Shown here in pieces: positions 1 through 64,000 of a DNA stretch of 64,000 nucleotides. The first letter of the stretch is position 1. Each line of letters opens with the position of its first letter. The DNA is from Candidatus Latescibacterota bacterium (GTDB taxonomy: Bacteria > Latescibacterota > UBA2968 > UBA8231). The notes beneath the pieces are model-generated. The model was not told the origin of the DNA, ran no database searches, and worked only from the letters and a program-made list of their open reading frames with translations. The stretch covers positions 64,001-128,000 of the forward strand of contig CBDCSU010000004.1 in NCBI GenBank assembly GCA_965221775.1. The letters run 5' to 3'. A program made the position numbers and the translations under genes.

Positions 1-928
1 CCACGGCGTAGTCGTCGACGGCGCCTTCCTCGCGCCCCCTCGGGGTCAGGCCCTCCAGGGACAGGTTGTCCCGGACCTCGCCCCAGTAGTCCCACACCCG
101 GTTCCAGTCGGGCGCGGCCACGGCCCGGGCCCCCGCCAGGTAAGCGGCCTGGGGGATGACCACCACCAGGGCCGCCCAGATCACCATGAGCGTCACCAGG
201 GCCGAAGCCGAGGTGCGGGCCCGGGCCGAGACGGCCATGGCCAGCAGCAGGAAGAAGGCGGCGTAGCAGAGGGTGCCCAGGAGGAACAGGGCCAGGGGGG
301 CCAGGAGCTGGAGGTTGAGCTGCACCCCGCCCTGCAGCGCCAGGACGACGAGGCTCAGCGCCGCGCTCACGAGGACCGCGGCCAGCAGCGCCGCGAGGTG
401 GGCCCCCAACTTGGCGGCCAGGATCCGGGCCCGGGAGATCGGGTGGATGAGCAGCAGGGCCAGGGTGCCCCGCTCGCGCTCGCCGGAGAGAGTGTCATAG
501 GCCAGGGCGATGGCCAGGAAGGAGACGGCGATGCGCACGATGAGGGCCCAGTCGACGATCTCGAAGCGGTCCATCCAGTGGTTGACGGCCACCACCCGGC
601 CGGTGCGGGCGATCCCGTCTCCGGAGGCGACGTCGAGGTAGACCGTGTCGGAGCTCCAGTCCTCCCCTCCCTCGACCATGAAACCGGTCTCCAGGGGCCG
701 CATGTGGATGCGGTACGAGGTGTCGAGCAGCTTGCCCAGGTCCGAGACCCCGTCGAAGCGGCGGGCGCTCTCGGCCTCGACGCGGCCGACCTCGTCCACC
801 AGGCGCTCCGCCTTCCAGCCGTAGACCAGGCCGTTGGCGGCGAAGAAGGCGACGAGCAGCACCAGGCTGAGCTGGAAGCGCAGCGACTTCAGGTGGTCTT
901 GGAGCTGATGGAGGAAGATCTCGAGCAT
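1..928 (-). CDS. ABC-2 type transporter permease, 3' end outside window
   Basis: Manual translation from ATG at 928: MLEIFLHQLQDHLKSLRFQLSLVLLVAFF... with motif YDTLSGERERGTLALLLIHPISRARILAAK; open to window edge; paralogous to the upstream gene. Confidence 0.85.
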   Translation of the reverse strand, partial: MLEIFLHQLQDHLKSLRFQLSLVLLVAFFAANGLVYGWKAERLVDEVGRVEAESARRFDGVSDLGKLLDTSYRIHMRPLETGFMVEGGEDWSSDTVYLDVASGDGIARTGRVVAVNHWMDRFEIVDWALIVRIAVSFLAIALAYDTLSGERERGTLALLLIHPISRARILAAKLGAHLAALLAAVLVSAALSLVVLALQGGVQLNLQLLAPLALFLLGTLCYAAFFLLLAMAVSARARTSASALVTLMVIWAALVVVIPQAAYLAGARAVAAPDWNRVWDYWGEVRDNLSLEGLTPRGREEGAVDDYAV

Positions 929-935
929 CGAAGCC

Positions 936-2495
936 TCAGCTCGGGTCGTAGCGGAGGAAGCGGAAGACGGCGAGCATCACCGCCGCCGCCGTGGTCAGCA
1001 CCATCACCAGCAGGCCCGGGGTCATGTGCAGCAGGGTCGCCGAGAGGGGCTCGCGCCAGCCCGGGTCGAAGGCCGGCAGGTCGGACAGGTCGAGGCGGCG
1101 GCCCTGGCGGGCGGCGACCACCTCCTGCTGCTTGACCCAGGCCATGCGCTGCTTCATGAAGGGGCTGTCGGCGGCCAGCTCCTCCGGCGCCAGGGCCTCC
1201 GGGTCGGGCAGCAGGGGCTCCTGCCCGGGCGGATCGTCGCTGAACCAGCGGCGGCTGGCGAAGGCGCCGCGCCCGCGCAGGAAGTCGACGAAGGTGGCGC
1301 GGTAGCGGTAGCCGGCCTCGCGCAGCCGGAACTTGTGGGCCAGGGTGGTGCGGGCCAGCTGCTTGGTGAGGACCTGGTAGTTGGTGAAGGGCGACAGGAT
1401 CGACCAGTCGTCGACCAGGGTCGCCTCGCGCGCCAGGGGCGCGTAGTTGGCCTGCTGGAGCTGGTTGATCCGGTGCGAGGCGTCGAGCTGGCCCTCCAGG
1501 TCGCGGGCGTTGCGGCGCTGGCGCCAGGCGTAGCCCCGCGGATGGCCGTAGCGGCTGCGGGCGCCGGTGGTGATGTCGCGCAGGTAGACCTCGGGCGGAG
1601 GCGGGTTCTTGCTCTCCCACTCGTCCATCTCGCGCCGGTGCTCGGTCCGCACCTGGCGGTTCTGGTTGAGGAAGTCCTGGAAGGTGTGCTCCTCCACGCC
1701 GTAGCGGCTCAGGGAGGGCAGCATGTTGCCGTAGCCCAGGTTGAGGGTCAGCCAGCCGAAGAGGCAGAGCATGAGGGAGGTGGCCGAGCCGCGCACGAAG
1801 GCGGAGACCGCCAGGCTCATGGCGAAGACCTGCACCAGGAAGAGGCAGCTGGTGCCGAAGAGGACGGCCAGCCGCACCCACTCCGCGCCGGAGAAGGCGA
1901 TGTCCGGGTTGAAGGAGAGGATGAGCAGCGAGAACAGGAAGGCCACGGCCATGGCCCCGCACAGGGAGATGGCTCCCCCCAGCAACTTGCCCCCCACCAC
2001 GGCGCCCCGGGAGACGGGGTTGGCCAGCATCAGCCGCAGGGTGCCCCGCTCACGGTCGCCGCAGATGGCGTCGAAGCCGAGGATGACGGCCATGAAGCTC
2101 AGGAGCAGCCGCACCACGGTGGCGAAGTCGATCTCGACGAACCGCTTCATGAGCCGGTTGTCGGCGCTGCCGAGGCGGCCCATGCTGGCGCCGATCCAGT
2201 TCACCTGGATGCTCAGGCGCTGGCCGGCGCCCTTGTCGACGCCACGGCTGAAGATCGACAGCGGCTCGGGCGGGCCGACGACGTGGGGCCGGACCTCGGC
2301 GTAGATCGTCGCCTCCTCGAGCCCCTGGTCGACCCGCCGCACCTCCTCCTCGTAGTCCTGCACCCGCTGCGAGAAGTCGAGGCTGCCCGCCAGGGCCGCC
2401 AGCCCGCAGAGCAGCACCGCGAAGACCAGGATCAGACCCAGACGGGCGGTGAGCAGGTTGGTGAGCAGCTCTTTGCGGGTCAGGGCCAGGAGCAT
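936..2495 (-). CDS. ABC-2 type transporter permease with large extracytoplasmic loops
   Basis: Motif FDAICGDRERGTLRLMLANPVSRGAVVGGKLLG and several TM segments; start set at MLLALTRKELL (ATG 2495). Confidence 0.85.
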   Translation of the reverse strand: MLLALTRKELLTNLLTARLGLILVFAVLLCGLAALAGSLDFSQRVQDYEEEVRRVDQGLEEATIYAEVRPHVVGPPEPLSIFSRGVDKGAGQRLSIQVNWIGASMGRLGSADNRLMKRFVEIDFATVVRLLLSFMAVILGFDAICGDRERGTLRLMLANPVSRGAVVGGKLLGGAISLCGAMAVAFLFSLLILSFNPDIAFSGAEWVRLAVLFGTSCLFLVQVFAMSLAVSAFVRGSATSLMLCLFGWLTLNLGYGNMLPSLSRYGVEEHTFQDFLNQNRQVRTEHRREMDEWESKNPPPPEVYLRDITTGARSRYGHPRGYAWRQRRNARDLEGQLDASHRINQLQQANYAPLAREATLVDDWSILSPFTNYQVLTKQLARTTLAHKFRLREAGYRYRATFVDFLRGRGAFASRRWFSDDPPGQEPLLPDPEALAPEELAADSPFMKQRMAWVKQQEVVAARQGRRLDLSDLPAFDPGWREPLSATLLHMTPGLLVMVLTTAAAVMLAVFRFLRYDPS

Positions 2496-2649
2496 GATGT
2501 CAGGATCGAGAGGAAGGGGAACAGTGTCAACAGAAGTGCGCGGGCCCGGCGGCGGCACCCGGACGCGGGGCCGCCATCGACGTTCCGCTTCGCCCCGGAG
2601 GACCGGTCCAGCGCGCGATGTGTGCAGTCCCGCGGCCGCTCACACCATC

Positions 2650-2686
2650 TTGACACTGTTCAACCGGGCTCGAAATCTTCGAGCCC
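2650..2686 (+). promoter_or_regulatory. Putative sigma70 promoter with palindromic operator over the -10 region
   Basis: TTGACA at 2650-2655; perfect inverted repeat GGGCTCGAA-atc-TTCGAGCCC at 2666-2686 in the divergent intergenic region. Confidence 0.5.
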
Positions 2687-2840
2687 ATGCCCGACTGGAC
2701 CGGATACTCCAACATCGTCTGCATCTGGGCCTTCGCCGCTCTCGGGGCCATGGGGACCCGGTACGGTGATGGCGGCCGGGAGGGTGCCCGCTACTGGTGG
2801 GAAGAGGAGTCCACGGGCCCATCACTCTGAGGAGATCACC

Positions 2841-3848
2841 ATGCTGACCGTCGGACCCGGTCCCGATCCCTACTTCGCCTACAAGATCCATCATGTCGAC
2901 CGGGCGCGGACCGCCTGGGTCCTCTCCGAGGAGTTCGGCCTCTACGAGGCGCTGCGCGACGGCCCGGCCACGATCGCGGAGGTCGGCCGGCGGACCGGCC
3001 TTCAGGAGCGCCCCGCGGCGGTGCTCCTGGCAGCCAATGCCAGCCTCGGCATTCTCGGAACGGAGGACGACCGGTACTACATTTTCGAGATCATGCGCGA
3101 AATGGTCTTGGAGGGAGGCCGCGCCCGAACGGTGCCCAGGGCCCCGGACCCGGAGACGGACTGGTGGTACCGGATCATGAAGCAGGCCTTGCGCACCAAC
3201 GCCCCGGTGCCGGAGGCCCTGCCCGACTGGGTGACCAATCCCAAGGGCGATGAAGACAGCACCGCCTTTGCCCCGGACCGCCACGGCTGGCGAGTGCTGT
3301 GGGGCCACGCCCTGGCCGAGGCCTTCGACTTTCGCCCCTTCCACACCGTGGCGGATCTGGGCGCCGCCACCGGCGGGGTGCTCGTCGGTCTGACCGAGCG
3401 CTGCCCGCACCTGCAGGGCATCGTCGTCGACCTGCCCTTCAGCCGCAAGACGGCCGAAGCCGCCATCCGCCAGAGCGAGGCCCGGGAGCGGGTCCGCTTT
3501 CACGCCGCCGACTTCTTCCGCGATCCCTTCCCCGAGGGGATCGACGTGTTCTTCATGTCCCACGTGATCCACGACTGGGACGCCGAGCACTGCATCCGGC
3601 TGCTGCGCCGGTGTCACGAGGCGCTGCCCGCCGGCTCGCCGGTGCTGGTGCAGGAGTACCTGCTCAACGACGACAAGAGCGCCGGCCTGATCGCGGTCTT
3701 TCAGTGGTTCGGTCTGATGTTCGGCACCATCGGCGACCAGCGCACGGGGCCCGAGATCGAGGCGCTGATGGCGGAGGCCGGCTTCGGCGAGACCGAGTGC
3801 CGCCGCCTCGACCACGAGCAGGGGATCGTCATCGGCTGGAAGCGGTAG
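2841..3848 (+). CDS. SAM-dependent O-methyltransferase (Methyltransf_2, dimerisation domain)
   Basis: RBS GAGGAG then ATG 2841; motifs VADLGAATG, ADFFRDPFP, SHVIHDW; N-terminal winged-helix dimerisation segment. Confidence 0.9.
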   Translation: MLTVGPGPDPYFAYKIHHVDRARTAWVLSEEFGLYEALRDGPATIAEVGRRTGLQERPAAVLLAANASLGILGTEDDRYYIFEIMREMVLEGGRARTVPRAPDPETDWWYRIMKQALRTNAPVPEALPDWVTNPKGDEDSTAFAPDRHGWRVLWGHALAEAFDFRPFHTVADLGAATGGVLVGLTERCPHLQGIVVDLPFSRKTAEAAIRQSEARERVRFHAADFFRDPFPEGIDVFFMSHVIHDWDAEHCIRLLRRCHEALPAGSPVLVQEYLLNDDKSAGLIAVFQWFGLMFGTIGDQRTGPEIEALMAEAGFGETECRRLDHEQGIVIGWKR

Positions 3849-3855
3849 CGAACTC

Positions 3856-4860
3856 GTGATACAGATCGAGGGGCTCGAGAAGCGGTTCGCCCGGAACGTG
3901 GGGCATCCCGCTCTGTGGCGCCGGATTCTCGGGCGCTATCGGACCGTGCCGGTCGTCGCCATCGACGGCCTCGACCTGCACGTGGAGCAGGGCCGGTTCT
4001 TCAGCCTCCTGGGACCCAACGGCGCGGGCAAGACCAGCACGGTCAGGGTCCTGTGCACGCTGTTGCTTCCGGACGCGGGCAGCTGCCGTGTCGCCGGCTA
4101 CGACGTGGCCACCCAGCCGCGCGAGGTGCGCCGCAACATCGGCGTGTCGATCCGCGGGGAGCGCAGCGTCTACTGGAAGATCACCGGCCGCCAGAACCTG
4201 CGCTACTTCGCCGGCCTCTACGGGATGCGCGGCGAGGCGGTGCGGCGCCGGATCGGCGAGGTGACGGAGCTGGTGGGCCTGACCGGGCGCATCGACGACT
4301 ACGTGGAGCGCTACTCCATGGGCATGAAGCAGCGGCTGGCCATCGCCGTCTCGCTGCTGCACCGGCCGCCGGTGCTGCTCCTCGACGAGCCGACGATCGG
4401 CCTTGATCCCAACGGGGCCAGGGCCCTCCGGAGCCTGCTGAGAGACCTCTGCAAGGAGGAGGGCGTGACCATCTTCTACACGACCCACTACCTCCACGAG
4501 GCGGAGGAACTGTCCGATCGCCTGGCGATCATCCACGAGGGCCGCAAGGTCCTCGAAGGATCGCCCGACGAGGTGCGCAGCGCCCTTGGCGACAACCGCA
4601 TCGTCGAGGTGCAACTGGCACCCGGCGCCGAGACGTCGGTGGACTCACTCCGGAACCACGCCATGGTGCAGAGGGTGATCTCGGAGAACCGCCAGCCGAC
4701 GGTGATCACGGTGCGCCTGGAGATGAAGGAGGCGATCGAGTCGGTCGTGGAGATCGCCGCCGCCGAGGGATTCGCCAACGGGCGGGTCCTGGGCATCAGC
4801 CTCGTGCGGCCAACCCTCGAAGACGTCTTCGCCTCGGTGACCGGGGAGACCCGCCGGTGA
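3856..4860 (+). CDS. ABC exporter ATP-binding subunit (DrrA-like)
   Basis: Walker A GPNGAGKT, signature YSMGMKQR, Walker B LLLDEPT, C-terminal PTLEDVF. Confidence 0.95.
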   Translation: MIQIEGLEKRFARNVGHPALWRRILGRYRTVPVVAIDGLDLHVEQGRFFSLLGPNGAGKTSTVRVLCTLLLPDAGSCRVAGYDVATQPREVRRNIGVSIRGERSVYWKITGRQNLRYFAGLYGMRGEAVRRRIGEVTELVGLTGRIDDYVERYSMGMKQRLAIAVSLLHRPPVLLLDEPTIGLDPNGARALRSLLRDLCKEEGVTIFYTTHYLHEAEELSDRLAIIHEGRKVLEGSPDEVRSALGDNRIVEVQLAPGAETSVDSLRNHAMVQRVISENRQPTVITVRLEMKEAIESVVEIAAAEGFANGRVLGISLVRPTLEDVFASVTGETRR

Positions 4861-5720
4861 GCGCGGATCGCCACGCCCTGCCCGGCCACGTGTCGTGGTA
4901 TCTCCATGACGCGGCCTCAACCGCGCAGCGCATGGTGCTGCGGATGCGGCGCTATCCCAGCTGGCTCCTCAATCTTGGACTCGGTCCGATACTGATGATC
5001 CTGCCCTTCGTCTTTCTCGGGGACACCCTCGTGGGCAAGGGCCGGCCGCTGACGGGGTCCGCCTTCGGCGACTACGACTACGGCGGTTACGTCGGTTACC
5101 TGGCCGTGCCCCTGATCGCCGTGGCCCTGTCGAACACGGTGTTCTCGTGGCTCGGCAATCTCCTGAGGATGGAGCGCCGCTCAGGTACCCTCGAGCGGGT
5201 GCTCGTGTCGGCCCAGTTCCCGTCCGCTCTCTTCCTGGGCACCGCCCTCGGCCACCTGTTCTACATGGGACTGTTCGTGGCCGCCACGGTCCTGCTGCTG
5301 CAGATCTGGATCCCCCTCGACTTCAACATCGACTATCCCGCGGCGGCGGCGGCGATCTTCCTGCATCTGGCGGTCACCTACGGACTCGCCTTCGCCCTGT
5401 CGAGCGCCCTGCTGCGGATCGCCGACAGCTGGGCGGTGCAGCTGGTGATTTCCAAGGGCGTCCTGGCCCTGCTCTCCGGCGCCACCTTCCCCATCGCGAT
5501 CTATCCCGAGTGGCTGCAGACGATCGCCCGCCTCGTGCCCTTCACCTGGGCCTTTGATCTGGAGCGCCGGTCCCTGCTGCGGGCGGAGCCCCTCGCTGAG
5601 ATGGCGCCGGACCTGGCGGTGCTGGCCGGCATGACCGTGCTCTGCTGGATCGTCGGTTTCGTCTCTCTCGGCCGGGAACTGAACGCCGCACGCCGGACCG
5701 GCGTCCTGGGGAGTTTCTGA
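4857..5720 (+). CDS. ABC-2 exporter permease
   Basis: ERRSGTLERVL, LSGATFPIAIYPEWLQTIARLVPFTW; GTGA overlap with the ATPase. Confidence 0.9.
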   Translation: MSADRHALPGHVSWYLHDAASTAQRMVLRMRRYPSWLLNLGLGPILMILPFVFLGDTLVGKGRPLTGSAFGDYDYGGYVGYLAVPLIAVALSNTVFSWLGNLLRMERRSGTLERVLVSAQFPSALFLGTALGHLFYMGLFVAATVLLLQIWIPLDFNIDYPAAAAAIFLHLAVTYGLAFALSSALLRIADSWAVQLVISKGVLALLSGATFPIAIYPEWLQTIARLVPFTWAFDLERRSLLRAEPLAEMAPDLAVLAGMTVLCWIVGFVSLGRELNAARRTGVLGSF

Positions 5721-5722
5721 GG

Positions 5723-6601
5723 ATGCCGGCGGCCGTCCTCTCTCCCGGCGGCGCGAGGCAGGAGCTTCGCGCTCTCTGCCTGGCGACGCTGCACCAGCTC
5801 CTCGTCGAGAGCCGCTACCGCGTCAAGTTCGGCATCGATCTGCTCGGCCATCTCCTCGCGACGCTGCCCATCCTGCTCACGGCCTGGGCCTTCTCCGACG
5901 GCCGCGCTTCCGACCGGCTGGCGGAGCTCACGGGCCTGCCGGACCAGTTCACCTTCATGATGCTCGGCCTCATCGCCTTCACGGCCCTGGGCATCGGCAA
6001 CATGGTCCTCCTCGAGACCCACGTCGCCGGCGGTCTGGCCACGGAGATGACGACCGGCACGCTGGAGCGGCTGTTCACGATGCCCGTCCACCGCCTCAGC
6101 CTGGTCCTCGGGATCGGCCTCTACTACCTCGTCCTGTTCTGCTACCAGTCCCTCACATTGTTCGCCGGGGCGGCCCTGCTCGTCGGGTTCGAGCCCGCGG
6201 TCACGGCCGGCGGTCTGCTCCAGGCGGCCCTGGCCCTGTTCATGCTGCTGGCGCTGAACCTGTTCCTGGGGATCGCGGCGGCCGGCCTCGTCATGGCCTT
6301 CAAGGACCACACCGTCTCCGTCCTGCTCTTTCCCCGCCCCATGGCCATGCTGAGCGGCGCCTACTTCCTTGTCGAGCTGATCCCCAATCCCTTCCGGTGG
6401 CTGGCTTGGGCGAACCCCGTCGCCTGGGCCATCGATCTCTTTCGCGGCGCCCTCACCGGGACGACGCTCCTGGCCCCTTCGGTGGAAGCGGGAATGGCCA
6501 TCGTCGCCGGCATGGTGGCGGGCGTCGGCCTCGTTTCCGTTCTCCTCTTCCGCCGCATGATGGTCCGTCTCGAACGCACGGGTTCGCTGGCCCTGTTCTG
6601 A
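5723..6601 (+). CDS. ABC-2 exporter permease (second)
   Basis: EMTTGTLERLF, LSGAYFLVELIPNPFRWLAWANPVAW; about six TM segments. Confidence 0.9.
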   Translation: MPAAVLSPGGARQELRALCLATLHQLLVESRYRVKFGIDLLGHLLATLPILLTAWAFSDGRASDRLAELTGLPDQFTFMMLGLIAFTALGIGNMVLLETHVAGGLATEMTTGTLERLFTMPVHRLSLVLGIGLYYLVLFCYQSLTLFAGAALLVGFEPAVTAGGLLQAALALFMLLALNLFLGIAAAGLVMAFKDHTVSVLLFPRPMAMLSGAYFLVELIPNPFRWLAWANPVAWAIDLFRGALTGTTLLAPSVEAGMAIVAGMVAGVGLVSVLLFRRMMVRLERTGSLALF

Positions 6602-6614
6602 TCGTCGGGGAGGG

Positions 6615-7019
6615 ATGGCACTCCATCACCTGAGGCTCAACGTCTCCGACCTCTCCCGGTCGAGGGCCTTCTACGCGCCCATGCTGCAGTGGCTTGGATT
6701 TCACGAACTCGACCCCCACTTGGGCACCGAGGGCCGGGTCGACCGCCACAGATTCCAGAAGGGCGAGTTTGTCTTCCTGTTGAGCGAGGCGGATCCGGGG
6801 TTGGAGCACAACCGGGGTTCGGTGGGGCTCCACCATCTGGCGTTCTCGGTGCCCAGTCGCGGCCATGTGGACGCCTTCTACCAGGAGGTACTCCTCGATC
6901 TGCCCGGCGTGGTGGTCGAGGACCCACCCGTGGACTGTCCCGAGTACAGGGAAGGCTACTACGCCACGTACTTTCTCGATCCGGACGGGATCAAGCTGGA
7001 GGTCACCTTCACGCCATGA
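6615..7019 (+). CDS. VOC/glyoxalase family protein
   Basis: LHHLRLNVSDL, GLHHLAF, YYATYFLDPDGIKLE. Confidence 0.9.
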   Translation: MALHHLRLNVSDLSRSRAFYAPMLQWLGFHELDPHLGTEGRVDRHRFQKGEFVFLLSEADPGLEHNRGSVGLHHLAFSVPSRGHVDAFYQEVLLDLPGVVVEDPPVDCPEYREGYYATYFLDPDGIKLEVTFTP

Positions 7020-7402
7020 TCAAGCGCTATCCCGGACATGCAGTGGGGAGAAGCGAGTCCGTCGAGCACAATGGAATTGTGTACACCGCCGTCATCGCAT
7101 CCGACCTGTCGCTGGACCTGAAGGGTCAGACCGAGCAGGCCCTGGCCCAGCTGGACCGGAACCTCGCCGAGGCCGGGACCGACAGAAGCCGCTTGCTCTC
7201 CGTGACGGTCTACCTGACCGACATCTCCCGGAAGCCGATTCTGAACCAGGTGTGGGATGCCTGGATCGGCGAGGAAGACTGGCCCCAACGAGCCTGCGTG
7301 GAGGTGAAGCTCGAAGGGGCTACCGAGGTCGAGATCGTCGCCGTGGCGGCGAAACAGGATTCCTCCGCTCATTCGGCAACTCCGATCCACGCGGAACCGT
7401 AG
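7016..7402 (+). CDS. RidA/YjgF (Rid2/YoaB-like) family protein
   Basis: ATGA overlap with the VOC gene; QTEQALAQLD, VTVYLTD, NQVWDAW, PQRACV, VEI. Confidence 0.85.
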   Translation: MIKRYPGHAVGRSESVEHNGIVYTAVIASDLSLDLKGQTEQALAQLDRNLAEAGTDRSRLLSVTVYLTDISRKPILNQVWDAWIGEEDWPQRACVEVKLEGATEVEIVAVAAKQDSSAHSATPIHAEP

Positions 7403-8475
7403 TCGTTCCCGGGGTCGCGGTACACGCTGTGAACGTGATCCGGGGGGTCCTCGCCGTTCTGAGGCGAGTACTCGAGCACCAGCGACGGACCGGTGACGCG
7501 GAAGTACGCGGCGCCCAGCACACCCAGCGGTCCCCACCAACCGAAAAACGTGTCGTCGATCTCCGCCGCCACGGTCTCCATCTTCACGGCAAAGTCGTCA
7601 TCGTTCATGAACCCCAGCCGCGCGGTGATCACGCCGAGGAGCAGCTCCTTCTGCGCCTCCGTCAGGTCACGGCCCTTGATGCCTTCCCGGTCGACGACTC
7701 TCCCATACTCCCCGGGCCCGAGCAACAAACCGATGGGCTGATCTCCGCGTATGGCCAGTCTTCTCTGATCCTCCGTGAGGCTCTCCATGAAGGCCTGCGC
7801 CGCGGCGGCTTCCTTGTGCGTGAGGAAGATCTCCTCCCCCTCGTGGATCACGCGGAGTGGCTGGCCGCCGGTGAGCATCGGCGAAAAGGAGAGGTCCGGG
7901 CCGAAGACGGTGGCGTTGATGGCGAGGTGGTGACCGCCGAACTGAAACATCCAGGGCTCGGTCGTGGAAGGCGCACCAAGAAAAGCGAAGCAGTAGAACT
8001 GGCTGCCGTATTTCATGAGGCGCAACCAGTCACCTGGGACCAGCGTTTCTTCCGCAGCCAGTTGATGGACGATGTTCCGGACGCCCTCTTCGCTCAGAAG
8101 CTCGGCGAGGAGGTTGTCCAGATTCGCCCGCTGCGAATCCGAGAGTGCACCGAGCCTCAGGCCGCCTCGCGGAACCATGCTCTCGGGGAAGTTGGACCAG
8201 TTCGAACGCTGTGCGTTGTCGGTAAACGCATACGTTGCCGCTTGTCTCTGGTTGTCGTTGAGCGAGCCAAGGAGGTGAGTTGCAGCCGCCACGATAGCCG
8301 CGGTCTTCTCATCCGCGGGGGGCACTCGGTACGAGCGACGGAGAGTGATCTCTACCGGCGAGGAGTCCACTCCAAAGAACATGCGCGCCCCGGTGTGGGG
8401 ATTCAGAGCCAGGAAGAGAGCGAATGCGGTGAAGACGGCGGCCACCCCGAGGATGCAGACAAGGACGCGTTTCAT
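7369..8475 (-). CDS. DUF3500 family protein with N-terminal membrane anchor or signal peptide
   Basis: RSNWSNFP, WMFQFGGHHLAIN, DHVHSVYRDPGNDYG. Confidence 0.85.
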   Translation of the reverse strand: MKRVLVCILGVAAVFTAFALFLALNPHTGARMFFGVDSSPVEITLRRSYRVPPADEKTAAIVAAATHLLGSLNDNQRQAATYAFTDNAQRSNWSNFPESMVPRGGLRLGALSDSQRANLDNLLAELLSEEGVRNIVHQLAAEETLVPGDWLRLMKYGSQFYCFAFLGAPSTTEPWMFQFGGHHLAINATVFGPDLSFSPMLTGGQPLRVIHEGEEIFLTHKEAAAAQAFMESLTEDQRRLAIRGDQPIGLLLGPGEYGRVVDREGIKGRDLTEAQKELLLGVITARLGFMNDDDFAVKMETVAAEIDDTFFGWWGPLGVLGAAYFRVTGPSLVLEYSPQNGEDPPDHVHSVYRDPGNDYGSAWIGVAE

Positions 8476-8498
8476 GGTATTCCGATCAGACATGGGGA

Positions 8499-9206
8499 CT
8501 ATCCCTGGTCGATGGAGTGCTCGCCGGATGGCCGTACCCTGGCCGCCGCGGGAGGCCCGAGGTTCCATCCCGGCTTGTCAGGAACCCATTGGAAGCCGAG
8601 GAGTGAAGCCCCCGAGTCCCGGGGCTCCACTGGTGTGAGGGTGCAGGCGATGCGGGCATAGTAGAAGGCGCTCAGCCCCTCGAACCCGGAGTCGGTGCCG
8701 ACGATCAGCCACAGCCGCCCTTTGCCGTCGGCGGTGACCTTCACCGGACTGGCGGAGTTGTCGAGGGTTTTGATGCGGTACTCCTCGCCGGGAGAGCCGC
8801 CGATGCCGACGAGGCCGGCCAGGACGTTGGTGGCCAGATCCAGGGTGAGAACGGCGGCGTACTCCGCGTCGGGCTCGAGGCCGTCGACCTGCCTCTTGTA
8901 GAACGGGAACAGGTCGTCGCTGCGGTTGTGTCCCTGCATGTAGAGGCCGTTGCCGTCGACCCCGTCCGGCAGGGGGCGATGCCGGGAGTCGAGCTCGTAG
9001 ATCGGCGGGTCGAAGTCCACCGGCAGGTCGGCGAAGCCGGCGGTCCAGCCTTCGGCGCCGTCTTCAAAGGCAAAGCTGAACTCGGCCTCGACGGCCTCCT
9101 GCTCGTCTGCCTCCTGGGTGGAGGCGCAGCAGACGGTCACGGCACAGGCTAGGAGCAGGGCCGCCGGGATGCGGTTCGGGCGCCGGGTCGGTCTCTTGCA
9201 GGTCAC
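8499..9206 (-). pseudogene. Exported or lipoprotein-like hypothetical protein, probably internally deleted with C-terminal read-through
   Basis: Signal-like LLLACAVTVCC; conserved-looking blocks GWTAGFADLP, GHNRSDDLF, GIGGSPGE, WLIVGTDSGFEG; abrupt GSPGE-EYRIKTL junction and atypical tail. Confidence 0.45.
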
Positions 9207-9417
9207 GGGTCTTCCTCCATCGGGCTGTCCACGTGGTGCACGTAAGATACCCCGCCGTTGCCCATGCGACCGTGGATCAGTGCAGGCTTAGAGCGTTTCG
9301 TGGTGCCGGATCAACGGGGCAGCGCCCAGTCCCGTCAGCTTGACCCGGTGCCGAAGCCCCTTTCATCTTGACGGGCGCCCCATCTCCCGCCCTTCCCCCT
9401 CCGGCAAAGGTCCATCG

Positions 9418-11304
9418 ATGAGCTCCATCCAGATACGCGAAGGTCTGCAGAGCGACTATCCCGACGTGTACACCCCCGCGGCCCTCGCCGCCCTCGGAGC
9501 GCTGGCTCCCTTCAACCAGGAGCAGAAGGCGGTCATGGCCGAGCGCATGGAGCGGCGGGAGGCGCGGGCCCGGTACCGGGAGCGCATCGCCTTTCTCGAA
9601 GAGGACGACTGCATTCCCCGGACCCCCATCCGCGTGGGCGAGGCCCGGCGGGGCGAGTTCATCGGCTCGGAGATCCCCGCCGACCTGCGGCGCCAGTGGA
9701 TCCAGGGGACCGGCCCCGCCTGCAAGCCGCGGTCGCCGGTGGAGCGCAGCATCCGCAACGTCGCCTACGCCCTGCTCTCCGGCGCCGACGGCTGGATGTT
9801 CGACGGCGAGGACGCCCTCGGCCAGATCACCACCATGTCCCTCGACAACCAGCGGAACCTGGCCCTGGCCATCCGCCGGGATCCGGTCTTCCTGCAGGCG
9901 GCGGAGCAGGTGGCGGCGGAGATGAACGAGTGGGCCTCCGGCTTCTTCGGCCGCGGGATCGTCGACGACTGGGAGGGGCAGCTCGGCTTCACCACGAAGA
10001 TCTTCCGCGCCCGGGGGCTGCATCTCGACGACCGCCACACGCGGGACGGAGAGGGGGCGGCGCTGTCGGCCTCGATCGTCGACCTCGCCCTGTACGTGGC
10101 CAACAACCACGAGGAGCTTCAGGGGGCCGGCTCCTCCATCGTCCTCTACCTGCCGAAGATCCAGACCGCCGGCGAGGCCGCCCTGTGGGCGGAGATGCTC
10201 GACGCCCTGGAGGCCCACCTCGGGCTGGACCAGGGGACCGTCAAGGTCTACGTCCTCGTGGAGCAGCTCGAGGCGACCTTCCAGCTCATGGAGATCCGCG
10301 CCGCCCTGGGCCGCCACTTCGCCGGCTTCAACACCGGCCGCTGGGACTACATCAACAGCGTCTCCGACGCCATGGCCTGGGACCCGGGGTTCGTCAACCC
10401 CGACATCGAGGCGATCACCATGACCTACGGGTACATGCGCAACTACGAGGACCGCGTCCGCCGGGCCGTCAACACCGCCGACCGGGCCGGCGGCTTCGCC
10501 CTCTGGCAGGGGGGCATGGAGCCGAACATTCCGGTGGGGTCGGAGGAGGGGGTGGCGCTGAGCATGGAGAAGGCCGTGGCCGGCGCCGAGCGCGAGCAGC
10601 GCGAGGGGGCCAGCGGCAAGTGGGTGGCTCACTGGAAGATGGTCCACATCGTGCGGCCCGTGTGGGAGAGGGCGGGGGAGGAGAACCAGCTCGGCCGGCG
10701 TTTCCCGCCCCTCACCTACACCGAGGAGGACGCCGACGGCCTGACCCTGCTGGAGCCGGCGCCGCGCACGGTCCGGGGCGCCCGCAACCTGATCAGCGTC
10801 GCCGCCCAGTACGGCAACGCCTTCGGCCAGGGCTTCCAGGCGGCGGCGTTGAAGCCGGCCGACTTCTTCGGCGACGACGACATCCTCTACCTCATGGAGG
10901 ACATGGCCACCGGCGAGATCCGCCTGAGCATCCTCTGGGAGTGGCTCCACAAGGGCGGCCGCCTCACCGACGCCGACGAGGGGACGGGAGCGGGGGAGGG
11001 AGACGCCTTCGACCTGGAGCTGTTCCGCCGGCTGCTGGAGGAGGAGTTCGAGAAGCTGCAGAGCGCGGGAGACCGGGACGTGCACGACGACTCCAAGGGG
11101 ACGACGCTGCCCATCGCCCGCGAGATCGTCGAGAGCTACGTGCTGTGGGAGACCAAGGCGCCCTGGTACATCGACCTGCTGAACATCAACCTGAACAACC
11201 ACGACCTGGCGAAGGCGAAGGAGCGGATCCGTCTGTACTCGCAGGCCTTCGCCCGGGACGGTACGAGGATCACGGAGAACCTTGACTTCGACCCCGGTCC
11301 CTGA
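9418..11304 (+). CDS. aceB: Malate synthase (type A-like)
   Basis: WMFDGED, LYLPKIQ, FNTGRWDYINS, GKWVAH, YLMEDMATGEIRLSILWEW. Confidence 0.9.
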   Translation: MSSIQIREGLQSDYPDVYTPAALAALGALAPFNQEQKAVMAERMERREARARYRERIAFLEEDDCIPRTPIRVGEARRGEFIGSEIPADLRRQWIQGTGPACKPRSPVERSIRNVAYALLSGADGWMFDGEDALGQITTMSLDNQRNLALAIRRDPVFLQAAEQVAAEMNEWASGFFGRGIVDDWEGQLGFTTKIFRARGLHLDDRHTRDGEGAALSASIVDLALYVANNHEELQGAGSSIVLYLPKIQTAGEAALWAEMLDALEAHLGLDQGTVKVYVLVEQLEATFQLMEIRAALGRHFAGFNTGRWDYINSVSDAMAWDPGFVNPDIEAITMTYGYMRNYEDRVRRAVNTADRAGGFALWQGGMEPNIPVGSEEGVALSMEKAVAGAEREQREGASGKWVAHWKMVHIVRPVWERAGEENQLGRRFPPLTYTEEDADGLTLLEPAPRTVRGARNLISVAAQYGNAFGQGFQAAALKPADFFGDDDILYLMEDMATGEIRLSILWEWLHKGGRLTDADEGTGAGEGDAFDLELFRRLLEEEFEKLQSAGDRDVHDDSKGTTLPIAREIVESYVLWETKAPWYIDLLNINLNNHDLAKAKERIRLYSQAFARDGTRITENLDFDPGP

Positions 11305-11347
11305 GTCAGTCGCGTCCGAGCAGTCGCCCGAGCGGGTTGCGCGCCTG

Positions 11348-14300
11348 TTGGCGGGCGCCGCCCTCGTGGCCTCGCCCCTTGAACTGTTGGCGAGGCACGT
11401 CCGCCGGTCAGGGGGTTCGGCCCGGCTTCCGGCACCTGCGTCCGCCCCGCGGGGGCAGCATCCGGCGAGTGATGTCCGGCGGTCGGCGGGGGCAGTCCTG
11501 CCGCCGGCGAGGGTTGCCGCGCGGACGGCGGGCGCAATTCTGCCGCCGGCGAGGGTTTGCCGGTGGCTCTCGATCGCCGCCCTGCAGCTGGCGCTGGCCG
11601 CCGCCCCGGCGGGCGCCGAGCCTCCGGACGAGGAAGCGATCCCCCTGAGCGGATGGCGGGCCCTGGCCGTGCCCGTCTCCGGCATCACCGTCGACGGTCG
11701 CTTGGACGACTGGCCGGCGGAGATCCCCGTCCACCCGATCCGCAGCAACACCAACGCCTACGGCGAGACCGACATCAGCGGCGCCGACCTGGACGCGAGT
11801 CTGGACTTCTCCCCCTCCTTCCGCGCCGGGTACAGCCTCGAGGAGCAGCGGGTCTACGTGGCCGTCGAGGTGCGCGACGACAGCGTCCACGCGAGGCAGA
11901 CCGGCCACCAGGACACGGACGCCCTGGAGATCTACCTCGCCGCGCGGCCCGGCGCGGAGCCGGTCTACTACGTGCTCTGTCCGCCGGGGGGCGCGTACGG
12001 GCCCGGACGGCCGAACCCCTCCGTGCTCGTCCCCGCCCTTGGCGAGATGCCGCTGGACCGTTCCGGCTCGCGGGGGGCGGTGGGACGGGAGGGCGGGACC
12101 ACCATCTACGAGTGGTCCCTGGAGCTTCTCGGCGATTCCCTCGAGGACTTGGTCGAGCTGCGCCCGGGGATGACCCTCGGCTTCGACGTGGCGGCCGTCG
12201 ACCAGGACTCGGAGACCGGCACCGCCGCCTGGGTCTCCTGGACCCCGCCGACCCGCAAGTTCTCCGGTGGCGGCCGCATCGGCGGGCTGGTGCTGGGCAG
12301 GGGAGGGGGGGACCTCGGCGCGGTGACGCTGCGGGTACAGGACGAGGCCGGCGAGGCCCTGGCCGGCGCCTGGTTCGAGCTTTGGCAGGACGAGACCAAA
12401 GTGACGGCGGCCCTCACCGATGCCCGGGGCCGCTCTTCCGCAGCCGTCCCGGAGGGGACGTACGAGATCCGCGTGGCCGGCCACGGCTTCCACACGCAGG
12501 TCCTGGAACGCCGCGTCGCCCGCGATACTCCCGTGGACCTCGATGTGGTCCTGAAGGACCTGGGGACCCGCTTCCACGTGGACGACGACGCGTCCCCGGG
12601 AGGCGACGGCAGCGAGGCCCGCCCCTTCGCAACGATCGCCGCGGCCCTGGCCATCTGCAGCCCCGGGGACACGGTGCAGCTCGCCCCGGGCACCTACCAC
12701 CAGCCCCTGGAGCTGATCCCTCACGTCACCATCCTCGGCGCCGGCCACGACCGCACCCGGGTCGCCGGCGAGGCCCACTGGGGCCTGGGCCTGCGCCCCT
12801 TGATCACCTACTACGGGGGCCGGGGGGAGGACATGTGGGCCGTGCACCGGCCCGGCGTGACCATGGCCGGGTTCACCCTGGACGGCGGCGGCGAGTACCC
12901 CGACCGCACGGCGGAGGAGGTCTCCGACCTGCTGGCCGTGGTGACCGCCATCGGGCACCGCACCCTGGGGACCTACGCCACGGAAGAGGACGCGGCCGTG
13001 GTGCGGGAGCTTCTCGAAGCCCGTCCGGGCCTGGCCTCGGCGCGGATCCACGCGCCCGGCGCCTGGCCGGGGGGCAGCACCCTGCTGCACCGCGTGGTCA
13101 GCATCTACGACGATGCCAGCGACGCCGAGCACGAGATCGCCCGGCTGCTCATCGAGCACGGCGCCGACGTCAACGCCCTCGGCGGCCAGGCCCGCGGCCG
13201 GGGCGAGACCGCCCTCGGCTATGCCGGCTTCTTCGGCGATTCCCGCCTGGTCCGGCTCTACCTCGCCCACGGCGGCGATCCCAACCGGCCGGGCGCGTCC
13301 GGCCTGACGCCCCTGGACGTCACCGCCCACGAGGGATCCCACGTGCAGGGGAGCACCACCCACATCCCGGCCCTGGAAGCCCTGATCGAGGCCGGCGGCC
13401 GCCACGACCCGGGCCACCTCGTCCTCCTGCGCCACATCTCCCGGCTCGAGTCCGACCTCGACGCGGACCCGGCTCTCGTCAACGCCACCATCCCCCTGCG
13501 GCACGCCCGGGACGAGCAGGGCACGCCGCTTCACGAGGCCGCCGACGGCTGCGACGCCGAAATCGCCGGGATGCTGCTGGACCGGGGCGCCGACGTGGAC
13601 GCCCTCGACACCATGGGACAGACGCCCCTGCAGAGGGCCGCGCGCCGGGGCTGCGGCCGGGACCTGGGGGATGGAGGCCGCGAGTTCCTGGAGCTGCTCT
13701 TCGAGCGGGGCTCGGTGGACCTGACCGCCGCCGTGGTCCTGGGCGACGCCGCGCGGGTGGCGGCGATCCTCGAGGCCGACCCGGGGTCCGTCGACGCCGC
13801 CGACCCCGACGGCTGGACGCCGCTGGACGTCGCCGTGGACAAGGGGCGCGGGGAGATCGAGGCGCTCCTGCGCGCCGCCGGCGCCCCCTTCGGCCAGAAC
13901 GTGGAGGCCATGCTCCGCGAGGCGCCCTCCGGGCACGGCGTCCGCCGGGTGATGGCCCGCTCCGACATGGAGAGCGACGAGCCGGGGTACCTCCACGTGG
14001 AGCCCTCGGAGTCCCTCGACATCCGCGGCCCGATCACCCTCGCCGCCTGGGTCTACCGGGTCGACGACGGCGGCACCGCCATCGGCAAGTGGCGGCAGCT
14101 CGACGAGGCTTGGTCCTACGTCCTCCACCTGTCCTCGGACGACGGCTTCCACCTGCACTGGGAGGACGGGACCCAGTCGAACCTCACCGACTTCGCCATC
14201 CCCTACCACCAGTGGGCCCACGTGGCGGCCACCTGGGACGGCTCGCGCATGGCGGTCTACGTCAACGGCGAGCAGGCGACGCGGATGCGCGTCCCAGCCG

Positions 14301-17300
14301 GCAAGCGCATCGCCTCGACCGGCAACCCGGTCTGGATCGGCTCCAGCGGCTACGGGGACCGCACGCCGGGGCTGATCGACGACGTGCAGATCTGGAACGT
14401 GGCGCGCACGCCGGAGCAGATCCGGGAGTCGATGCTGCACGGCCTGGGCGGCGACGAGCCGGGCCTGGCGGGCTGGTGGCCCATGGACGCGCCCCGGCCC
14501 CTGGCCGACGGCTCGCCCCACGGCAACCACGGGCGGCTGCAGGGCGTGGCCCGGGTGCAGGCCGACGGGGTTCCCGTCGGCGAGGTCCACGCGCCGGAAC
14601 AGGCCCTGTGGCTGCTGGCGCCTGCGGCCCCCCGTGCGGCCGGGGGACACGACCGGCCGCAGGAGCCGCCCGTCGGGCGCACCGCCTTCGCCGTGCCGGT
14701 GTCGGGCATCACCGTCGACGGCCGTCTCGACGACTGGCCCGCCGACATGCCGGTCTACCGGCCGCGCGAGATCACCGGCGCCTACGGCTCCACCGACCTG
14801 ACCGGCACCGACCTCGACGAGAGCGCCGACTTCAGCCCCTCCTTCCGGGTCGGCTACAGCCTTCAGGAGCAGCGCGTCTACGTCGCCATCGAGGCGCGGG
14901 ACGACCGCGTCCACGTGACCCACCGCAACGTGCGCTCCACCGACGCGGGGGAGGTCTACCTCGGCGGACGCCTGAACACGGCGCCCTTCTGTTACAGCCT
15001 GGTCCCGCCCGGGGGCAGCTATCGGCCGGCGGGCAACCCGCTGGTCAGCTTCGACGACTGGGACGAGGAGTGGCCGGCGGAGCGCGTGGGGGCGGAGATC
15101 GTCTTCGGGCGCGCCGGAGACGTGAGCGTGTACGAGTGGTCGCTGCCGGCCCTCGGGGCCACGCCGGAGGACGTGGCCGCTCTCGCCCCGGGGCAGATCC
15201 TGCCCTTCGATCTGGTCGCCGTCGACAGCGACAGGCCCGGCGACACCTCGGCCTGGATCGCCTGGGGCCGGGGCCGGCCCAAGAGCCGGTTGGAGCACAT
15301 GGGCCGGCTGGTCCTGGCGGGGTCCAACCTGGGGACCCTGGAGGTGCGGGCCCTCTCCTCGGATGCACCCGTGGCCGGGGCCGGCCTCGAGTTGTGGCGC
15401 GACGGGGTGCTGGTGCTGGCCGACGAGACCGACGGCGGCGGCCTGGCGCGGCACTGGCTGCCCCCGGGCCGGTACACCCTCGCCGCCGCCCCGCGCGGGT
15501 ACCAACCCTACAGGCGCCAGTTGGAGATCCCCGCCGGCGCTTCGGCGCAGGTGACCGCGCCGCTCCAGGATCGGGGCACGCGGTTCCACGTGGACGACGA
15601 CGCGTCCCCCGGCGGCGACGGCAGCGCCGGGCACCCCTTCGGGACGATCCAGGAGGCCCTGAACGCCGTCAGCTACGGCGACACGGTGCAGCTGGCGCCC
15701 GGCGTCTACAGCCGGCCCCTGGAGCTGATCAGCGGCGTCACCATCCTCGGCGCCGGCCCCGATCGCACGCGGGTCACGGGGGAGGCCCACTGGGGCCTGG
15801 CCCAGCGCCCCTTCATCGGCTACTACAACGGCCTGTGGAACGTGGAGCTGCGCGACGTGGTCATGGACGGCTTCACCCTCGAGCATGGGGAGAGCTATCC
15901 GGCGCGGCCGGCGCGGGAGGTCGCGGACGGGCTCGCCCTGGCCATGGCCGTGGACGCCGCCGACGCGGCCACCGTCCGGGCCGTTCTCCAGCGCGCGCCC
16001 GGCGCGGCCTCGGACCGCATCCTGTCCCCCGACGCCGACCCCCGGGGCAGCACCTTCCTGCACCGCATCGTCAGCGTCTACGCCGACGCCACCGACGCCG
16101 AGCACGAGATCGCCCGGCTGCTGATCGAGCACGGCGCCGACGTCAACGCCCTCGGCGGCCAGGCCCGGGGCCGCGGCGAGACCGCCCTCGGCTACGCCGG
16201 GTTCTTCGCCGACTCCCGCCTGGTGGAGCTCTACCTCGCCCACGGCGCCGACCCCAACCGCGTCAACCCGACCGGGGGAACCCCCGTCGACGCCACCGCC
16301 CGCGAGGGGTCGCACCAGCGCAACCGGCCGACCTTCATCCCCGCCTTCGAGGCCCTGGTCCGGGGGGGAGGCCGCTACCACCTGGGCCACCTCGTCCTGC
16401 TGGGACACACGGAGCGCCTCGTGGCCGATCTGGACGAGGACCCCGGTCTCGTGGACGAGCCGGTCCCCCTCCGCTACGAGCCGGACGTGCGCGCCACCCC
16501 CCTCCATCAGGCCGTCAACACCCACGACGAGGAGATCGCCCGGCTCCTGCTCGACCGCGGGGCCCGGGTGGAGGCCGTCGACAGCCGGGGGCGGACACCG
16601 CTGCACCTGGCAGCCGGCAACGGCTCGGCCCCCGTGTTCGTGGAGCTGCTCCTCGAGAGAGGCGCCGATCTGGAGGCCCTCGACGCCGCCGGCCGCACTC
16701 CCCTGGCGCGAGCCGTCTACAACCGGCGCCAGGAGAAGGTGGAGCTGCTAATGGAGCGGGGCGCCCGGGTCCACCTGTTCTCCGCCGCCGCCCTCGGGGA
16801 CTCCGGGCGGGTGCGGGCCCTGCTCGCCGAGGACCCGAAGCGGATCCAGGCCCGGGATGGGGACGGCAAGACCGCCCTCGGCGTCGCCCTCGACCACGGC
16901 CGAGAGGAGTTGATCGATCTGCTGCGCGAGCACGGCGTCGACGATCCCGCCGCCGAGCGGCGGATCCTGGCCCGGGACGCTCTGACCACGGCGGCGGGTC
17001 TGACCGAGGCGATGAAGGCGGGTGACGCCGACGGGGTGCGGAGCCGCCTCGGGGAAGGCGAATGGCTCACCGTCCCGCCCGGCGGCGCCGATCTGTTCGA
17101 CGGGGAGACCCTGCAGGGGTGGTGGCCCCTCACCGGCGGCTGGCGCGTCGAGGAAGGACTCCTCCAGGCCCCGACCTCTCGCCGCATCCAGTTCCTGCTG
17201 TCGCAGTGGATCGCGCCCGGACCCTTCGAGCTGCGCGCCCAGGTGCAGCTGCTGGAGCGCGGACTCAACGACGGCAAGATGCTGGGCTTCCTGGACGCCG

Positions 17301-17605
17301 CCGGCCGCTACGTGCAGATCACCCTCGACGACGAGCCGGACCGGCTCACCCTCCTGACCGGCCGCAAGTACTTCAGGGCCGAGGGCATCCGCGGCACGTG
17401 GAACGTGGAGAGTTCGGCGGATCGGCCCATGGAGGCGGGCGCCTGGTACGACGTGGTCTGCCGGATCGACGGCTCCGAGTTCACGGTCTCGGCCGGAGAG
17501 GCGCGGCTGAGCCACCCCTTCGAGGTCGAGTTCCCCGTCTTCCTGTGGCTGGAGGTGCAGCGCACGGGCGGGGCCTTCCGGGGTCTGAGAGTCCAGAAGC
17601 TGTGA
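11348..17605 (+). CDS. Giant secreted multidomain protein: 2x[CBM9/DOMON-like - carboxypeptidase-regulatory-like - DUF1565-like - ankyrin repeats], central LamG, C-terminal DUF1080-like domain; start uncertain
   Basis: ITVDGRLDDW (x2), FHVDDDASPGGDGS..PF.TI..A (x2), HGADVNA/GxTPL ankyrin motifs, WAHVAATWDG..YVNG and GLIDDVQIWN (LamG), LFDGETLQGW..WRVEEG; signal-like WLSIAALQLALAAAPAGA. Confidence 0.85.
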   Translation: MAGAALVASPLELLARHVRRSGGSARLPAPASAPRGQHPASDVRRSAGAVLPPARVAARTAGAILPPARVCRWLSIAALQLALAAAPAGAEPPDEEAIPLSGWRALAVPVSGITVDGRLDDWPAEIPVHPIRSNTNAYGETDISGADLDASLDFSPSFRAGYSLEEQRVYVAVEVRDDSVHARQTGHQDTDALEIYLAARPGAEPVYYVLCPPGGAYGPGRPNPSVLVPALGEMPLDRSGSRGAVGREGGTTIYEWSLELLGDSLEDLVELRPGMTLGFDVAAVDQDSETGTAAWVSWTPPTRKFSGGGRIGGLVLGRGGGDLGAVTLRVQDEAGEALAGAWFELWQDETKVTAALTDARGRSSAAVPEGTYEIRVAGHGFHTQVLERRVARDTPVDLDVVLKDLGTRFHVDDDASPGGDGSEARPFATIAAALAICSPGDTVQLAPGTYHQPLELIPHVTILGAGHDRTRVAGEAHWGLGLRPLITYYGGRGEDMWAVHRPGVTMAGFTLDGGGEYPDRTAEEVSDLLAVVTAIGHRTLGTYATEEDAAVVRELLEARPGLASARIHAPGAWPGGSTLLHRVVSIYDDASDAEHEIARLLIEHGADVNALGGQARGRGETALGYAGFFGDSRLVRLYLAHGGDPNRPGASGLTPLDVTAHEGSHVQGSTTHIPALEALIEAGGRHDPGHLVLLRHISRLESDLDADPALVNATIPLRHARDEQGTPLHEAADGCDAEIAGMLLDRGADVDALDTMGQTPLQRAARRGCGRDLGDGGREFLELLFERGSVDLTAAVVLGDAARVAAILEADPGSVDAADPDGWTPLDVAVDKGRGEIEALLRAAGAPFGQNVEAMLREAPSGHGVRRVMARSDMESDEPGYLHVEPSESLDIRGPITLAAWVYRVDDGGTAIGKWRQLDEAWSYVLHLSSDDGFHLHWEDGTQSNLTDFAIPYHQWAHVAATWDGSRMAVYVNGEQATRMRVPAGKRIASTGNPVWIGSSGYGDRTPGLIDDVQIWNVARTPEQIRESMLHGLGGDEPGLAGWWPMDAPRPLADGSPHGNHGRLQGVARVQADGVPVGEVHAPEQALWLLAPAAPRAAGGHDRPQEPPVGRTAFAVPVSGITVDGRLDDWPADMPVYRPREITGAYGSTDLTGTDLDESADFSPSFRVGYSLQEQRVYVAIEARDDRVHVTHRNVRSTDAGEVYLGGRLNTAPFCYSLVPPGGSYRPAGNPLVSFDDWDEEWPAERVGAEIVFGRAGDVSVYEWSLPALGATPEDVAALAPGQILPFDLVAVDSDRPGDTSAWIAWGRGRPKSRLEHMGRLVLAGSNLGTLEVRALSSDAPVAGAGLELWRDGVLVLADETDGGGLARHWLPPGRYTLAAAPRGYQPYRRQLEIPAGASAQVTAPLQDRGTRFHVDDDASPGGDGSAGHPFGTIQEALNAVSYGDTVQLAPGVYSRPLELISGVTILGAGPDRTRVTGEAHWGLAQRPFIGYYNGLWNVELRDVVMDGFTLEHGESYPARPAREVADGLALAMAVDAADAATVRAVLQRAPGAASDRILSPDADPRGSTFLHRIVSVYADATDAEHEIARLLIEHGADVNALGGQARGRGETALGYAGFFADSRLVELYLAHGADPNRVNPTGGTPVDATAREGSHQRNRPTFIPAFEALVRGGGRYHLGHLVLLGHTERLVADLDEDPGLVDEPVPLRYEPDVRATPLHQAVNTHDEEIARLLLDRGARVEAVDSRGRTPLHLAAGNGSAPVFVELLLERGADLEALDAAGRTPLARAVYNRRQEKVELLMERGARVHLFSAAALGDSGRVRALLAEDPKRIQARDGDGKTALGVALDHGREELIDLLREHGVDDPAAERRILARDALTTAAGLTEAMKAGDADGVRSRLGEGEWLTVPPGGADLFDGETLQGWWPLTGGWRVEEGLLQAPTSRRIQFLLSQWIAPGPFELRAQVQLLERGLNDGKMLGFLDAAGRYVQITLDDEPDRLTLLTGRKYFRAEGIRGTWNVESSADRPMEAGAWYDVVCRIDGSEFTVSAGEARLSHPFEVEFPVFLWLEVQRTGGAFRGLRVQKL
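11650..13640 (+). repeat. Copy 1 of ~2-kb intragenic module (copy 2 at ~14675-16615)
   Basis: Near-identical DNA, e.g. GACGCCGAGCACGAGATCGCCCGGCTG...GGCGAGACCGCCCTCGGCTA at ~13121 and ~16094. Confidence 0.9.
14675..16615 (+). repeat. Copy 2 of ~2-kb intragenic module
   Basis: Colinear with 11650-13640 at protein and DNA level. Confidence 0.9.
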
Positions 17606-17634
17606 ATGCGGGCGTGCGGGCCGGAGCAGCGAGT

Positions 17635-17940
17635 CTAGTCCGGACGGCCCTCGGCGGTGTGACGATCGATGTCCATGGAGACATGCAGGATCCGGATGAT
17701 CTGCAGGCAGCCGTCGGCTTCGCGGAAGAGGATGACGTGGCTTTCCTGGAGGTACGAGAAGAGGCCGGGACCGAGCTCGGGCCGCTGGTGCCAGAGTCCG
17801 GCGTTCCTCGTCAGCCAGGCGATCCGGACCAGGATCGCGTCTATGTAGCAATCGGCCTGGGCCTCGTCCCACCGGTCGGCCGAGTATGCCCAGATCGAGA
17901 GCAGGTCGTCCTCCGCCGCGGACGACAGGACATACTTCAC
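17635..17940 (-). CDS. parE: Type II toxin, RelE/ParE family (ParE-like)
   Basis: YVLSSAAEDDLLSIWAYSADRWDEAQADCY...RPEL...HVILFR...IIRILH. Confidence 0.85.
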   Translation of the reverse strand: MKYVLSSAAEDDLLSIWAYSADRWDEAQADCYIDAILVRIAWLTRNAGLWHQRPELGPGLFSYLQESHVILFREADGCLQIIRILHVSMDIDRHTAEGRPD

Positions 17941-18227
17941 GACGACGCTTGGCGCCTGCGGGCCTTCGCCTTGACCTCCCCGGCCAGTTGCCTGAGATCG
18001 GCCTCCTCGTACTCGGAGAAGCCCCCGCTCTCGATGGCGTCAATGCCTCGTTGCACCTCCGCGCGGAGCACTTCGAGCTTCCTTGCCTGGCTCTCGTCGA
18101 ACTCCTCTTTGGATACGAGCACGGCCACGGGACGGCCATGCTTCTCGATCGTCACCGGTTCCATGCGGGCCGTGTCCAGGAGCCGGCCAAAGCGGGCCTT
18201 CGCTTCATGGGCTGAGATCACGTGCAT
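17937..18227 (-). CDS. Type II antitoxin, Phd/YefM N-terminus with ParD-like C-terminus
   Basis: ISAHEAKARFGRLLDTARMEPVTIEKHGRPVAVL; tail KLEVLRAEVQRGIDAIESG; 4-bp overlap with the toxin. Confidence 0.9.
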   Translation of the reverse strand: MHVISAHEAKARFGRLLDTARMEPVTIEKHGRPVAVLVSKEEFDESQARKLEVLRAEVQRGIDAIESGGFSEYEEADLRQLAGEVKAKARRRQASS

Positions 18228-18255
18228 CGCGTACCTTTCGCTCGATATGATCTAA

Positions 18256-18290
18256 TTGGCCAATATAGTCAAATTGGACCATTAGTCCAA
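18256..18290 (-). promoter_or_regulatory. TA promoter with two tandem 17-bp operator palindromes
   Basis: TTGGCCAATATAGTCAA (18256-18272, imperfect) and TTGGAC-catta-GTCCAA (18274-18290); minus strand reads TTGGAC-N17-TATATT. Confidence 0.7.
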
Positions 18291-18309
18291 GAGAGCGAGA
18301 GAGGAGACC

Positions 18310-19443
18310 ATGAACATCCTTGCGGCCAACGCCGGAAGCACCACCTATGAATATGCCGCCCTGGCCGCTGCAGCCCTCGTGCTGCACGGCCCCTTGGCCG
18401 GCACCACCACGGAGGCAGTCATGGCATCGGAATCGACGAGGGCGGACTCCGCGGCAGGATCAGGCCGCGTGCAGCTCGACCTGCAGACCCGGACCACGGG
18501 CAGCTTCGCCGGCTGCCTCGAGCCGGCCCTGAGCGCCGCCGGCGTCGACTGGTCGCTGGAGCACCTGCGCGGCTATCTCGGCCCCGCCTTCGCCTTGAGC
18601 ATGAAGCCCGACGGCGGGCACCTGAACCAGGCCGACAACTACGAGTGGCACTACTTCTACGACATGCTCGACTTCCTCGAGCACGAAAGCATCAGCGTCG
18701 CCCTCAAGGGGGTCCTGGCGGTCCCGCCGGAGGAGCACGACGCGGCCAAGGCCCGCGGCTGGGAGATGGTCCGCCGCGCCCTCGACGACGGTTACCCCGC
18801 CATCGTCTGGCAGGCCATGACCGTGGAGACCAGGCAATCCGGCCGACGCCCCATCCCCTTCCTGTGGAGCCTGATCACCGGCTACGACGAGGAGGCCGGG
18901 ACCTACAGCGCGCACCATGGCGCCGCCGGGGACTTCACCATCGGCTGGGACGCCTTCGGCCACTCCGATCCGGTGAACTGGTTCTGCGTCATGGTCTTCC
19001 GGCCGCTGACGGAACCCTTCGACGGCGCCGCCGCCAGCCGCAAGGCTGTCGAGCACGCCCTCGCGGCCTCCCGGGGGGAGCATCCCGGCGGTCCGGGTCC
19101 GGCCCACGGACTGGCGGCGTGGGAGATGTGGCTCCAGGCCTTCCGGGAGGGCACCGTCGACGTCCACGCCGTCGGGGGGCACGCCGGCTTCCTGGTGCCG
19201 GCGCGCCGGGCCGCGGCCGTCTACCTCCGCGACGTCGAGCCCCACTTCCCGGAGGCCGCCCGGGCGGCCCTGGGGACGGCGGCCGACAGCTACGACCGCG
19301 TGGCGGCGCGGATCTCGGAGCTGCGCGCCCTGTGCGCGACGGATGGTCCGGACCTACAGCGGGCGGCCGACGTCCTCGCTTCCGCCCTCGAAGCGGAGCG
19401 CGCCGCCCTGGCGGCGCTGCAGCAGGCCCTGGAGGCCCCCTGA
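18310..19443 (+). CDS. Hypothetical protein, BtrH/papain-like-fold candidate (alternative start 18421)
   Basis: RBS GAGGAG; host-like codon usage; SFAGCLE, VRRALDDGYPAIVW, WSLITGYD, HGLAAWEMW pattern. Confidence 0.6.
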   Translation: MNILAANAGSTTYEYAALAAAALVLHGPLAGTTTEAVMASESTRADSAAGSGRVQLDLQTRTTGSFAGCLEPALSAAGVDWSLEHLRGYLGPAFALSMKPDGGHLNQADNYEWHYFYDMLDFLEHESISVALKGVLAVPPEEHDAAKARGWEMVRRALDDGYPAIVWQAMTVETRQSGRRPIPFLWSLITGYDEEAGTYSAHHGAAGDFTIGWDAFGHSDPVNWFCVMVFRPLTEPFDGAAASRKAVEHALAASRGEHPGGPGPAHGLAAWEMWLQAFREGTVDVHAVGGHAGFLVPARRAAAVYLRDVEPHFPEAARAALGTAADSYDRVAARISELRALCATDGPDLQRAADVLASALEAERAALAALQQALEAP

Positions 19444-19582
19444 CGAGAATGGTCGCCTCCCTATCTGGTCCGCGTCGGGCAGGCCCGGCCCCCCGGCGAA
19501 GGCGCCACGAAGGAAGCTCCGCATCGAGGCATGGAACGGTGCCTGTTCTCACACACTCTGGCCCGGAAAGGATGGGTATGAG

Positions 19583-20495
19583 ATGGAAGCTCTGTTGTTC
19601 TTCGCCTGCATCCTCTCTCTGAATCACGGTGGGTAGGTCCACGGCCCAGACCGCCGATCAGCAGCTCATCGTCTGCGGATGGGATGAGGTCTACATCCTC
19701 GATCTTGCCGATCGCGATGACTCGGGCCCTCGGAAGGTCTGGAGCTGGCGGGCGGCCGGGCGGGACGACCTGCCCGAGGCCTACCATTCACTGTTCAACA
19801 CGACGGACGAATGCAAGCCCTTCGACGAGGGACGGAAGGTCCTGATCACCTCCTCCGGGGGCGCAGTCGCCTATGTCGACCGCGACTCGGACAGGGTTCT
19901 GTTCTACGGGCGGGCGGCCAATGCGCATTCCGCTGATCTGCTGCCGGCAGGCCGAGTCGCGGTAGCGGCATCGCATTCCCAGGATGGGAAGGGAGATCGG
20001 CTCATCATTTTCGACCAGGATCAGCCGGAGGTGGAGCTGTGGAGCGAAGAGCTGCCTTGGGGACACGGGGCTGTCTGGGACGAGGGCCGCCAGGTGCTCT
20101 GGGCCTTGTCGGATGACGATCTCCGTGTCTTCGAGCTCAGGTCGTGGGATACCGATGCCCCCGGGCTTGAGCGCGTGGCAACGGTCCGTCTGCCCGAGCG
20201 CGGCGGGCACGATCTCTATCCGGTCCCGGGGACGCCCTACCTGGCCTTCTCCACGAACCGGCACTGTTGGCTGTTTGATCGGGACACCAGGGAGGTGCTG
20301 CTGCATCCCGACCTGGGGGAGTTGGCGCACGTGAAGAGCATCAGCCAGCATCCGGCCACAGGACAGCGGGTTCACCTGATGGGCGAAGGCGGCCACTGGT
20401 GGTCGGAGAACCTGTACTTCACCAAGCCGGCCGACACGCTCCACGTTCCGGGGGAGCACTTCTACAAGGCGCGCTGGAACATCCGGGTGGAGTGA
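19583..20495 (+). CDS. DUF6528-like beta-propeller protein; signal peptide separated by an apparent +1 frameshift near 19622
   Basis: DECKP, LITSSGGAV, NAHSADLLP, HGAVWD, GGHDL, FYKARW; intact ORF only from GTG 19629. Confidence 0.7.
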
Positions 20496-20562
20496 TCGGT
20501 ATCTGCCCAGGTACTCGCGTATTCAGCCGGCGGCTGTGGCGCTGGCGGCGGGAGATGAAGGA

Positions 20563-23160
20563 ATGAAGCTGCGGGACTCCATGGAGCTGGGCGGCCGTCA
20601 CCTGCTGGGATGGCTCGACCCGGAGCGGGACCACCTGCCCGTGGGAAGCTGGGCGATCACCCACGACCTTGGCCGCTGGTGGGACGCCATGCTGCGGCTG
20701 GAGGCGGCCACCGGGTTCGTCATCCCCGGCCACCTGGAGGGCGCCAGCCTGCGCAACCTGCACTGGCTCACCGACAATCCGGACGGGCTGCTGTGGGTGC
20801 CGCGCGGGCTCGACTGGCAGAAGATGAAGTTCGAGTTCCACAGCTTCCGCGAGGGCATCCTGGCCTTCGCCGCCCTGGCCCGCTTCCGCAACAGCGCCTG
20901 GGCGAGGCAGGCCGGGCGCCGCTACCTGGAGTCGATCGATCGGGGCCTGCGACCCGACGGCTCGTGGGACGTGAACGCCTTCGCCTACATCGACGAGTAC
21001 CGGCGCGGCGACAACCTGGAGCCCGGCCACACGCCGGAGAACGAGACCCGCTTCCAGCTGACCGTCTCCCACGGGCGCTGCATCGAGGCGCTGATCTGGT
21101 ATCACCGCTGGACGGGGGACCCCCTGGCCATGGACCTGGCCGACCGCCTGGCGGCGTTCCACCTGACGTACTCCACCACCGACGAGGGCACCATCCCCGG
21201 CCCTCTCGCGGCGGCGGACAGCGCCCAGGGGGACCGCCAGTCCTACCTCTACACCTTGTGCGGCCTGCTGCTCCACGGCGTGACCACGGGCCAGGCGGAG
21301 TACGTCGACGCGGTGGTCCGCACCTATGCCGCCGGGGTGCCGCGGATCGTCAACGAGTGCGGCTGGGTGGCCCACGACCTCGGGCGCCTGGTATTCCCCG
21401 ACGAGACGGGGAATCCCCTGGCCAACACCGAGTCCACGGGCGCGGCGGCGCGGCTGGCCCTGTGGATGGGCATCCACCACGACGCCGCCTGCTACGACGA
21501 CGTGGAGCGCCTGGTGCGGGCCCGCCTCTTTCCGGGACAGACCACCGAGGCGGATCTGCGCGGCCTGCCCGAGGAGGCGCGGGACGCAAAGGCGATCGGT
21601 GGGTGGGGGGGCAACGACTACCCCCACGCCGGCAAGGGCTACAACCCCAGCGGCACCGCCGAGATCGTGCACACCCTGAGCGCCATCTACCGGAACGTGG
21701 CCACCCGCGGTCAGAACGGACTGTCCGTCAACCTGCACTTCGACTACGAGGACGCGAGCGTGCGGGTGGTCGTGGAGCGCGGCGAGGACTCCCGGCTCAC
21801 GGTCGTGCCCCGGGCCCGCGGCGACATCCGGGTGCGGCTGCCGGGCTGGGCGACGGCGGGGAGCGTGCGGATCACTGTCGACGGGGAGCCCGTGGCCGTG
21901 CGCCGGGTGGGGGCCTACGCCTGCCTGACGCGGGAGCAGGTCGGCCCGGGCAGCGAGATCGTCCTGAGCCACGACCTGCCGGTGCGGCGGACCCGGGAGA
22001 CGATGCCGGCGGGGGAGACCTACGAGTTCGCCTGGAAGGGCGACGAGATCACCGGTGTCCATCCGAACGAGCAGCCCCTGCCGTTCTATCCCACCCTGGA
22101 CGATCCCGAGGGGGCGGAGGCCGGGGCCTGCGGATCCGGCGAGACACCCGGGATCGAAGCCTGGTTCGAGGCGGTCCGCTCCCGGGACCTCGACCGGGTG
22201 CGTGCGGTCCTCGACGCGGATCCCTCCCTGGTGGACCGGCGCATCGCCGACCTGTCCGCCGATCCCTGGACGGAGGCCGCTCCCGGGGATCGCAAGAGCA
22301 ACACGGCCCTCCACTGGGCCGCGGTGCGCGGCTGGCAGGAGGCATCCCTCGCAGGCCTGGCGCAAACCCTCATCGACTACGGCGCCGACGTCGACGCCAT
22401 GGGCTACAACGGCAACAAGGGCGTGGCGCCGGCCGTGGTCCTGGCCGCCTGGGAGGGCGACCTCGAGGTCCTGCGCGTGCTCCTGGAGAACGGCGCCGAT
22501 CCCAACCGCCCGGCCTCGGCCGAGTCGGCCCTCTACACCGCCATCGAGCACACGGAGCCGGATGCGCCCGAGCCCAACAAGGTGAGCCTGCTGCTGGAGC
22601 ACGGCGCCGAGCACGACATCTTCACGGCGGCCATGACCGGCCGGACCGCCCTCGTGGAGTCGCTGCTGGACGAGTACGATCCCCTCATCGACCGCCGCAG
22701 CCTCAAGCGCAACCGCACGCCCTTGGAGGAGGCCGTCCACTTCGGGCGCTGGGAGACGGCGGAGCGGCTCGTCGAGAGGGGGGCGGCGGTCTCGGTGCAT
22801 GCAGCCGCGGCCCTGGGCCGGACCGATCTCCTGGCAAGCATCCTGGATGAAGACGGGGAGCAGTTGGAAGCGCGGGACGACAGCCGGGAGACGCCCCTGC
22901 TCACGGCCGCCCGCCACGGCCGCGCCGAGGCCGTCGAGCTGCTGCTGCGCAGGGGAGCGGACCCCGACACCGAGAACCGCTGGCAGATCGGTGCCCTGCG
23001 CGAGGCGGTCGGGCGAGGTCACGCGCGGGCGGCGGAGCTGCTCCTGGCGGCCGGCGCCGATCCGGCGAAGGTCGACCGCGCCGGAAAGACCGCCGGCGAG
23101 CTGGCAGATCCAGCGGACCGGGCGCTGATCGAGGTGCTCGACCGGTACGAGGCGCGATGA
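20563..23160 (+). CDS. GH127/GH146-like (alpha/alpha)6 glycoside hydrolase fused to C-terminal ankyrin repeats
   Basis: HDLGRWWDAMLR, ESTG, YDDVERLVRARL, VRLPGWA beta-sandwich; ankyrin motifs NTALHWAA, RTPLEEAV, ETPLLTAA. Confidence 0.75.
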   Translation: MKLRDSMELGGRHLLGWLDPERDHLPVGSWAITHDLGRWWDAMLRLEAATGFVIPGHLEGASLRNLHWLTDNPDGLLWVPRGLDWQKMKFEFHSFREGILAFAALARFRNSAWARQAGRRYLESIDRGLRPDGSWDVNAFAYIDEYRRGDNLEPGHTPENETRFQLTVSHGRCIEALIWYHRWTGDPLAMDLADRLAAFHLTYSTTDEGTIPGPLAAADSAQGDRQSYLYTLCGLLLHGVTTGQAEYVDAVVRTYAAGVPRIVNECGWVAHDLGRLVFPDETGNPLANTESTGAAARLALWMGIHHDAACYDDVERLVRARLFPGQTTEADLRGLPEEARDAKAIGGWGGNDYPHAGKGYNPSGTAEIVHTLSAIYRNVATRGQNGLSVNLHFDYEDASVRVVVERGEDSRLTVVPRARGDIRVRLPGWATAGSVRITVDGEPVAVRRVGAYACLTREQVGPGSEIVLSHDLPVRRTRETMPAGETYEFAWKGDEITGVHPNEQPLPFYPTLDDPEGAEAGACGSGETPGIEAWFEAVRSRDLDRVRAVLDADPSLVDRRIADLSADPWTEAAPGDRKSNTALHWAAVRGWQEASLAGLAQTLIDYGADVDAMGYNGNKGVAPAVVLAAWEGDLEVLRVLLENGADPNRPASAESALYTAIEHTEPDAPEPNKVSLLLEHGAEHDIFTAAMTGRTALVESLLDEYDPLIDRRSLKRNRTPLEEAVHFGRWETAERLVERGAAVSVHAAAALGRTDLLASILDEDGEQLEARDDSRETPLLTAARHGRAEAVELLLRRGADPDTENRWQIGALREAVGRGHARAAELLLAAGADPAKVDRAGKTAGELADPADRALIEVLDRYEAR

Positions 23161-24260
23161 CACCGGGACAGACGAAGGGGTTCTGGCAGCGGGCCTTCCT
23201 CTCGGAGGAGCAGCGGCCGCTCACGCCCGCCGAGTCGGCGCTGGTCATCGCCGCCACCTACGGCGCGGCGTACTCGGAGGAGAAGAGCTTCAGCAGCTAC
23301 ACGCTGAAAGCCCGTCACCTGTCTCCCGACGTCGGCCGGATGACGGAGCTGATCGAGGCGGAGCCCGGCCTCCTCGAGTCGATCGGCCCGGCGCTCGCCT
23401 GCCTGACCACGACGCTCCCCGGATGCGCGGCGAGCCTGAAGCTCCTGCTGGAGCGCGGCGTGCCCCTGCGCATCGACCCGGGGGAGTACAACGTCCTCCA
23501 CGAGGCCAGGGCCGGGACGGCGCGGGTCGTCTTTGAGGCAGGGGCGGCCGATGCGACCGGGGTGGCGCCCACGGTGCACACGGGCTGGCCGAACAACGTC
23601 TCCCTCCTCTACTGGCCCGCCGTCTTCGGCGGCAGCGAGGACGCGGTGGAGCACGTCGAGGTCCTCCTCGACCACGGCGCCGATCCCGAGGTCAGGATCC
23701 AGGGCAACGGCGAGCGCGGGAACACGGTCCTGCAGGAGGCGGTCTCCCCCTACGGTCCCGGGCAGGAAGGGAAGCGGCGCGTGGCCCGCAAGCTGATCGA
23801 GCGCGGCGCCTTCTACGACCTGCTCTCCGCCTGCGGCCTGGACGACCTGGCCCGGGTGCGGGAGTGCGCTCGCGAGGCCGATGTCGTCGGCTGCCGGGGC
23901 GAGGCGGAGATGACGCCCCTGCACTGGGCGGCCCGGGCGGGTGCCATGGATTGCGCGAGGTGGCTGCTGGACCGGGGCGCCGAGATCGATGCCGTCACCA
24001 AGGCCGGCAACACGCCGCTGCACCTGGCGGCGGAGCGGGGCGCGGCCGAGGCCGTGTGGCTGCTCATCGGCCGCGGCGCCGACATGAGCGCCCAGGACAA
24101 GAAGGGCCGCACGCCCCTGCACCGGGCGACCTACAACGGACACGTCGACGCCGCCGAGGCGCTGATCGTCTGCGGCGCCGACACGACGATCGAGACGAGG
24201 ACGGGCAAGACGCCCCTGCAGCTGGCCCAGCTGGACTGCAAGTACTTGCGGGGCGGCTGA
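23157..24260 (+). CDS. Ankyrin repeat protein
   Basis: MTPLHWAA, GNTPLHLAA, GRTPLHRA, GKTPLQLA; ATGA overlap with the upstream gene; ends KYLRGG. Confidence 0.9.
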   Translation: MTPGQTKGFWQRAFLSEEQRPLTPAESALVIAATYGAAYSEEKSFSSYTLKARHLSPDVGRMTELIEAEPGLLESIGPALACLTTTLPGCAASLKLLLERGVPLRIDPGEYNVLHEARAGTARVVFEAGAADATGVAPTVHTGWPNNVSLLYWPAVFGGSEDAVEHVEVLLDHGADPEVRIQGNGERGNTVLQEAVSPYGPGQEGKRRVARKLIERGAFYDLLSACGLDDLARVRECAREADVVGCRGEAEMTPLHWAARAGAMDCARWLLDRGAEIDAVTKAGNTPLHLAAERGAAEAVWLLIGRGADMSAQDKKGRTPLHRATYNGHVDAAEALIVCGADTTIETRTGKTPLQLAQLDCKYLRGG

Positions 24261-24341
24261 GGGGATCCCGCCTCCCGGCGGTGGTCTACCCCAGGTGGCA
24301 GCCGTTCGCCGCCCGGACCAGGAGTTGCCCGCGCCAGGGGA

Positions 24342-25868
24342 TCAGATCCGCGCCGGCGCCAGGGTCCAGGCCTGCAGCGAACTCACCCTCGCCCTGCCCC
24401 CGCGCACGAAGAGGCTGATGCCGGTGCTGTCTCTCCGCGTCGGATAGATGCGCTGGGTCACGCACTGCCGGCGGTTGGCGAAGACCTCGAGGATGGAGCG
24501 ATCGAGGAAGATTCTCAGGGTCAGCGGCTCCCCCCGGGCCAGCTCCAACGGCCCTTCCTGGGCGGTGACGTACTCGTCGCTCCCGGCCAGGCGCGGCTGC
24601 GGCTTGCGGTAGCGGGTGTAGCGGATCCCCCGGTCGAGTGTCGACCGGCTGACGTCGACCCGAAGCACCGCCGCTTTCGAGTCCCAGGAGAGGGCGGTCT
24701 CCTCCTCGCCTCCCGGGGCGCGCCGCACCTTCAGGCCCACCTCTCGCGCCTCCCGGGGATCGATCTCGACGGCCAGCTCCAGGCAGTCGCCGCCGATCCC
24801 CTCGACGGGCACCTCGGAATCGGCGGCCAGGTCGATGGACCCCGGCCGGCGGTGATCGAGGCGCAGCACCTCCAGCTCCGGGACGGGATCGATCTGCAGA
24901 CCGCCGCCCGGCCCCAGGGACAACACCCGGGGAGCGGTCATGACCCCGGACCAACCGGATGCGCGCTCCGCCTCGACGCCGCGCAGCTCGCGGATCCAGT
25001 CGAGGAAGACGCGCCGGCCTCCGGCGTCCAGCAGGGTGCGGGGACCGCCGAGATGACCGCCTTCCCAGCTCATGCGTCCGTGGACGTCCGGCAGGAACCG
25101 CTCCCCCCGGAGCCGGCCGATGTAGTACTGGGTTCCCTGCAGGTGGCTGCAGAACACCAGCATGTGCCGGTCGCCGAGGGGGAAGAAGTCCGGCACGGCG
25201 CAGTCCTCACCTCCTTCCGTCCACTCCCGCCGCGACTCGTAGAGCTGGCCGGCGAACTCCCAGCTCCGCAGGTCCCCGGACCGGAAGAGGTACGCCGCGT
25301 CCCCCTGGCCTTCAGGGTCGCGCTTGTTGACCGCGGCGTAGTAGAGGCCGCCCTCCCGCCAGCCGCAGGGGTCGTGGATGGTGTAGCGTCCGAAGTCGGC
25401 GCTGCCTTCGGCCGGCTGGGGGATCACCGGATTGTCCGGGTCCCGGGTCCACTCGATCAGCAGATCGTCGCGGCTGCGGGCGAGACACAGGCCGCCGGGG
25501 TTGCCGTAGTAGATCAGCGTCGGCACCCCTTCCGCATCGACCAGGGCGCCGCCGCTGAAGCAGCCGATGCGGTCCGGGCCGTCCGCTTGCGGCGTCAGCG
25601 CCACCGGATGGTGGACCCAGTGCACGAGGTCGGCGCTCGACGCGTGGCCCCACTGGATCCGGTTCCAGTAGGCGCCCTCGGGGTTGAGCTGGTAGAAGAT
25701 GTGGTAGCGCCCCTTCCAGTAGAGGGCCCCGTTGATGTCGTTCATCCAGGCCGCCGGCGGTGTGAAGTGCCAGGCCGGCCGGTGCGGATCGCGGGCGAAG
25801 CCGGCGGCGAGGTCGGCCGCCTCCCGGATGCGCGCCTCCATCTGCTCTATCCGGTCTTCGGAAGTCAT
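24342..25868 (-). CDS. Glycoside hydrolase family 32 (beta-fructosidase-like)
   Basis: HRPAWHF..WMNDING, YHIFYQ, WGHASSADLVHW, CFSG, HDP, C-terminal LRIFLDRSILEVF. Confidence 0.9.
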   Translation of the reverse strand: MTSEDRIEQMEARIREAADLAAGFARDPHRPAWHFTPPAAWMNDINGALYWKGRYHIFYQLNPEGAYWNRIQWGHASSADLVHWVHHPVALTPQADGPDRIGCFSGGALVDAEGVPTLIYYGNPGGLCLARSRDDLLIEWTRDPDNPVIPQPAEGSADFGRYTIHDPCGWREGGLYYAAVNKRDPEGQGDAAYLFRSGDLRSWEFAGQLYESRREWTEGGEDCAVPDFFPLGDRHMLVFCSHLQGTQYYIGRLRGERFLPDVHGRMSWEGGHLGGPRTLLDAGGRRVFLDWIRELRGVEAERASGWSGVMTAPRVLSLGPGGGLQIDPVPELEVLRLDHRRPGSIDLAADSEVPVEGIGGDCLELAVEIDPREAREVGLKVRRAPGGEEETALSWDSKAAVLRVDVSRSTLDRGIRYTRYRKPQPRLAGSDEYVTAQEGPLELARGEPLTLRIFLDRSILEVFANRRQCVTQRIYPTRRDSTGISLFVRGGRARVSSLQAWTLAPARI

Positions 25869-26042
25869 GGTGCCTCTCGTGGGTGAAGGACGTCACTGTG
25901 GCCGAGGGAACGGACCCCCGGAATCCTCCGTCCCTATGTTATGTGCGGCCGGCCCGGGAGGCAGCGGTGTTCGGCGAGGACATCCTCCGCGACGAGAGCA
26001 CCCACTCGGAGAGAGGGAGCGCATCCTGCGCGACTGGCCCCT

Positions 26043-27407
26043 GTGACGATCGAGGACCCCGCGGACGGGGACAGCATCGAAGGGCGGATCGACGAGTGGC
26101 GCGCCCGCGTGGGGGCAGGTATCCCCGCCTCCGAGCTGGAGGAGCACGAGCGCCGCCTCCGGGAAGAGGTGTCCTGCCTCGAGCAGGCCGGCCTCGACAC
26201 CGACGAAGCCTTCCTGGTGGCGGTCCGGCGGATCGGCCGCCTCGACCCGGAGTCCGGGCGGTTCGCGCCGGCCGACGCGGGCGGCCTGTGGAAGCAGCTC
26301 GTCGCCCGCCCCGCGGCCGGGGAATCCCGGACCTCGAAACGCGAGATCCTCATCGTCCTCGGCCTCGCCGCGGCGTCCGCGGTTGCGGTGAAGGTCCCCG
26401 AGCTGTTCGGCTGCCGCATGTTCGACGGTTGCGAGAGCTTCCACGCCCGCAACCTCAGCCTGTTCTGCCTGCCGCTGCTGACCGCGTACTTCGTCTGGAG
26501 CCGCGGGCTGGATGCGGGGGCGGTCCTCAGGCTGGCCCTGCCCTTCGCCGCGGCGGCTCTCTTCGCCAACCTCTACCCCTTCGTGCCCGGCGGCTCCACC
26601 GAGGCGCTCACGGCCCTGCACCTGCCCATCGCCCTGTGGCTGGTGGTCGGGGTCGCCCACGCCGGCGGGGGCTGGGCCTCCTCCCGCCGGCGCATGGAGT
26701 TCGTGCGGTTCTCCGGCGAGCTGTTCATCCTCTACGTGCTCATCGCCCTCGGCGGCGGCGTCCTGACCGGGGTCACGGGGATGATGTTCGCCGCCATCGG
26801 TATCGACGTGGAGAGGTGGGGGCCGCTGCTGCTGCCGAGCGCGGCCCTGGGGGCGGTCGTCGTCGCCGCCTGGCTGGCGGAGGTCAGGCAGGAGGCCGCG
26901 GCGAACATCGCTCCGCTGCTGACGCGCATCTTCACACCGCTCTTCGCCGCGGTCCTGCTCGCCTTCCTCGGAGCGATGGCCTGGACCGACAGCGGCCTCG
27001 TCGAGGCGCGGGAAGTACTGATCGGCTTCGACCTGCTGTTGGCGCTGGTTCTCGGCCTGCTGCTCTACGGGGTCTCGTCGCGCGATTCCGGAGCGCCTCC
27101 CGGCCTCTTCGACCTGGTTCAGCTGCTGCTGTTGCTGGCCGCCCTCGCGGCGGACGCGGTCGCCCTGGCGGCGATCGGGGCGCGCATCTCCGAGTTCGGC
27201 TTCAGCGCCAACAAGGCGGCGGCCCTCGGCGAGAACCTCGTGCTGCTCGTCAACCTCGCCGGGTCCGCCTGGCTCTACGCGCGGTTCCTGCGAGGCCGCG
27301 GTTCCTTCGCCGCCCTGGAGCGCTGGCAGACCGCCTACCTGCCGGTCTATGCTGTCTGGGCGGGTATCGTCGCCTTTATCTTCCCGCCGCTCTTCGGCTA
27401 CGGCTGA
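26043..27407 (+). CDS. Membrane protein with permease-prefix (HAAS-like) N-terminal domain, DUF4153-like
   Basis: ELEEHERRLREEV..LEQAGLDTDEAFLVAVRRIG followed by about 10 TM segments; FSANKAAALGENL; start uncertain. Confidence 0.8.
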   Translation: MTIEDPADGDSIEGRIDEWRARVGAGIPASELEEHERRLREEVSCLEQAGLDTDEAFLVAVRRIGRLDPESGRFAPADAGGLWKQLVARPAAGESRTSKREILIVLGLAAASAVAVKVPELFGCRMFDGCESFHARNLSLFCLPLLTAYFVWSRGLDAGAVLRLALPFAAAALFANLYPFVPGGSTEALTALHLPIALWLVVGVAHAGGGWASSRRRMEFVRFSGELFILYVLIALGGGVLTGVTGMMFAAIGIDVERWGPLLLPSAALGAVVVAAWLAEVRQEAAANIAPLLTRIFTPLFAAVLLAFLGAMAWTDSGLVEAREVLIGFDLLLALVLGLLLYGVSSRDSGAPPGLFDLVQLLLLLAALAADAVALAAIGARISEFGFSANKAAALGENLVLLVNLAGSAWLYARFLRGRGSFAALERWQTAYLPVYAVWAGIVAFIFPPLFGYG

Positions 27408-27489
27408 GCCCGAGGCCTCGCCCAGCCCGGGGGGGCATCCGCCCGCCGGCGGCACCATCCTCCGTCTCTACACCAGCGAGGGTCAGACC

Positions 27490-28329
27490 ATGAGCGACAT
27501 CAACGAAATCGGCGCCACCGCATTCGTCATCGCCTCCATCCGGTCGATGGAGTCCGGGCAGTCCCGGCCCCTCTTCAGCGACCCGTACGCGGAGTGGTTC
27601 TCCAACGAGCCGGCCCTGGCCGCCGCCCGGCAGCTGGACGCCGTCTTTCCCCCCTCCACCAACATGGTCCGCTTCCGCACACGTTTCTTCAACGGCTTCA
27701 TCGAGAGCGGCCTCGAGGCGGGGGCCCGCCAGGTCGTCCTCCTCGGGGGCGGCTTCGACATGCGCGCCCACCTCTACGGCGGCACCGGCGCCGCCTTCTT
27801 CGAGGTCGACCAGCAGGCCGTCCTCGACTTCAAGGGCGCCGTCCTCGGCCGCCACGGCATCCAGCCGCCGCCGTCGCTGCCCGGCAACTATCTCGAGGCC
27901 GACGTCCCCGGGGGACTGGCCGGCGCCGGCTTCGATCCCGCGGCCCCGACCCTGATCGTCTGGGAAGGCAACACCATGTACCTGCCTCCCGAGACGATCA
28001 TGCCCTTCCTCAACCGCCTCGCCGGGGCCGTCTCCTCCTTCCGCATCGCCTTCGACTACTTCGCCGTCGACCTGCAGAGCCGCGACTTCGAGACCGAGGC
28101 GGACCGCCGGAGACTCGAGGGCGTGGAGAAGGCGATGGGCGCCTCCTTCCCCACCGGGTTCCCCGACCTCGGCGTCTTCGAGAACCAGACGCCCCTCACG
28201 GTGGCCGAGTCCGGGACCTTCGCCGACCTGGGTGAGGAGTACGGACTGGGCGCCATGGTGGCCGCCTACCCGGAGGACTGGCGGGAGACGCTCAAGCTCT
28301 ACCGGTACTGCGTGCTGGCCAAGGGTTAG
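27490..28329 (+). CDS. SAM-dependent methyltransferase, LCM/TIGR00027-like
   Basis: LFSDPYA, RTRFF, QVVLLGGGFDMRA, FEVDQ, PTLIVWEG. Confidence 0.9.
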   Translation: MSDINEIGATAFVIASIRSMESGQSRPLFSDPYAEWFSNEPALAAARQLDAVFPPSTNMVRFRTRFFNGFIESGLEAGARQVVLLGGGFDMRAHLYGGTGAAFFEVDQQAVLDFKGAVLGRHGIQPPPSLPGNYLEADVPGGLAGAGFDPAAPTLIVWEGNTMYLPPETIMPFLNRLAGAVSSFRIAFDYFAVDLQSRDFETEADRRRLEGVEKAMGASFPTGFPDLGVFENQTPLTVAESGTFADLGEEYGLGAMVAAYPEDWRETLKLYRYCVLAKG

Positions 28330-28367
28330 GCGATCCCCCGGGCGCCACGGCCGAGCGACCAGCGGCC

Positions 28368-28464
28368 GGCCGCCCTCGGGGAGAACCTCGTCCTCCTCGT
28401 CAACCTGGGCTGGTTCGCCTGGTTCTACGTGCGCTTCCCGCCCCTGTTCGGTAACGGCTGAGCC
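28368..28464 (+). repeat. Degenerate, internally deleted copy of the 3' end of the 26043-27407 gene
   Basis: Matches ~27218-27287 joined directly to ~27381-27410 (GAGAACCTCG..CAACCT..CGCCTGG..TTCCCGCC..TTCGG..ACGGCTGAGCC). Confidence 0.85.
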
Positions 28465-28465
28465 G

Positions 28466-29242
28466 TCAATCCGGCTGCACGATGAAGCGGGCCAGCTCCC
28501 TGCCGCGCGGGGACAGGGTCTCGTAGAGCTCTCGCGGCAGCGACGGACTCAGATCGGGCAGGCGGAACCACGGCGCCAGGTACCCGACGCTGGTCATCGG
28601 CCGGATCTCGTCGGATTGATTGGCCGTGCCCCCGTGCCAGCATCGCACGTCCCGGATGACCGCCGTTCCGGCGGGGGCACAGAGGATCGACTCCTTCATG
28701 CGCGCCGGCTCTTCCTCCATCGCCGGCACCGGCTGGCGGGTGCGGTGGGTTCCCGGCACGAACCGGATGGCGCCGTTGATCCTCCTGAACTCGACCATCA
28801 GGAAGTTCACGACGATGTACGGCGTCGGCACGTCGTGGAGCGTCACCTGCCCCAGCGGATCGTCGAGGAGATCCCGGATATCGGCGTGCAGGTGCTGCTC
28901 CTTCGCGCCGGGAGCCGAGTAGTCGCCGCCGCCGCCGGAACAGATGAAGTCGGGACTCCTCCAGATCGCCTCCACGATGGGGAGGATGGCCGGCAGGTCG
29001 ATGAGCTGCACCCATTCCGGGTGGTGCAGCTGCGGCCCGAAGGAGTAGCGGGCATGGCCCCGGTTGGCGCTCTCGAGGGGGACCTCCGCCATCTGCCGCG
29101 CGATGACGCGGGAGGCGCCCGCCCGGGCGAACTCGAGCTGGTCGGGGCTGAGCGCATCCGAGATGGGGACGAACCCGTCCCGGTGGAAGACGGCAGCCGC
29201 CCTGTCGACCTCCGAGGAACCGAGGATCTCGACATCGAGCAT
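28466..29242 (-). CDS. Phytanoyl-CoA dioxygenase (PhyH) family Fe(II)/2OG dioxygenase
   Basis: FHRDGFV, QHLHAD (HxD), NGAIRFVPGTH, WHGGTAN. Confidence 0.9.
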   Translation of the reverse strand: MLDVEILGSSEVDRAAAVFHRDGFVPISDALSPDQLEFARAGASRVIARQMAEVPLESANRGHARYSFGPQLHHPEWVQLIDLPAILPIVEAIWRSPDFICSGGGGDYSAPGAKEQHLHADIRDLLDDPLGQVTLHDVPTPYIVVNFLMVEFRRINGAIRFVPGTHRTRQPVPAMEEEPARMKESILCAPAGTAVIRDVRCWHGGTANQSDEIRPMTSVGYLAPWFRLPDLSPSLPRELYETLSPRGRELARFIVQPD

Positions 29243-29378
29243 GAGGACAATCCCTTCTCCGGGTCCCGGGCCCCGGCCCGTGGTCGCGGCTCCCCTCAGT
29301 CCTGGCCGATATAGTATAGCTTGAGCTTCGATTCCCCGGCGCCGATCCGCGCCTCCTCGAACCTCACCGGAGGGCCAC

Positions 29379-30644
29379 ATGTCCAACCACGAACGGGTGG
29401 GCGACAACGTCACCCGCCAGACCCACATCGCCCACGACGGGCGCCACGCCTTCTACGCCGGGGGGCAGACCTACGCCGGCGCCGGGGGCTCGGCGATTCT
29501 GGAGATGGTCACCACGGAGATGCTCCACTGGGTGACCCACGACGACGGCCGCACCACCCTCGACGCCTGCTACGACGGCACCTGGGTGCGCCGGTCCGAG
29601 GACAACGGCGCCACCTGGGAGGACGTGGAGGCCAAGGCGGCCTTCGATACGACCGTGGAAGGGGAGCAGCTCCTGCCCTGCGGCATGAGCCTCGACGAGA
29701 GGACCGACACCCTGGTGCGGTTCTACCGGGGGCAGAAGGCCGACAAGAGCTGCTACGGATACATCAACCAGGGCGCCTACCGGGTGTTCTACGCGATCTC
29801 GAAGGACCAGGGCGCCACCTGGAGCGATGTCATGCCGATCGTCGACCGCCGGCGCGGATTCGACGAGGAGCGCTGGGGCCCGGAGTTCGACTACGGGACC
29901 CGCGGCGCCATCCTCAACGGCGCCGCCTGCCGGTGGATGGACGACGGCTCCCTCATGGCCCCCTTCACCGGGTACGAGCGCCTCGACGGGACCCGGCCCT
30001 GGGACTTCCGCGTCATCTGCGCCCGGGGCGAGTGGAACGCCGGCCGCACCGCCCTCGAGTGGGAGTTCGGCAGCTACTTCGAGGTCGGCCCCGACCGGTC
30101 GACGGCGGGCTGCTGCGAGCCCTCCATCGCCTCCCTCGGCGGCGACCGCCTGTTCATGACCACCCGCTGCCAGGGGGGCGAGGCCCAAGGTCTGCACTCC
30201 ATCCGCTACACCGCCCTCTCCGAGGACGGGGGCATGACCTGGTCGGACCCGGAGCCCCTCCTCTACGACGACGGCTCGCCGGTGCACACGCCGGCCTCCT
30301 CCTCCGACTTCGTCACCACCTCCACGGGCCGGACCTGGTGGCTGGGCAACATCCTCGAGGCGCCGGTCTTCGCCCAGACGCCGCGCTACCCGCTCAAGCT
30401 GGCCCTCTTCGACCCCGGCCGCGCCTGCCTGGTGAGGGACTCGGTGCGCCTGATCCAGGACCGCCCCGAGGGGGCCCACGAGCTGGTGAGGTACACCAAC
30501 TTCGGCAGCTACGAAGAGAGGGGCACCGGCCGCCTCGTCGTCACCCTGCCCGAGCAGTACCGCTACAAGGGCTGGGACGAGATGGAGAAGCCGGAGGACT
30601 TCGCCGCCGACTGCATCAAGTACACGGTGGACCTGGAGGAGTAG
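29379..30644 (+). CDS. BNR/Asp-box sialidase-like beta-propeller
   Basis: Asp-boxes SEDNGATW, SKDQGATW, SEDGGMTW; CCEPSIA; PRYPL. Confidence 0.85.
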   Translation: MSNHERVGDNVTRQTHIAHDGRHAFYAGGQTYAGAGGSAILEMVTTEMLHWVTHDDGRTTLDACYDGTWVRRSEDNGATWEDVEAKAAFDTTVEGEQLLPCGMSLDERTDTLVRFYRGQKADKSCYGYINQGAYRVFYAISKDQGATWSDVMPIVDRRRGFDEERWGPEFDYGTRGAILNGAACRWMDDGSLMAPFTGYERLDGTRPWDFRVICARGEWNAGRTALEWEFGSYFEVGPDRSTAGCCEPSIASLGGDRLFMTTRCQGGEAQGLHSIRYTALSEDGGMTWSDPEPLLYDDGSPVHTPASSSDFVTTSTGRTWWLGNILEAPVFAQTPRYPLKLALFDPGRACLVRDSVRLIQDRPEGAHELVRYTNFGSYEERGTGRLVVTLPEQYRYKGWDEMEKPEDFAADCIKYTVDLEE

Positions 30645-30680
30645 AGGCGCGGCCCGTCCGGCGGTGGGCGGCGGTGCCAC

Positions 30681-30726
30681 TTGCCATCGGTATACCAATA
30701 GGTTATAAACCAAATGGTTTATAACC
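30681..30726 (+). promoter_or_regulatory. Sigma70 promoter with 12-bp-arm palindromic operator covering the -10 box
   Basis: TTGCCA(30681)-N17-TATAAA(30704); GGTTATAAACCA-aa-TGGTTTATAACC at 30701-30726. Confidence 0.8.
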
Positions 30727-30753
30727 AGGCCTTCTTATCTGGGAGTGGATCCG

Positions 30754-31872
30754 ATGCTGCCCTTCCGCACGGGCATGAAGGTGACGGGCAGGGAGTTCTG
30801 CGGCCGCCGCAACGAGGTCGCCCAGCTGCGGCAGTACATGCAGTCCGCCGGCCGTGTGTACGTGGTCGGCGAGCGGCGCATCGGCAAGACCTCGCTGATC
30901 TTCGAGGCCGGGCGCCGTCTCACGGGCCGGCGCCTGGTCTACGCCGACCTGATGGCGATCAAGTCGGTGTCGGACCTGTCCCAGCGGCTGGCCCAGGCCG
31001 TGGTCCAGGCCGAACGGCAGGAGTCCGGTGTCATGACCCTCCTCCGATCGCTGGCGGCCCTGCGACCGACGATCTCGGTGGATCCCGCCACCAACCTGCC
31101 CACGGTCGGCTTCGAGGCGGGCAGCGGCGACCGGCCGGAGACGCTGGACGGCATCTTCGCCTTGCTGGGCTCGTGGGAGGCCCCCGTCATCGTCCTCGAC
31201 GAGTTCCAGGACATCCTCTCCCTTCCCGCGGAAGAAGCGGTGGTGGCGAGACTTCGCGGACTCGTGCAACAGCAGGAAGGCCCGGCCTTCGTGTTCTGCG
31301 GCAGTCAGCGGCGGGCCATGGAGACGATCTTCACCGACCGCGGCTCCCCGTTCTTCCACGCCGCCATGCGCCTGCACGTGGGGCCCATCGAGCGGCGCAG
31401 CTTCCGCCGCTTCCTGGAGCGCAAGTTCCTCGCGGCGGAGCGCCGCCTGGAGGCCGGGCTTCTGGACATCATCCTGGACGCATGCCACGACAACCCGGGG
31501 GACACGCAGCGCTTCTGCACCGCCCTCTGGCAGGTGACGGGCGCCGGGCAGGTCATCTCCCGGGACGACCTGGCGGCGGCCTGGAGCGCGATCTACGCCA
31601 TGCAGAGCGACCAGTACGAGTTGGTGATGCAGAGCCTGAGCCGCCAGCAGGCCGATGTCCTGCGAGCCCTGAGCCGGTCCGGGGGCGAGTCGAACCTGAG
31701 CCGGGACTTCGTGGCGAGCACGGGCATCCCTCTGCTGCCGTCCGTGGCCAAGGCCATGCAGGGTCTCGTGAGCAAGCGCATCGTGGCGAAGGTGGGTACG
31801 AGATACCGCGTCGCCGATCCCTTTCTGGGCGCCTGGCTGGCGCGCGAGGGCCGGGCGCCCTACACCCAGTAG
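30754..31872 (+). CDS. AAA/archaeal-type ATPase with C-terminal winged helix
   Basis: FCGRRNE, Walker A GERRIGKTS, Walker B IVLDEFQ, FCGS, C-terminal SVAKAMQGLVSKRIV..YRVADPFL. Confidence 0.85.
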   Translation: MLPFRTGMKVTGREFCGRRNEVAQLRQYMQSAGRVYVVGERRIGKTSLIFEAGRRLTGRRLVYADLMAIKSVSDLSQRLAQAVVQAERQESGVMTLLRSLAALRPTISVDPATNLPTVGFEAGSGDRPETLDGIFALLGSWEAPVIVLDEFQDILSLPAEEAVVARLRGLVQQQEGPAFVFCGSQRRAMETIFTDRGSPFFHAAMRLHVGPIERRSFRRFLERKFLAAERRLEAGLLDIILDACHDNPGDTQRFCTALWQVTGAGQVISRDDLAAAWSAIYAMQSDQYELVMQSLSRQQADVLRALSRSGGESNLSRDFVASTGIPLLPSVAKAMQGLVSKRIVAKVGTRYRVADPFLGAWLAREGRAPYTQ

Positions 31873-33863
31873 AGGCCGTGGCCCTGGGCGCCGGTGATGA
31901 CGTCGATGGCCAGCCAGAAGGCGATGACGGCGAACTGGCCGAGGATGAAGCCGAGGAAGAAGGGGCGCACCCGGCGCAGCAGGTTGGGGCCGCCGTAGCG
32001 GATCAGGCAGGCCTTGACCATCCACACCAGGAAGACGCTGAACCACATGTGACGGGTGAGCATCATCTGCGACACCGCCAGCCCCATGGGATGGACGGGG
32101 AAGGAGAGGACGTGGGCGCGCACCCAGTAGAGGGCGAGCATGACCGCCGCGCCCAACCCGATCAGTCCCATGCCGGCCAGGTCGGGGCCGACGGGCTCGC
32201 GCAGGTAGCGGGCGGCGAAGTCGATGGTGTACCGGGGGCCGCTGAGGAAGAACCAGGCGTTGGCGTTGTTGGCCCCGGTCTGGTAGGCGTAGTAGAGGGT
32301 GGTCCACACCGAGATCCCCAGCCCGAGGACCACGGCCAGGATCATGCTCCACAGCAGGACGCCCTTGCGGGTCACCGACTCGGCCACCTTCAGGCCGTTG
32401 GCGGCCGAGGCCATGACGAAGGTGCGCACGTCGCTCATCCACACCTGGCCCAGGGCGAGCACGGTCACCGCCCCCGGACCGCCGAGCCAGGCGGTGCCGT
32501 ACGCCGTGCGCACCACGGTGGGCGTGATCAGCTGGGCCCGCGTCGCCGCCAGGCCCGACTCGCAGAGGATGCGGGTGATGCCCAGGAAGGTGGCCGCCGC
32601 CACCAGCACGAAGGTCACCGACGCCCACCAAGGCACCCCCGCGGCGATGAACCACCCCGTCATCAGCACCAGCCCCAGGATCAGCTGCCCGTAGACGCTG
32701 CGCATGGAGAACTCGCCGGGGTCGCCGCCTCCGCCCCGGAAGACCGAGCGCCAAGTCTGTCCCAGGTACCCCCGCGCCGTCCACAGGGCGTAGCCGGTGA
32801 GGGCCATGAGGGCGCCGAACTGCAGGTACGAGAGGATGGGACCGCCGTCGCTCTGGGCGTAGATGTCCAGGTTGAGGGTGCGCGTCAGGCCGATGTAGGT
32901 GAGGTAGCCCTTGAGGGCGTAGCCGAGCAGGTAGAACAGCCAGATGCTCAGGGTCACCTCCTGGTGGGTCAGGTAGGCGAAGCCCATCATGGGAAAGCTG
33001 ACGACCACCGAGAGGGACTCGAGGTTGGGCAGAATGGGGATGCTCGCCGACAGGCTGACGCCGGGGATGAAGTGGTGGTAGGCGTGGAGCCCGTTCATGG
33101 AGGTGACGATGAAGGGCACGGCGAAGCCCGCCCACATGACGGGGTTGCGGAAGAAGGCGTTGAGGGCCCGGCCCCGCTCCTGGGAGCACATGACCAGGGG
33201 CAGCTGGGCCAGGGGATAGGCGAGGCGCTCGTGCTCCATCCACTGGCGGCGGAAGAGCACGGCGAGGGAGATCATCACCAGGTAGAGGCCGAGGAGGACG
33301 GGGACCCAGGCCAGCAGCGGCTTGACCCACACCATCCACGGGATCGCCTCGCCCCGCGCCACCCCCTCGTAGAACCCCTGGATGGCGTCGTCGCCCTGGG
33401 GCACCAGCCAGTGGGGGACGTAGGGCTGGATGTCCTGGGCCCACTCGTTCTCCGGGGTGGCCAGGTAGTAGATCGCCGGCAAGATGGGGATCAGGTAGAG
33501 GGTCAGCCCCATGGTGCAGATCGAGCAGGCGATCGCCGCCATCAGGTAGGTGATCGACAGCTCGCCCGTGGTCAGGGAGAAGGAGGGGAGCAGCCGCCGC
33601 AGGGCGGTGTTGGCCACCAGGGCCAGGAGGAAGAGGAGGAGGATGGCGGCGGCGGTGGTGAAGTCGATGGTCAGGTACGAGCCGCGCACCATCAGGCTGT
33701 TGTAGGGCCCCCAGAAAGCGACGGCGGCGCTCAGCAGCGAGCCCGCCAGCAGGGCCCGCGCCGGGCGCACGTACCCCGGGGACTCGGGGCCGGCCTCCGG
33801 CGCCTGTCCGGTGCGCTGGCGGAAGGCCTCGACGGCGGCGGAGGCGGCGGTCCGGGTGGTCAA
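31860..33863 (-). CDS. DUF6785/DUF6784-type polytopic membrane protein (putative peptide transporter)
   Basis: RRQWMEHERLAYPLAQLP, FPVHPMG, WFSVFLVWMVKACLIRYGG..RVRPFFLGFILG; many TM segments. Confidence 0.8.
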   Translation of the reverse strand: MTTRTAASAAVEAFRQRTGQAPEAGPESPGYVRPARALLAGSLLSAAVAFWGPYNSLMVRGSYLTIDFTTAAAILLLFLLALVANTALRRLLPSFSLTTGELSITYLMAAIACSICTMGLTLYLIPILPAIYYLATPENEWAQDIQPYVPHWLVPQGDDAIQGFYEGVARGEAIPWMVWVKPLLAWVPVLLGLYLVMISLAVLFRRQWMEHERLAYPLAQLPLVMCSQERGRALNAFFRNPVMWAGFAVPFIVTSMNGLHAYHHFIPGVSLSASIPILPNLESLSVVVSFPMMGFAYLTHQEVTLSIWLFYLLGYALKGYLTYIGLTRTLNLDIYAQSDGGPILSYLQFGALMALTGYALWTARGYLGQTWRSVFRGGGGDPGEFSMRSVYGQLILGLVLMTGWFIAAGVPWWASVTFVLVAAATFLGITRILCESGLAATRAQLITPTVVRTAYGTAWLGGPGAVTVLALGQVWMSDVRTFVMASAANGLKVAESVTRKGVLLWSMILAVVLGLGISVWTTLYYAYQTGANNANAWFFLSGPRYTIDFAARYLREPVGPDLAGMGLIGLGAAVMLALYWVRAHVLSFPVHPMGLAVSQMMLTRHMWFSVFLVWMVKACLIRYGGPNLLRRVRPFFLGFILGQFAVIAFWLAIDVITGAQGHGLYWV

Positions 33864-33950
33864 GGGCGCTCCGGCGGGAGGGGGTCTGCCGGGCGGTGTC
33901 CGGGTCCGTCAGGTTGGCCGGCCGGCTTTCCACGGAAGCCTTCAGGCCGT

Positions 33951-33975
33951 AATTTGGAGGCGAAACCTCCAAATT
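33951..33975 (+). promoter_or_regulatory. Palindromic operator immediately upstream of the AAA-DUF4143 gene
   Basis: AATTTGGAGG-cgaaa-CCTCCAAATT (perfect 10-bp arms), overlapping a TAATTT -10-like box at 33950, ending 10 bp before the ATG. Confidence 0.7.
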
Positions 33976-33985
33976 TGGACCGAAA

Positions 33986-35137
33986 ATGGAGATCATACAG
34001 CGATTCTTCCGTCCGCCGGAGGGCAGCTTCTTTCTCTTCGGCCCCCGCGGCACCGGCAAGTCGACCTGGCTCCGCCAGCGGTTCCCGGAAGCGCTCTGGG
34101 TGGATCTGCTCCAGCCCGACGTCCATCGAGACCTCCTGGCCCGCCCCGAGCGCCTGCGAGACCTCGTCCTGGCCGCCGAGGGACGGCCCGTCGTCATCGA
34201 CGAGGTGCAGAAGGCGCCGGAGCTGCTCGATGTCGTCCACGCCCTCATCGACTCCAGGGGCACCGTCTTCGCCCTCACCGGCTCCAGCGCCCGCAAGATC
34301 CGCCGGGCCGGCGTCGACCTGCTCGGCGGCCGGGCGGCGCGGCGCATCATGCCTCCCTTCATGGCGGCCGAGCTGGGCGGCCGCTTCGACCTCCAGCGCG
34401 CCCTTCGCGAGGGCATGCTGCCCCTCGTGTGGGGCTCCCCCGAGGGCCCGGACGCGCTGCGGGCCTATGCCTCCCTCTACCTTCGTGAGGAGGTCCAGGC
34501 CGAAGGACTGGTGCGCAACATCGGCCAGTTCTCGCGTTTCCTCGAGGCGATCTCCTTCGCCCACGGCGGTCTGCTGAACATCACCAACCTGGCCCGCGAC
34601 TGCGCCGTGGGACGCAAGACCGCCGAGGGCTACGTGGAGATCCTGGAGGACTTGCTCCTCGCCTTCCGTCTGCCCGTCTTCCGCCGCCGCGCCGCCCGCC
34701 GGGTCACGGCCCGGCCTAAGCTCTACCTCTTCGACGCCGGCGTCTTCCGCTCCCTGCGGCCCACGGGTCCTCTCGACCGTCCCGAGGAGATCGAAGGCGG
34801 CGCCCTCGAAGGTCTGGTGGCCCAACATCTGCGGGCCTGGGTCGACCTGACCCCGGAGGAGCACAGCCTCTCCTTCTGGCGCACCCCCTCCGGGACCGAG
34901 GTCGACTTCGTGGTCTACGGCGAGCAGGGGCTGTGGGCCTTCGAGGTCAAGAGCACGGCGGCGGTGCGAGGCTCGGACCTGCGGGGCCTGCGCGCGTTCT
35001 GCGAGGACTACCCCGAGGCCCGGCCCGTTCACCTGTACCGCGGGGCGGACCGCCTCCACGTGGACGGCGTTCTGTGCCTGCCCGTGGACGAGTTCCTCCG
35101 GCAACTGAGACCGGGGCGCCCGCCCTGGCCGGACTAG
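33986..35137 (+). CDS. AAA_14 ATPase with DUF4143 and PD-(D/E)XK-like C-terminus
   Basis: GPRGTGKST, VIDEVQK, LTGSS, PKLYLFDAG, FWRT..EVDFV..FEVK. Confidence 0.9.
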   Translation: MEIIQRFFRPPEGSFFLFGPRGTGKSTWLRQRFPEALWVDLLQPDVHRDLLARPERLRDLVLAAEGRPVVIDEVQKAPELLDVVHALIDSRGTVFALTGSSARKIRRAGVDLLGGRAARRIMPPFMAAELGGRFDLQRALREGMLPLVWGSPEGPDALRAYASLYLREEVQAEGLVRNIGQFSRFLEAISFAHGGLLNITNLARDCAVGRKTAEGYVEILEDLLLAFRLPVFRRRAARRVTARPKLYLFDAGVFRSLRPTGPLDRPEEIEGGALEGLVAQHLRAWVDLTPEEHSLSFWRTPSGTEVDFVVYGEQGLWAFEVKSTAAVRGSDLRGLRAFCEDYPEARPVHLYRGADRLHVDGVLCLPVDEFLRQLRPGRPPWPD

Positions 35138-35226
35138 CCGCCGGCGCGGGTCTTTCCCCTGACGGCCGCAGCCCCCGGGGGCCGACCGGCCATCCGCCGC
35201 AGCTCTCTTCAAGGGGTCCCCTTCCC

Positions 35227-36249
35227 TCAGAACCCGAGGACCATGACCCAGAACGGCGAGTCGCCCACCTCGCGCTCGTCGAACTCTTCCAGGCCGCCGG
35301 CATCCGGGTCGACGCGGAAGGAGCGCATGCGGCCGGCGGTCTCGCCGGCGCAGTAGCAGAACCGCCCCGTGGGATCGATGTTGAAGGAGCGCGGGCTCGA
35401 CGGCACGGGGAAGTGGCCGAAGGGGCTCAGGCCGCCGTCGGCGGCGATCTCGAAGCCGGCGATGCTGTCCCCGGGGCCGCGGTTGGAGGCGTAGGCCCAG
35501 CGGCCGTTGGGGTGGACCTCCACGTGGGCCGTGTGGCTCACCTCGCCGTAGCCCTCGGGCAGGGTGGAGACCTCCTGCACCGGCTCGAGGGTGCCGGACT
35601 CGCCGTCGTAGCGGTGCACGGTGACCGTGTTGCCCTGCTCGTTGACGGTGTAGACGATCCCGCCGCCGGGGCCGAAGCACATGTGCCGGGGGCCGGTGTA
35701 CTCCTCGGCGGGGACGACCTCGAAGGGCTCGTTGGGGGTCAGCCGGCCCGTGGCGGCGTCGTAGCGGAACTGGGAGGTCTTGTTGTTCGGGCAGACGTGG
35801 GGGATGAAGACGAAGCGGTCGTCGTCGAGGAGCACGGCGTGGGCCTTCGGACCCGTGTCGACGTACTCCACCTGCTCGCCGATGGAGCCGTCCTCGGAGA
35901 CGCGGTGCACGGTGACGCCGCCGCCGGTGTAGTAGCTGGCGATCAGGTGGCGCCCGGCGCCGTCGGTGATCGCCAGGGCCGGCGTCGCCAGGCCGGTGTC
36001 GACGGTGTTGACGTGGTGCAGGGCGCCGGTGGCGGTGTCGAGGCGGTAGCTCGACAGCTCCGTGGACTGCACGTGGGCGCCGTAGACCATGCTCGTGGAC
36101 CGGTGAAGGTGCAGGGAGCCGATGGGGCCCTGGGCGTCGCTGGAGGCGCTCAGCTCCAGGGCGCCCGTGGCCGGGTCCATCGACCAGGCCTGGATCTGCC
36201 GGTCGCCGGTGAGGGCGACGAAGACGAAGTAGCGGGATGCGTCCGCCAT
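35227..36249 (-). CDS. Lactonase family beta-propeller (6-phosphogluconolactonase-like)
   Basis: KAHAV, GPRHMCF, HPNGRWAYASNRG, PRSFNIDPTG. Confidence 0.9.
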   Translation of the reverse strand: MADASRYFVFVALTGDRQIQAWSMDPATGALELSASSDAQGPIGSLHLHRSTSMVYGAHVQSTELSSYRLDTATGALHHVNTVDTGLATPALAITDGAGRHLIASYYTGGGVTVHRVSEDGSIGEQVEYVDTGPKAHAVLLDDDRFVFIPHVCPNNKTSQFRYDAATGRLTPNEPFEVVPAEEYTGPRHMCFGPGGGIVYTVNEQGNTVTVHRYDGESGTLEPVQEVSTLPEGYGEVSHTAHVEVHPNGRWAYASNRGPGDSIAGFEIAADGGLSPFGHFPVPSSPRSFNIDPTGRFCYCAGETAGRMRSFRVDPDAGGLEEFDEREVGDSPFWVMVLGF

Positions 36250-36389
36250 GAGATGGCCTTTCCGGGTTGGGTGGTGCCGGCGATGCTTGGGATCGTTTGA
36301 GAAGAGACTCAAACTACGACGACCCCGGAGGGCCCCGCCACGCGGGCCCCGCCCCGGCCGAGCCCGACACCGCAAGGAAAGCCGAGCGC

Positions 36390-38234
36390 ATGAGCGGACA
36401 GCTGCCACCCGGCGCCGACCTGGACCGTCTCGAGGACCAGGCCCGGCGTCTGCACAGGGCCCACCGCTCCGCCAGCCCCTTCGTGACCGGGCGCCTGCGC
36501 CGGCACCTGCCGCGGTTCACGGGAGCCCCCGACCACGAGATCCGCTCGGCGTCGCTGCCGCTGCGCGACGCCCGCCAGGTGATCGCCCGCGAGCTGGGGT
36601 TCCGCGGCTGGTCCAGCCTCGAGCGCCGGGCCGGGGCGAAAGGCGGCGACTCCCGCAACCCGCGGGCGGAAGTCGGCACCCGTCTCGCCCCGTACGAGCG
36701 CCAGGCCGCCGATCTGCACGCCCGCCACCGTGAGGGCTGCCTCGACCAGGCGCGGCACGACGTCGCCCGCCGCCACGGATTCCATACCTGGTGGCGGCTG
36801 GTGGCCGCCGTCGACCGGGCGCGGCAGGCGCCCCTGCCCGTGCGTGCCTGTCCGTCCGATCCTGCGTGGGATCTCAAGCGCGAGGCCCGGGAGCTGCTGA
36901 AGGCCGCCCGCGGCGGCAGCCCCGCCGCCCTGCAGCGATTCCGCGACAGCCTCCTGCCCTTCGCCGAAACCCCCGACGACGAGCTGGCCGCGGCCGTCGT
37001 CCTGCGCCAGGCGCGCTACGTCCTCGAAGCGGAGTACCGCGGCGACCCGGAGGCCCAGCGCGAGACCCCGGCCCAGGTGCGGGCCTGGCGCGAGCGGCTG
37101 TGGGCGTCCCACGACCGGCAGGCGTCGTCGCGGCGCACGCGGGCGCAGATGTCCTTGAGGGAGCAGGCCTTCGTCGAGGCCGCCATGGGCGACTGGCGCC
37201 GCCCGCACCGGGCCTCCCTGCCGCGCCTGCGGGCCCTGGCCGCGGAGGATTCCGCCCTGATCGCCGGCGCCGGTCCCGCGGCCCTGGCCCGGGCCCTCTC
37301 CTGGGAGGGCGGCGAGCCGATCGTGCGCTTCCTCCTGGAGCAGGGGGCCCGCCTCGACCACGAGCCCGGCACCTTCGGCCCCCTGGACGGGGCCGTCTGG
37401 ACCGGCTGCCTGGAGAGCGTGCGCCTGCTGCTGGAGGCCGGCGGCGCCCCGGACCCCGCCGAGGCGGCGGTGGAGCCGCCCCACGGCGGCCTCGCCTCCC
37501 ACCGCACGCCGCTGCACACCGCCGCCTGGCTGGCCCAGCCCGAGATGACGGAGGTCCTGCTGGAGCACGGCGCCGCCCGCACCATTGAGGCGCGGCTGGG
37601 GGAGGACGGCTCCACGCCCCTGCAGCGGGCCGTCCTGGCCAACAACTGGCCCACCACCGACCCCTGGGCCCGGCGCGACCCCAACGGCCGGTCGAACCAC
37701 CGCAGCGGCCGCGAGGTGGCGGCCCTGCTGCTGGAGTACGGCGCCCGCTACGACATCTGGTCCGCCTGCGGGCTCGACGACGCCTGGCGGGTGGAGCAGT
37801 TGCTCCGGGAGGATCCGGCGCTGGTGAGGGCCGGAGACCCCAGCGGGTTCACGCCCCTCCACTGGGCGGCGAAGCAGGGCGCCCTCGAATGCGCCCGGAT
37901 GCTCCTCGACGTCGGCGCCGACGTCAACGCCGACTCGAACTCGCTGAAGATGCCCCTGCACCAGGCCGCGGTGGCCCACCAGAACATGGTTCTCCTGCCA
38001 TCGAACGTGGACCTCATGGCCCTGCTCATCGAGGCGGGGGCCGACGTCGACGCTCGGGACTCCAAGGGCCGCACGCCGCTGTTTCTCGCCTGCCAGGGCG
38101 GGTACGACCTGAACGCCGGGTACCTGATCCTCCTCGGCGCGAGGACCACGATCCGCAACCGCAAGGGCAAGTCGCCGCTGGATGTGGCGGCGAAGGGGTG
38201 TCGCTATCTGAAGGGCGGACAACGCGGCATATAG
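36390..38234 (+). CDS. Ankyrin repeat protein with repeated N-terminal helical motifs (L..QAR.L ... ARE.GF..W)
   Basis: LDRLEDQARRL..IARELGFRGW, VARRHGFHTW, LKREARELL; ankyrin RTPLHTAA, FTPLHWAA, GRTPLFLA. Confidence 0.85.
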   Translation: MSGQLPPGADLDRLEDQARRLHRAHRSASPFVTGRLRRHLPRFTGAPDHEIRSASLPLRDARQVIARELGFRGWSSLERRAGAKGGDSRNPRAEVGTRLAPYERQAADLHARHREGCLDQARHDVARRHGFHTWWRLVAAVDRARQAPLPVRACPSDPAWDLKREARELLKAARGGSPAALQRFRDSLLPFAETPDDELAAAVVLRQARYVLEAEYRGDPEAQRETPAQVRAWRERLWASHDRQASSRRTRAQMSLREQAFVEAAMGDWRRPHRASLPRLRALAAEDSALIAGAGPAALARALSWEGGEPIVRFLLEQGARLDHEPGTFGPLDGAVWTGCLESVRLLLEAGGAPDPAEAAVEPPHGGLASHRTPLHTAAWLAQPEMTEVLLEHGAARTIEARLGEDGSTPLQRAVLANNWPTTDPWARRDPNGRSNHRSGREVAALLLEYGARYDIWSACGLDDAWRVEQLLREDPALVRAGDPSGFTPLHWAAKQGALECARMLLDVGADVNADSNSLKMPLHQAAVAHQNMVLLPSNVDLMALLIEAGADVDARDSKGRTPLFLACQGGYDLNAGYLILLGARTTIRNRKGKSPLDVAAKGCRYLKGGQRGI

Positions 38235-38250
38235 CACCTGTTATACCGGG

Positions 38251-38279
38251 TTGCGAAATCAGAGCTCCATGGGTACACT
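38251..38279 (+). promoter_or_regulatory. Putative sigma70 promoter of the defence island
   Basis: TTGCGA(38251)-N17-TACACT(38274), 40 bp before the HTH-SNF2 start. Confidence 0.6.
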
Positions 38280-38318
38280 CTGCCGTAACAGAATCTACCA
38301 CAGAACGATAGAGGCAGA

Positions 38319-41300
38319 ATGTCATCCAGTTTCTCCGACACACTCCCCGGAGATTACCCCCGCCGGATCAAGAGCATCCGAGGCCTCCGGGGTCTGACGC
38401 AGACGCAGTTCGCGGAACTCGTCGGCGTCTCCTTTGCCTCCGTCAACCGCTGGGAGAACGGCCAGTCCCGTCCCAACACCCTGGCCTGGCGCCGCGTACT
38501 CGAGGTGGAAGCCCTGCCAGCAGACGGTTCGGACGAACCCTCGGCAGAGGAAACCGGGCCCCCAAGCATGGACTTCTCAGCCGATCCCGAGGCGGTCTCC
38601 GCCGTCGCCGAGGCCCATCGCCTCGCCAGCGGCCACCTCTTCAATCCCGCCTTCGCCACCGAGACCTCCCTGATCGACCCGCTTCCGCACCAGCGCATCG
38701 CCGTGTACCAGCGGATGCTTGACCAGTCCCCCCTTCGTTTTCTGCTGGCCGACGACGCCGGCGCCGGCAAGACCATCATGACCGGGCTGTACGTGCGCGA
38801 GATGCTTTCCCGCCGCCTCCTGCGGCGCGTGCTCGTCGTGCCCCCGGCCGGCTTGGTGGGCAACTGGGAGCGGGAGATGCGCACCCTCTTCCGCCTGCCC
38901 TTCCGCATCCTAGGCGGGGCCGACGCGCGCGCCGGCAACCCCTTCCTCGGACCGGAGAGCGACCTCGCCATCGTCAGCGTCGACACCCTGGCCGGGGAGC
39001 GCATGTTCGGCCACCTCGGGGATCCGCAGACCAGCCCCTACGACCTCGTTGTCTTCGACGAGGCCCACAAGCTGTCGGCAGACCGCCAGCCGGACTTCCG
39101 GGTGCGCAAGACGGGCCGCTACAAGCTGGCCGAGGCCCTGGCCGGCGCCGAGACCGACGACAAGGACGGGAGGGGGCTCTCCTGGTCGGCACAGCATCTC
39201 CTGCTGCTGACGGCCACCCCCCACATGGGCAAGGACCACCCCTACTACTATCTGTGGCGCCTGCTGCTGCCGGACGCCCTCTCCACCTACGACGCCTTCG
39301 AGGAGTTCCCCCCGGACTCGCGGCAGCGGCACTTCATCCGTCGCACCAAGGAGGAGATGGTCCACTTCGACCGTCGGCCCCTCTACCCGCAGCGCAAGTG
39401 CGACACCCTGGGCTACGAGCTGTCCCAGGGGCCGGGGAGCGAGCAGGAGCTGTACGACGAGACCACGGACTACATGCGCCATCACTACAACCGGGCGGCG
39501 GCGTTGAACCGGTCCGCCGCCCGCCTGGCGATGAGCGTCTTCCAGCGCCGCTTGGCCAGCTCCACCTATGCTCTCCTGCGCTCCTTCGAGCGCCGCCTCG
39601 AGAAGCTGGAGGGGCTCATCGACGACATCCGCAGCGGCCGCCTAACCGAGGAGCAGCTCGCGAGGCGGCAACAACAGCTCCGGCCCGACGATCTCTTCGA
39701 GACGCGCACGGCTGACGAGGAGGCGGAGATCGAAGACGGGGAACAGCACGAGGACTTCGAGGCCCGGGCCCTCGAAGGCACGGTGGCGGTCAACCTCGCC
39801 GAGCTGGAGGCGGAGCGTGTCAAGGTCGCCGGGTTGCGCGACAAGGCGCAGAGGCTCTTTGACCAAGGTGAGGAGTCGAAGTTCGAGAAGCTGAGGGAGG
39901 TCCTTGCGGCTCCGGACTACCGCGACCAGAAGCTCATCATCTTCACCGAGCACCGGGACACGGCGGGGTTCCTGGTGCGCCGACTCGAAGGCCTTGGCTA
40001 CACGGGCCACGTCGCCCTCATCCACGGCGGCCTTGCCTACCCGGAGAGGGAGCGCCAAGTCGAACTTTTCCGCCGGCCCGCGGACCAGGGCGGGGCCAGT
40101 TATCTCGTGGCCACCGACGCCGCCGGCGAGGGGATCAACCTCCAGTTCTGCTGGCTCATGGTGAACTACGACATCCCCTGGAACCCGGCCCGGCTGGAGC
40201 AGCGCATGGGGCGCATCCACCGTTACGGCCAGAAGCGGGACCCGGTGGTCATCGTCAACCTCGTCTCCGCGGGCACCCGGGAGGGCCGGGTGCTGAAGAC
40301 CCTGCTCGACAAGCTCGAGGCGATCCGACGGCAGCTCAGCTCCGACAAGGTCTTCGACGTGGTGGGCCGTCTCTTCGAGGGGCTGTCCGTCCGGGACTAC
40401 CTGGCCCAAGCGGTGATGGATGGAGCCGGCGCCGACGCCGCTGCTGAGCGGCTGGAGGGCCACCTCACGGAAGAGCAGGTCCGGGCCCTCGAGGAGAGAG
40501 AGCGCGCCATTTACGGGGACGGCGGCGAGGTGCGCGGCCGGCTGGACGATCTCAACGAGGAGATGGAGCAGGAGAACTACCGCCGGCTGCTGCCCGGGTA
40601 CGTGCGCCGTTTCGTCGAGCATGCCGCGCCGCTCCTCCACCTGCGCCTGGATGGGGATCCGGGTGGCGCCTTCTCCCTGGTGCCTGACCGGCCTCGGGCC
40701 GCCGACCCCCTGCTGTCCGCCCTGGAGGTCTACCCGGAGGAGGCGAGGGAGCGGCTGACGGTGTACAAGCCCGAGAGCCGCGACGACGCTATCTGGCTGC
40801 ATCCCGGTGAGCCGGTCTTCGACAGCCTCTCGGCCGCGGTCCGGGAGCGCCTCGGAGCCGAAGGGCTGCGCGGCGCCGTGTTCAGCGACCCCTATGCCAG
40901 CGACCCGTACCTGTTCCACATCGCCCGCGTCAGCGTGCACCAGCATACGCCGGCGGTTGACCGCGACGAGGGTGGAGAGGCGCCGCAACTGGTGGAGTCG
41001 CGGCTGGTGGGGCTGCGCCAGAGCAGAGAGGGTGCCGTGGAGGAGTGCCCCGTGGAGCACTTGCTCCTGTTGCGCGGCGCCGGCGGTATCGCCCCCGGCG
41101 GCGTGCCCCTGGCCACCTTGGCGCGGGGCATGGCCGGAGAGGCCGCCGATTTCCTTGGCGGGGAAGTGGTCGAGCAGATCGTGCAGACACACCGCCAGCG
41201 CCGCCTGGACGATCTGCCCGGCCGCCTGGAGTTCGTCAACCGCGGATTCGACTATCAGGCGGCCGAGCTGGCAGCCGCCCGGTCCCGTCTCAGGGAGAAA

Positions 41301-41939
41301 GCCGGCACCGGGGACCGTCAGTCCGCCGAGGAGTTGGCCAAGGTCAGGGAGCGGCAGCGGAGCCTCAACGCCCTGCGCGCCCACCGACTTGCCGGGCTGC
41401 GGGCCGAGCCAGAGCACATCCGGGCCGGGGAGGCCGAGTTCCTCGTGCATGCCCTGGTGGTGCCGGCCCAGGACGACAGGGAGGCGGAGCGCTACGACGC
41501 CGATGTCGAGGCCATCGCCATGGAGGTAGCCGCCGCCTACGAGAAGGAGCGGGGCGCCCAGGTGCGGGATGTCTCCAAGCCGGAGTTGGCGAGGCGGGCC
41601 GGACTGCCGGACTGGCCGGGCTTCGACCTCCTGTCCCGCGGCGAGGGAATGGAGGACCGAGCCATAGAAGTCAAGGGACGGGCCGGCACCGGCGGCGTGG
41701 AGTTGGAGGAGAACGAGTGGGCCAAGGCCTGCAACCTGAGAGAGAGATACTGGCTCTACGTGGTCTACGACTGCGCGACGGCGAGGCCGCGACTGGCGCG
41801 GGTGCGGGACCCATTCGCCAAGCTGCTGGTGAGGGAACGAGAGTCCCGTACCTTCATCATCACGGCGGGGGCGGTCATGGAGGCGTCGGAGGAGGGCAGA
41901 AAAGATGAACCGGGGTTAAAGCGGGGACAGGGTGATTGA
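38319..41939 (+). CDS. XRE-HTH + SNF2-family helicase + DUF3883 (NOV-C, PD-(D/E)XK) nuclease
   Basis: GLTQTQFAELVGVSFASVNRWENG; LLADDAGAGKT, FDEAH, LTATPH, ATDAAGEGINLQ, EQRMGRIHRYGQ; GFDLLS..AIEVKGR..NEW. Confidence 0.92.
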   Translation: MSSSFSDTLPGDYPRRIKSIRGLRGLTQTQFAELVGVSFASVNRWENGQSRPNTLAWRRVLEVEALPADGSDEPSAEETGPPSMDFSADPEAVSAVAEAHRLASGHLFNPAFATETSLIDPLPHQRIAVYQRMLDQSPLRFLLADDAGAGKTIMTGLYVREMLSRRLLRRVLVVPPAGLVGNWEREMRTLFRLPFRILGGADARAGNPFLGPESDLAIVSVDTLAGERMFGHLGDPQTSPYDLVVFDEAHKLSADRQPDFRVRKTGRYKLAEALAGAETDDKDGRGLSWSAQHLLLLTATPHMGKDHPYYYLWRLLLPDALSTYDAFEEFPPDSRQRHFIRRTKEEMVHFDRRPLYPQRKCDTLGYELSQGPGSEQELYDETTDYMRHHYNRAAALNRSAARLAMSVFQRRLASSTYALLRSFERRLEKLEGLIDDIRSGRLTEEQLARRQQQLRPDDLFETRTADEEAEIEDGEQHEDFEARALEGTVAVNLAELEAERVKVAGLRDKAQRLFDQGEESKFEKLREVLAAPDYRDQKLIIFTEHRDTAGFLVRRLEGLGYTGHVALIHGGLAYPERERQVELFRRPADQGGASYLVATDAAGEGINLQFCWLMVNYDIPWNPARLEQRMGRIHRYGQKRDPVVIVNLVSAGTREGRVLKTLLDKLEAIRRQLSSDKVFDVVGRLFEGLSVRDYLAQAVMDGAGADAAAERLEGHLTEEQVRALEERERAIYGDGGEVRGRLDDLNEEMEQENYRRLLPGYVRRFVEHAAPLLHLRLDGDPGGAFSLVPDRPRAADPLLSALEVYPEEARERLTVYKPESRDDAIWLHPGEPVFDSLSAAVRERLGAEGLRGAVFSDPYASDPYLFHIARVSVHQHTPAVDRDEGGEAPQLVESRLVGLRQSREGAVEECPVEHLLLLRGAGGIAPGGVPLATLARGMAGEAADFLGGEVVEQIVQTHRQRRLDDLPGRLEFVNRGFDYQAAELAAARSRLREKAGTGDRQSAEELAKVRERQRSLNALRAHRLAGLRAEPEHIRAGEAEFLVHALVVPAQDDREAERYDADVEAIAMEVAAAYEKERGAQVRDVSKPELARRAGLPDWPGFDLLSRGEGMEDRAIEVKGRAGTGGVELEENEWAKACNLRERYWLYVVYDCATARPRLARVRDPFAKLLVRERESRTFIITAGAVMEASEEGRKDEPGLKRGQGD

Positions 41940-43496
41940 GTGGACGAACGTACAATGAAGATTGGTATTGCAAGCCGATTCCTAAGGGACCTCCATGGCC
42001 TATCGCCTACGTTGAGGAAGAAGACCCTGGAGCTTATACACGAGCTTCAAGGGGTGGGGCAAACCGAGCTTAGGCAGAAGGCATTGCCGGGCTGGCGGCT
42101 CCACAGTCTCCGGGAGTCAAGTATGGTATCCCTCTCGGTAGATATGAACTTCCGGATCCTTGCTCAATTCACTCAGGGTGCTCTTATCCTCCATCGGGTA
42201 GTAAGACACGATGTGGCTGATCGTGCCACAGTGAACAGGAACGATCAAGCCGAAGCCATAGTCCAGATGAGCCCTGAAGAGATTCGTCCCGCGGATGTAT
42301 ATGATGCGTTGCTTTCCTTCGGTGTGCCCCGACATGAGGCTGAGTTCTTCCGCGAGTGCTCAACAGAAGATGACCTTCTGAACGTAGCAGTTAAGGTCTC
42401 AGAGGAAACGGCAAGTCTTGCCCTGACCCTGTACGAGACAAGCGGCCTCCCAATCCCTCAGGCTCGGTTCCGGATCCTCCAAAGAGATGAGGATCTCATG
42501 CGTCTTCTTGAGGCGGGAGGTACTGAGTGGAATCTATACCTACACCCGTCTCAAGCATACATTGTGGAACTAGAACCCTCCTTTCGAGCGGCCATCGTAG
42601 GTTCTGCCGGCACAGGTAAGACGGTTTGTGCGTGGCATCGCAGCAAGCATCTGATTGACTTGGGTGTATCGGTCGGTTTCGTTTGTCCGCACGAATCGGT
42701 GCTAGACATCTCGAAGCAGAATCTAATTGACATGATCGGACCGGAAGATGAACGGAGTTACTTCTTTGTCCCGAAGCAACCCGATGAGCTCCTACAGCTT
42801 GCTGATGCCGTTGACCATCTCATTATCGACGAGGCACAGGAGATTCCTCCGACATGGTTCTCCAACCTTGCAGCAAGAATGCGTGATACAGTTGGGCTGA
42901 CCGTGCTCTATGATCTGAATCAGCTCGGAGGTAATATCCGGGATGGCGACACCGCCCGATACCGGGACCGAATTGCCGGCTGGAAGTCAATGTTGAGCGG
43001 ATTCCCCAGAATGAGGAAGTTCAATCTGACGATCAATTATAGAAACGCACGAGAAATCGCCGAGTGTTATCTGGAACTGCTGTCAGAAGCACTGCCTGCA
43101 AAACCATTTGCTGACGTTCCCGTGTTCGAATCTGGAGAGGTTCTCCGGCATAGGGTCAAGAGTGGATACTTGGAAGACGAGCTTGCTAGTATTCTACGAA
43201 GGATGCTGGTGGACTATTCCTCTCACGAGATTGGGGTAGTTGTTCTCAACCGAGGACCGAGCAGCCTACTCTGCCACCTGTCCCGGCGCAAGCTTCCTGT
43301 CGTGCGGGATGCAAAGCAGGACGGAATTGTTATTACTACCGCGGCGAAGGTTCGCGGCCACGAACGAGAAGTGATGATTGTGATTGCGAAGAGCACCCAA
43401 GCTCTGTGTCGGAGTTTTGGCGCCGCAATCGATGCCTATATTGCGATGTCACGAGCGATAAAGCAGCTCATCGTAGTCGAGGAAGAGGGCAGATGA
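41940..43496 (+). CDS. RelE/HigB-like N-terminal domain fused to a compact UvrD/SF1-type helicase
   Basis: N-term RFLRDL..LH.L..SLSVDMNFRI..VVRHD; YLHPSQ, GSAGTGKT, LIIDEAQ, INYRN, KVRGHE, YIAMSRA; lower GC; alternative start ATG 41955. Confidence 0.75.
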   Translation: MDERTMKIGIASRFLRDLHGLSPTLRKKTLELIHELQGVGQTELRQKALPGWRLHSLRESSMVSLSVDMNFRILAQFTQGALILHRVVRHDVADRATVNRNDQAEAIVQMSPEEIRPADVYDALLSFGVPRHEAEFFRECSTEDDLLNVAVKVSEETASLALTLYETSGLPIPQARFRILQRDEDLMRLLEAGGTEWNLYLHPSQAYIVELEPSFRAAIVGSAGTGKTVCAWHRSKHLIDLGVSVGFVCPHESVLDISKQNLIDMIGPEDERSYFFVPKQPDELLQLADAVDHLIIDEAQEIPPTWFSNLAARMRDTVGLTVLYDLNQLGGNIRDGDTARYRDRIAGWKSMLSGFPRMRKFNLTINYRNAREIAECYLELLSEALPAKPFADVPVFESGEVLRHRVKSGYLEDELASILRRMLVDYSSHEIGVVVLNRGPSSLLCHLSRRKLPVVRDAKQDGIVITTAAKVRGHEREVMIVIAKSTQALCRSFGAAIDAYIAMSRAIKQLIVVEEEGR

Positions 43497-43900
43497 GGGA
43501 CTTCCGTCAACTGGTTGTGCAGCGTCCGCCAGACCAATCCGATATAGAGAACCTTCTGCGGAAGGGAGCACTTGGCAAGGCACTTCGACAGGCAAGAGCC
43601 ACGGGTTTGATCATTCCTCAAGAAGACATTGAGGCCACGGCAATCGAGATGTTCAATTCCAACCGTGCGGGCGAGTTATTGGCCATGGTTGGTAAAGTAG
43701 ATGTAGACCTGCCATTTGACACGAGCCAACTGCTTCTACGTGTCTTTGAAGCAGGAGACTACCATACGTTTCTGAAACAGGTGCATCGTTTGGGTGTCGG
43801 AGCGAATGAGGAGCTCAGGGTCACGGAAGCTATCGCAGTAGTTGAACGAACTGCTCCCCTGGAAGCACGGTCCTGGAGACGGAAGTTCCGTACAGTGTGA
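43493..43900 (+). CDS. Small helical hypothetical protein coupled to the RelE-helicase
   Basis: ATGA overlap with the upstream stop; same lower-GC composition; 135 aa. Confidence 0.7.
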   Translation: MRDFRQLVVQRPPDQSDIENLLRKGALGKALRQARATGLIIPQEDIEATAIEMFNSNRAGELLAMVGKVDVDLPFDTSQLLLRVFEAGDYHTFLKQVHRLGVGANEELRVTEAIAVVERTAPLEARSWRRKFRTV

Positions 43901-44025
43901 AGCATGCGGCGTTGGTGAGAGGGAGATGTCTTAGGCAATGCTGCTGTCTCTGCATCGACCACTTGGACTTAGGAATTGGATCGTAGGTCTTGATCTGAGA
44001 CTATTGGAGATCGCACGATGCTGAA

Positions 44026-44155
44026 GCGAGGCAGCGACTGGCGCGGGTGCGGGACCCCTTCGCCAAGCTGCTGATGAAGGGAACGAGAGTCCCTTACCCT
44101 CACCATCACGGCGGGGGCGGTCATGCAGGCGGCGGAGGAGGGCCCAGGGTCATGA
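44026..44155 (+). repeat. Relic duplicate of the SNF2-DUF3883 3' end (matches 41781-41897)
   Basis: GCGAGGC.GCGACTGGCGCGGGTGCGGGACCC.TTCGCCAAGCTGCTG...ATCACGGCGGGGGCGGTCATG...GGAGGAGGGC in both places, with one indel; relic stop TGA overlaps ATG 44152. Confidence 0.92.
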
Positions 44156-45759
44156 CGACGACTGGCATCCGTTTCTTCAACACCGCGGGACCGATCGTGG
44201 CGGCGGATCACTACCATGTGCCGCCGCTGGAGCGGCTGGACCGCGACGAGGTGCTGATGCTGATCCGTCAGCAGAAGTACTTCGTGCTGCACGCTCCCCG
44301 GCAGACAGGCAAGACCTCGGCCCTGCTGGCGCTGAGAGATCTGCTCAATAGCGGTGTCGCCGGCGAGTACCGCTGCGTCTACGTCAACGTCGAGGCGGGC
44401 CAAGCGGCGCGCGAGGATGTCGCAACGGCGATGCGGGCAATCCTCAGCGCCCTCGCCCGTGCGGCGCGTCAAACCCTCGATGACCAGTTCGTCGCTGACG
44501 CCTGGCCTGGCATCTTCGAGGGCTCCGGCCCCAACGATGCCCTTGGGGAAACCCTGTCCCGCTGGGCCGAGTCGGACCCCCAGCCGCTGGTGCTGCTGAT
44601 CGACGAGATCGACGCCCTGATCGGCGACAGCCTGCTGGCGGTGCTGCGGCAGTTGCGCGCCGGGTATGCAGACCGCCCACGGCGGTTTCCGCAGAGCGTG
44701 GTCCTTGGCGGGGTGCGGGACGTGCGCGACTACCGCATCCGCTCTTCCGCCGAGAACGCCGTCATCGCCGGGGGCAGCGCCTTCAACATCCGGGCCGAGT
44801 CCCTGCGCCTGGGGGGCTTCTCCCGCGAGGAGGTGGAGTCGCTGCTGGGGCAGCATACCGAGGAGACCGGGCAGGCCTTCACGGAGGAGGCGCGCGCGGC
44901 GGTCTGGGAACTGACCGAGGGCCAGCCGTGGCTGGTGAACGCCCTGGCCTACGAAGCCTGCTTCCGCAACAAGGCCGGCCGCGACCGGGGCCAGGAGGTG
45001 ACCGCCGAGGCCATCCAGGATGCGCGCGAGCAGTTGATCCTGCGCCGGGAAACGCACCTGGACCAGCTCACCGACAAGCTCCGGGAGGAGCGGGTGCGCC
45101 GGGTGATCGAGCCGCTGCTGAGAGGCGCCGACGACGCCGGTCCCATCGCTGCCGACGACTTGGAATACGTACGCGACCTCGGCCTGGTTGCCCGCGACAG
45201 CCCGGTCCGCATCGCCAACCCGATCTACCGCGAGGTGATCCCCCGCGATCTGACGTTCACGACCCAGGCGGGTTTCCATCACGACCCGTCCTGGTACGTG
45301 GACGAGGGCGGGGCCCTGGAGGTGGACAAGCTGCTGGCCGCGTTCCAGGAGTTCTTCCGGGAGCACTCCGAGCACTGGGTGGAGCGCTTCCAGTACAAGG
45401 AGGCGGGTCCGCAGTTGCTGCTTCAGGCCTTCCTTCAGCGCATCCTCAACAGCGGCGGCCGCATCGAGCGCGAGTACGGCCTGGGGCGCCTGCGCACCGA
45501 TCTGCTGCTGGTGTGGCCGCTGCCGGGAGATGCGGGCGGGGTGCAGAAGGCGGTCGTCGAGTGCAAGGTGCTGCACCGGGGCCTGGAGCGGACCCTGCGC
45601 GAAGGGCTGGAGCAGACACGGGCCTACATGGACCGCTGCGGGTCGGCGGAGGGGCACCTGGTGATCTTCGACCGCACCGAGGGCAAGTCGTGGGAGGAGA
45701 AGGTGTACCGCCGCGACGAGACCGGGGGCGGCGCCCCGGTCACAGCGTGGGGGATGTGA
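44152..45759 (+). CDS. AAA-like (STAND/AAA_35-type) ATPase with C-terminal PD-(D/E)XK nuclease domain
   Basis: FFNTAGP, HAPRQTGKTS, LLIDEID, GGSAFNI, REYGLGRLRTDL..VVECK. Confidence 0.85.
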   Translation: MTTTGIRFFNTAGPIVAADHYHVPPLERLDRDEVLMLIRQQKYFVLHAPRQTGKTSALLALRDLLNSGVAGEYRCVYVNVEAGQAAREDVATAMRAILSALARAARQTLDDQFVADAWPGIFEGSGPNDALGETLSRWAESDPQPLVLLIDEIDALIGDSLLAVLRQLRAGYADRPRRFPQSVVLGGVRDVRDYRIRSSAENAVIAGGSAFNIRAESLRLGGFSREEVESLLGQHTEETGQAFTEEARAAVWELTEGQPWLVNALAYEACFRNKAGRDRGQEVTAEAIQDAREQLILRRETHLDQLTDKLREERVRRVIEPLLRGADDAGPIAADDLEYVRDLGLVARDSPVRIANPIYREVIPRDLTFTTQAGFHHDPSWYVDEGGALEVDKLLAAFQEFFREHSEHWVERFQYKEAGPQLLLQAFLQRILNSGGRIEREYGLGRLRTDLLLVWPLPGDAGGVQKAVVECKVLHRGLERTLREGLEQTRAYMDRCGSAEGHLVIFDRTEGKSWEEKVYRRDETGGGAPVTAWGM

Positions 45760-45771
45760 ACGCACAGGAAG

Positions 45772-47058
45772 GTGGATAGAGTGCACTACCTTACTGATTT
45801 CAAGGGATTCAAGGAGGCCGCCATCGATCTGCTGCGGCCATTCACGCTGCTGATCGGACCGAACGGCTCGGGAAAGAGCAATGTCATCGAGGCGGTCGAG
45901 CTGCTGTCCTTCATCGCGCGGGGTCAACCTCTCCATGAGATCGCGGACGTTGGTCGTGCGCCCGGAGGTCTTCAGATCCGGGGGGGGGTTCAGGCTTGCG
46001 GCCGGGCCGGCGGGAACAGATTCACCCTTGGGTTCATCGCCAAGGTAAGGCTTCACGATGAGTTCAAGTCGGTCACCTACATTCTGAGCCTCTTTACAAG
46101 GCCACATCCCCAGATAGCCGCTGAGCGGCTGAGTTACGGCGACCGGGTGATCTACCGAACACTTCCAAGACATCCCGGATCAGTGCCACGCGATGTAACC
46201 GTGGAATACGACAACTTCGCTCGCGGTGGAAGGAAACCCCAAGCTGCCGCTTCATCAGACCGTTCCGTCCTTTCCCAGTATCAGGAGATTGCGCGCAAGA
46301 ACCGGAATATGAAAGAATGCATGCAGCTTGTGGATGCGCTCCGGCATCATCTGCAAGCCTCCTTCATTTTCGATCCAGATCCCAAGCTCATGCACGTCTA
46401 TGAGCGAATCGGCAACACTACCCTCTCCCGGGATGGCGCCAACTTGTCGGCGGTTCTCTACTCCCTTCATACAGGTGACGAAGCTGATCAGGCATTGTTG
46501 GCTCGTTTGCTTTCCCGCATTTCCCAGCTTCCCGATGAGCCGTACGAGGAGTTCAGTTTTACCACGACCGATCTCGGGGACGTGATCTTTGGACTCCGCG
46601 AGAGAACGGGCTACACCGTGGACGCCCGGGCCCTGTCCGATGGAACGCTGAGAACCCTGGCTATCCTGACCGCCCTGGAGACGGTCCAAGAGGGCTCCCG
46701 AGTCATCGTGGAGGAGTTCGACAACGGACTCCACCCGAGCCGGACAGGAGTACTGACGGCCGCCATAGGTGATGCCACTGAGAGACGCAAGTTGAAAGTA
46801 CTGGTTACCACGCACAATCCTGCCACCATGAACAGCCTGACAGATGAGCAGCTGAAGGGAGTGGTTCTCTGCACGTGGAGCCAGACCAAGGAATGCGCCG
46901 ATCTCGTTGGGTTGGCTAACCTTCCGCGGTCCGACGAGCTCCTTGAGCGCGGACAGCTGGGGGATCTCGTCTCGCGCCGCGTCGTCGAGCAGTACCTGGC
47001 ACCGGAGTTCGAGGAACGCCAGCGCGAGAAAGTCCAGGAGTGGGTTGAGGCTCTGTAG
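45772..47058 (+). CDS. ABC-type (AAA_21) ATPase
   Basis: GPNGSGKSN, LSDGTLR, IVEEFDNGLHP, VTTHNP. Confidence 0.9.
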   Translation: MDRVHYLTDFKGFKEAAIDLLRPFTLLIGPNGSGKSNVIEAVELLSFIARGQPLHEIADVGRAPGGLQIRGGVQACGRAGGNRFTLGFIAKVRLHDEFKSVTYILSLFTRPHPQIAAERLSYGDRVIYRTLPRHPGSVPRDVTVEYDNFARGGRKPQAAASSDRSVLSQYQEIARKNRNMKECMQLVDALRHHLQASFIFDPDPKLMHVYERIGNTTLSRDGANLSAVLYSLHTGDEADQALLARLLSRISQLPDEPYEEFSFTTTDLGDVIFGLRERTGYTVDARALSDGTLRTLAILTALETVQEGSRVIVEEFDNGLHPSRTGVLTAAIGDATERRKLKVLVTTHNPATMNSLTDEQLKGVVLCTWSQTKECADLVGLANLPRSDELLERGQLGDLVSRRVVEQYLAPEFEERQREKVQEWVEAL

Positions 47059-47552
47059 TGAATCCGCCCGTCTACCTGATCGATACCAGCTACCTGCTGG
47101 AGCTGTTCGCCGTCCCAGGATGCTCTACCGAGGCAGCCGTTGCGGAGGTAAGGCGGCGCGTCAAGGATGGTGCGAGGAACGGCGCCCGGCTGTACGTGAC
47201 TGTGCCCTGCATATTCGAGTTGGCGAGTCACATCTCCGATGTGGCCGACGGCAATCTGCGGGTCTTTGGCCGGAACCATGGCAGACACCGTTCTGTCCAG
47301 TCTCGACGAAGGAATGCCATGGACCGTCTTGCCTTCTCGGGCGTCTCGCTGGCTCAGGGAGGCTGTAGCAGGCTTTACAGACACTCACGTCCGCGAGGCA
47401 TTGACTTGACTGATGGCACACTGATCGACGAGGCCCGCAGGCTCAGGCAGGGCCGGTACCGCGGGCCAGAGTGGCGAGTGCACATCTGGACCAAGGACAC
47501 GAAGCTGAAGGCGAGAGAGCCTGACACGGAGCCCGATGCGTTCCTCGGGTGA
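47058..47552 (+). CDS. PIN-domain protein, middle apparently shifted by two compensating indels
   Basis: YLIDTSYL..FELASHI..GIDLTD..IWTKD..L acidic PIN pattern; 1-bp overlap with the ATPase stop. Confidence 0.65.
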   Translation: MNPPVYLIDTSYLLELFAVPGCSTEAAVAEVRRRVKDGARNGARLYVTVPCIFELASHISDVADGNLRVFGRNHGRHRSVQSRRRNAMDRLAFSGVSLAQGGCSRLYRHSRPRGIDLTDGTLIDEARRLRQGRYRGPEWRVHIWTKDTKLKAREPDTEPDAFLG

Positions 47553-47576
47553 TCCTCTGCGGATGAACGGCCCACC

Positions 47577-48836
47577 ATGCTGAAGCGAGTCCAGATTCGG
47601 GGATACAAGTCCCTCAAGGACCTGGAGGTGACCCTCTCCTCCCTCGTCGTCCTCGTCGGGCCGAACGCCACGGGCAAGAGCAACCTGCTCGATGCCCTGC
47701 AGCTCCTGTCCAGGTTGGGAACGAGCCGCACCTTGAGGGAGGCCTTCGATCCACCCTACCGCGGCAAGCCGCTGGAATCGTTCACCATCGGGAGCGGGGG
47801 GATCAGGGGCCTGCTGGAGCAGGACAGGCTTTCCCTCTCCATCGAGGCCGACTTGAGCCTGTCGGACTCGGCGGTCGATGCTGTCAACCGACAGATCCGG
47901 GAGATGGGGCGTCCCCATGGAGCCCCCGCCCGGGTCCGTGAACGGGATCTCCGCTACCGGATCGAGGTGGAGATGCTGCCCCGATCCGGCATTCTGCGGG
48001 TGGCGGATGAATACCTCGCCGCCTTGAACCGCAAGGGCGAGCCCACGGGAAAGCGGAAGCCCTTCCTTGAGCGGCAGGGAGAGAGGATCCGCCTTCGCAA
48101 CGAAGGCCAGACGCACCCGACGTATTTCGACTGTTACCTCGACCACAGCATCCTCTCCATGCCGCACTACCCTCCGCACAATCCTCACTTGGTAGCGGCT
48201 CGTCACGAGCTGGAAAGCTGGCGGTTTTTCTACTTCGAGCCGCGTGAACGCATGCGCGCCGCCAGCCCGGTCAAGGAGGTTCGCCATATCGGGTTGATGG
48301 GCGAGGAACTGGCGGCCTTCCTCTATACCATGAAGGCCACCGATGCCCGGCGGTTCAGGGGCGTCGAGAAGGCCCTGCATGTCCTGATGCCCGACATCGA
48401 TGGAATCGAGGTGGATGTCAGCGATCTGGGTGAGGTCGAGCTCCGTCTCAGAGAGGGCGGTGCGGCCATTCCAGCCCGCGTCCTCTCGGAGGGCACACTC
48501 AGGATACTTGGTCTTCTCGCCCTGTCCGGACTGGACCAGGGCCCGGCCTTGGTCGGGATCGAGGAGCCCGAGAACGGGGTCCACTCCCGGCGAATCGAGT
48601 TGATCGCCGAGTTGCTGAGAACCCAGGAGAGCCTGAACCGGATCCAGCAGATCATCACCACCCACTCCCCGATCCTGCCTGATCTGCTGGAGGAGGAGTC
48701 GCTGTTCGGGGTCCGCCGGCTGAACGGCCGGACTCGCATCGATCCGGGCAGGAACGAGACCGACTTCCAGTGCCCGCACGCATCCGCTGTTGGGCACCGG
48801 CTCAAGAGTCTGCATGGAACGACAGCCGCGTCATAG
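47577..48836 (+). CDS. Second ABC-type (AAA_21) ATPase, C-terminus possibly truncated, no partner gene
   Basis: GPNATGKSN, LSEGTLR, GIEEPENGVH, ITTHSP. Confidence 0.85.
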   Translation: MLKRVQIRGYKSLKDLEVTLSSLVVLVGPNATGKSNLLDALQLLSRLGTSRTLREAFDPPYRGKPLESFTIGSGGIRGLLEQDRLSLSIEADLSLSDSAVDAVNRQIREMGRPHGAPARVRERDLRYRIEVEMLPRSGILRVADEYLAALNRKGEPTGKRKPFLERQGERIRLRNEGQTHPTYFDCYLDHSILSMPHYPPHNPHLVAARHELESWRFFYFEPRERMRAASPVKEVRHIGLMGEELAAFLYTMKATDARRFRGVEKALHVLMPDIDGIEVDVSDLGEVELRLREGGAAIPARVLSEGTLRILGLLALSGLDQGPALVGIEEPENGVHSRRIELIAELLRTQESLNRIQQIITTHSPILPDLLEEESLFGVRRLNGRTRIDPGRNETDFQCPHASAVGHRLKSLHGTTAAS

Positions 48837-49068
48837 CAAGGAGGAGTTCGCCCGGCGTGGTCAGGCGATCTACGAGCAGCGAGTGAGGCCGCAGGTGGAA
48901 GAAGGCAACAGCGGTCGCGTCGTGGCGATTGACATTGAGACCGGCGAGTTCGAGGTGGGGGACGATCCCTTGGCCGCCTCCGACCAACTGTTCGCGCGCT
49001 GTCCAGATGCGCAGCCGTGGCTGATCCGGATCGGCCACCGTGCGCTACACCGGCTCGGCGCATCATGA
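48814..49068 (+). CDS. Small DUF5678-like protein, typically paired with a clan AA aspartic protease
   Basis: MERQPRHSKEEFARRGQAIYE..GRVVAIDIETGEFEV..RIG pattern. Confidence 0.7.
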   Translation: MERQPRHSKEEFARRGQAIYEQRVRPQVEEGNSGRVVAIDIETGEFEVGDDPLAASDQLFARCPDAQPWLIRIGHRALHRLGAS

Positions 49069-49109
49069 TCGAGGGTGCAGTTTCAGAAAGGAAACGATGG
49101 CTATGCTAA
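49065..49109 (+). pseudogene. Probable 5' stub (MIEGAV) of a clan AA aspartic protease gene, cut by CBASS insertion
   Basis: ATGA overlap with the DUF5678-like stop; MI.G.V start; composition shifts after about 7 codons. Confidence 0.45.
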
Positions 49110-50029
49110 CTAGGAATTGGGAGAATGAATTCAGCCAGTGGGCACGGCCACCGGGTACGGTCGAGGATGAGCGTTGTGAGAACGCGATCAAAGCCATTCG
49201 CAATGCGATCGCCAAAAGCGACAAGCTGAAAAGCCGGCGATTGAAGGTCTTTCCACATGGCTCGTACCGCAATCGTGTCAATGTCCGTCAAGACAGCGAC
49301 GTCGATGTGGCAGTTCTCTGCGATGAGAGTTTTTTTCGCGACCTCCCCTCTGGGACTACCGACGAGACCTTTGAGATTACCCCAGCGACCTACCATTATG
49401 TTCAGTTCAAGAACGAACTTGTGGAAGCCTTGACCGAGCACTTTGGAGTTGGATCGGTCCGTCGGGGGAACAAAGCGATCGACGTTCGAGAGAACACGTA
49501 CCATGTGGAAGCTGATGTTGCTCCGTTTTTTGAATATCGATACTACTGGAAGAAAGGGACTTACCGATGCGGAGTGGCACTACGCCCTGACACCGGCCCA
49601 CTGATCAAGAACTACCCCGAATGTGTACTCGATAGCTGGCCGCAGATACCTATGCATTACGAGAATGCGGTCTCAAAGAACAAGAGAACTCATCGTTCTT
49701 ACAAGGGTGTAGTGCGTATTCTCAAGAAACTTCGTAACGAAATGGATGATGCTCTCATCTCTGCCGCCAAGTCAATTCCCGGGTTTCTGGTCGAGTGCAT
49801 GGTCTGGAATTCACCGACTGCGTGCTTCCGAGGGAACACTTGGGACGGCAAACTGCAAGCGGTGCTTGTACATCTGTGGTCGAACACCAAGAACGATATA
49901 CACTGTGAGGACTGGAAGGAGGTCAATGACATTAAATTTCTCTTTGCCTCAGGGCAGCCGTGGACACGACGTGAGGCTTTTGATTTCGTGGACGCCGCGT
50001 GGAGCTATGTCGGAAGAAGGACGAAGTGA
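49097..50029 (+). CDS. cdnE: CBASS cGAS/DncV-like nucleotidyltransferase (CD-NTase), CdnE-like
   Basis: HGSYRNRVNVRQDSDVDVAV, RGNKAI, EADVAP, NYP..HYEN..KN..T..YK.VVRILK, PGFLVECMVWN. Confidence 0.9.
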   Translation: MAMLTRNWENEFSQWARPPGTVEDERCENAIKAIRNAIAKSDKLKSRRLKVFPHGSYRNRVNVRQDSDVDVAVLCDESFFRDLPSGTTDETFEITPATYHYVQFKNELVEALTEHFGVGSVRRGNKAIDVRENTYHVEADVAPFFEYRYYWKKGTYRCGVALRPDTGPLIKNYPECVLDSWPQIPMHYENAVSKNKRTHRSYKGVVRILKKLRNEMDDALISAAKSIPGFLVECMVWNSPTACFRGNTWDGKLQAVLVHLWSNTKNDIHCEDWKEVNDIKFLFASGQPWTRREAFDFVDAAWSYVGRRTK

Positions 50030-50682
50030 GAGTTGATCGGGTTCATATCGCTGTCTTCCTTGCAATAGCTGCACTTGCTTGGTGGATTACTTTGGTCCTT
50101 CAGGGCACCGCAGTCACTTCTGAACACGCAGCACCCTTCACTGTGGTCATGAGTGCTCTTGGAGTGTTAGGGTATGTCTTCGAGCACTTTCTCTGGCGTT
50201 GCCAGTTACTTCACGGATGGTTTTTTACCAGGCCGAATCTTCGCGGGACTTGGCGTGTTGAACTTCGGTCAAGCCATATGAAGCAGGACAGCGGAGAGGG
50301 TGCACCCCTGATTGTGTGCTATATGGGAGTCGAACAGACACTATCGGAACTCAAAATGCATCTGATGACCTCAGAGTCTGAGTCTTGGTGCATCGCGAGC
50401 CATACGAAGCCCTCACCAAGCGGAAACGGTTACCAGGTAGTCTGTGTCTATAGTAGCAAGCCAAATATTCATCTGCGCGACGAACGGATTAGCGAGATAC
50501 ACAATGGAGCTATCATCCTTGACACTCATGGAGCTGGTGTTCGGCCCGACACCCTTACGGCAGAGTACTGGACGGACCGCAAGACGACAGGGACCATGAA
50601 TTTCACCAGCCGTGTGGATCGGGTTTTCACACGCTTTGAAGATGCGAATCAACACTTCGGGGCAAGGACGGGACTACCTTGA
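50026..50682 (+). CDS. cap15: CBASS Cap15-like effector (2TM + beta-barrel)
   Basis: Two TM helices, then FEHFLWR..RPNLRGTW, QT..MHLMTSESES, HNGA, YWTDRKTTGTM; GTGA overlap with the CD-NTase. Confidence 0.88.
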   Translation: MRVDRVHIAVFLAIAALAWWITLVLQGTAVTSEHAAPFTVVMSALGVLGYVFEHFLWRCQLLHGWFFTRPNLRGTWRVELRSSHMKQDSGEGAPLIVCYMGVEQTLSELKMHLMTSESESWCIASHTKPSPSGNGYQVVCVYSSKPNIHLRDERISEIHNGAIILDTHGAGVRPDTLTAEYWTDRKTTGTMNFTSRVDRVFTRFEDANQHFGARTGLP

Positions 50683-50689
50683 GGAAGAC

Positions 50690-53600
50690 ATGACCGACAA
50701 ACGGCTCATCGAGGCCGCCTTCCCCCTCAAGCAGGTCTCCCTCGACTCCGTGCACGAGAAGAACGTGCGCCACGGCCATATCTCCACCCTGCACATCTGG
50801 CCCGCGCGGAGACCGCTGGCGGCCTGCCGGGCGGCCCTGATCGCGACGCTCCTCCCCGACCCCGGCAATGCGCGTGAGCGCAAGGAGATCCTGGAGCGCA
50901 TGGCCGGCCGCCTCATCCGGAGGCCCGAGCGCAAGCGGGTGAACGGCCGCGTGGTCGAGCGGGTGAAGGAGGAGACGAGAGGCGGCATCCTCCACTGGGG
51001 GCGGGAGAGCGGCCAGGACCTGGAGTGGTTCCGCGCCGAGATCCGCAAGGCGTACGGTGGGAAGGCGCCCAAGGTGCTGGATCCCTTCGCCGGCGGCGGC
51101 GCCATTCCCCTCGAAGCGATGCGCCTCGGGTGCGAGGTGACGGCCATGGACATCAACCCGGTGGCCTGGTTCATCCTCAAGTGCACCCTCGAGTACCCGC
51201 AGAAGCTCGCCGGCCAGACCCGGCCGCTGCCCGGGTTCGCGCTGCAGGACCGGGAGTTCATGGAGGCCTTCCTGAAGTCGAAAGGCTTCAGGGGCGCCCG
51301 GTTGCGGAGTCTGCTTGACCGCATCGGACACGGCGACGGTGGCGGCGTCCAACTCGACGCTTTGCCGGGCGATGTCCCGGTCACCGAGGCGGACCTCGCC
51401 TGGCACGTGCGCGCCTGGGGCCGGTGGGTGCTGTCGAGGGCGCGCAGGGAGCTGGCTTCCTGCTACCCGAGCTATGCCGGGTTCGAGCCCCTGAAGCCGG
51501 GTCGGGATTTCGAGGCCCGACCGATCCGGCTGCTCGACGTCGATGAAGACGGGGCGCCCCAGGTGGAGCCCTTCAATGCCGGATTCGACAAGGACTATCT
51601 GAAGGACCCGCTCAACCCGCGCTGGATCGCCAAGCCGGCGGTGGCCTATCTCTGGGCGCGGACCGTGACCTGCAAGCAGTGTCGGGCGGAGCTGCCGCTG
51701 CTCAAGACCCGCTGGCTATGCAAGAAGGACCGGAAGCGGGTGCTGCTGACCATGGAGCCCAAGGCGGACGGAACCGGCGTCGTCTTCGGTGTGCTGGGCG
51801 ACGTTGCGCAGAACGGCGGCAACGGGGCCCAGAGGCGGGAGCACGACCGGCGTCTCGGTGGGGGCACCATGTCGCGCACCGGCGCAGCCTGTCCCTGCTG
51901 CGGGGCGATCACGACCATGGAGGACATCCGTCTGGAAGGCCGCGCGGGTCGGCTGGGCGCGGTGATGACGGCCGTGGTCGTGGATGGGCTCAAGGGGAAG
52001 GAATACCGCCTGCCCACGGACCACGAGCGGGCGATGGCGGAGGTGACCGAGGACCGGCTGCAGGCACTCTACGCGGAGATTCCCTTCGGGCTGCCGGAGG
52101 AGCAGACTCCCAAGGCGGGCATCGGGGCGTCGCGGGCTTTCTCGGTGGATGGCTATGGCTTCGACACTTGGCGGAAGCTGTTCACGAATCGGCAGCTGCT
52201 GGCGCTTGGAGAGTTCGTCCGGACGCTTCGAACCCTGATGCAAGAACTCGACGACTGCTCGGAGGGTTGGCGCGAAGCGGTGATTGCGAATCTCGGCCTC
52301 GTCAACGACCGGCTGGCCGACTACTCCAGCGCGGTTTGCTCTTGGCACAACAGTGGGGAGAAGCTCAGAAACACCTTTGGGCGCTTTGCTCTGCCTATCG
52401 TCTGGGACTTTACCGAAGTCAATCCGCTATCAGAAACCTCGGGCAATTATCGCGGTGCACTTGATTGGGTCAGCAAGGCCTGCGAGCACCTCCAGAGAAG
52501 TGTCGATGGTGCCCGTAGCGGGGAGAGCATCCGTGGGTCCGCCATAGTCTGTCCGATCGACAGTTTCGATGTGATTCTCACCGACCCACCGTACTACGAC
52601 GCCATCCCCTACTCTGACCTGATGGACTTCTTCCATGTGTGGCTGAGGCGCACGGTTCCCGGACTGTCCGCCGAAGTCGAGTCTGCCTTCTCCGGGCCCC
52701 TCGGCCCCAAGTGGGACCACGAGAGCGGCGACGGCGAGCTCATAGACGACGCGGGCCGGTTCGGCGGCGACAAGGAGTGTTCCAAGCAGAGCTACGAAGA
52801 CGGCATGGCCCGCTCTTTCCGTTCCTGTCATGCTGCCCTGCAGCCGGACGGGCGGCTCGTGGTCGTCTTCGCCAACAAGCATCCCGATGCCTGGGAGACC
52901 CTGGTCGCTGCCCTGATCCGGGCCGGTTTCGTCGTCGACGGCTCCTGGCCCATCCAGACCGAGATGGGCACCAGGACTCGCGCCATGGCCTCCGCAGCCC
53001 TGTCATCTTCCGTCTGGATCGTCTGCAAGAAAAGGTCCGCCACGGGCTCCGGCTGGGACACCAGGGTCCTCGAGGAGATGCGCGTGAACATCACTCAACA
53101 GTTGCGAGACTTCTGGGACGCCGGCATCCGCGGTCCCGACTTCGTCTGGGCGGCCACCGGACCGGCCCTCGAAGCCTTCAGCAAGTACCCCGTGGTCAAG
53201 AAGGCCAACGCCCCGGGCGAGCAGATGTCCGTGGCGGAGTTCCTGCGCCAGGTGAGGCGCATGGTCGTGGATTTCGTCGTGGGCCGGGTGCTGATCCAGG
53301 ACGGCGCGGCAGAGCAGGCCGAGGAACGGGAGGCTGAGACCGGCCTCGACGACGTCACCACCTACTACCTGCTGCACCGCCACGACTTCGGCCTGGACGA
53401 AGCTCCGGTGGGCGGCTGCATCCTCTACGCCCTCTCCTGCAACCTGTCGGATTCCGCACTGGTCAACCAGCATGACCTTCTCGCCCAGGCGGGCAGGAGG
53501 GCAGCGGGTGAGGAAGCCGAGGAGGAGGGGGACGAGCCGGAAGAGCCAGAGGAGAAGGGCGGCGGCGCCAAGGTGAAGCTGAAGCCCTGGCATCGGAGGA

Positions 53601-53947
53601 AGGGCCGCAACCTCGGCCTGGAAGGGCAGGGAGGAAGGCCTGCGCCGCTCATCGACCAGGTGCACAAGCTCATGCACCTCTGGCGCGCCGGGGACCAGGT
53701 CAAGGTCAACGACTACCTCGACAGCCGCGGCCTGCCCCGAAATGCCCTGTTCAACCAGATCCTCCAGGCCCTCATCGAGCTGGCCGACGAAGGCTCGGAG
53801 GAGCGGGCACTGCTGGAATCGGTGAGCAACCACGCGGCCGGGCGGGGCGGGGTTCAAGCGCCGCGGCAGAGGCGGTTTCAGTTCGGAGAAGCCGGTCGTC
53901 GACCGGAGCCTGCCCAAGATGAGGCTCGACCTCGATATGCGAGGTGA
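50690..53947 (+). CDS. DUF1156-domain adenine-specific DNA methyltransferase with Zn ribbon
   Basis: LHIWPARRPLAACRA (DUF1156), VLDPFAGGG (motif I), CKQC..CPCC, TDPPYYD (motif IV). Confidence 0.92.
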   Translation: MTDKRLIEAAFPLKQVSLDSVHEKNVRHGHISTLHIWPARRPLAACRAALIATLLPDPGNARERKEILERMAGRLIRRPERKRVNGRVVERVKEETRGGILHWGRESGQDLEWFRAEIRKAYGGKAPKVLDPFAGGGAIPLEAMRLGCEVTAMDINPVAWFILKCTLEYPQKLAGQTRPLPGFALQDREFMEAFLKSKGFRGARLRSLLDRIGHGDGGGVQLDALPGDVPVTEADLAWHVRAWGRWVLSRARRELASCYPSYAGFEPLKPGRDFEARPIRLLDVDEDGAPQVEPFNAGFDKDYLKDPLNPRWIAKPAVAYLWARTVTCKQCRAELPLLKTRWLCKKDRKRVLLTMEPKADGTGVVFGVLGDVAQNGGNGAQRREHDRRLGGGTMSRTGAACPCCGAITTMEDIRLEGRAGRLGAVMTAVVVDGLKGKEYRLPTDHERAMAEVTEDRLQALYAEIPFGLPEEQTPKAGIGASRAFSVDGYGFDTWRKLFTNRQLLALGEFVRTLRTLMQELDDCSEGWREAVIANLGLVNDRLADYSSAVCSWHNSGEKLRNTFGRFALPIVWDFTEVNPLSETSGNYRGALDWVSKACEHLQRSVDGARSGESIRGSAIVCPIDSFDVILTDPPYYDAIPYSDLMDFFHVWLRRTVPGLSAEVESAFSGPLGPKWDHESGDGELIDDAGRFGGDKECSKQSYEDGMARSFRSCHAALQPDGRLVVVFANKHPDAWETLVAALIRAGFVVDGSWPIQTEMGTRTRAMASAALSSSVWIVCKKRSATGSGWDTRVLEEMRVNITQQLRDFWDAGIRGPDFVWAATGPALEAFSKYPVVKKANAPGEQMSVAEFLRQVRRMVVDFVVGRVLIQDGAAEQAEEREAETGLDDVTTYYLLHRHDFGLDEAPVGGCILYALSCNLSDSALVNQHDLLAQAGRRAAGEEAEEEGDEPEEPEEKGGGAKVKLKPWHRRKGRNLGLEGQGGRPAPLIDQVHKLMHLWRAGDQVKVNDYLDSRGLPRNALFNQILQALIELADEGSEERALLESVSNHAAGRGGVQAPRQRRFQFGEAGRRPEPAQDEARPRYAR

Positions 53948-53965
53948 AAGGGCGATAGGCCATCC

Positions 53966-55951
53966 ATGAGCGCGATTCTTCAGATCAACCTGGACGATCT
54001 CCTCCATTGCCGCGGCGTAGAGTCGGAACGGGTCGAGTTCAAGGAGTCCTGGGATTCGCACAGGACCGCCCCCCAAGTGCTGCAGACGATCTGCGCCTTC
54101 GCGAACGACTATCACAATCTGAACGGCGGATACGTCGTCATCGGCGTCGGTGAGCGGGACGGAAGTGCAGTGCTGCCGCCATCCGGATTGTCCGCAGCGG
54201 AGATCGAGGCCGCGCAGCGGTGGATTCGCGGCCACTGCCAACAACTCGACCCGACCTATCAGCCCATCCTCTCTCCCGAGACGGTCGAGGAGCGGCTTGT
54301 CCTGGTGGTGTGGGCACCGGGAAGCGAGATGAGACCTCATCGCGCGCCCTCCTCCAGAGGCGAGTCACCCCGGTACTGGGTTCGTCTCGGTTCAGAGACC
54401 GTTGATGCCGAACAACGCGGCGACCTGCTCCGGGGACTTATTCAGCAGACGGCCCGGGTGCCTTGGGACGATCGCCGGACGCCGGATGCTCAGGTCGATG
54501 ATCTGCGAGAGGCCAAGGTCCGCGAGTATCTGCGCGACGTGGGGAGTGGGCTCCTCAACGAGCCGAATGAGAGGGAAGTCTATCGCCGCATGCGGATCAC
54601 GATGAAGGTCAATGACCACGAGGCGCCCCGGAACGCAGGTCTTCTTTTCTTTTCTAGAGAGCCCGTAGAGTGGTTCCGAGGTGCCAGGATCGAAGTTGTG
54701 CACTTCACCGCGGATCGGGCTGGTGACGTTCAGGAGGAACGCACTTTCGGGGGAGGGCTCGCGGACCAGCTGCGGGACTGCCTGAACTATCTTCAGAATC
54801 TCTCGACCTTCCATGTGCAGAAGCAGGGAGATCGCAGCCAGGTGCGCGGCTGGGTCAGCTATCCGCTGCCGGCGTTGCGCGAGACCCTCGTCAACGCGAT
54901 CTATCACCGTGGTTACGATGTGGATCAGCCCGAGCCCACCAAGGTCTATCTCTATCCGAGCCGGGTCGAGGTGATCAGCTACCCCGGTCCTGTGCCGGGA
55001 ATCGAGCCTCGCCACTTGGTCCCGGACGCGGAGGTTCGGGCCGCGCCCGCTCGCAATCGCCGCATCGGCGAGTTCCTGAAAGAGCTGGGACTCGCGGAAG
55101 GACGCCTCACCGGGCTGCCAAGAGTGTTTCGGGCGATGAAGGACAACGGATCGCCGGTACCGCGCTTCGACTTTGACGAGCAGCGGACCTGGTTTCAAGC
55201 CACTCTGCCCGCTCACCCGGAGTACGCGGCGCTGTCCGCGTTGCGGGACACGGCTCACCTGCGGGCACTGGGAGAGCACGAGGAGGCCCTTCGCCGTATC
55301 GAATCAGCGTGGGCGTCGAACCCCGAGTCGGCGATCCTTGCCGCGGAGATGATTCGTTCGTACGCGGCACAGGGTGAGACCGGACGTGCCGAAGAGGTCT
55401 TGGAAGCGTTCGAGGCGAAGGGACCGCCGAGCGCTGCCGCCCACGTGGCCAATACGTTGATAGAGGCGCTGATGGAAGCCGGAGAGAGTGAGAAGGCGCG
55501 GCGCCTGCTCAAAGAAAACCGGGCGGAACTGTTCGGGCAGGACGCCATCGACGCGGCCATCCTCGCCAGGCGCGCGAAGAACTCCCAAGTCGCGCACCGG
55601 TACTTCGAGCGCGCCGCAGACGCCGTGTATGCCGACCCACGCGCGCTTCTCGAGTTTGCTCAGACCAAGATCTGGTTGGCGGGCGAGGCCCGCAGGCGGC
55701 GGCAACCGGACTCGCGGCGCCGGTTCCTCACGGAGGCCCGCGCGCTTCTGGAGCGTGTGCTTCAGCTGGAGGCCTCGCCGACCCGCCACGCCTGGGCATG
55801 GCGGGAGCTGGCGCGCACGCTCAACTGGCTGGGGGCTCCAGTTCGAGAAATCGAGGAGGCTTGGCAAAAGGCGATCGATCGGATGCCCGAAGAGAGTAGA
55901 TTCGTCGGAGAGAGGGACAATATGCGGGCGTCCAGGCGGCAGGAAACCTGA
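53966..55951 (+). CDS. Schlafen/AlbA_2 + HATPase_c_4 + TPR-like helical C-terminus
   Basis: ESERVEFK..ICAFAN..GGYVVIGV; YP..ALRETLVNAIYHRGY, RNRRIGEFLKELGLAEGRLTG; Ala/Glu/Arg-rich helical repeats. Confidence 0.85.
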   Translation: MSAILQINLDDLLHCRGVESERVEFKESWDSHRTAPQVLQTICAFANDYHNLNGGYVVIGVGERDGSAVLPPSGLSAAEIEAAQRWIRGHCQQLDPTYQPILSPETVEERLVLVVWAPGSEMRPHRAPSSRGESPRYWVRLGSETVDAEQRGDLLRGLIQQTARVPWDDRRTPDAQVDDLREAKVREYLRDVGSGLLNEPNEREVYRRMRITMKVNDHEAPRNAGLLFFSREPVEWFRGARIEVVHFTADRAGDVQEERTFGGGLADQLRDCLNYLQNLSTFHVQKQGDRSQVRGWVSYPLPALRETLVNAIYHRGYDVDQPEPTKVYLYPSRVEVISYPGPVPGIEPRHLVPDAEVRAAPARNRRIGEFLKELGLAEGRLTGLPRVFRAMKDNGSPVPRFDFDEQRTWFQATLPAHPEYAALSALRDTAHLRALGEHEEALRRIESAWASNPESAILAAEMIRSYAAQGETGRAEEVLEAFEAKGPPSAAAHVANTLIEALMEAGESEKARRLLKENRAELFGQDAIDAAILARRAKNSQVAHRYFERAADAVYADPRALLEFAQTKIWLAGEARRRRQPDSRRRFLTEARALLERVLQLEASPTRHAWAWRELARTLNWLGAPVREIEEAWQKAIDRMPEESRFVGERDNMRASRRQET

Positions 55952-55987
55952 TCACATGAGGGAGCGGACTCCTTCCACGAGGACGAC

Positions 55988-58900
55988 ATGACAACCAGGA
56001 CATCCCGGAAACCCTGGCACGAGGTCGTGCAACTGCGCGACGATCTGAAGACGGGAGAGCTGTCCCTCGCGGTCTTCGCCGCCGACCTCTACGACGTGGT
56101 GATGCAGAAGGGCCAGCGGCCGGTGTACGAGCAGCCCGCCGAGTTCTTCGCCCTCACCTTTCCCACCCTGAACCTGCGGGAGTTGGTCAAGGATGTCTGC
56201 CACCGGCTCGCCGGCCGCAGCGACAAGGCGTACCGGAAGCTCTCCGTCAACTACGGCGGCGGCAAGACCCACACGCTCATCGCCCTCAGGCACCTGGTCC
56301 ACGACCCGGCGGCGCTTCCCCCCCTGCCGGCGGTGCAGGAGTTCGAGGCCCACATCGGCTTCAGGCCTCCACAGTCCCGGGTGGCCGCCCTCTGTTTCGA
56401 CAAGATCGACCTGGACAAGGGCGTCGAGACTCCGGGGCCGGACGGCGAGATCAGGATGCTCAGGCACCCGTGGAGCATCCTCGCCTTTCAGTTGGCGGGC
56501 CCCGATGGCCTGCGGCTCATCCACGCCGAGGGCGAGGACACGGAGCGCGATACTCCGCCGGCGGAGCCGCTGGTGGTGGAGCTGCTGTCCCGGCCGCAGA
56601 GGGACGGTCTCTCGACGCTGGTGTTGCTCGACGAGGTGCTGATGTATCTGCGGGTCCTGGCTGAGACCTCCTCCGAGTCACGTGGCCGTCTGTTGAGCTT
56701 CTTCCAGTACCTCACGCAGGCTGTGGTCAAGGTGGACCGCTGCGCCATGGTGGCCTCACTCCTCGCCTCCGACCCGAGAAGGCACGACGACCTCGGCAAC
56801 GAACTGCTGCGCGACGTCTCCGAGATCATCGTTCGGCAGGGGGAGGAGGGTGCCTACCCGGTGGGCAAGGAAGACGTGGCCGAGGTCCTGCGGCGCCGCT
56901 TCTTCACGCCCGAGTCGATTCGCGACCAGAACGCCTTCCGTCCTCACGTGACTTCCGCCGTGGGCAGCATCGCCGGTCTCGATGAGCAGACCGGAAGAGA
57001 GCGTGCCAGCGCCGAGGAGCGCTACCTCAACAGCTACCCCTTCCACCCGGATCTCACCGAGATCTTCTACAACCGCTGGACCCAGCTCGACGGCTTCCAG
57101 CGCACCCGCGGCATCCTCCGCACCTTCGCCATCGCCCTGCGCGACGCCTCCGAGTGGGACACCAGCCCGCTGGTGGGGCCGGGCGTCTTTCTGCGCGCCC
57201 CTGGGAAGGATGGCTTGGCCGAAGCGGCGGGCGACCTCGCTTCCTCTGCCAGCGTCGATTCCGATACCGGTCAGCCCCAGCAGTGGCGGCCGATCCTCGA
57301 AGGCGAGCTGGAGAAGGCGCGCACCATTCAGGACGAGTCGGCCGGCCTGGCACACCGGGAGGTGGAGCAAGCCGTGGTCTCCGTCTTCCTGTCCTCGCAG
57401 CCTATCGGCCACAAGGCGCAGTCCGGGGAGCTCATGGTCCTGCTCGGAGCGGGCCACCCGGACAGGATCGAGCTGGAGAAGGCCCTGCGGCGTTGGACGG
57501 AACAGTCCTGGTTCCTGGACGAGGCGGAGATCGCCACGGGCCAAACCGGCCAGGAGGGGGAACTGCCCAGGGCCTGGCGACTGGGCAACCGCCCCAACCT
57601 GCGCCAGATGCACCACGATGCCTGCAGCAACCGGGTGCCCCCATCACTGGTGGAGTCGCAGATCATCGACGCCATCGACAAGGAGAGGGCCCTCACTTCG
57701 GGCGCCTCCGCGGCCGGCGCCAAGGTGCACAACCTGCCGGAGAGACCGAGCGACATCGGTGATGACGGTGACTTCCACTACGCGGTCCTCGGGCCGCAGG
57801 CCGCCTCCGAGTCCGGCAAGCCGAGCACCCTGTCCAGGCGTTTCCTCGACGAGACCACTTCCAGGGACCGGCCCCGGGTCTACCGCAACGCAGTCGTACT
57901 CGCCGTGCCTTCCCGCGATGGTCTCGACGCGCTGCGCACCCGTGTCCGGGAGTACCTCGGCTGGGTGGAAGTTGGCGACCAGCTCAGTGGTCAGCCCATC
58001 GATCCGCTCCGGGAGCAGATGCTCGCAAGCGAGAGGGATTCGGCGAGGAAGCGAATTCCAGACGCTGTGCGGCAGGCGTACTCCGTCGTCGTCACCGTTG
58101 ACGAGAGCGACGCCGTTCACGCCTTCAAGGTCGTCGTCACCGGGGACCCTCTGTTCACGATCATCAAGGCGGACCAACGGGCCCGCATCCAGGAAACGGC
58201 TGTCAGCTCGGAGGCCATGTTGCCGGAGGGGCCCTACGACCTGTGGCGCGAGGGGGAGGACTCCCGCCGCGTAAAGGACTTGGTGGGCGCCTTCGCGCAG
58301 TTCCCCAAGCTGCCCAAGATGTTGCGGCCCAAAGAGGTTCTGGACACGGTGGTGGACGGGGTCCGGCAAGGGACCTGGGTGGCGCGGCTGGTGCGACCGG
58401 ACCGCACCGTCAGGACCTTCTGGCGCACGGAGGTCGACGAGGCGGCCCTGCAGGACCCGGCCCTGGAGGTGCTGCTGCCGCAGGCCGCCGAGTTGAGCGA
58501 CCTCGCCCCGGACCTGCTGGCGCACGAGAAGCTCCCGGGGCTCTGGTCGGGGGATGAGATCAGTGTGCAGGAGGTCTTCGACTACTTCGCCGGCGGACAC
58601 ACCGTGAGCTTGCCGCGGGAGGGGTACGACGAGATTCTGGTCATCCCGAAATGCGAGCCGGCTCATCTGGAATCGGCCATCTCGCAGGCCGTCGAGCAGG
58701 GGCAGGTGTGGTTGACGAGCGGGCCCGCCTCGATCCTCGACGAACCGGTGCCGGCGGGAGTCCTGAGCGCTGCCGCGAAGCTCAGGCCGCGGCCGGGACA
58801 GATCGAGGTTCCCGAGTTGATGGCCGTGTCGATCCCCGACGCCTGGAAGGATGGCAAGACCAACGCCCTTGCCCTTGCGACCGGCCTCTCCACGAAGCGA

Positions 58901-59305
58901 GGCGTCAGTCTTCCTTGGACCACGGTGCGATCGGCCATCGGGTCGGCCATCCGGGCGCGGTGGATCGAGTTGACAAAGGACAGCCCCGAATGGCCGTGCG
59001 ACTTTGCTGGCGCCCAGCACGTGATCTTTCAGGTCCCTGTCGACGAGGCTCGCGAGAAGGAGAAACCCCTCTACGGGTCGGGGAGCGGGTCCGGGTCTTC
59101 GCCATGTGCCGAGGCGGTTCTTGAGGCCGACCAGATCCAGGACTTGGCCGAACAAGTGCCGGAGCTGCTAAAGGCGGCCGTTGGAAGTGAGCTCAGGTTT
59201 ACGGTCCGCATTGAGGTGGGAGGAGCGGCCGCCCCCAGCCCGGAGGCGGTGCAGAAGATCAAAGATCTGCTTGCCGTGGTGTCGGAGAACCTGCGGCTTG
59301 ACTAG
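55988..59305 (+). CDS. DUF499 family AAA+ ATPase
   Basis: KPWHEVVQLRDD..FAADL, EFFALTFPT, NYGGGKTHTLIAL, LLDEV, YPFHP, FQRTRGILR. Confidence 0.92.
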   Translation: MTTRTSRKPWHEVVQLRDDLKTGELSLAVFAADLYDVVMQKGQRPVYEQPAEFFALTFPTLNLRELVKDVCHRLAGRSDKAYRKLSVNYGGGKTHTLIALRHLVHDPAALPPLPAVQEFEAHIGFRPPQSRVAALCFDKIDLDKGVETPGPDGEIRMLRHPWSILAFQLAGPDGLRLIHAEGEDTERDTPPAEPLVVELLSRPQRDGLSTLVLLDEVLMYLRVLAETSSESRGRLLSFFQYLTQAVVKVDRCAMVASLLASDPRRHDDLGNELLRDVSEIIVRQGEEGAYPVGKEDVAEVLRRRFFTPESIRDQNAFRPHVTSAVGSIAGLDEQTGRERASAEERYLNSYPFHPDLTEIFYNRWTQLDGFQRTRGILRTFAIALRDASEWDTSPLVGPGVFLRAPGKDGLAEAAGDLASSASVDSDTGQPQQWRPILEGELEKARTIQDESAGLAHREVEQAVVSVFLSSQPIGHKAQSGELMVLLGAGHPDRIELEKALRRWTEQSWFLDEAEIATGQTGQEGELPRAWRLGNRPNLRQMHHDACSNRVPPSLVESQIIDAIDKERALTSGASAAGAKVHNLPERPSDIGDDGDFHYAVLGPQAASESGKPSTLSRRFLDETTSRDRPRVYRNAVVLAVPSRDGLDALRTRVREYLGWVEVGDQLSGQPIDPLREQMLASERDSARKRIPDAVRQAYSVVVTVDESDAVHAFKVVVTGDPLFTIIKADQRARIQETAVSSEAMLPEGPYDLWREGEDSRRVKDLVGAFAQFPKLPKMLRPKEVLDTVVDGVRQGTWVARLVRPDRTVRTFWRTEVDEAALQDPALEVLLPQAAELSDLAPDLLAHEKLPGLWSGDEISVQEVFDYFAGGHTVSLPREGYDEILVIPKCEPAHLESAISQAVEQGQVWLTSGPASILDEPVPAGVLSAAAKLRPRPGQIEVPELMAVSIPDAWKDGKTNALALATGLSTKRGVSLPWTTVRSAIGSAIRARWIELTKDSPEWPCDFAGAQHVIFQVPVDEAREKEKPLYGSGSGSGSSPCAEAVLEADQIQDLAEQVPELLKAAVGSELRFTVRIEVGGAAAPSPEAVQKIKDLLAVVSENLRLD

Positions 59306-59400
59306 GAAGTTGGCCGAACCTGCGCCGTCTCCCGACCCGGAATCCCTTGTCCAGAAACGGGAGAACCCCGTAATTCTTCCCAATAGAGCACCTCGAAGAG

Positions 59401-59429
59401 CTGACGCGAGCCCATTTGTGGCCTATGCT
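59401..59429 (+). promoter_or_regulatory. Putative promoter of the terminal three-gene cassette
   Basis: CTGACG(59401)-N17-TATGCT(59424), 30 bp upstream of ATG 59460. Confidence 0.45.
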
Positions 59430-59459
59430 AACCTATCTTAGGGACTGCAAATCTCCACG

Positions 59460-59975
59460 ATGCTGGACTTGAATAGTCTTGGCAACGGCCTCCCGGCTAT
59501 CACACCAAGCTTCGGCATGGCCCTAGCGGAGGCCGGAAGCGTATGCCTGGAATCACAGAACCACGGGCAAGGTGTCCAACTTCGCGTCAGAGGATACAGT
59601 AACAGATGCTATCCTTTGACCTGGCCTCGAACTACTGAGCAGACCCGCAGATGCTGGAATGACCATGAGGATGCAACTGAACACGGCGCGATGGGTATCG
59701 CGGTTTTGCTGGCGCAGAAGGAGATCGGTTACACAGTGATTGAGCGTTCGCGGAAAGGTACTGGCTTTGACTACTGGATGGGGGACGTATCAGCTTTTCC
59801 TTTCCAAAGCAAGGCAAGGTTAGAAGTATCGGGAATCCGAGAAGGTAACGATCAGGAAGTGAGGGCAAGAGTACAGCAGAAGCTGAGACAGACAGACCGA
59901 TCTGACGGTGCCCTACCAGCTTTCGTAATCGTAGTCGAGTTCGGACAACCCCTTGCTGAGGTGCAAGAAAAATGA
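59460..59975 (+). CDS. Hypothetical protein, restriction-endonuclease-like (PD-(D/E)XK variant)
   Basis: ATEHGA..ERSRKGTGFDYW..ARLEVSG..QKLRQT pattern. Confidence 0.7.
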   Translation: MLDLNSLGNGLPAITPSFGMALAEAGSVCLESQNHGQGVQLRVRGYSNRCYPLTWPRTTEQTRRCWNDHEDATEHGAMGIAVLLAQKEIGYTVIERSRKGTGFDYWMGDVSAFPFQSKARLEVSGIREGNDQEVRARVQQKLRQTDRSDGALPAFVIVVEFGQPLAEVQEK

Positions 59976-60403
59976 GCGTAAACGACTCTCACAGTAAGGC
60001 CATGGACTTCGCCGAACGTGCCTTTGTTGCGCGCATACATGGTAAGCGAGAACAGGCTCACCAGTTGTCTGTTCAAGCATTGAAGTACGAACTTGCGGCG
60101 ATCGCCAAATTGGAAGCAGAGGGACGAATCGAACCAACCTACTCGGTACTGCACCGCAGTGCTGCGACGCTTGCATTGGACTGCAACCAGCCAGAAAAAG
60201 CTAAGGAAATCGCGACCCGAGCTCTCAACCAAGATCCACATCCGGAGATCGCCGTAGAGCTACATGAGCTTCTACTTCGTCTATCCTTGCCCTTGCTCTC
60301 ATCGCCGCAATTAAAGAGAAGATCTTGGGAACGAGGGATTCTCGCTATAGAAACAGACTCAGCACCGGACGAGGTGAAACTGACTTGTAGGATGGTAGCC
60401 TAA
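59972..60403 (+). CDS. Hypothetical helical/TPR-like protein
   Basis: HSKAMDFAE..EPTYSVLHRSAATLALDC..HPEIA.EL; ATGA overlap. Confidence 0.7.
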   Translation: MSVNDSHSKAMDFAERAFVARIHGKREQAHQLSVQALKYELAAIAKLEAEGRIEPTYSVLHRSAATLALDCNQPEKAKEIATRALNQDPHPEIAVELHELLLRLSLPLLSSPQLKRRSWERGILAIETDSAPDEVKLTCRMVA

Positions 60404-61185
60404 TGTATCTCACCGCACAGCGGGTTGTACGAATAAAGGATGAGACAACCGAGGTGGGCATCAATGTCTTCTTGTATCAACACCGCGAGTACAACCTCCC
60501 GCCAAATGTGCAACTTCCTACCGAAGGGATCATTGACTGGATCATCGATGAATCTCCGGGAACACTCATTGCAGAATCTGTGGACTTGGTTCCGATTGGC
60601 AATCAAGTCCTCAGCTTTGTCGATATTGTTGGAAGGGAAACTATTGGAAAGGAGTTTATCCAGAACTTTCTCGATCAGGTAGAAGGCGATATTGCAGAGA
60701 GACATGCACCCGTTGCAAGAATCACTCCAGCACGCGATTTCGCCGTTAGATTCAAGTTCATTGATGAATTGCAGGGGAATGAGGTGAGAGAGTATAAGGC
60801 CCTTATGGAGCGAGCCATGGATCTGTTCGAGTCTCGTAGCCCTCCCAAGTGGCGTTCTGAAGAGCCTTGGATAGAGATCATCCGTACTATTACTGATGAG
60901 AAGTCAGTCTTCAGGGTATCACCGGCAACTGCGAGGAAACTCCAACAGATTCATGGCAAAACCTGGTCTGTGAAGAGAATCTCAGTAGATCATCAGACAG
61001 AGAACCTTGTTAAGGCCATGTATGGCGATCTGATACGGCACATTGTCCCAACTTTGACCAACTTAACTCTCGAACAGATTGAGGCACAAGGCGGATTGAT
61101 TCTCTGCGACTCGTCGGACAATAGAAAGATCAAGTGGCCCCGGACCAAGGGAACTATAGGCCAAGCGGCCTCACGCATCCCATGA
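60403..61185 (+). CDS. Hypothetical protein (260 aa)
   Basis: TAATG overlap with the upstream stop; long ORF in low-GC DNA; no family recognised. Confidence 0.7.
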   Translation: MYLTAQRVVRIKDETTEVGINVFLYQHREYNLPPNVQLPTEGIIDWIIDESPGTLIAESVDLVPIGNQVLSFVDIVGRETIGKEFIQNFLDQVEGDIAERHAPVARITPARDFAVRFKFIDELQGNEVREYKALMERAMDLFESRSPPKWRSEEPWIEIIRTITDEKSVFRVSPATARKLQQIHGKTWSVKRISVDHQTENLVKAMYGDLIRHIVPTLTNLTLEQIEAQGGLILCDSSDNRKIKWPRTKGTIGQAASRIP

Positions 61186-61256
61186 CCCAAATCGACCCCC
61201 AAGACACCAAAAGAGCTTCGACCGCCTGTTGGACATTCTAGTGAGCAGGTTCCCCC

Positions 61257-62114
61257 TCACCCCTTCAGCGCCCCCACCGTAATCCCCTTCGTCAGATACT
61301 GCTGCAAAAAGGCGTAGACCAGCATGGTCGGCGCCATGATCAGCACCAAGCCCGCGAAAGCCATGCCCCAGTCGCTGCGGTACTGGCTGACGATGGTGAT
61401 GTTGGCCAGGCCCAGGGGCAGGGTGCGCAGCTCCTGGGATCCCTCTCCCGAGAGGAACATGAAGGCCATGAAGAACTCGTTCCACGTGCCCAGGAAGGAG
61501 AAGATGCCCACCGTGATCAGGCCGGGGCGGGCCAGGGGCAGCATGATCGACCAGAAGGCGCGGAACTCGCCGGCGCCGTCCATCAGCGCCGACTCGTGCA
61601 GGCTCGAGGGCAGGGACTTGAAGAAGCCGGTGAGGATGAAGATGGCGAAGGGCATGCCGAAGGCGACGTAGACGATGAGGAGGCCGAGGCGCGAGTTGAG
61701 CAGGCCGAAGTCCTTCATCTGGAAGAACAGGGGCACGATCGACAGCTGCAGGGGAATCATGAGTCCGGCGAGGAAGTAGAAGAACAGGGGGCGCACGCCG
61801 GGGAAGGTGAAGCGCGCCAGGGCGTAGGCGGCCATCGCCGCCAGCAGCATCGACGCCGCCACCGTGGTCACCGTGAGCAGGACGCTGTTGAAGAAGTAGT
61901 CGCCGAAGAATCCCTTGGTCCAGGCGTTGGTGAAGTTGACCCACTGCAGGTCGCCGAGCTCGGGCAGGCTGAAGGGGTCGAGGAAGATCTCGCGGTCCGT
62001 CTTCAGCGACGTGTAGAGCAGCCACAGCATGGGATAGACGACGATCGCCAGGTAGCTGAAGAGGGCCGAGTAGAGGAAGGGCTTGATCAGGGCGTTGGTG
62101 CGCCGTTCGGCCAT
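61257..62114 (-). CDS. Carbohydrate ABC transporter permease (MalG-like)
   Basis: EAA loop ESALMDGAGEFRAFWSIMLPLARP; WNEF; GITVGALKG. Confidence 0.95.
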   Translation of the reverse strand: MAERRTNALIKPFLYSALFSYLAIVVYPMLWLLYTSLKTDREIFLDPFSLPELGDLQWVNFTNAWTKGFFGDYFFNSVLLTVTTVAASMLLAAMAAYALARFTFPGVRPLFFYFLAGLMIPLQLSIVPLFFQMKDFGLLNSRLGLLIVYVAFGMPFAIFILTGFFKSLPSSLHESALMDGAGEFRAFWSIMLPLARPGLITVGIFSFLGTWNEFFMAFMFLSGEGSQELRTLPLGLANITIVSQYRSDWGMAFAGLVLIMAPTMLVYAFLQQYLTKGITVGALKG

Positions 62115-62117
62115 CGC

Positions 62118-64000
62118 TCAGAACTCCACGGCTTCGCGCTTCATGGCGCGCAGGGTGGCGGTGGTGCCGAAGAACACGATCAGGAAGAGGAGAACGGCGA
62201 TCGCCGTCGCCTCTCCCACCTTGAACTCGGTGAACATGGCCTGCACCATCCTCGTGCCGATGACGTGGTTGTCGGTGGTGGGCCGCTGGTTGGTGAGCAG
62301 CCAGATCACCTCGAAGGCCTTCATGCCGCCGATGATCATGAAGACGATGGAGATCGACAGCACTTCCCAGATGAGGGGAATGGTGATCGACCGGAACTGG
62401 CGCCAGGCGGAGGCGCCGTCGATGTCGGCGGCCTCGTACATGGTCTGGGGGATGCTCTCCATGGCCGCCAGGAAGAGGATCATGTTGAAGCCGGCGGCGC
62501 CCCAGATCGACATGGGGATGAGCGCCCAGTAGAGGTTGTCCTGGGCGAGCCAGGCGAAGCCGGCGAACTGGTCGAAGCCGATGGCGGTGAGGACCGTGTT
62601 CACCGGGCCGCCCTGGGGGTTGTAGAGGTGCATCCACAACAGGGTGGCAGCCACCCCGCCGAGGATGTTGGGGAAGAAGAAGGCGATGCGGAAGAGCTTG
62701 GCCCCCACCACGCCGCGGCTGATGCAGACCGCCAGGAACAGCGACAGGGGCAGCACGCACGCGGGGATGACGAACATGATGAAGAGGTTGTTCGACAGGG
62801 CGACCCAGAACTCGTCGCTCTCGAAGAGCAGGCGGTGGAAGTGGAGCAGCCCCACGAAGGACATCTCGGTGAGTCCGTCCCAGCGCATGGTGCTCCACAC
62901 GAAGGACTTGACACTCGGGACGATGACGAAGAGGGAGTAGAACACCGCCGCCGGCCCCACGAAGAAGGCAACGGCGCGCCAGCCCATGCGCACCGTGCTG
63001 TTGGGCTTCGGCGCCTCGCCGCCGCGCTTCGCCCGCCACTGGCGGACCGTGGTGTAGAGCCAGAAGCCCATGGCCAGCCCCAGCAACCCGATCAGCAGCG
63101 CCGGCTTCCACAGGTGGCGCACGGTGACGTCGTCGGGGTGGGTGGCGCGGTTGCGCACGGCCACCGCCGCCGACTCCAGCTCCCGGGCTCCCTCCTGGGG
63201 GGTGATCTCGCCGTTGACGATCTTGAAGCGCGTGTCGTTGAGGAACTGGTCCATCTCCGGGAAGCCCTCGCCGGGGGCGGTGCCGTAGGTCGTGGTCGCC
63301 CGCCGGGCCATGTCCACCAGGTCCTGCAGGTCGGCGCTGGTGCGGCCCTCCATCGACCCCTCGACGGCGACCAGGATGTCGCGCATCTCGGCGAAGGTGC
63401 CGGCCTGCTCCCGGGAGGTCATGAAGCGCAGGAAGTCGACGCCCAGCTCCGGGCGGGCGCTGTCGCGGAAGACGAAGTAGTAGCCGGCGCCGGTGTACAC
63501 GGCGTTGGGGTCGCCCACGCCGCCCTCCACGGCGGGGAAGTTGAACGCCCCCAGGCGGAAGCCCTCGGGGATCTTGCCGAGCATCTCGCTCTTCAGCCAC
63601 GAGCCGCAGAACACCATCGCCGTGTGGCCGAGGAAGAACTCGAGCTGCGCCTCGGTGTGGCTCATGCCGAGGGCGCCGGGCTGGAAGTAGTTCACGGCGG
63701 TGCGCTGGATCAGCCCGAGGGCGGTGACGAACTCGGGGTTGTCGAAGCTGCCCGGCAGCAGGTCCTTCTGCTCGTAGTAGCGGTCGCGCCCGGCCAGGTG
63801 GTAGTAGGCGTTGTCGGTGACGCCGCCGATGTAGCCGGGGTACCGCCCCTGGAAGGCGAGGGGCGCGATCCCGGCCTGCTGGATCGTCTCGCAGAGGGCG
63901 AAGAACTCGTCCCACGTCCGCGGCGGGGTCCAGCCGCGCTCCTCGAACATCCCCTTGTTGTACCAGATAGCGTAGATCGAGTAGAGGAAGGGGATGCCGT
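62118..64000 (-). CDS. Sugar-binding protein fused to a MalF-like permease; 5' end outside window
   Basis: Frame open to 64000 (GIPFLYSIYAIWYNKGMFE..PRTWDEF); SBP region continues in frame into TM segments with EAADIDGASAWRQFRSITIPL. Confidence 0.9.
   Translation of the reverse strand, partial: GIPFLYSIYAIWYNKGMFEERGWTPPRTWDEFFALCETIQQAGIAPLAFQGRYPGYIGGVTDNAYYHLAGRDRYYEQKDLLPGSFDNPEFVTALGLIQRTAVNYFQPGALGMSHTEAQLEFFLGHTAMVFCGSWLKSEMLGKIPEGFRLGAFNFPAVEGGVGDPNAVYTGAGYYFVFRDSARPELGVDFLRFMTSREQAGTFAEMRDILVAVEGSMEGRTSADLQDLVDMARRATTTYGTAPGEGFPEMDQFLNDTRFKIVNGEITPQEGARELESAAVAVRNRATHPDDVTVRHLWKPALLIGLLGLAMGFWLYTTVRQWRAKRGGEAPKPNSTVRMGWRAVAFFVGPAAVFYSLFVIVPSVKSFVWSTMRWDGLTEMSFVGLLHFHRLLFESDEFWVALSNNLFIMFVIPACVLPLSLFLAVCISRGVVGAKLFRIAFFFPNILGGVAATLLWMHLYNPQGGPVNTVLTAIGFDQFAGFAWLAQDNLYWALIPMSIWGAAGFNMILFLAAMESIPQTMYEAADIDGASAWRQFRSITIPLIWEVLSISIVFMIIGGMKAFEVIWLLTNQRPTTDNHVIGTRMVQAMFTEFKVGEATAIAVLLFLIVFFGTTATLRAMKREAVEF

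Follow-up and report, generated by a model that had tools for sequence, protein, structure and literature searches.

Layout of the locus and its core genes

Between positions 38319 and 61185 of the window, by which we mean the whole 64,000-nt stretch of DNA analyzed here, there is a single chain of 17 ORFs, all on the + strand, in which three large core genes, for a helicase, a methylase and an ATPase, are accompanied by nine ORFs in the helicase-methylase gap, one in the methylase-ATPase gap, and three past the ATPase. Measured ORF to ORF, 14 of the 16 junctions are -23 to +36 nt apart, and at six of these tight junctions the genes overlap, by ATGA, GTGA or 1 nt. Two junctions are wider, one of 251 nt (43901-44151), which contains a remnant of the helicase gene, and another of 154 nt (59306-59459). 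All the elements named in the original prediction are where it had placed them; its gene counts and single strand are borne out. Promoter and terminator scans of the locus did not differ from those of shuffled sequences, so a single operon, with the cassettes co-transcribed with the cores, is putative.

The first core gene, hmaA (38319-41939), encodes a 1206-aa protein with an XRE-type HTH, an SNF2 helicase and a C-terminal NOV_C/PD-(D/E)xK nuclease (PADLOC HmaA, 1.2e-163; Pfam HTH_3, SNF2-rel_dom, Helicase_C and NOV_C, or DUF3883), and it carries the motifs GAGKT148, DEAH247 and FDLLS1102...IEVKG1116. The second, hmaB (50690-53947), is a DUF1156 N6-adenine methyltransferase of 1085 aa (PADLOC HmaB, 5.8e-119; Pfam DUF1156, 67.8 bits), with over 120 homologue clusters reaching ≥74% identity, and with a DPPY632 motif that is invariant across 12 homologues; a start at 50612 was rejected, the true start being 50690. 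The third, hmaC (55988-59305), is a DUF499 STAND/ORC-like AAA+ ATPase of 1105 aa (PADLOC HmaC, 5.1e-70; Pfam DUF499, 63.7 bits) with motifs GGGKT90 and LLDE213. The cores have a host-like GC3 of 0.85-0.88. A foreign origin of cargo is supported by three blocks with a GC of 0.48-0.53, against 0.67-0.69 in the cores; four more cargo genes have a GC of 0.59-0.65.

The cargo genes

The cargo consists of a type I CBASS, PDC-M07, a Schlafen-type protein, a truncated and partner-less HEC-01A, and four uncatalogued modules. The original prediction took the unannotated cargo as strong candidates for undescribed antiphage systems. Catalogue entries exist, however, for PDC-M07, HEC-01A and the Schlafen-type protein, and not everything is intact: HEC-01A is truncated without its partner, and 44026-44143 is a gene remnant.

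Directly after hmaA comes c1a (41955-43496, GC 0.53), a minimal SF1 helicase-like ATPase of 513 aa that is not in PADLOC. Its Pfam matches (AAA_19, AAA_22, SLFN-g3_helicase) are all under cut-off, and its N-terminal region is weakly ParE-like (ParE_like, E 0.46 only); its 637 homologues are ~512-517 aa long, one of them with PF24732, and a Walker A motif lies at 221 and a DEAQ at 295, in the numbering of the 518-aa ORF. The ATG of c1b (43493-43900; 135 aa) overlaps the c1a stop (ATGA), and the protein belongs to no known family (no Pfam match at E ≤ 1, no PADLOC match). Past the remnant, c2 (44152-45759, host-like GC 0.69) is a 535-aa AAA/STAND-like ATPase (Pfam AAA_22, 35.1 bits, cut-off 27; AAA_35 under cut-off; no PADLOC match) with motifs at 49, 149, 449 and 469 and a C-terminal D...ExK nuclease-like motif. 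A homologue with 79% identity is located past hmaC in a related locus (L007), and 14 plasmid records have c2 under the name "ATP-binding protein"; the two plasmid contexts inspected have no defence neighbours.

The candidate two-gene defence system PDC-M07 follows, with its ABC-type ATPase PDC-M07A (45772-47058; PADLOC PDLC04392, 3.1e-100; Pfam AAA_21, 3e-26) and the 164-aa partner PDC-M07B (47058-47552; PADLOC PDLC04396, 1.5e-34) overlapping by 1 nt. The next ABC ATPase is HEC-01A-like (47577-48836; PADLOC HEC-01A, 4.1e-55) and lacks the conserved C-terminal ~36 aa: it is 83% identical to the protein in L001, a syntenic relative of this locus, with homology ending at 48746, where the protein in L004 likewise breaks off. 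The DUF4276/TOPRIM-like partner, a 193-aa protein in L001 and L006, is missing here. In Payne 2024 (bioRxiv 10.1101/2024.01.29.577857), HEC-01 gave no protection in tests. The gene p84 (48814-49068; 84 aa), whose first 23 nt lie within the HEC-01A ORF, has no Pfam or PADLOC match and is of no known family. Its amino-acid identity is 89-93% to the two copies in L008 and the one in L003, 75% to that in L005 and 44% to that in L012. A retropepsin-like (DTG) gene comes after p84 in L003, L005 and L012 (3/5 other copies), and is absent here. Part of the cargo, namely the truncated HEC-01A and p84 without its protease-like neighbour, may be dead.

The last pair before hmaB is the CBASS that had been recognized from the sequence. 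The CD-NTase, a cyclic-oligonucleotide synthase (49097-50029, GC 0.52; PADLOC Cyclase PDLC00801, 1.4e-112), has the motifs HGSY73 and DSDVDV85 (49040 ORF), and the Cap15 effector (50026-50682) has two TM segments and a cyclic-nucleotide receptor barrel (Pfam Cap15_CD_rec, 1.1e-13, 52 bits, cut-off 31.2; PADLOC 2TM effector, 3.2e-54), and it starts at a GTG that shares bases with the stop of the cyclase (GTGA), or alternatively at 49999. As in other type I CBASS with Cap15, the gene after a CD-NTase with GS...DxD encodes a Cap15 protein with 2 TM segments and a receptor barrel, and the Cap2/Cap3 and HORMA genes are absent; unlike the usual case, the pair is embedded directly upstream of hmaB. 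A CBASS pair 64% identical to this one occupies the same position in L020.

Between hmaB and hmaC there is a single 661-aa protein (53966-55951) with Schlafen/AlbA_2 and HATPase_c_4 domains and a C-terminal TPR/PPR-like extension, with all Pfam matches over cut-off (SLFN_AlbA_2, 53.2 bits; HATPase_c_4, 37.8; TPR_19, 35.1). It has ~400-aa relatives in eight other Hma loci, and PMC12839542 describes this architecture as a widespread BREX/BR auxiliary effector.

Past hmaC, t171 (59460-59975; 171 aa, GC 0.53) is without a Pfam match and has 1,727 representatives at E ≤ 1e-3, with D104 and E122 invariant. Its AF2 model (pLDDT 96.3) finds only a weak best match in a PDB fold search (E 3.4e-3), and many of the listed matches are PD-(D/E)xK-type nucleases, which makes it a probable divergent member of that fold. 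Its partner t143 (59972-60403; 143 aa, ATGA overlap) is helical, with weak TPR matches reaching E 0.015 only. The same gene pair is found on Anabaena and Leptolyngbya plasmids, with 39-43% identity for t143, and 53% and 36.5% for t171. The last gene, t260 (60403-61185; 260 aa, GC 0.48), has no known family or fold: its 103 clusters, itself included, are all merely "hypothetical" and none has a Pfam domain, and its AF2 model (pLDDT 81.3, pTM 0.72) resembles no fold in the PDB (best E 7e-3, TM 0.14); there is no Atlas match.

Related loci and duplicated core ends

In a sample of 80 related loci, the A-B-C order of the cores on one strand recurs, and because of this the arrangement is not due to chance. 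What lies between the cores is not constant. The A-B gaps of 76 loci range from 17 to 7,722 nt (median 1,914), the B-C gaps of 59 loci from -6 to 6,753 nt, and the 303 cargo proteins form 191 clusters, 153 of them singletons, a number that our crude greedy ORF calling may inflate. PADLOC matches at E ≤ 1e-12 are found for 42/129 cargo cluster representatives, and include pAgo, CBASS I/II, Gabija, Dsr2, Nsn, PD-T4-6, AbiU, RM and HEC/PDC; the same-strand genes directly past hmaC have a PADLOC match in 12/42 loci. L001 shares the flanking genes of this locus (86% and 95% nt identity) and has cores that are 83-87% identical to those here in nucleotides, with other cargo in all three positions (A|B, B|C and past hmaC). 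None of c1a, c1b, t171, t143 and t260 appears in any of the 80 loci. The gap lengths, the cargo clusters and L001 support the three positions as variable cargo slots, as the original prediction had expected of those between the cores, and much of their content elsewhere is known defence.

The idea of such slots is itself already published. That genes embedded in Hma are defence candidates ("guilt-by-embedding") is the thesis of Payne 2024, which reports embedded genes in 931/1,485 Hma loci, with 96.7% of the embedded genes co-oriented; Liu 2024 (PMC11232893) makes the same point of an "insertion hotspot", with insertions in 66.5% of hma loci. Apparently new are the nine genes in one gap, which surpass the published census limit of three; at 8,750 nt, this A-B gap is also longer than those of the 76 related loci measured.

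Two direct repeats on the + strand bear on how cassettes enter. The first (41781-41897), inside hmaA, corresponds to the final 117 nt of the hmaA frame in its ancestral form, and ends at the position of the hmaA stop in L001 and L007; the second (44026-44143) is a 118-nt hmaA 3′-end remnant, 92% identical to it with one 1-nt indel, and is frameshifted by a 1-nt insertion. Were the inserted base removed, the former frame would close with a TGA overlapping the ATG at 44152, where c2 starts. One cassette here is flanked by hmaA 3′-end duplicates, and partial core-end duplicates of 79-171 nt, 82-92% identical, flank cassettes in 5/81 loci (this one, L006, L007, L042 and L078). They suggest cassette capture via recombination anchored in core genes, which is apparently new: terms for it are absent, or used in other senses only, in the three Hma and BREX-related papers examined. 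More than one route of recombination could have left such scars.

Identity of the system and rival readings

We consider it highly probable that the locus is an Hma system (helicase-methylase-ATPase; Type-1, DUF499-centred, BREX-related), restriction-modification-like, with slots filled by cassettes via core-anchored recombination. It has the same three proteins, an SNF2 helicase with a C-terminal PD-(D/E)xK/NOV_C nuclease, a DUF1156 N6-MTase and a DUF499 ATPase, in the same order and on a single strand, with co-oriented defence genes embedded among them, as in Payne et al. 2024, Liu et al. 2024 and the Type-1 BR of PMC12839542. It differs in its three genes past the hmaC end, its XRE-type HTH ahead of the helicase (Pfam), and an HmaC that appears to lack an N-terminal HEPN, judging from a PADLOC alignment that starts at residue 7. 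Payne et al. 2021 is reportedly also a source for the system. The original prediction had assigned the catalogue name Gao_RL, which we take to be the Type-2 BR. That the locus is Gao_RL, with its DUF3780 gene lost or hidden, is very improbable, and the domain tests rule it out. Both systems share a DUF1156 methylase, a DUF499 ATPase, an SF2 helicase effector and a restriction-like logic, and PADLOC does give weak matches here to DUF1156_MTase (3.4e-35), DUF499 (3.1e-13) and, in the helicase part only, PLD_Helicase (3.7e-25). But the HmaA/B/C models score far higher, the NCBIfam equivalogs of the DUF3780/PLD-helicase system fall far short of their cut-offs (74.7 vs. 1200, 162.9 vs. 1000 and 143.7 vs. 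1100 bits), the helicase C-terminus is NOV_C/PD-(D/E)xK and not PLD/HKD, and DUF3780 has no Pfam match in any of the 17 ORFs, as the prediction itself had noticed. Nuclease type and DUF3780 are exactly what divides the two types in PMC12839542, where Type-1 BR has a helicase with PD-(D/E)xK nuclease and no DUF3780, Type-2 BR has an HKD-helicase with a standalone DUF3780 in 98% of taxa, and the term "Gao_RL" does not occur. With Hma as a sister to this PLD-helicase/DUF3780 system, the absence of DUF3780 is expected. The helicases of Type 3 BREX (BrxHII) and DISARM (DrmD) have a homologous SNF2 core (PADLOC BrxH, 3.7e-90; DrmD, 1.1e-96), but the PglZ, BrxC and DrmA/B/C partners are absent, and NCBIfam DrmD reaches 327.9 bits against a cut-off of 610.

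The cargo of this Hma locus could be read in other ways. Its genes could be integrated auxiliary or backup effectors of Hma, fired when primary restriction fails, like PrrC in EcoprrI. The single strand and the tight or overlapping junctions suit this, the presence of "auxiliary and backup effectors" in BREX/BR loci is proposed in PMC12839542, with Schlafen-type proteins among them in at least 1,017 taxa, and the PrrC precedent is discussed in Payne 2024. We find it unlikely, given that the CBASS and ABC-ATPase pairs are self-contained and mostly found outside Hma (Septu, for instance, is embedded in 0.7% only, according to Payne 2024), the cargo is wholly different between syntenic relatives, and c2 and the t171/t143 pair are found on plasmids without Hma. 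Somewhat less likely still, the slots would be a "genomic sink", an idea that Payne 2024 raises, holding mostly neutral or decaying hitch-hiker DNA without present function; the hmaA remnant, the truncated, partner-less HEC-01A with its counterpart in L004, and p84 without its usual neighbour fit that description. Against it, the remaining cargo ORFs are intact with their catalytic motifs, start/stop overlaps are kept, and two low-GC pairs keep their partners elsewhere (CBASS in L020, t171/t143 on cyanobacterial plasmids). Finally, the whole 23-kb block could have integrated recently as a mobile island, instead of being a resident Hma locus that gained cargo in place. Integrases occur near 19.1% of hmaA genes in Liu 2024, and the low-GC segments are patchy, but we hold this for quite improbable: there is no tRNA in the window, a scan of 26 flanking ORFs revealed no integrase, these cores sit within the same flanking genes in L001, and the GC3 of the cores is host-like.

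For the Hma reading, the literature would have HmaB mark self DNA at adenines, HmaC scan or sense, and HmaA translocate and nick or cut foreign DNA by its C-terminal nuclease. In Liu 2024, HmaA by itself protects against T4, with helicase and nuclease both required, and HmaB has no effect on T4 infectivity, so the modification step is unproven. The three junctions would have gathered defence cassettes that are independent of each other, share one orientation and lie close enough together to be read along with the cores, turning over much faster than the cores diverge; each cassette is presumably active in its own right. When a cassette enters, one crossover would have its anchor in a conserved core gene, and the other end would be joined illegitimately; sometimes a partial duplicate of the core-gene end would be left behind. 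As with PrrC in EcoprrI, BrxU in BREX and the P2/P4 core-flanked hotspots, conserved genes enclose or flank the defence genes and travel with them, and cargo is exchanged among otherwise alike loci. Here, by contrast, the conserved flanks are the three defence genes themselves, no integrase or att site is visible, and the core-end duplicates point to homology-anchored capture. Gaps filled by other defence genes are a known Hma phenomenon, but the copy here is unusually crowded, and its scars hint at the route by which extra genes enter Hma loci.

Identity and layout of the locus

The chain consists of 17 plus-strand ORFs running unbroken from 38319 to 61185, in a window with a GC content of about 68%. 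It is bounded on the left by an ankyrin-repeat gene (36267-38234), and on the right by a convergent ABC-permease gene on the minus strand (61257-62114). The three large genes described in the original prediction are found at 38319-41939 (hmaA, the helicase), 50690-53947 (hmaB, the methylase) and 55988-59305 (hmaC, the ATPase), all on the plus strand, and the gene counts agree with it as well: nine ORFs in the A-B gap, one in the B-C gap, and three after hmaC. So does the tight one-strand packing, as 14 of the 16 ORF-to-ORF junctions fall within -23 to +36 nt, and six of the chain's junctions are start/stop overlaps. This spacing suggests that the cargo, that is, the other genes of the chain, is co-transcribed with the three cores. 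Promoter and terminator pattern scans of the locus gave no difference from shuffles, and the region 38000-61500 has no Rfam match at E<=0.1.

The domains of the cores are clear. The hmaA product combines an XRE-type HTH, a SNF2 helicase core (Pfam SNF2-rel_dom and Helicase_C) and a C-terminal NOV_C domain (DUF3883; 54.3 bits vs. a cut-off of 22.1); the PADLOC profile HmaA matches it at 1.2e-163, spanning 84-1150 of 1206 aa, and its D...EVK motif at 1103-1119 has the PD-(D/E)xK form. For hmaB, which carries the invariant DPPY, the PADLOC profile HmaB gives 5.8e-119 and Pfam DUF1156 67.8 bits vs. 24. For hmaC, with Walker A GGGKT90, the PADLOC profile HmaC gives 5.1e-70 and Pfam DUF499 63.7 bits vs. 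23.

The locus is a Hma, or Type-1 BREX-related (BR), system, real and of a well-described, known kind. Type-2 BR, the system with an HKD/PLD-helicase and DUF3780, is what we take the catalogue entry Gao_RL to be, and by using that name the original prediction was off by one sister type. The PADLOC profiles name HmaA, HmaB and HmaC instead, and the PADLOC models of the DUF1156/DUF499/PLD-helicase system are far weaker on the window cores. The cores also stay well short of the NCBIfam equivalogs DUF1156_antiphage (162.9 bits vs. a cut-off of 1000) and DUF499_antiphage (74.7 bits vs. 1200), and phospholipD_antiphage aligns to the helicase part only of the window helicase (143.7 bits vs. 1100), in which Pfam finds no PLD domain. 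That no DUF3780 gene is visible was correctly noted: none of the 17 ORFs matches DUF3780 by Pfam, and a structure-level search for the fold against the PDB covered only t171 and t260, two ORFs downstream of hmaC. This absence is no longer puzzling, because Hma is the sister type without DUF3780.

Hma was defined in Payne et al. 2021 (PMC8565338), and a 2026 survey (PMC12839542) files it under "Type-1 BREX-related", apart from Type-2, whose loci have an HKD-helicase and, in 98% of taxa, a standalone DUF3780 gene. The window has the same SNF2 helicase with PD-(D/E)xK, DUF1156 methyltransferase, DUF499 ATPase and A-B-C order as Hma; unlike Type-2 BR, it has neither an HKD/PLD nuclease on the helicase nor a standalone DUF3780. 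According to Liu et al. 2024 (PMC11232893), the Halomonas HmaA defends against T4 by means of its helicase and PD-(D/E)xK nickase domains, and no effect of HmaB on T4 was seen. The methylation step of Hma is putative.

The window contains other genes of note. An AAA_14 + DUF4143 ATPase gene (33986-35137, plus strand), which matches the PADLOC single-gene candidate PDC-S01 (1.4e-53), lies 3 kb upstream of hmaA, with lactonase and ankyrin genes in between. An nSTAND1/AAA_16 NTPase gene (30745-31872, plus strand) has a weak PADLOC match to PDC-S27 (2.6e-10). There are four ankyrin-repeat genes (11282-17605, 20536-23160, 23157-24260 and 36267-38234), one of which encodes 2,107 aa. A ParE-family toxin gene (17635-18039, minus strand; Pfam 1.6e-11) has a possible small partner ORF just upstream (17937-18251).

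Variable positions around the core genes

The original prediction took the positions between the cores to be variable slots, and invariably identical intervening genes in related genomes would be the observation against it. An informative relative is L001, a locus on a Latescibacterota MAG chromosome. Both flanking genes are common to L001 and the window (86% and 95% nucleotide identity), as are the three cores (83-87%). Between hmaA and hmaB, L001 has a HEC-01A-like gene and a 193-aa DUF4276-like partner where the window has nine ORFs; between hmaB and hmaC, it has 5.6 kb with six ORFs where the window has one Schlafen-type gene; and after hmaC, it has about 100 nt where the window has 1.9 kb with three ORFs. 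Since the cargo of L001 differs at all three positions, the variable-slot inference stands. The comparison amounts to a clean natural experiment, with similar cores and the cargo changed everywhere. Most of the ankyrin gene beside hmaA (36360-38006) has no counterpart in L001, so that this gene is variable too.

For a broader view, an HmaB alignment search with one genome per species returned 576 relatives, of which the best 80 loci were retained. The A-B-C order on one strand holds in the window and in every related locus with both neighbouring cores found. The A-B gap, measurable in 76 loci, has a median of 1,914 nt and extremes of 17 and 7,722 nt, and 8 of these loci have a gap of 250 nt or less; the window's own gap of 8,750 nt exceeds all 76, where the related loci are cut 10 kb from hmaB and the gaps of L006, L007 and L078 run to an hmaB remnant. 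The B-C gap ranges from -6 to 6,753 nt in 59 measurable loci.

Together, 291 crude cargo ORFs from these loci and 12 window ORFs group into 191 clusters, of which 153 are singletons. Using the PADLOC profiles, we scanned 129 cluster representatives (singletons shorter than 120 aa were dropped), and 42 of the 129 have a match at E<=1e-12. The matched families include short and long pAgo, CBASS I and II, Gabija, Dsr2, Nsn, PD-T4-6, AbiU, type II and IIG RM, HEC-01B, HEC-09 and several PDCs. In two Latescibacterota loci, L007 (6318-9977) and L008 (6312-9971), the A-B slot is filled by a 1,219-aa protein with no PADLOC match at E<=1e-12.

The position after hmaC also acts as a slot. Among the 42 loci whose sequence extends 3 kb or more past hmaC, same-strand ORFs directly follow the gene in 27, and these ORFs include a PADLOC match in 12/42 loci (14/51 ORFs).

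The variable-slot inference is therefore correct and reproduced here, but it was previously published. In the survey of Payne et al. 2024 (bioRxiv 10.1101/2024.01.29.577857), 931 of 1,485 Hma loci contained embedded genes, and these genes gave rise to the HEC and PDC candidate families by "guilt-by-embedding"; Liu et al. 2024 found that 66.5% of hma loci carry insertions and speak of an insertion hotspot. As a general claim, the gathering of defence genes in Hma slots is in print and has been used for the discovery of systems, and it therefore poses no new question. The window, with 13 cargo ORFs, is a very heavily loaded example. Its nine ORFs between hmaA and hmaB exceed the PADLOC census rule in the methods of Payne et al. 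2024, which allows no more than three embedded genes between hma genes; the rule is a parameter of the search and has no biological standing. Because this rule would exclude the window locus, published counts of such loci are probably too low.

The cargo of the window

A recognisable CBASS had been predicted among the cargo, and it is present as a type I system at 49097-50682. The first gene encodes a CD-NTase (PDLC00801, 1.4e-112) with HGSY and DSDVDV, in keeping with the GS...DxD motif that defines CD-NTase nucleotidyltransferases. The second encodes the Cap15 effector (Cap15_CD_rec 52 bits vs. 31.2; PADLOC 2TM effector 3.2e-54). The neighbours show no match to E1-E2, JAB or HORMA, as expected of type I. 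A CBASS pair 64% identical to that of the window occupies the same place in L020.

Two further parts of the A-B gap correspond to published candidates. The PADLOC candidate system PDC-M07 (45772-47552) has both components, PDC-M07A (3.1e-100) and PDC-M07B (1.5e-34), adjacent with a 1-nt overlap; it is not among the systems tested in the available text of Payne et al. 2024. The HEC-01A-like ATPase gene (47577-48836; PADLOC 4.1e-55) is damaged: its homology to L001 ends at 48746, and the conserved last ~36 residues are missing. The HEC-01 pair is incomplete in the window, as no B (TOPRIM-type) gene follows A; the 193-aa DUF4276-like partner of the A gene is present in L001 and L006. In both the window and L004 (6688-7914), the homology of the HEC-01A-like gene breaks off at the same codon, following ...T.IDP, which suggests either a recurrent breakpoint or a common truncated allele. 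HEC-01 gave no protection in the screen of Payne et al. 2024.

Next to it, p84 (48814-49068) encodes 84 aa without a known family. Two copies in L008 (5913-6158 and 17779-18024) and one in L003 (6408-6653) share 89-93% identity with it, the copy in L005 (2801-3040) 75% and that in L012 44%. The core proteins of L003 and L008 are 74-79% identical to those of the window, i.e. less conserved than their p84 copies. A retropepsin-like gene follows p84 in 3/5 of the other copies and is absent from the window. We observe that p84 often opens a cargo block, sometimes with the retropepsin-like gene beside it.

The remaining cargo of the A-B gap is uncatalogued. c1a (41955-43496; GC 0.53) encodes a 513-aa ATPase of the minimal SF1-helicase-like kind, whose N-terminus is weakly ParE-like; c1b (43493-43900; 135 aa, without a known family) overlaps c1a by ATGA, and the two form c1. 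The c1a family has at least 637 homologues of constant length, labelled only "AAA family ATPase" or hypothetical. A tblastn search with c1a gave no match in phages and one partial match in plasmids (37% coverage, unannotated record). c2 (44152-45759), a gene of host-like GC, encodes a 535-aa ATPase of the AAA_22/AAA_35 type that has a D...ExK motif at its C-terminus and is absent from the PADLOC profiles; PDB sequence searches with c1a and c2 gave no match. A c2 homologue (79%) lies after hmaC in L007. Stand-alone homologues are found in 14 plasmid records, including 8 from Pseudanabaena, and the two plasmid contexts viewed both lacked a defence setting. In single Pseudanabaena strains, several plasmids each carry a c2-family gene.

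Between hmaB and hmaC lies the gene for the Schlafen-type protein, in which AlbA_2 (53.2 bits) and HATPase_c_4 (37.8 bits) both score above cut-off and a TPR/PPR-like tail is extra. Relatives occur in 8 other Hma loci, and the Schlafen/AlbA_2 + HATPase_c_4 architecture has been described as a widespread BREX/BR auxiliary effector (PMC12839542).

Directly after hmaC comes the gene pair t171 and t143, which is also found on Anabaena and Leptolyngbya plasmids. The t171 model has pLDDT 96, with D104 and E122 invariant. Its fold matches are weak, but many are PD-(D/E)xK-type nucleases, and an Atlas search returned unnamed clusters only and a lead to Hjc (0.78). The predicted complex of t171 and t143 scored 0.01, which we count neither way.

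The last ORF of the chain, t260, has 102 other homologue clusters, all unnamed. Its model (pLDDT 81) matches no solved fold in the PDB (best E 7e-3, TM 0.14), an Atlas search gave no usable match, and tblastn against plasmids gave none. For 8 of the 102 non-self clusters, the longest contig is exactly the same size as one in the best 120 HmaB clusters, and two of the contigs with a t260-HmaB size match are shorter than 70 kb. Thus t260 may be linked to the Hma clade of the window.

None of c1, t171/t143 and t260 occurs in the 80 related loci (best 80 of 576), and it is their embedding that would point to a defence role. These modules, and c2, may already stand unnamed among the embedded families in Tables S1-S8 of Payne et al. 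2024.

Core-end duplicates and a proposed route of cargo capture

The final 117 nt of the ancestral reading frame of hmaA (41781-41897) are repeated at 44026-44143 as a 118-nt hmaA 3′ remnant. The two copies share 92% identity, with a single 1-nt indel, and enclose the low-GC c1 cassette. The repeat ends at the exact hmaA stop position in L001 and L007. Without the extra base, the frame of the remnant ends in a TGA that overlaps the ATG of c2, and for this reason the remnant looks like an old hmaA end once coupled to c2. As to which copy is the incomer, both are about equally distant from relatives.

A tblastn search for extra partial core copies found core-end scars in 4 of the 80 other loci, or 5/81 with the window, involving hmaA 3′, hmaB 5′ or hmaC 5′ ends. 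An hmaB 5′ duplicate surrounds a HEC-01A-like gene and its partner in L006 (82%), a HEC-01A-like gene alone in L007 (89%) and two ORFs in L078 (87%), and an hmaC 5′ duplicate surrounds one ORF in L042 (91%). Because they are 8-18% divergent, the copies probably derive from different alleles.

A mobile island was considered and rejected: there is no tRNA in the window, there is no integrase among the 26 flanking ORFs scanned, and L001 is syntenic. In the route that we propose, a donor Hma locus would recombine with the resident one at two points, through a homologous crossover within a core gene and through an illegitimate join. This presumably resembles homology-facilitated illegitimate recombination. 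HmaB is 74-89% identical in the best 120 clusters, and 53-81% in the 80 related loci (best of 576), which span many phyla. The groups represented are Latescibacterota, Dehalococcoidia, Poribacteria, Spirochaetia, Binatia, cyanobacterial plasmids and others. Whole loci appear to be often transferred between phyla, given that HmaB is so conserved across them, and this conservation would make it a good recombination anchor. Core-end duplicates or recombination as a route of embedding are not found in the available texts of Payne et al. 2024 and Liu et al. 2024.

We therefore put forward, tentatively and with the odds leaning somewhat against it, that the hma genes are anchors for foreign cassettes, forming an integrase-free, operon-embedded platform, and that at least one uncatalogued module is a new antiphage system. 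Such anchoring would account for two observations: cargo lies flush at core-gene ends, and partial duplicates of core-gene ends flank cassettes in 5/81 loci. The candidate modules are the ParE-like/SF1-helicase c1a with the 135-aa c1b; the 535-aa ATPase-nuclease c2; the PD-(D/E)xK-like t171 with the helical t143; and t260, with a confident model and no solved fold. The locus yields in this way a short list of intact, uncatalogued modules, and its scars give a testable mechanism for embedding, a matter left open in the available texts of Payne et al. 2024 and Liu et al. 2024.
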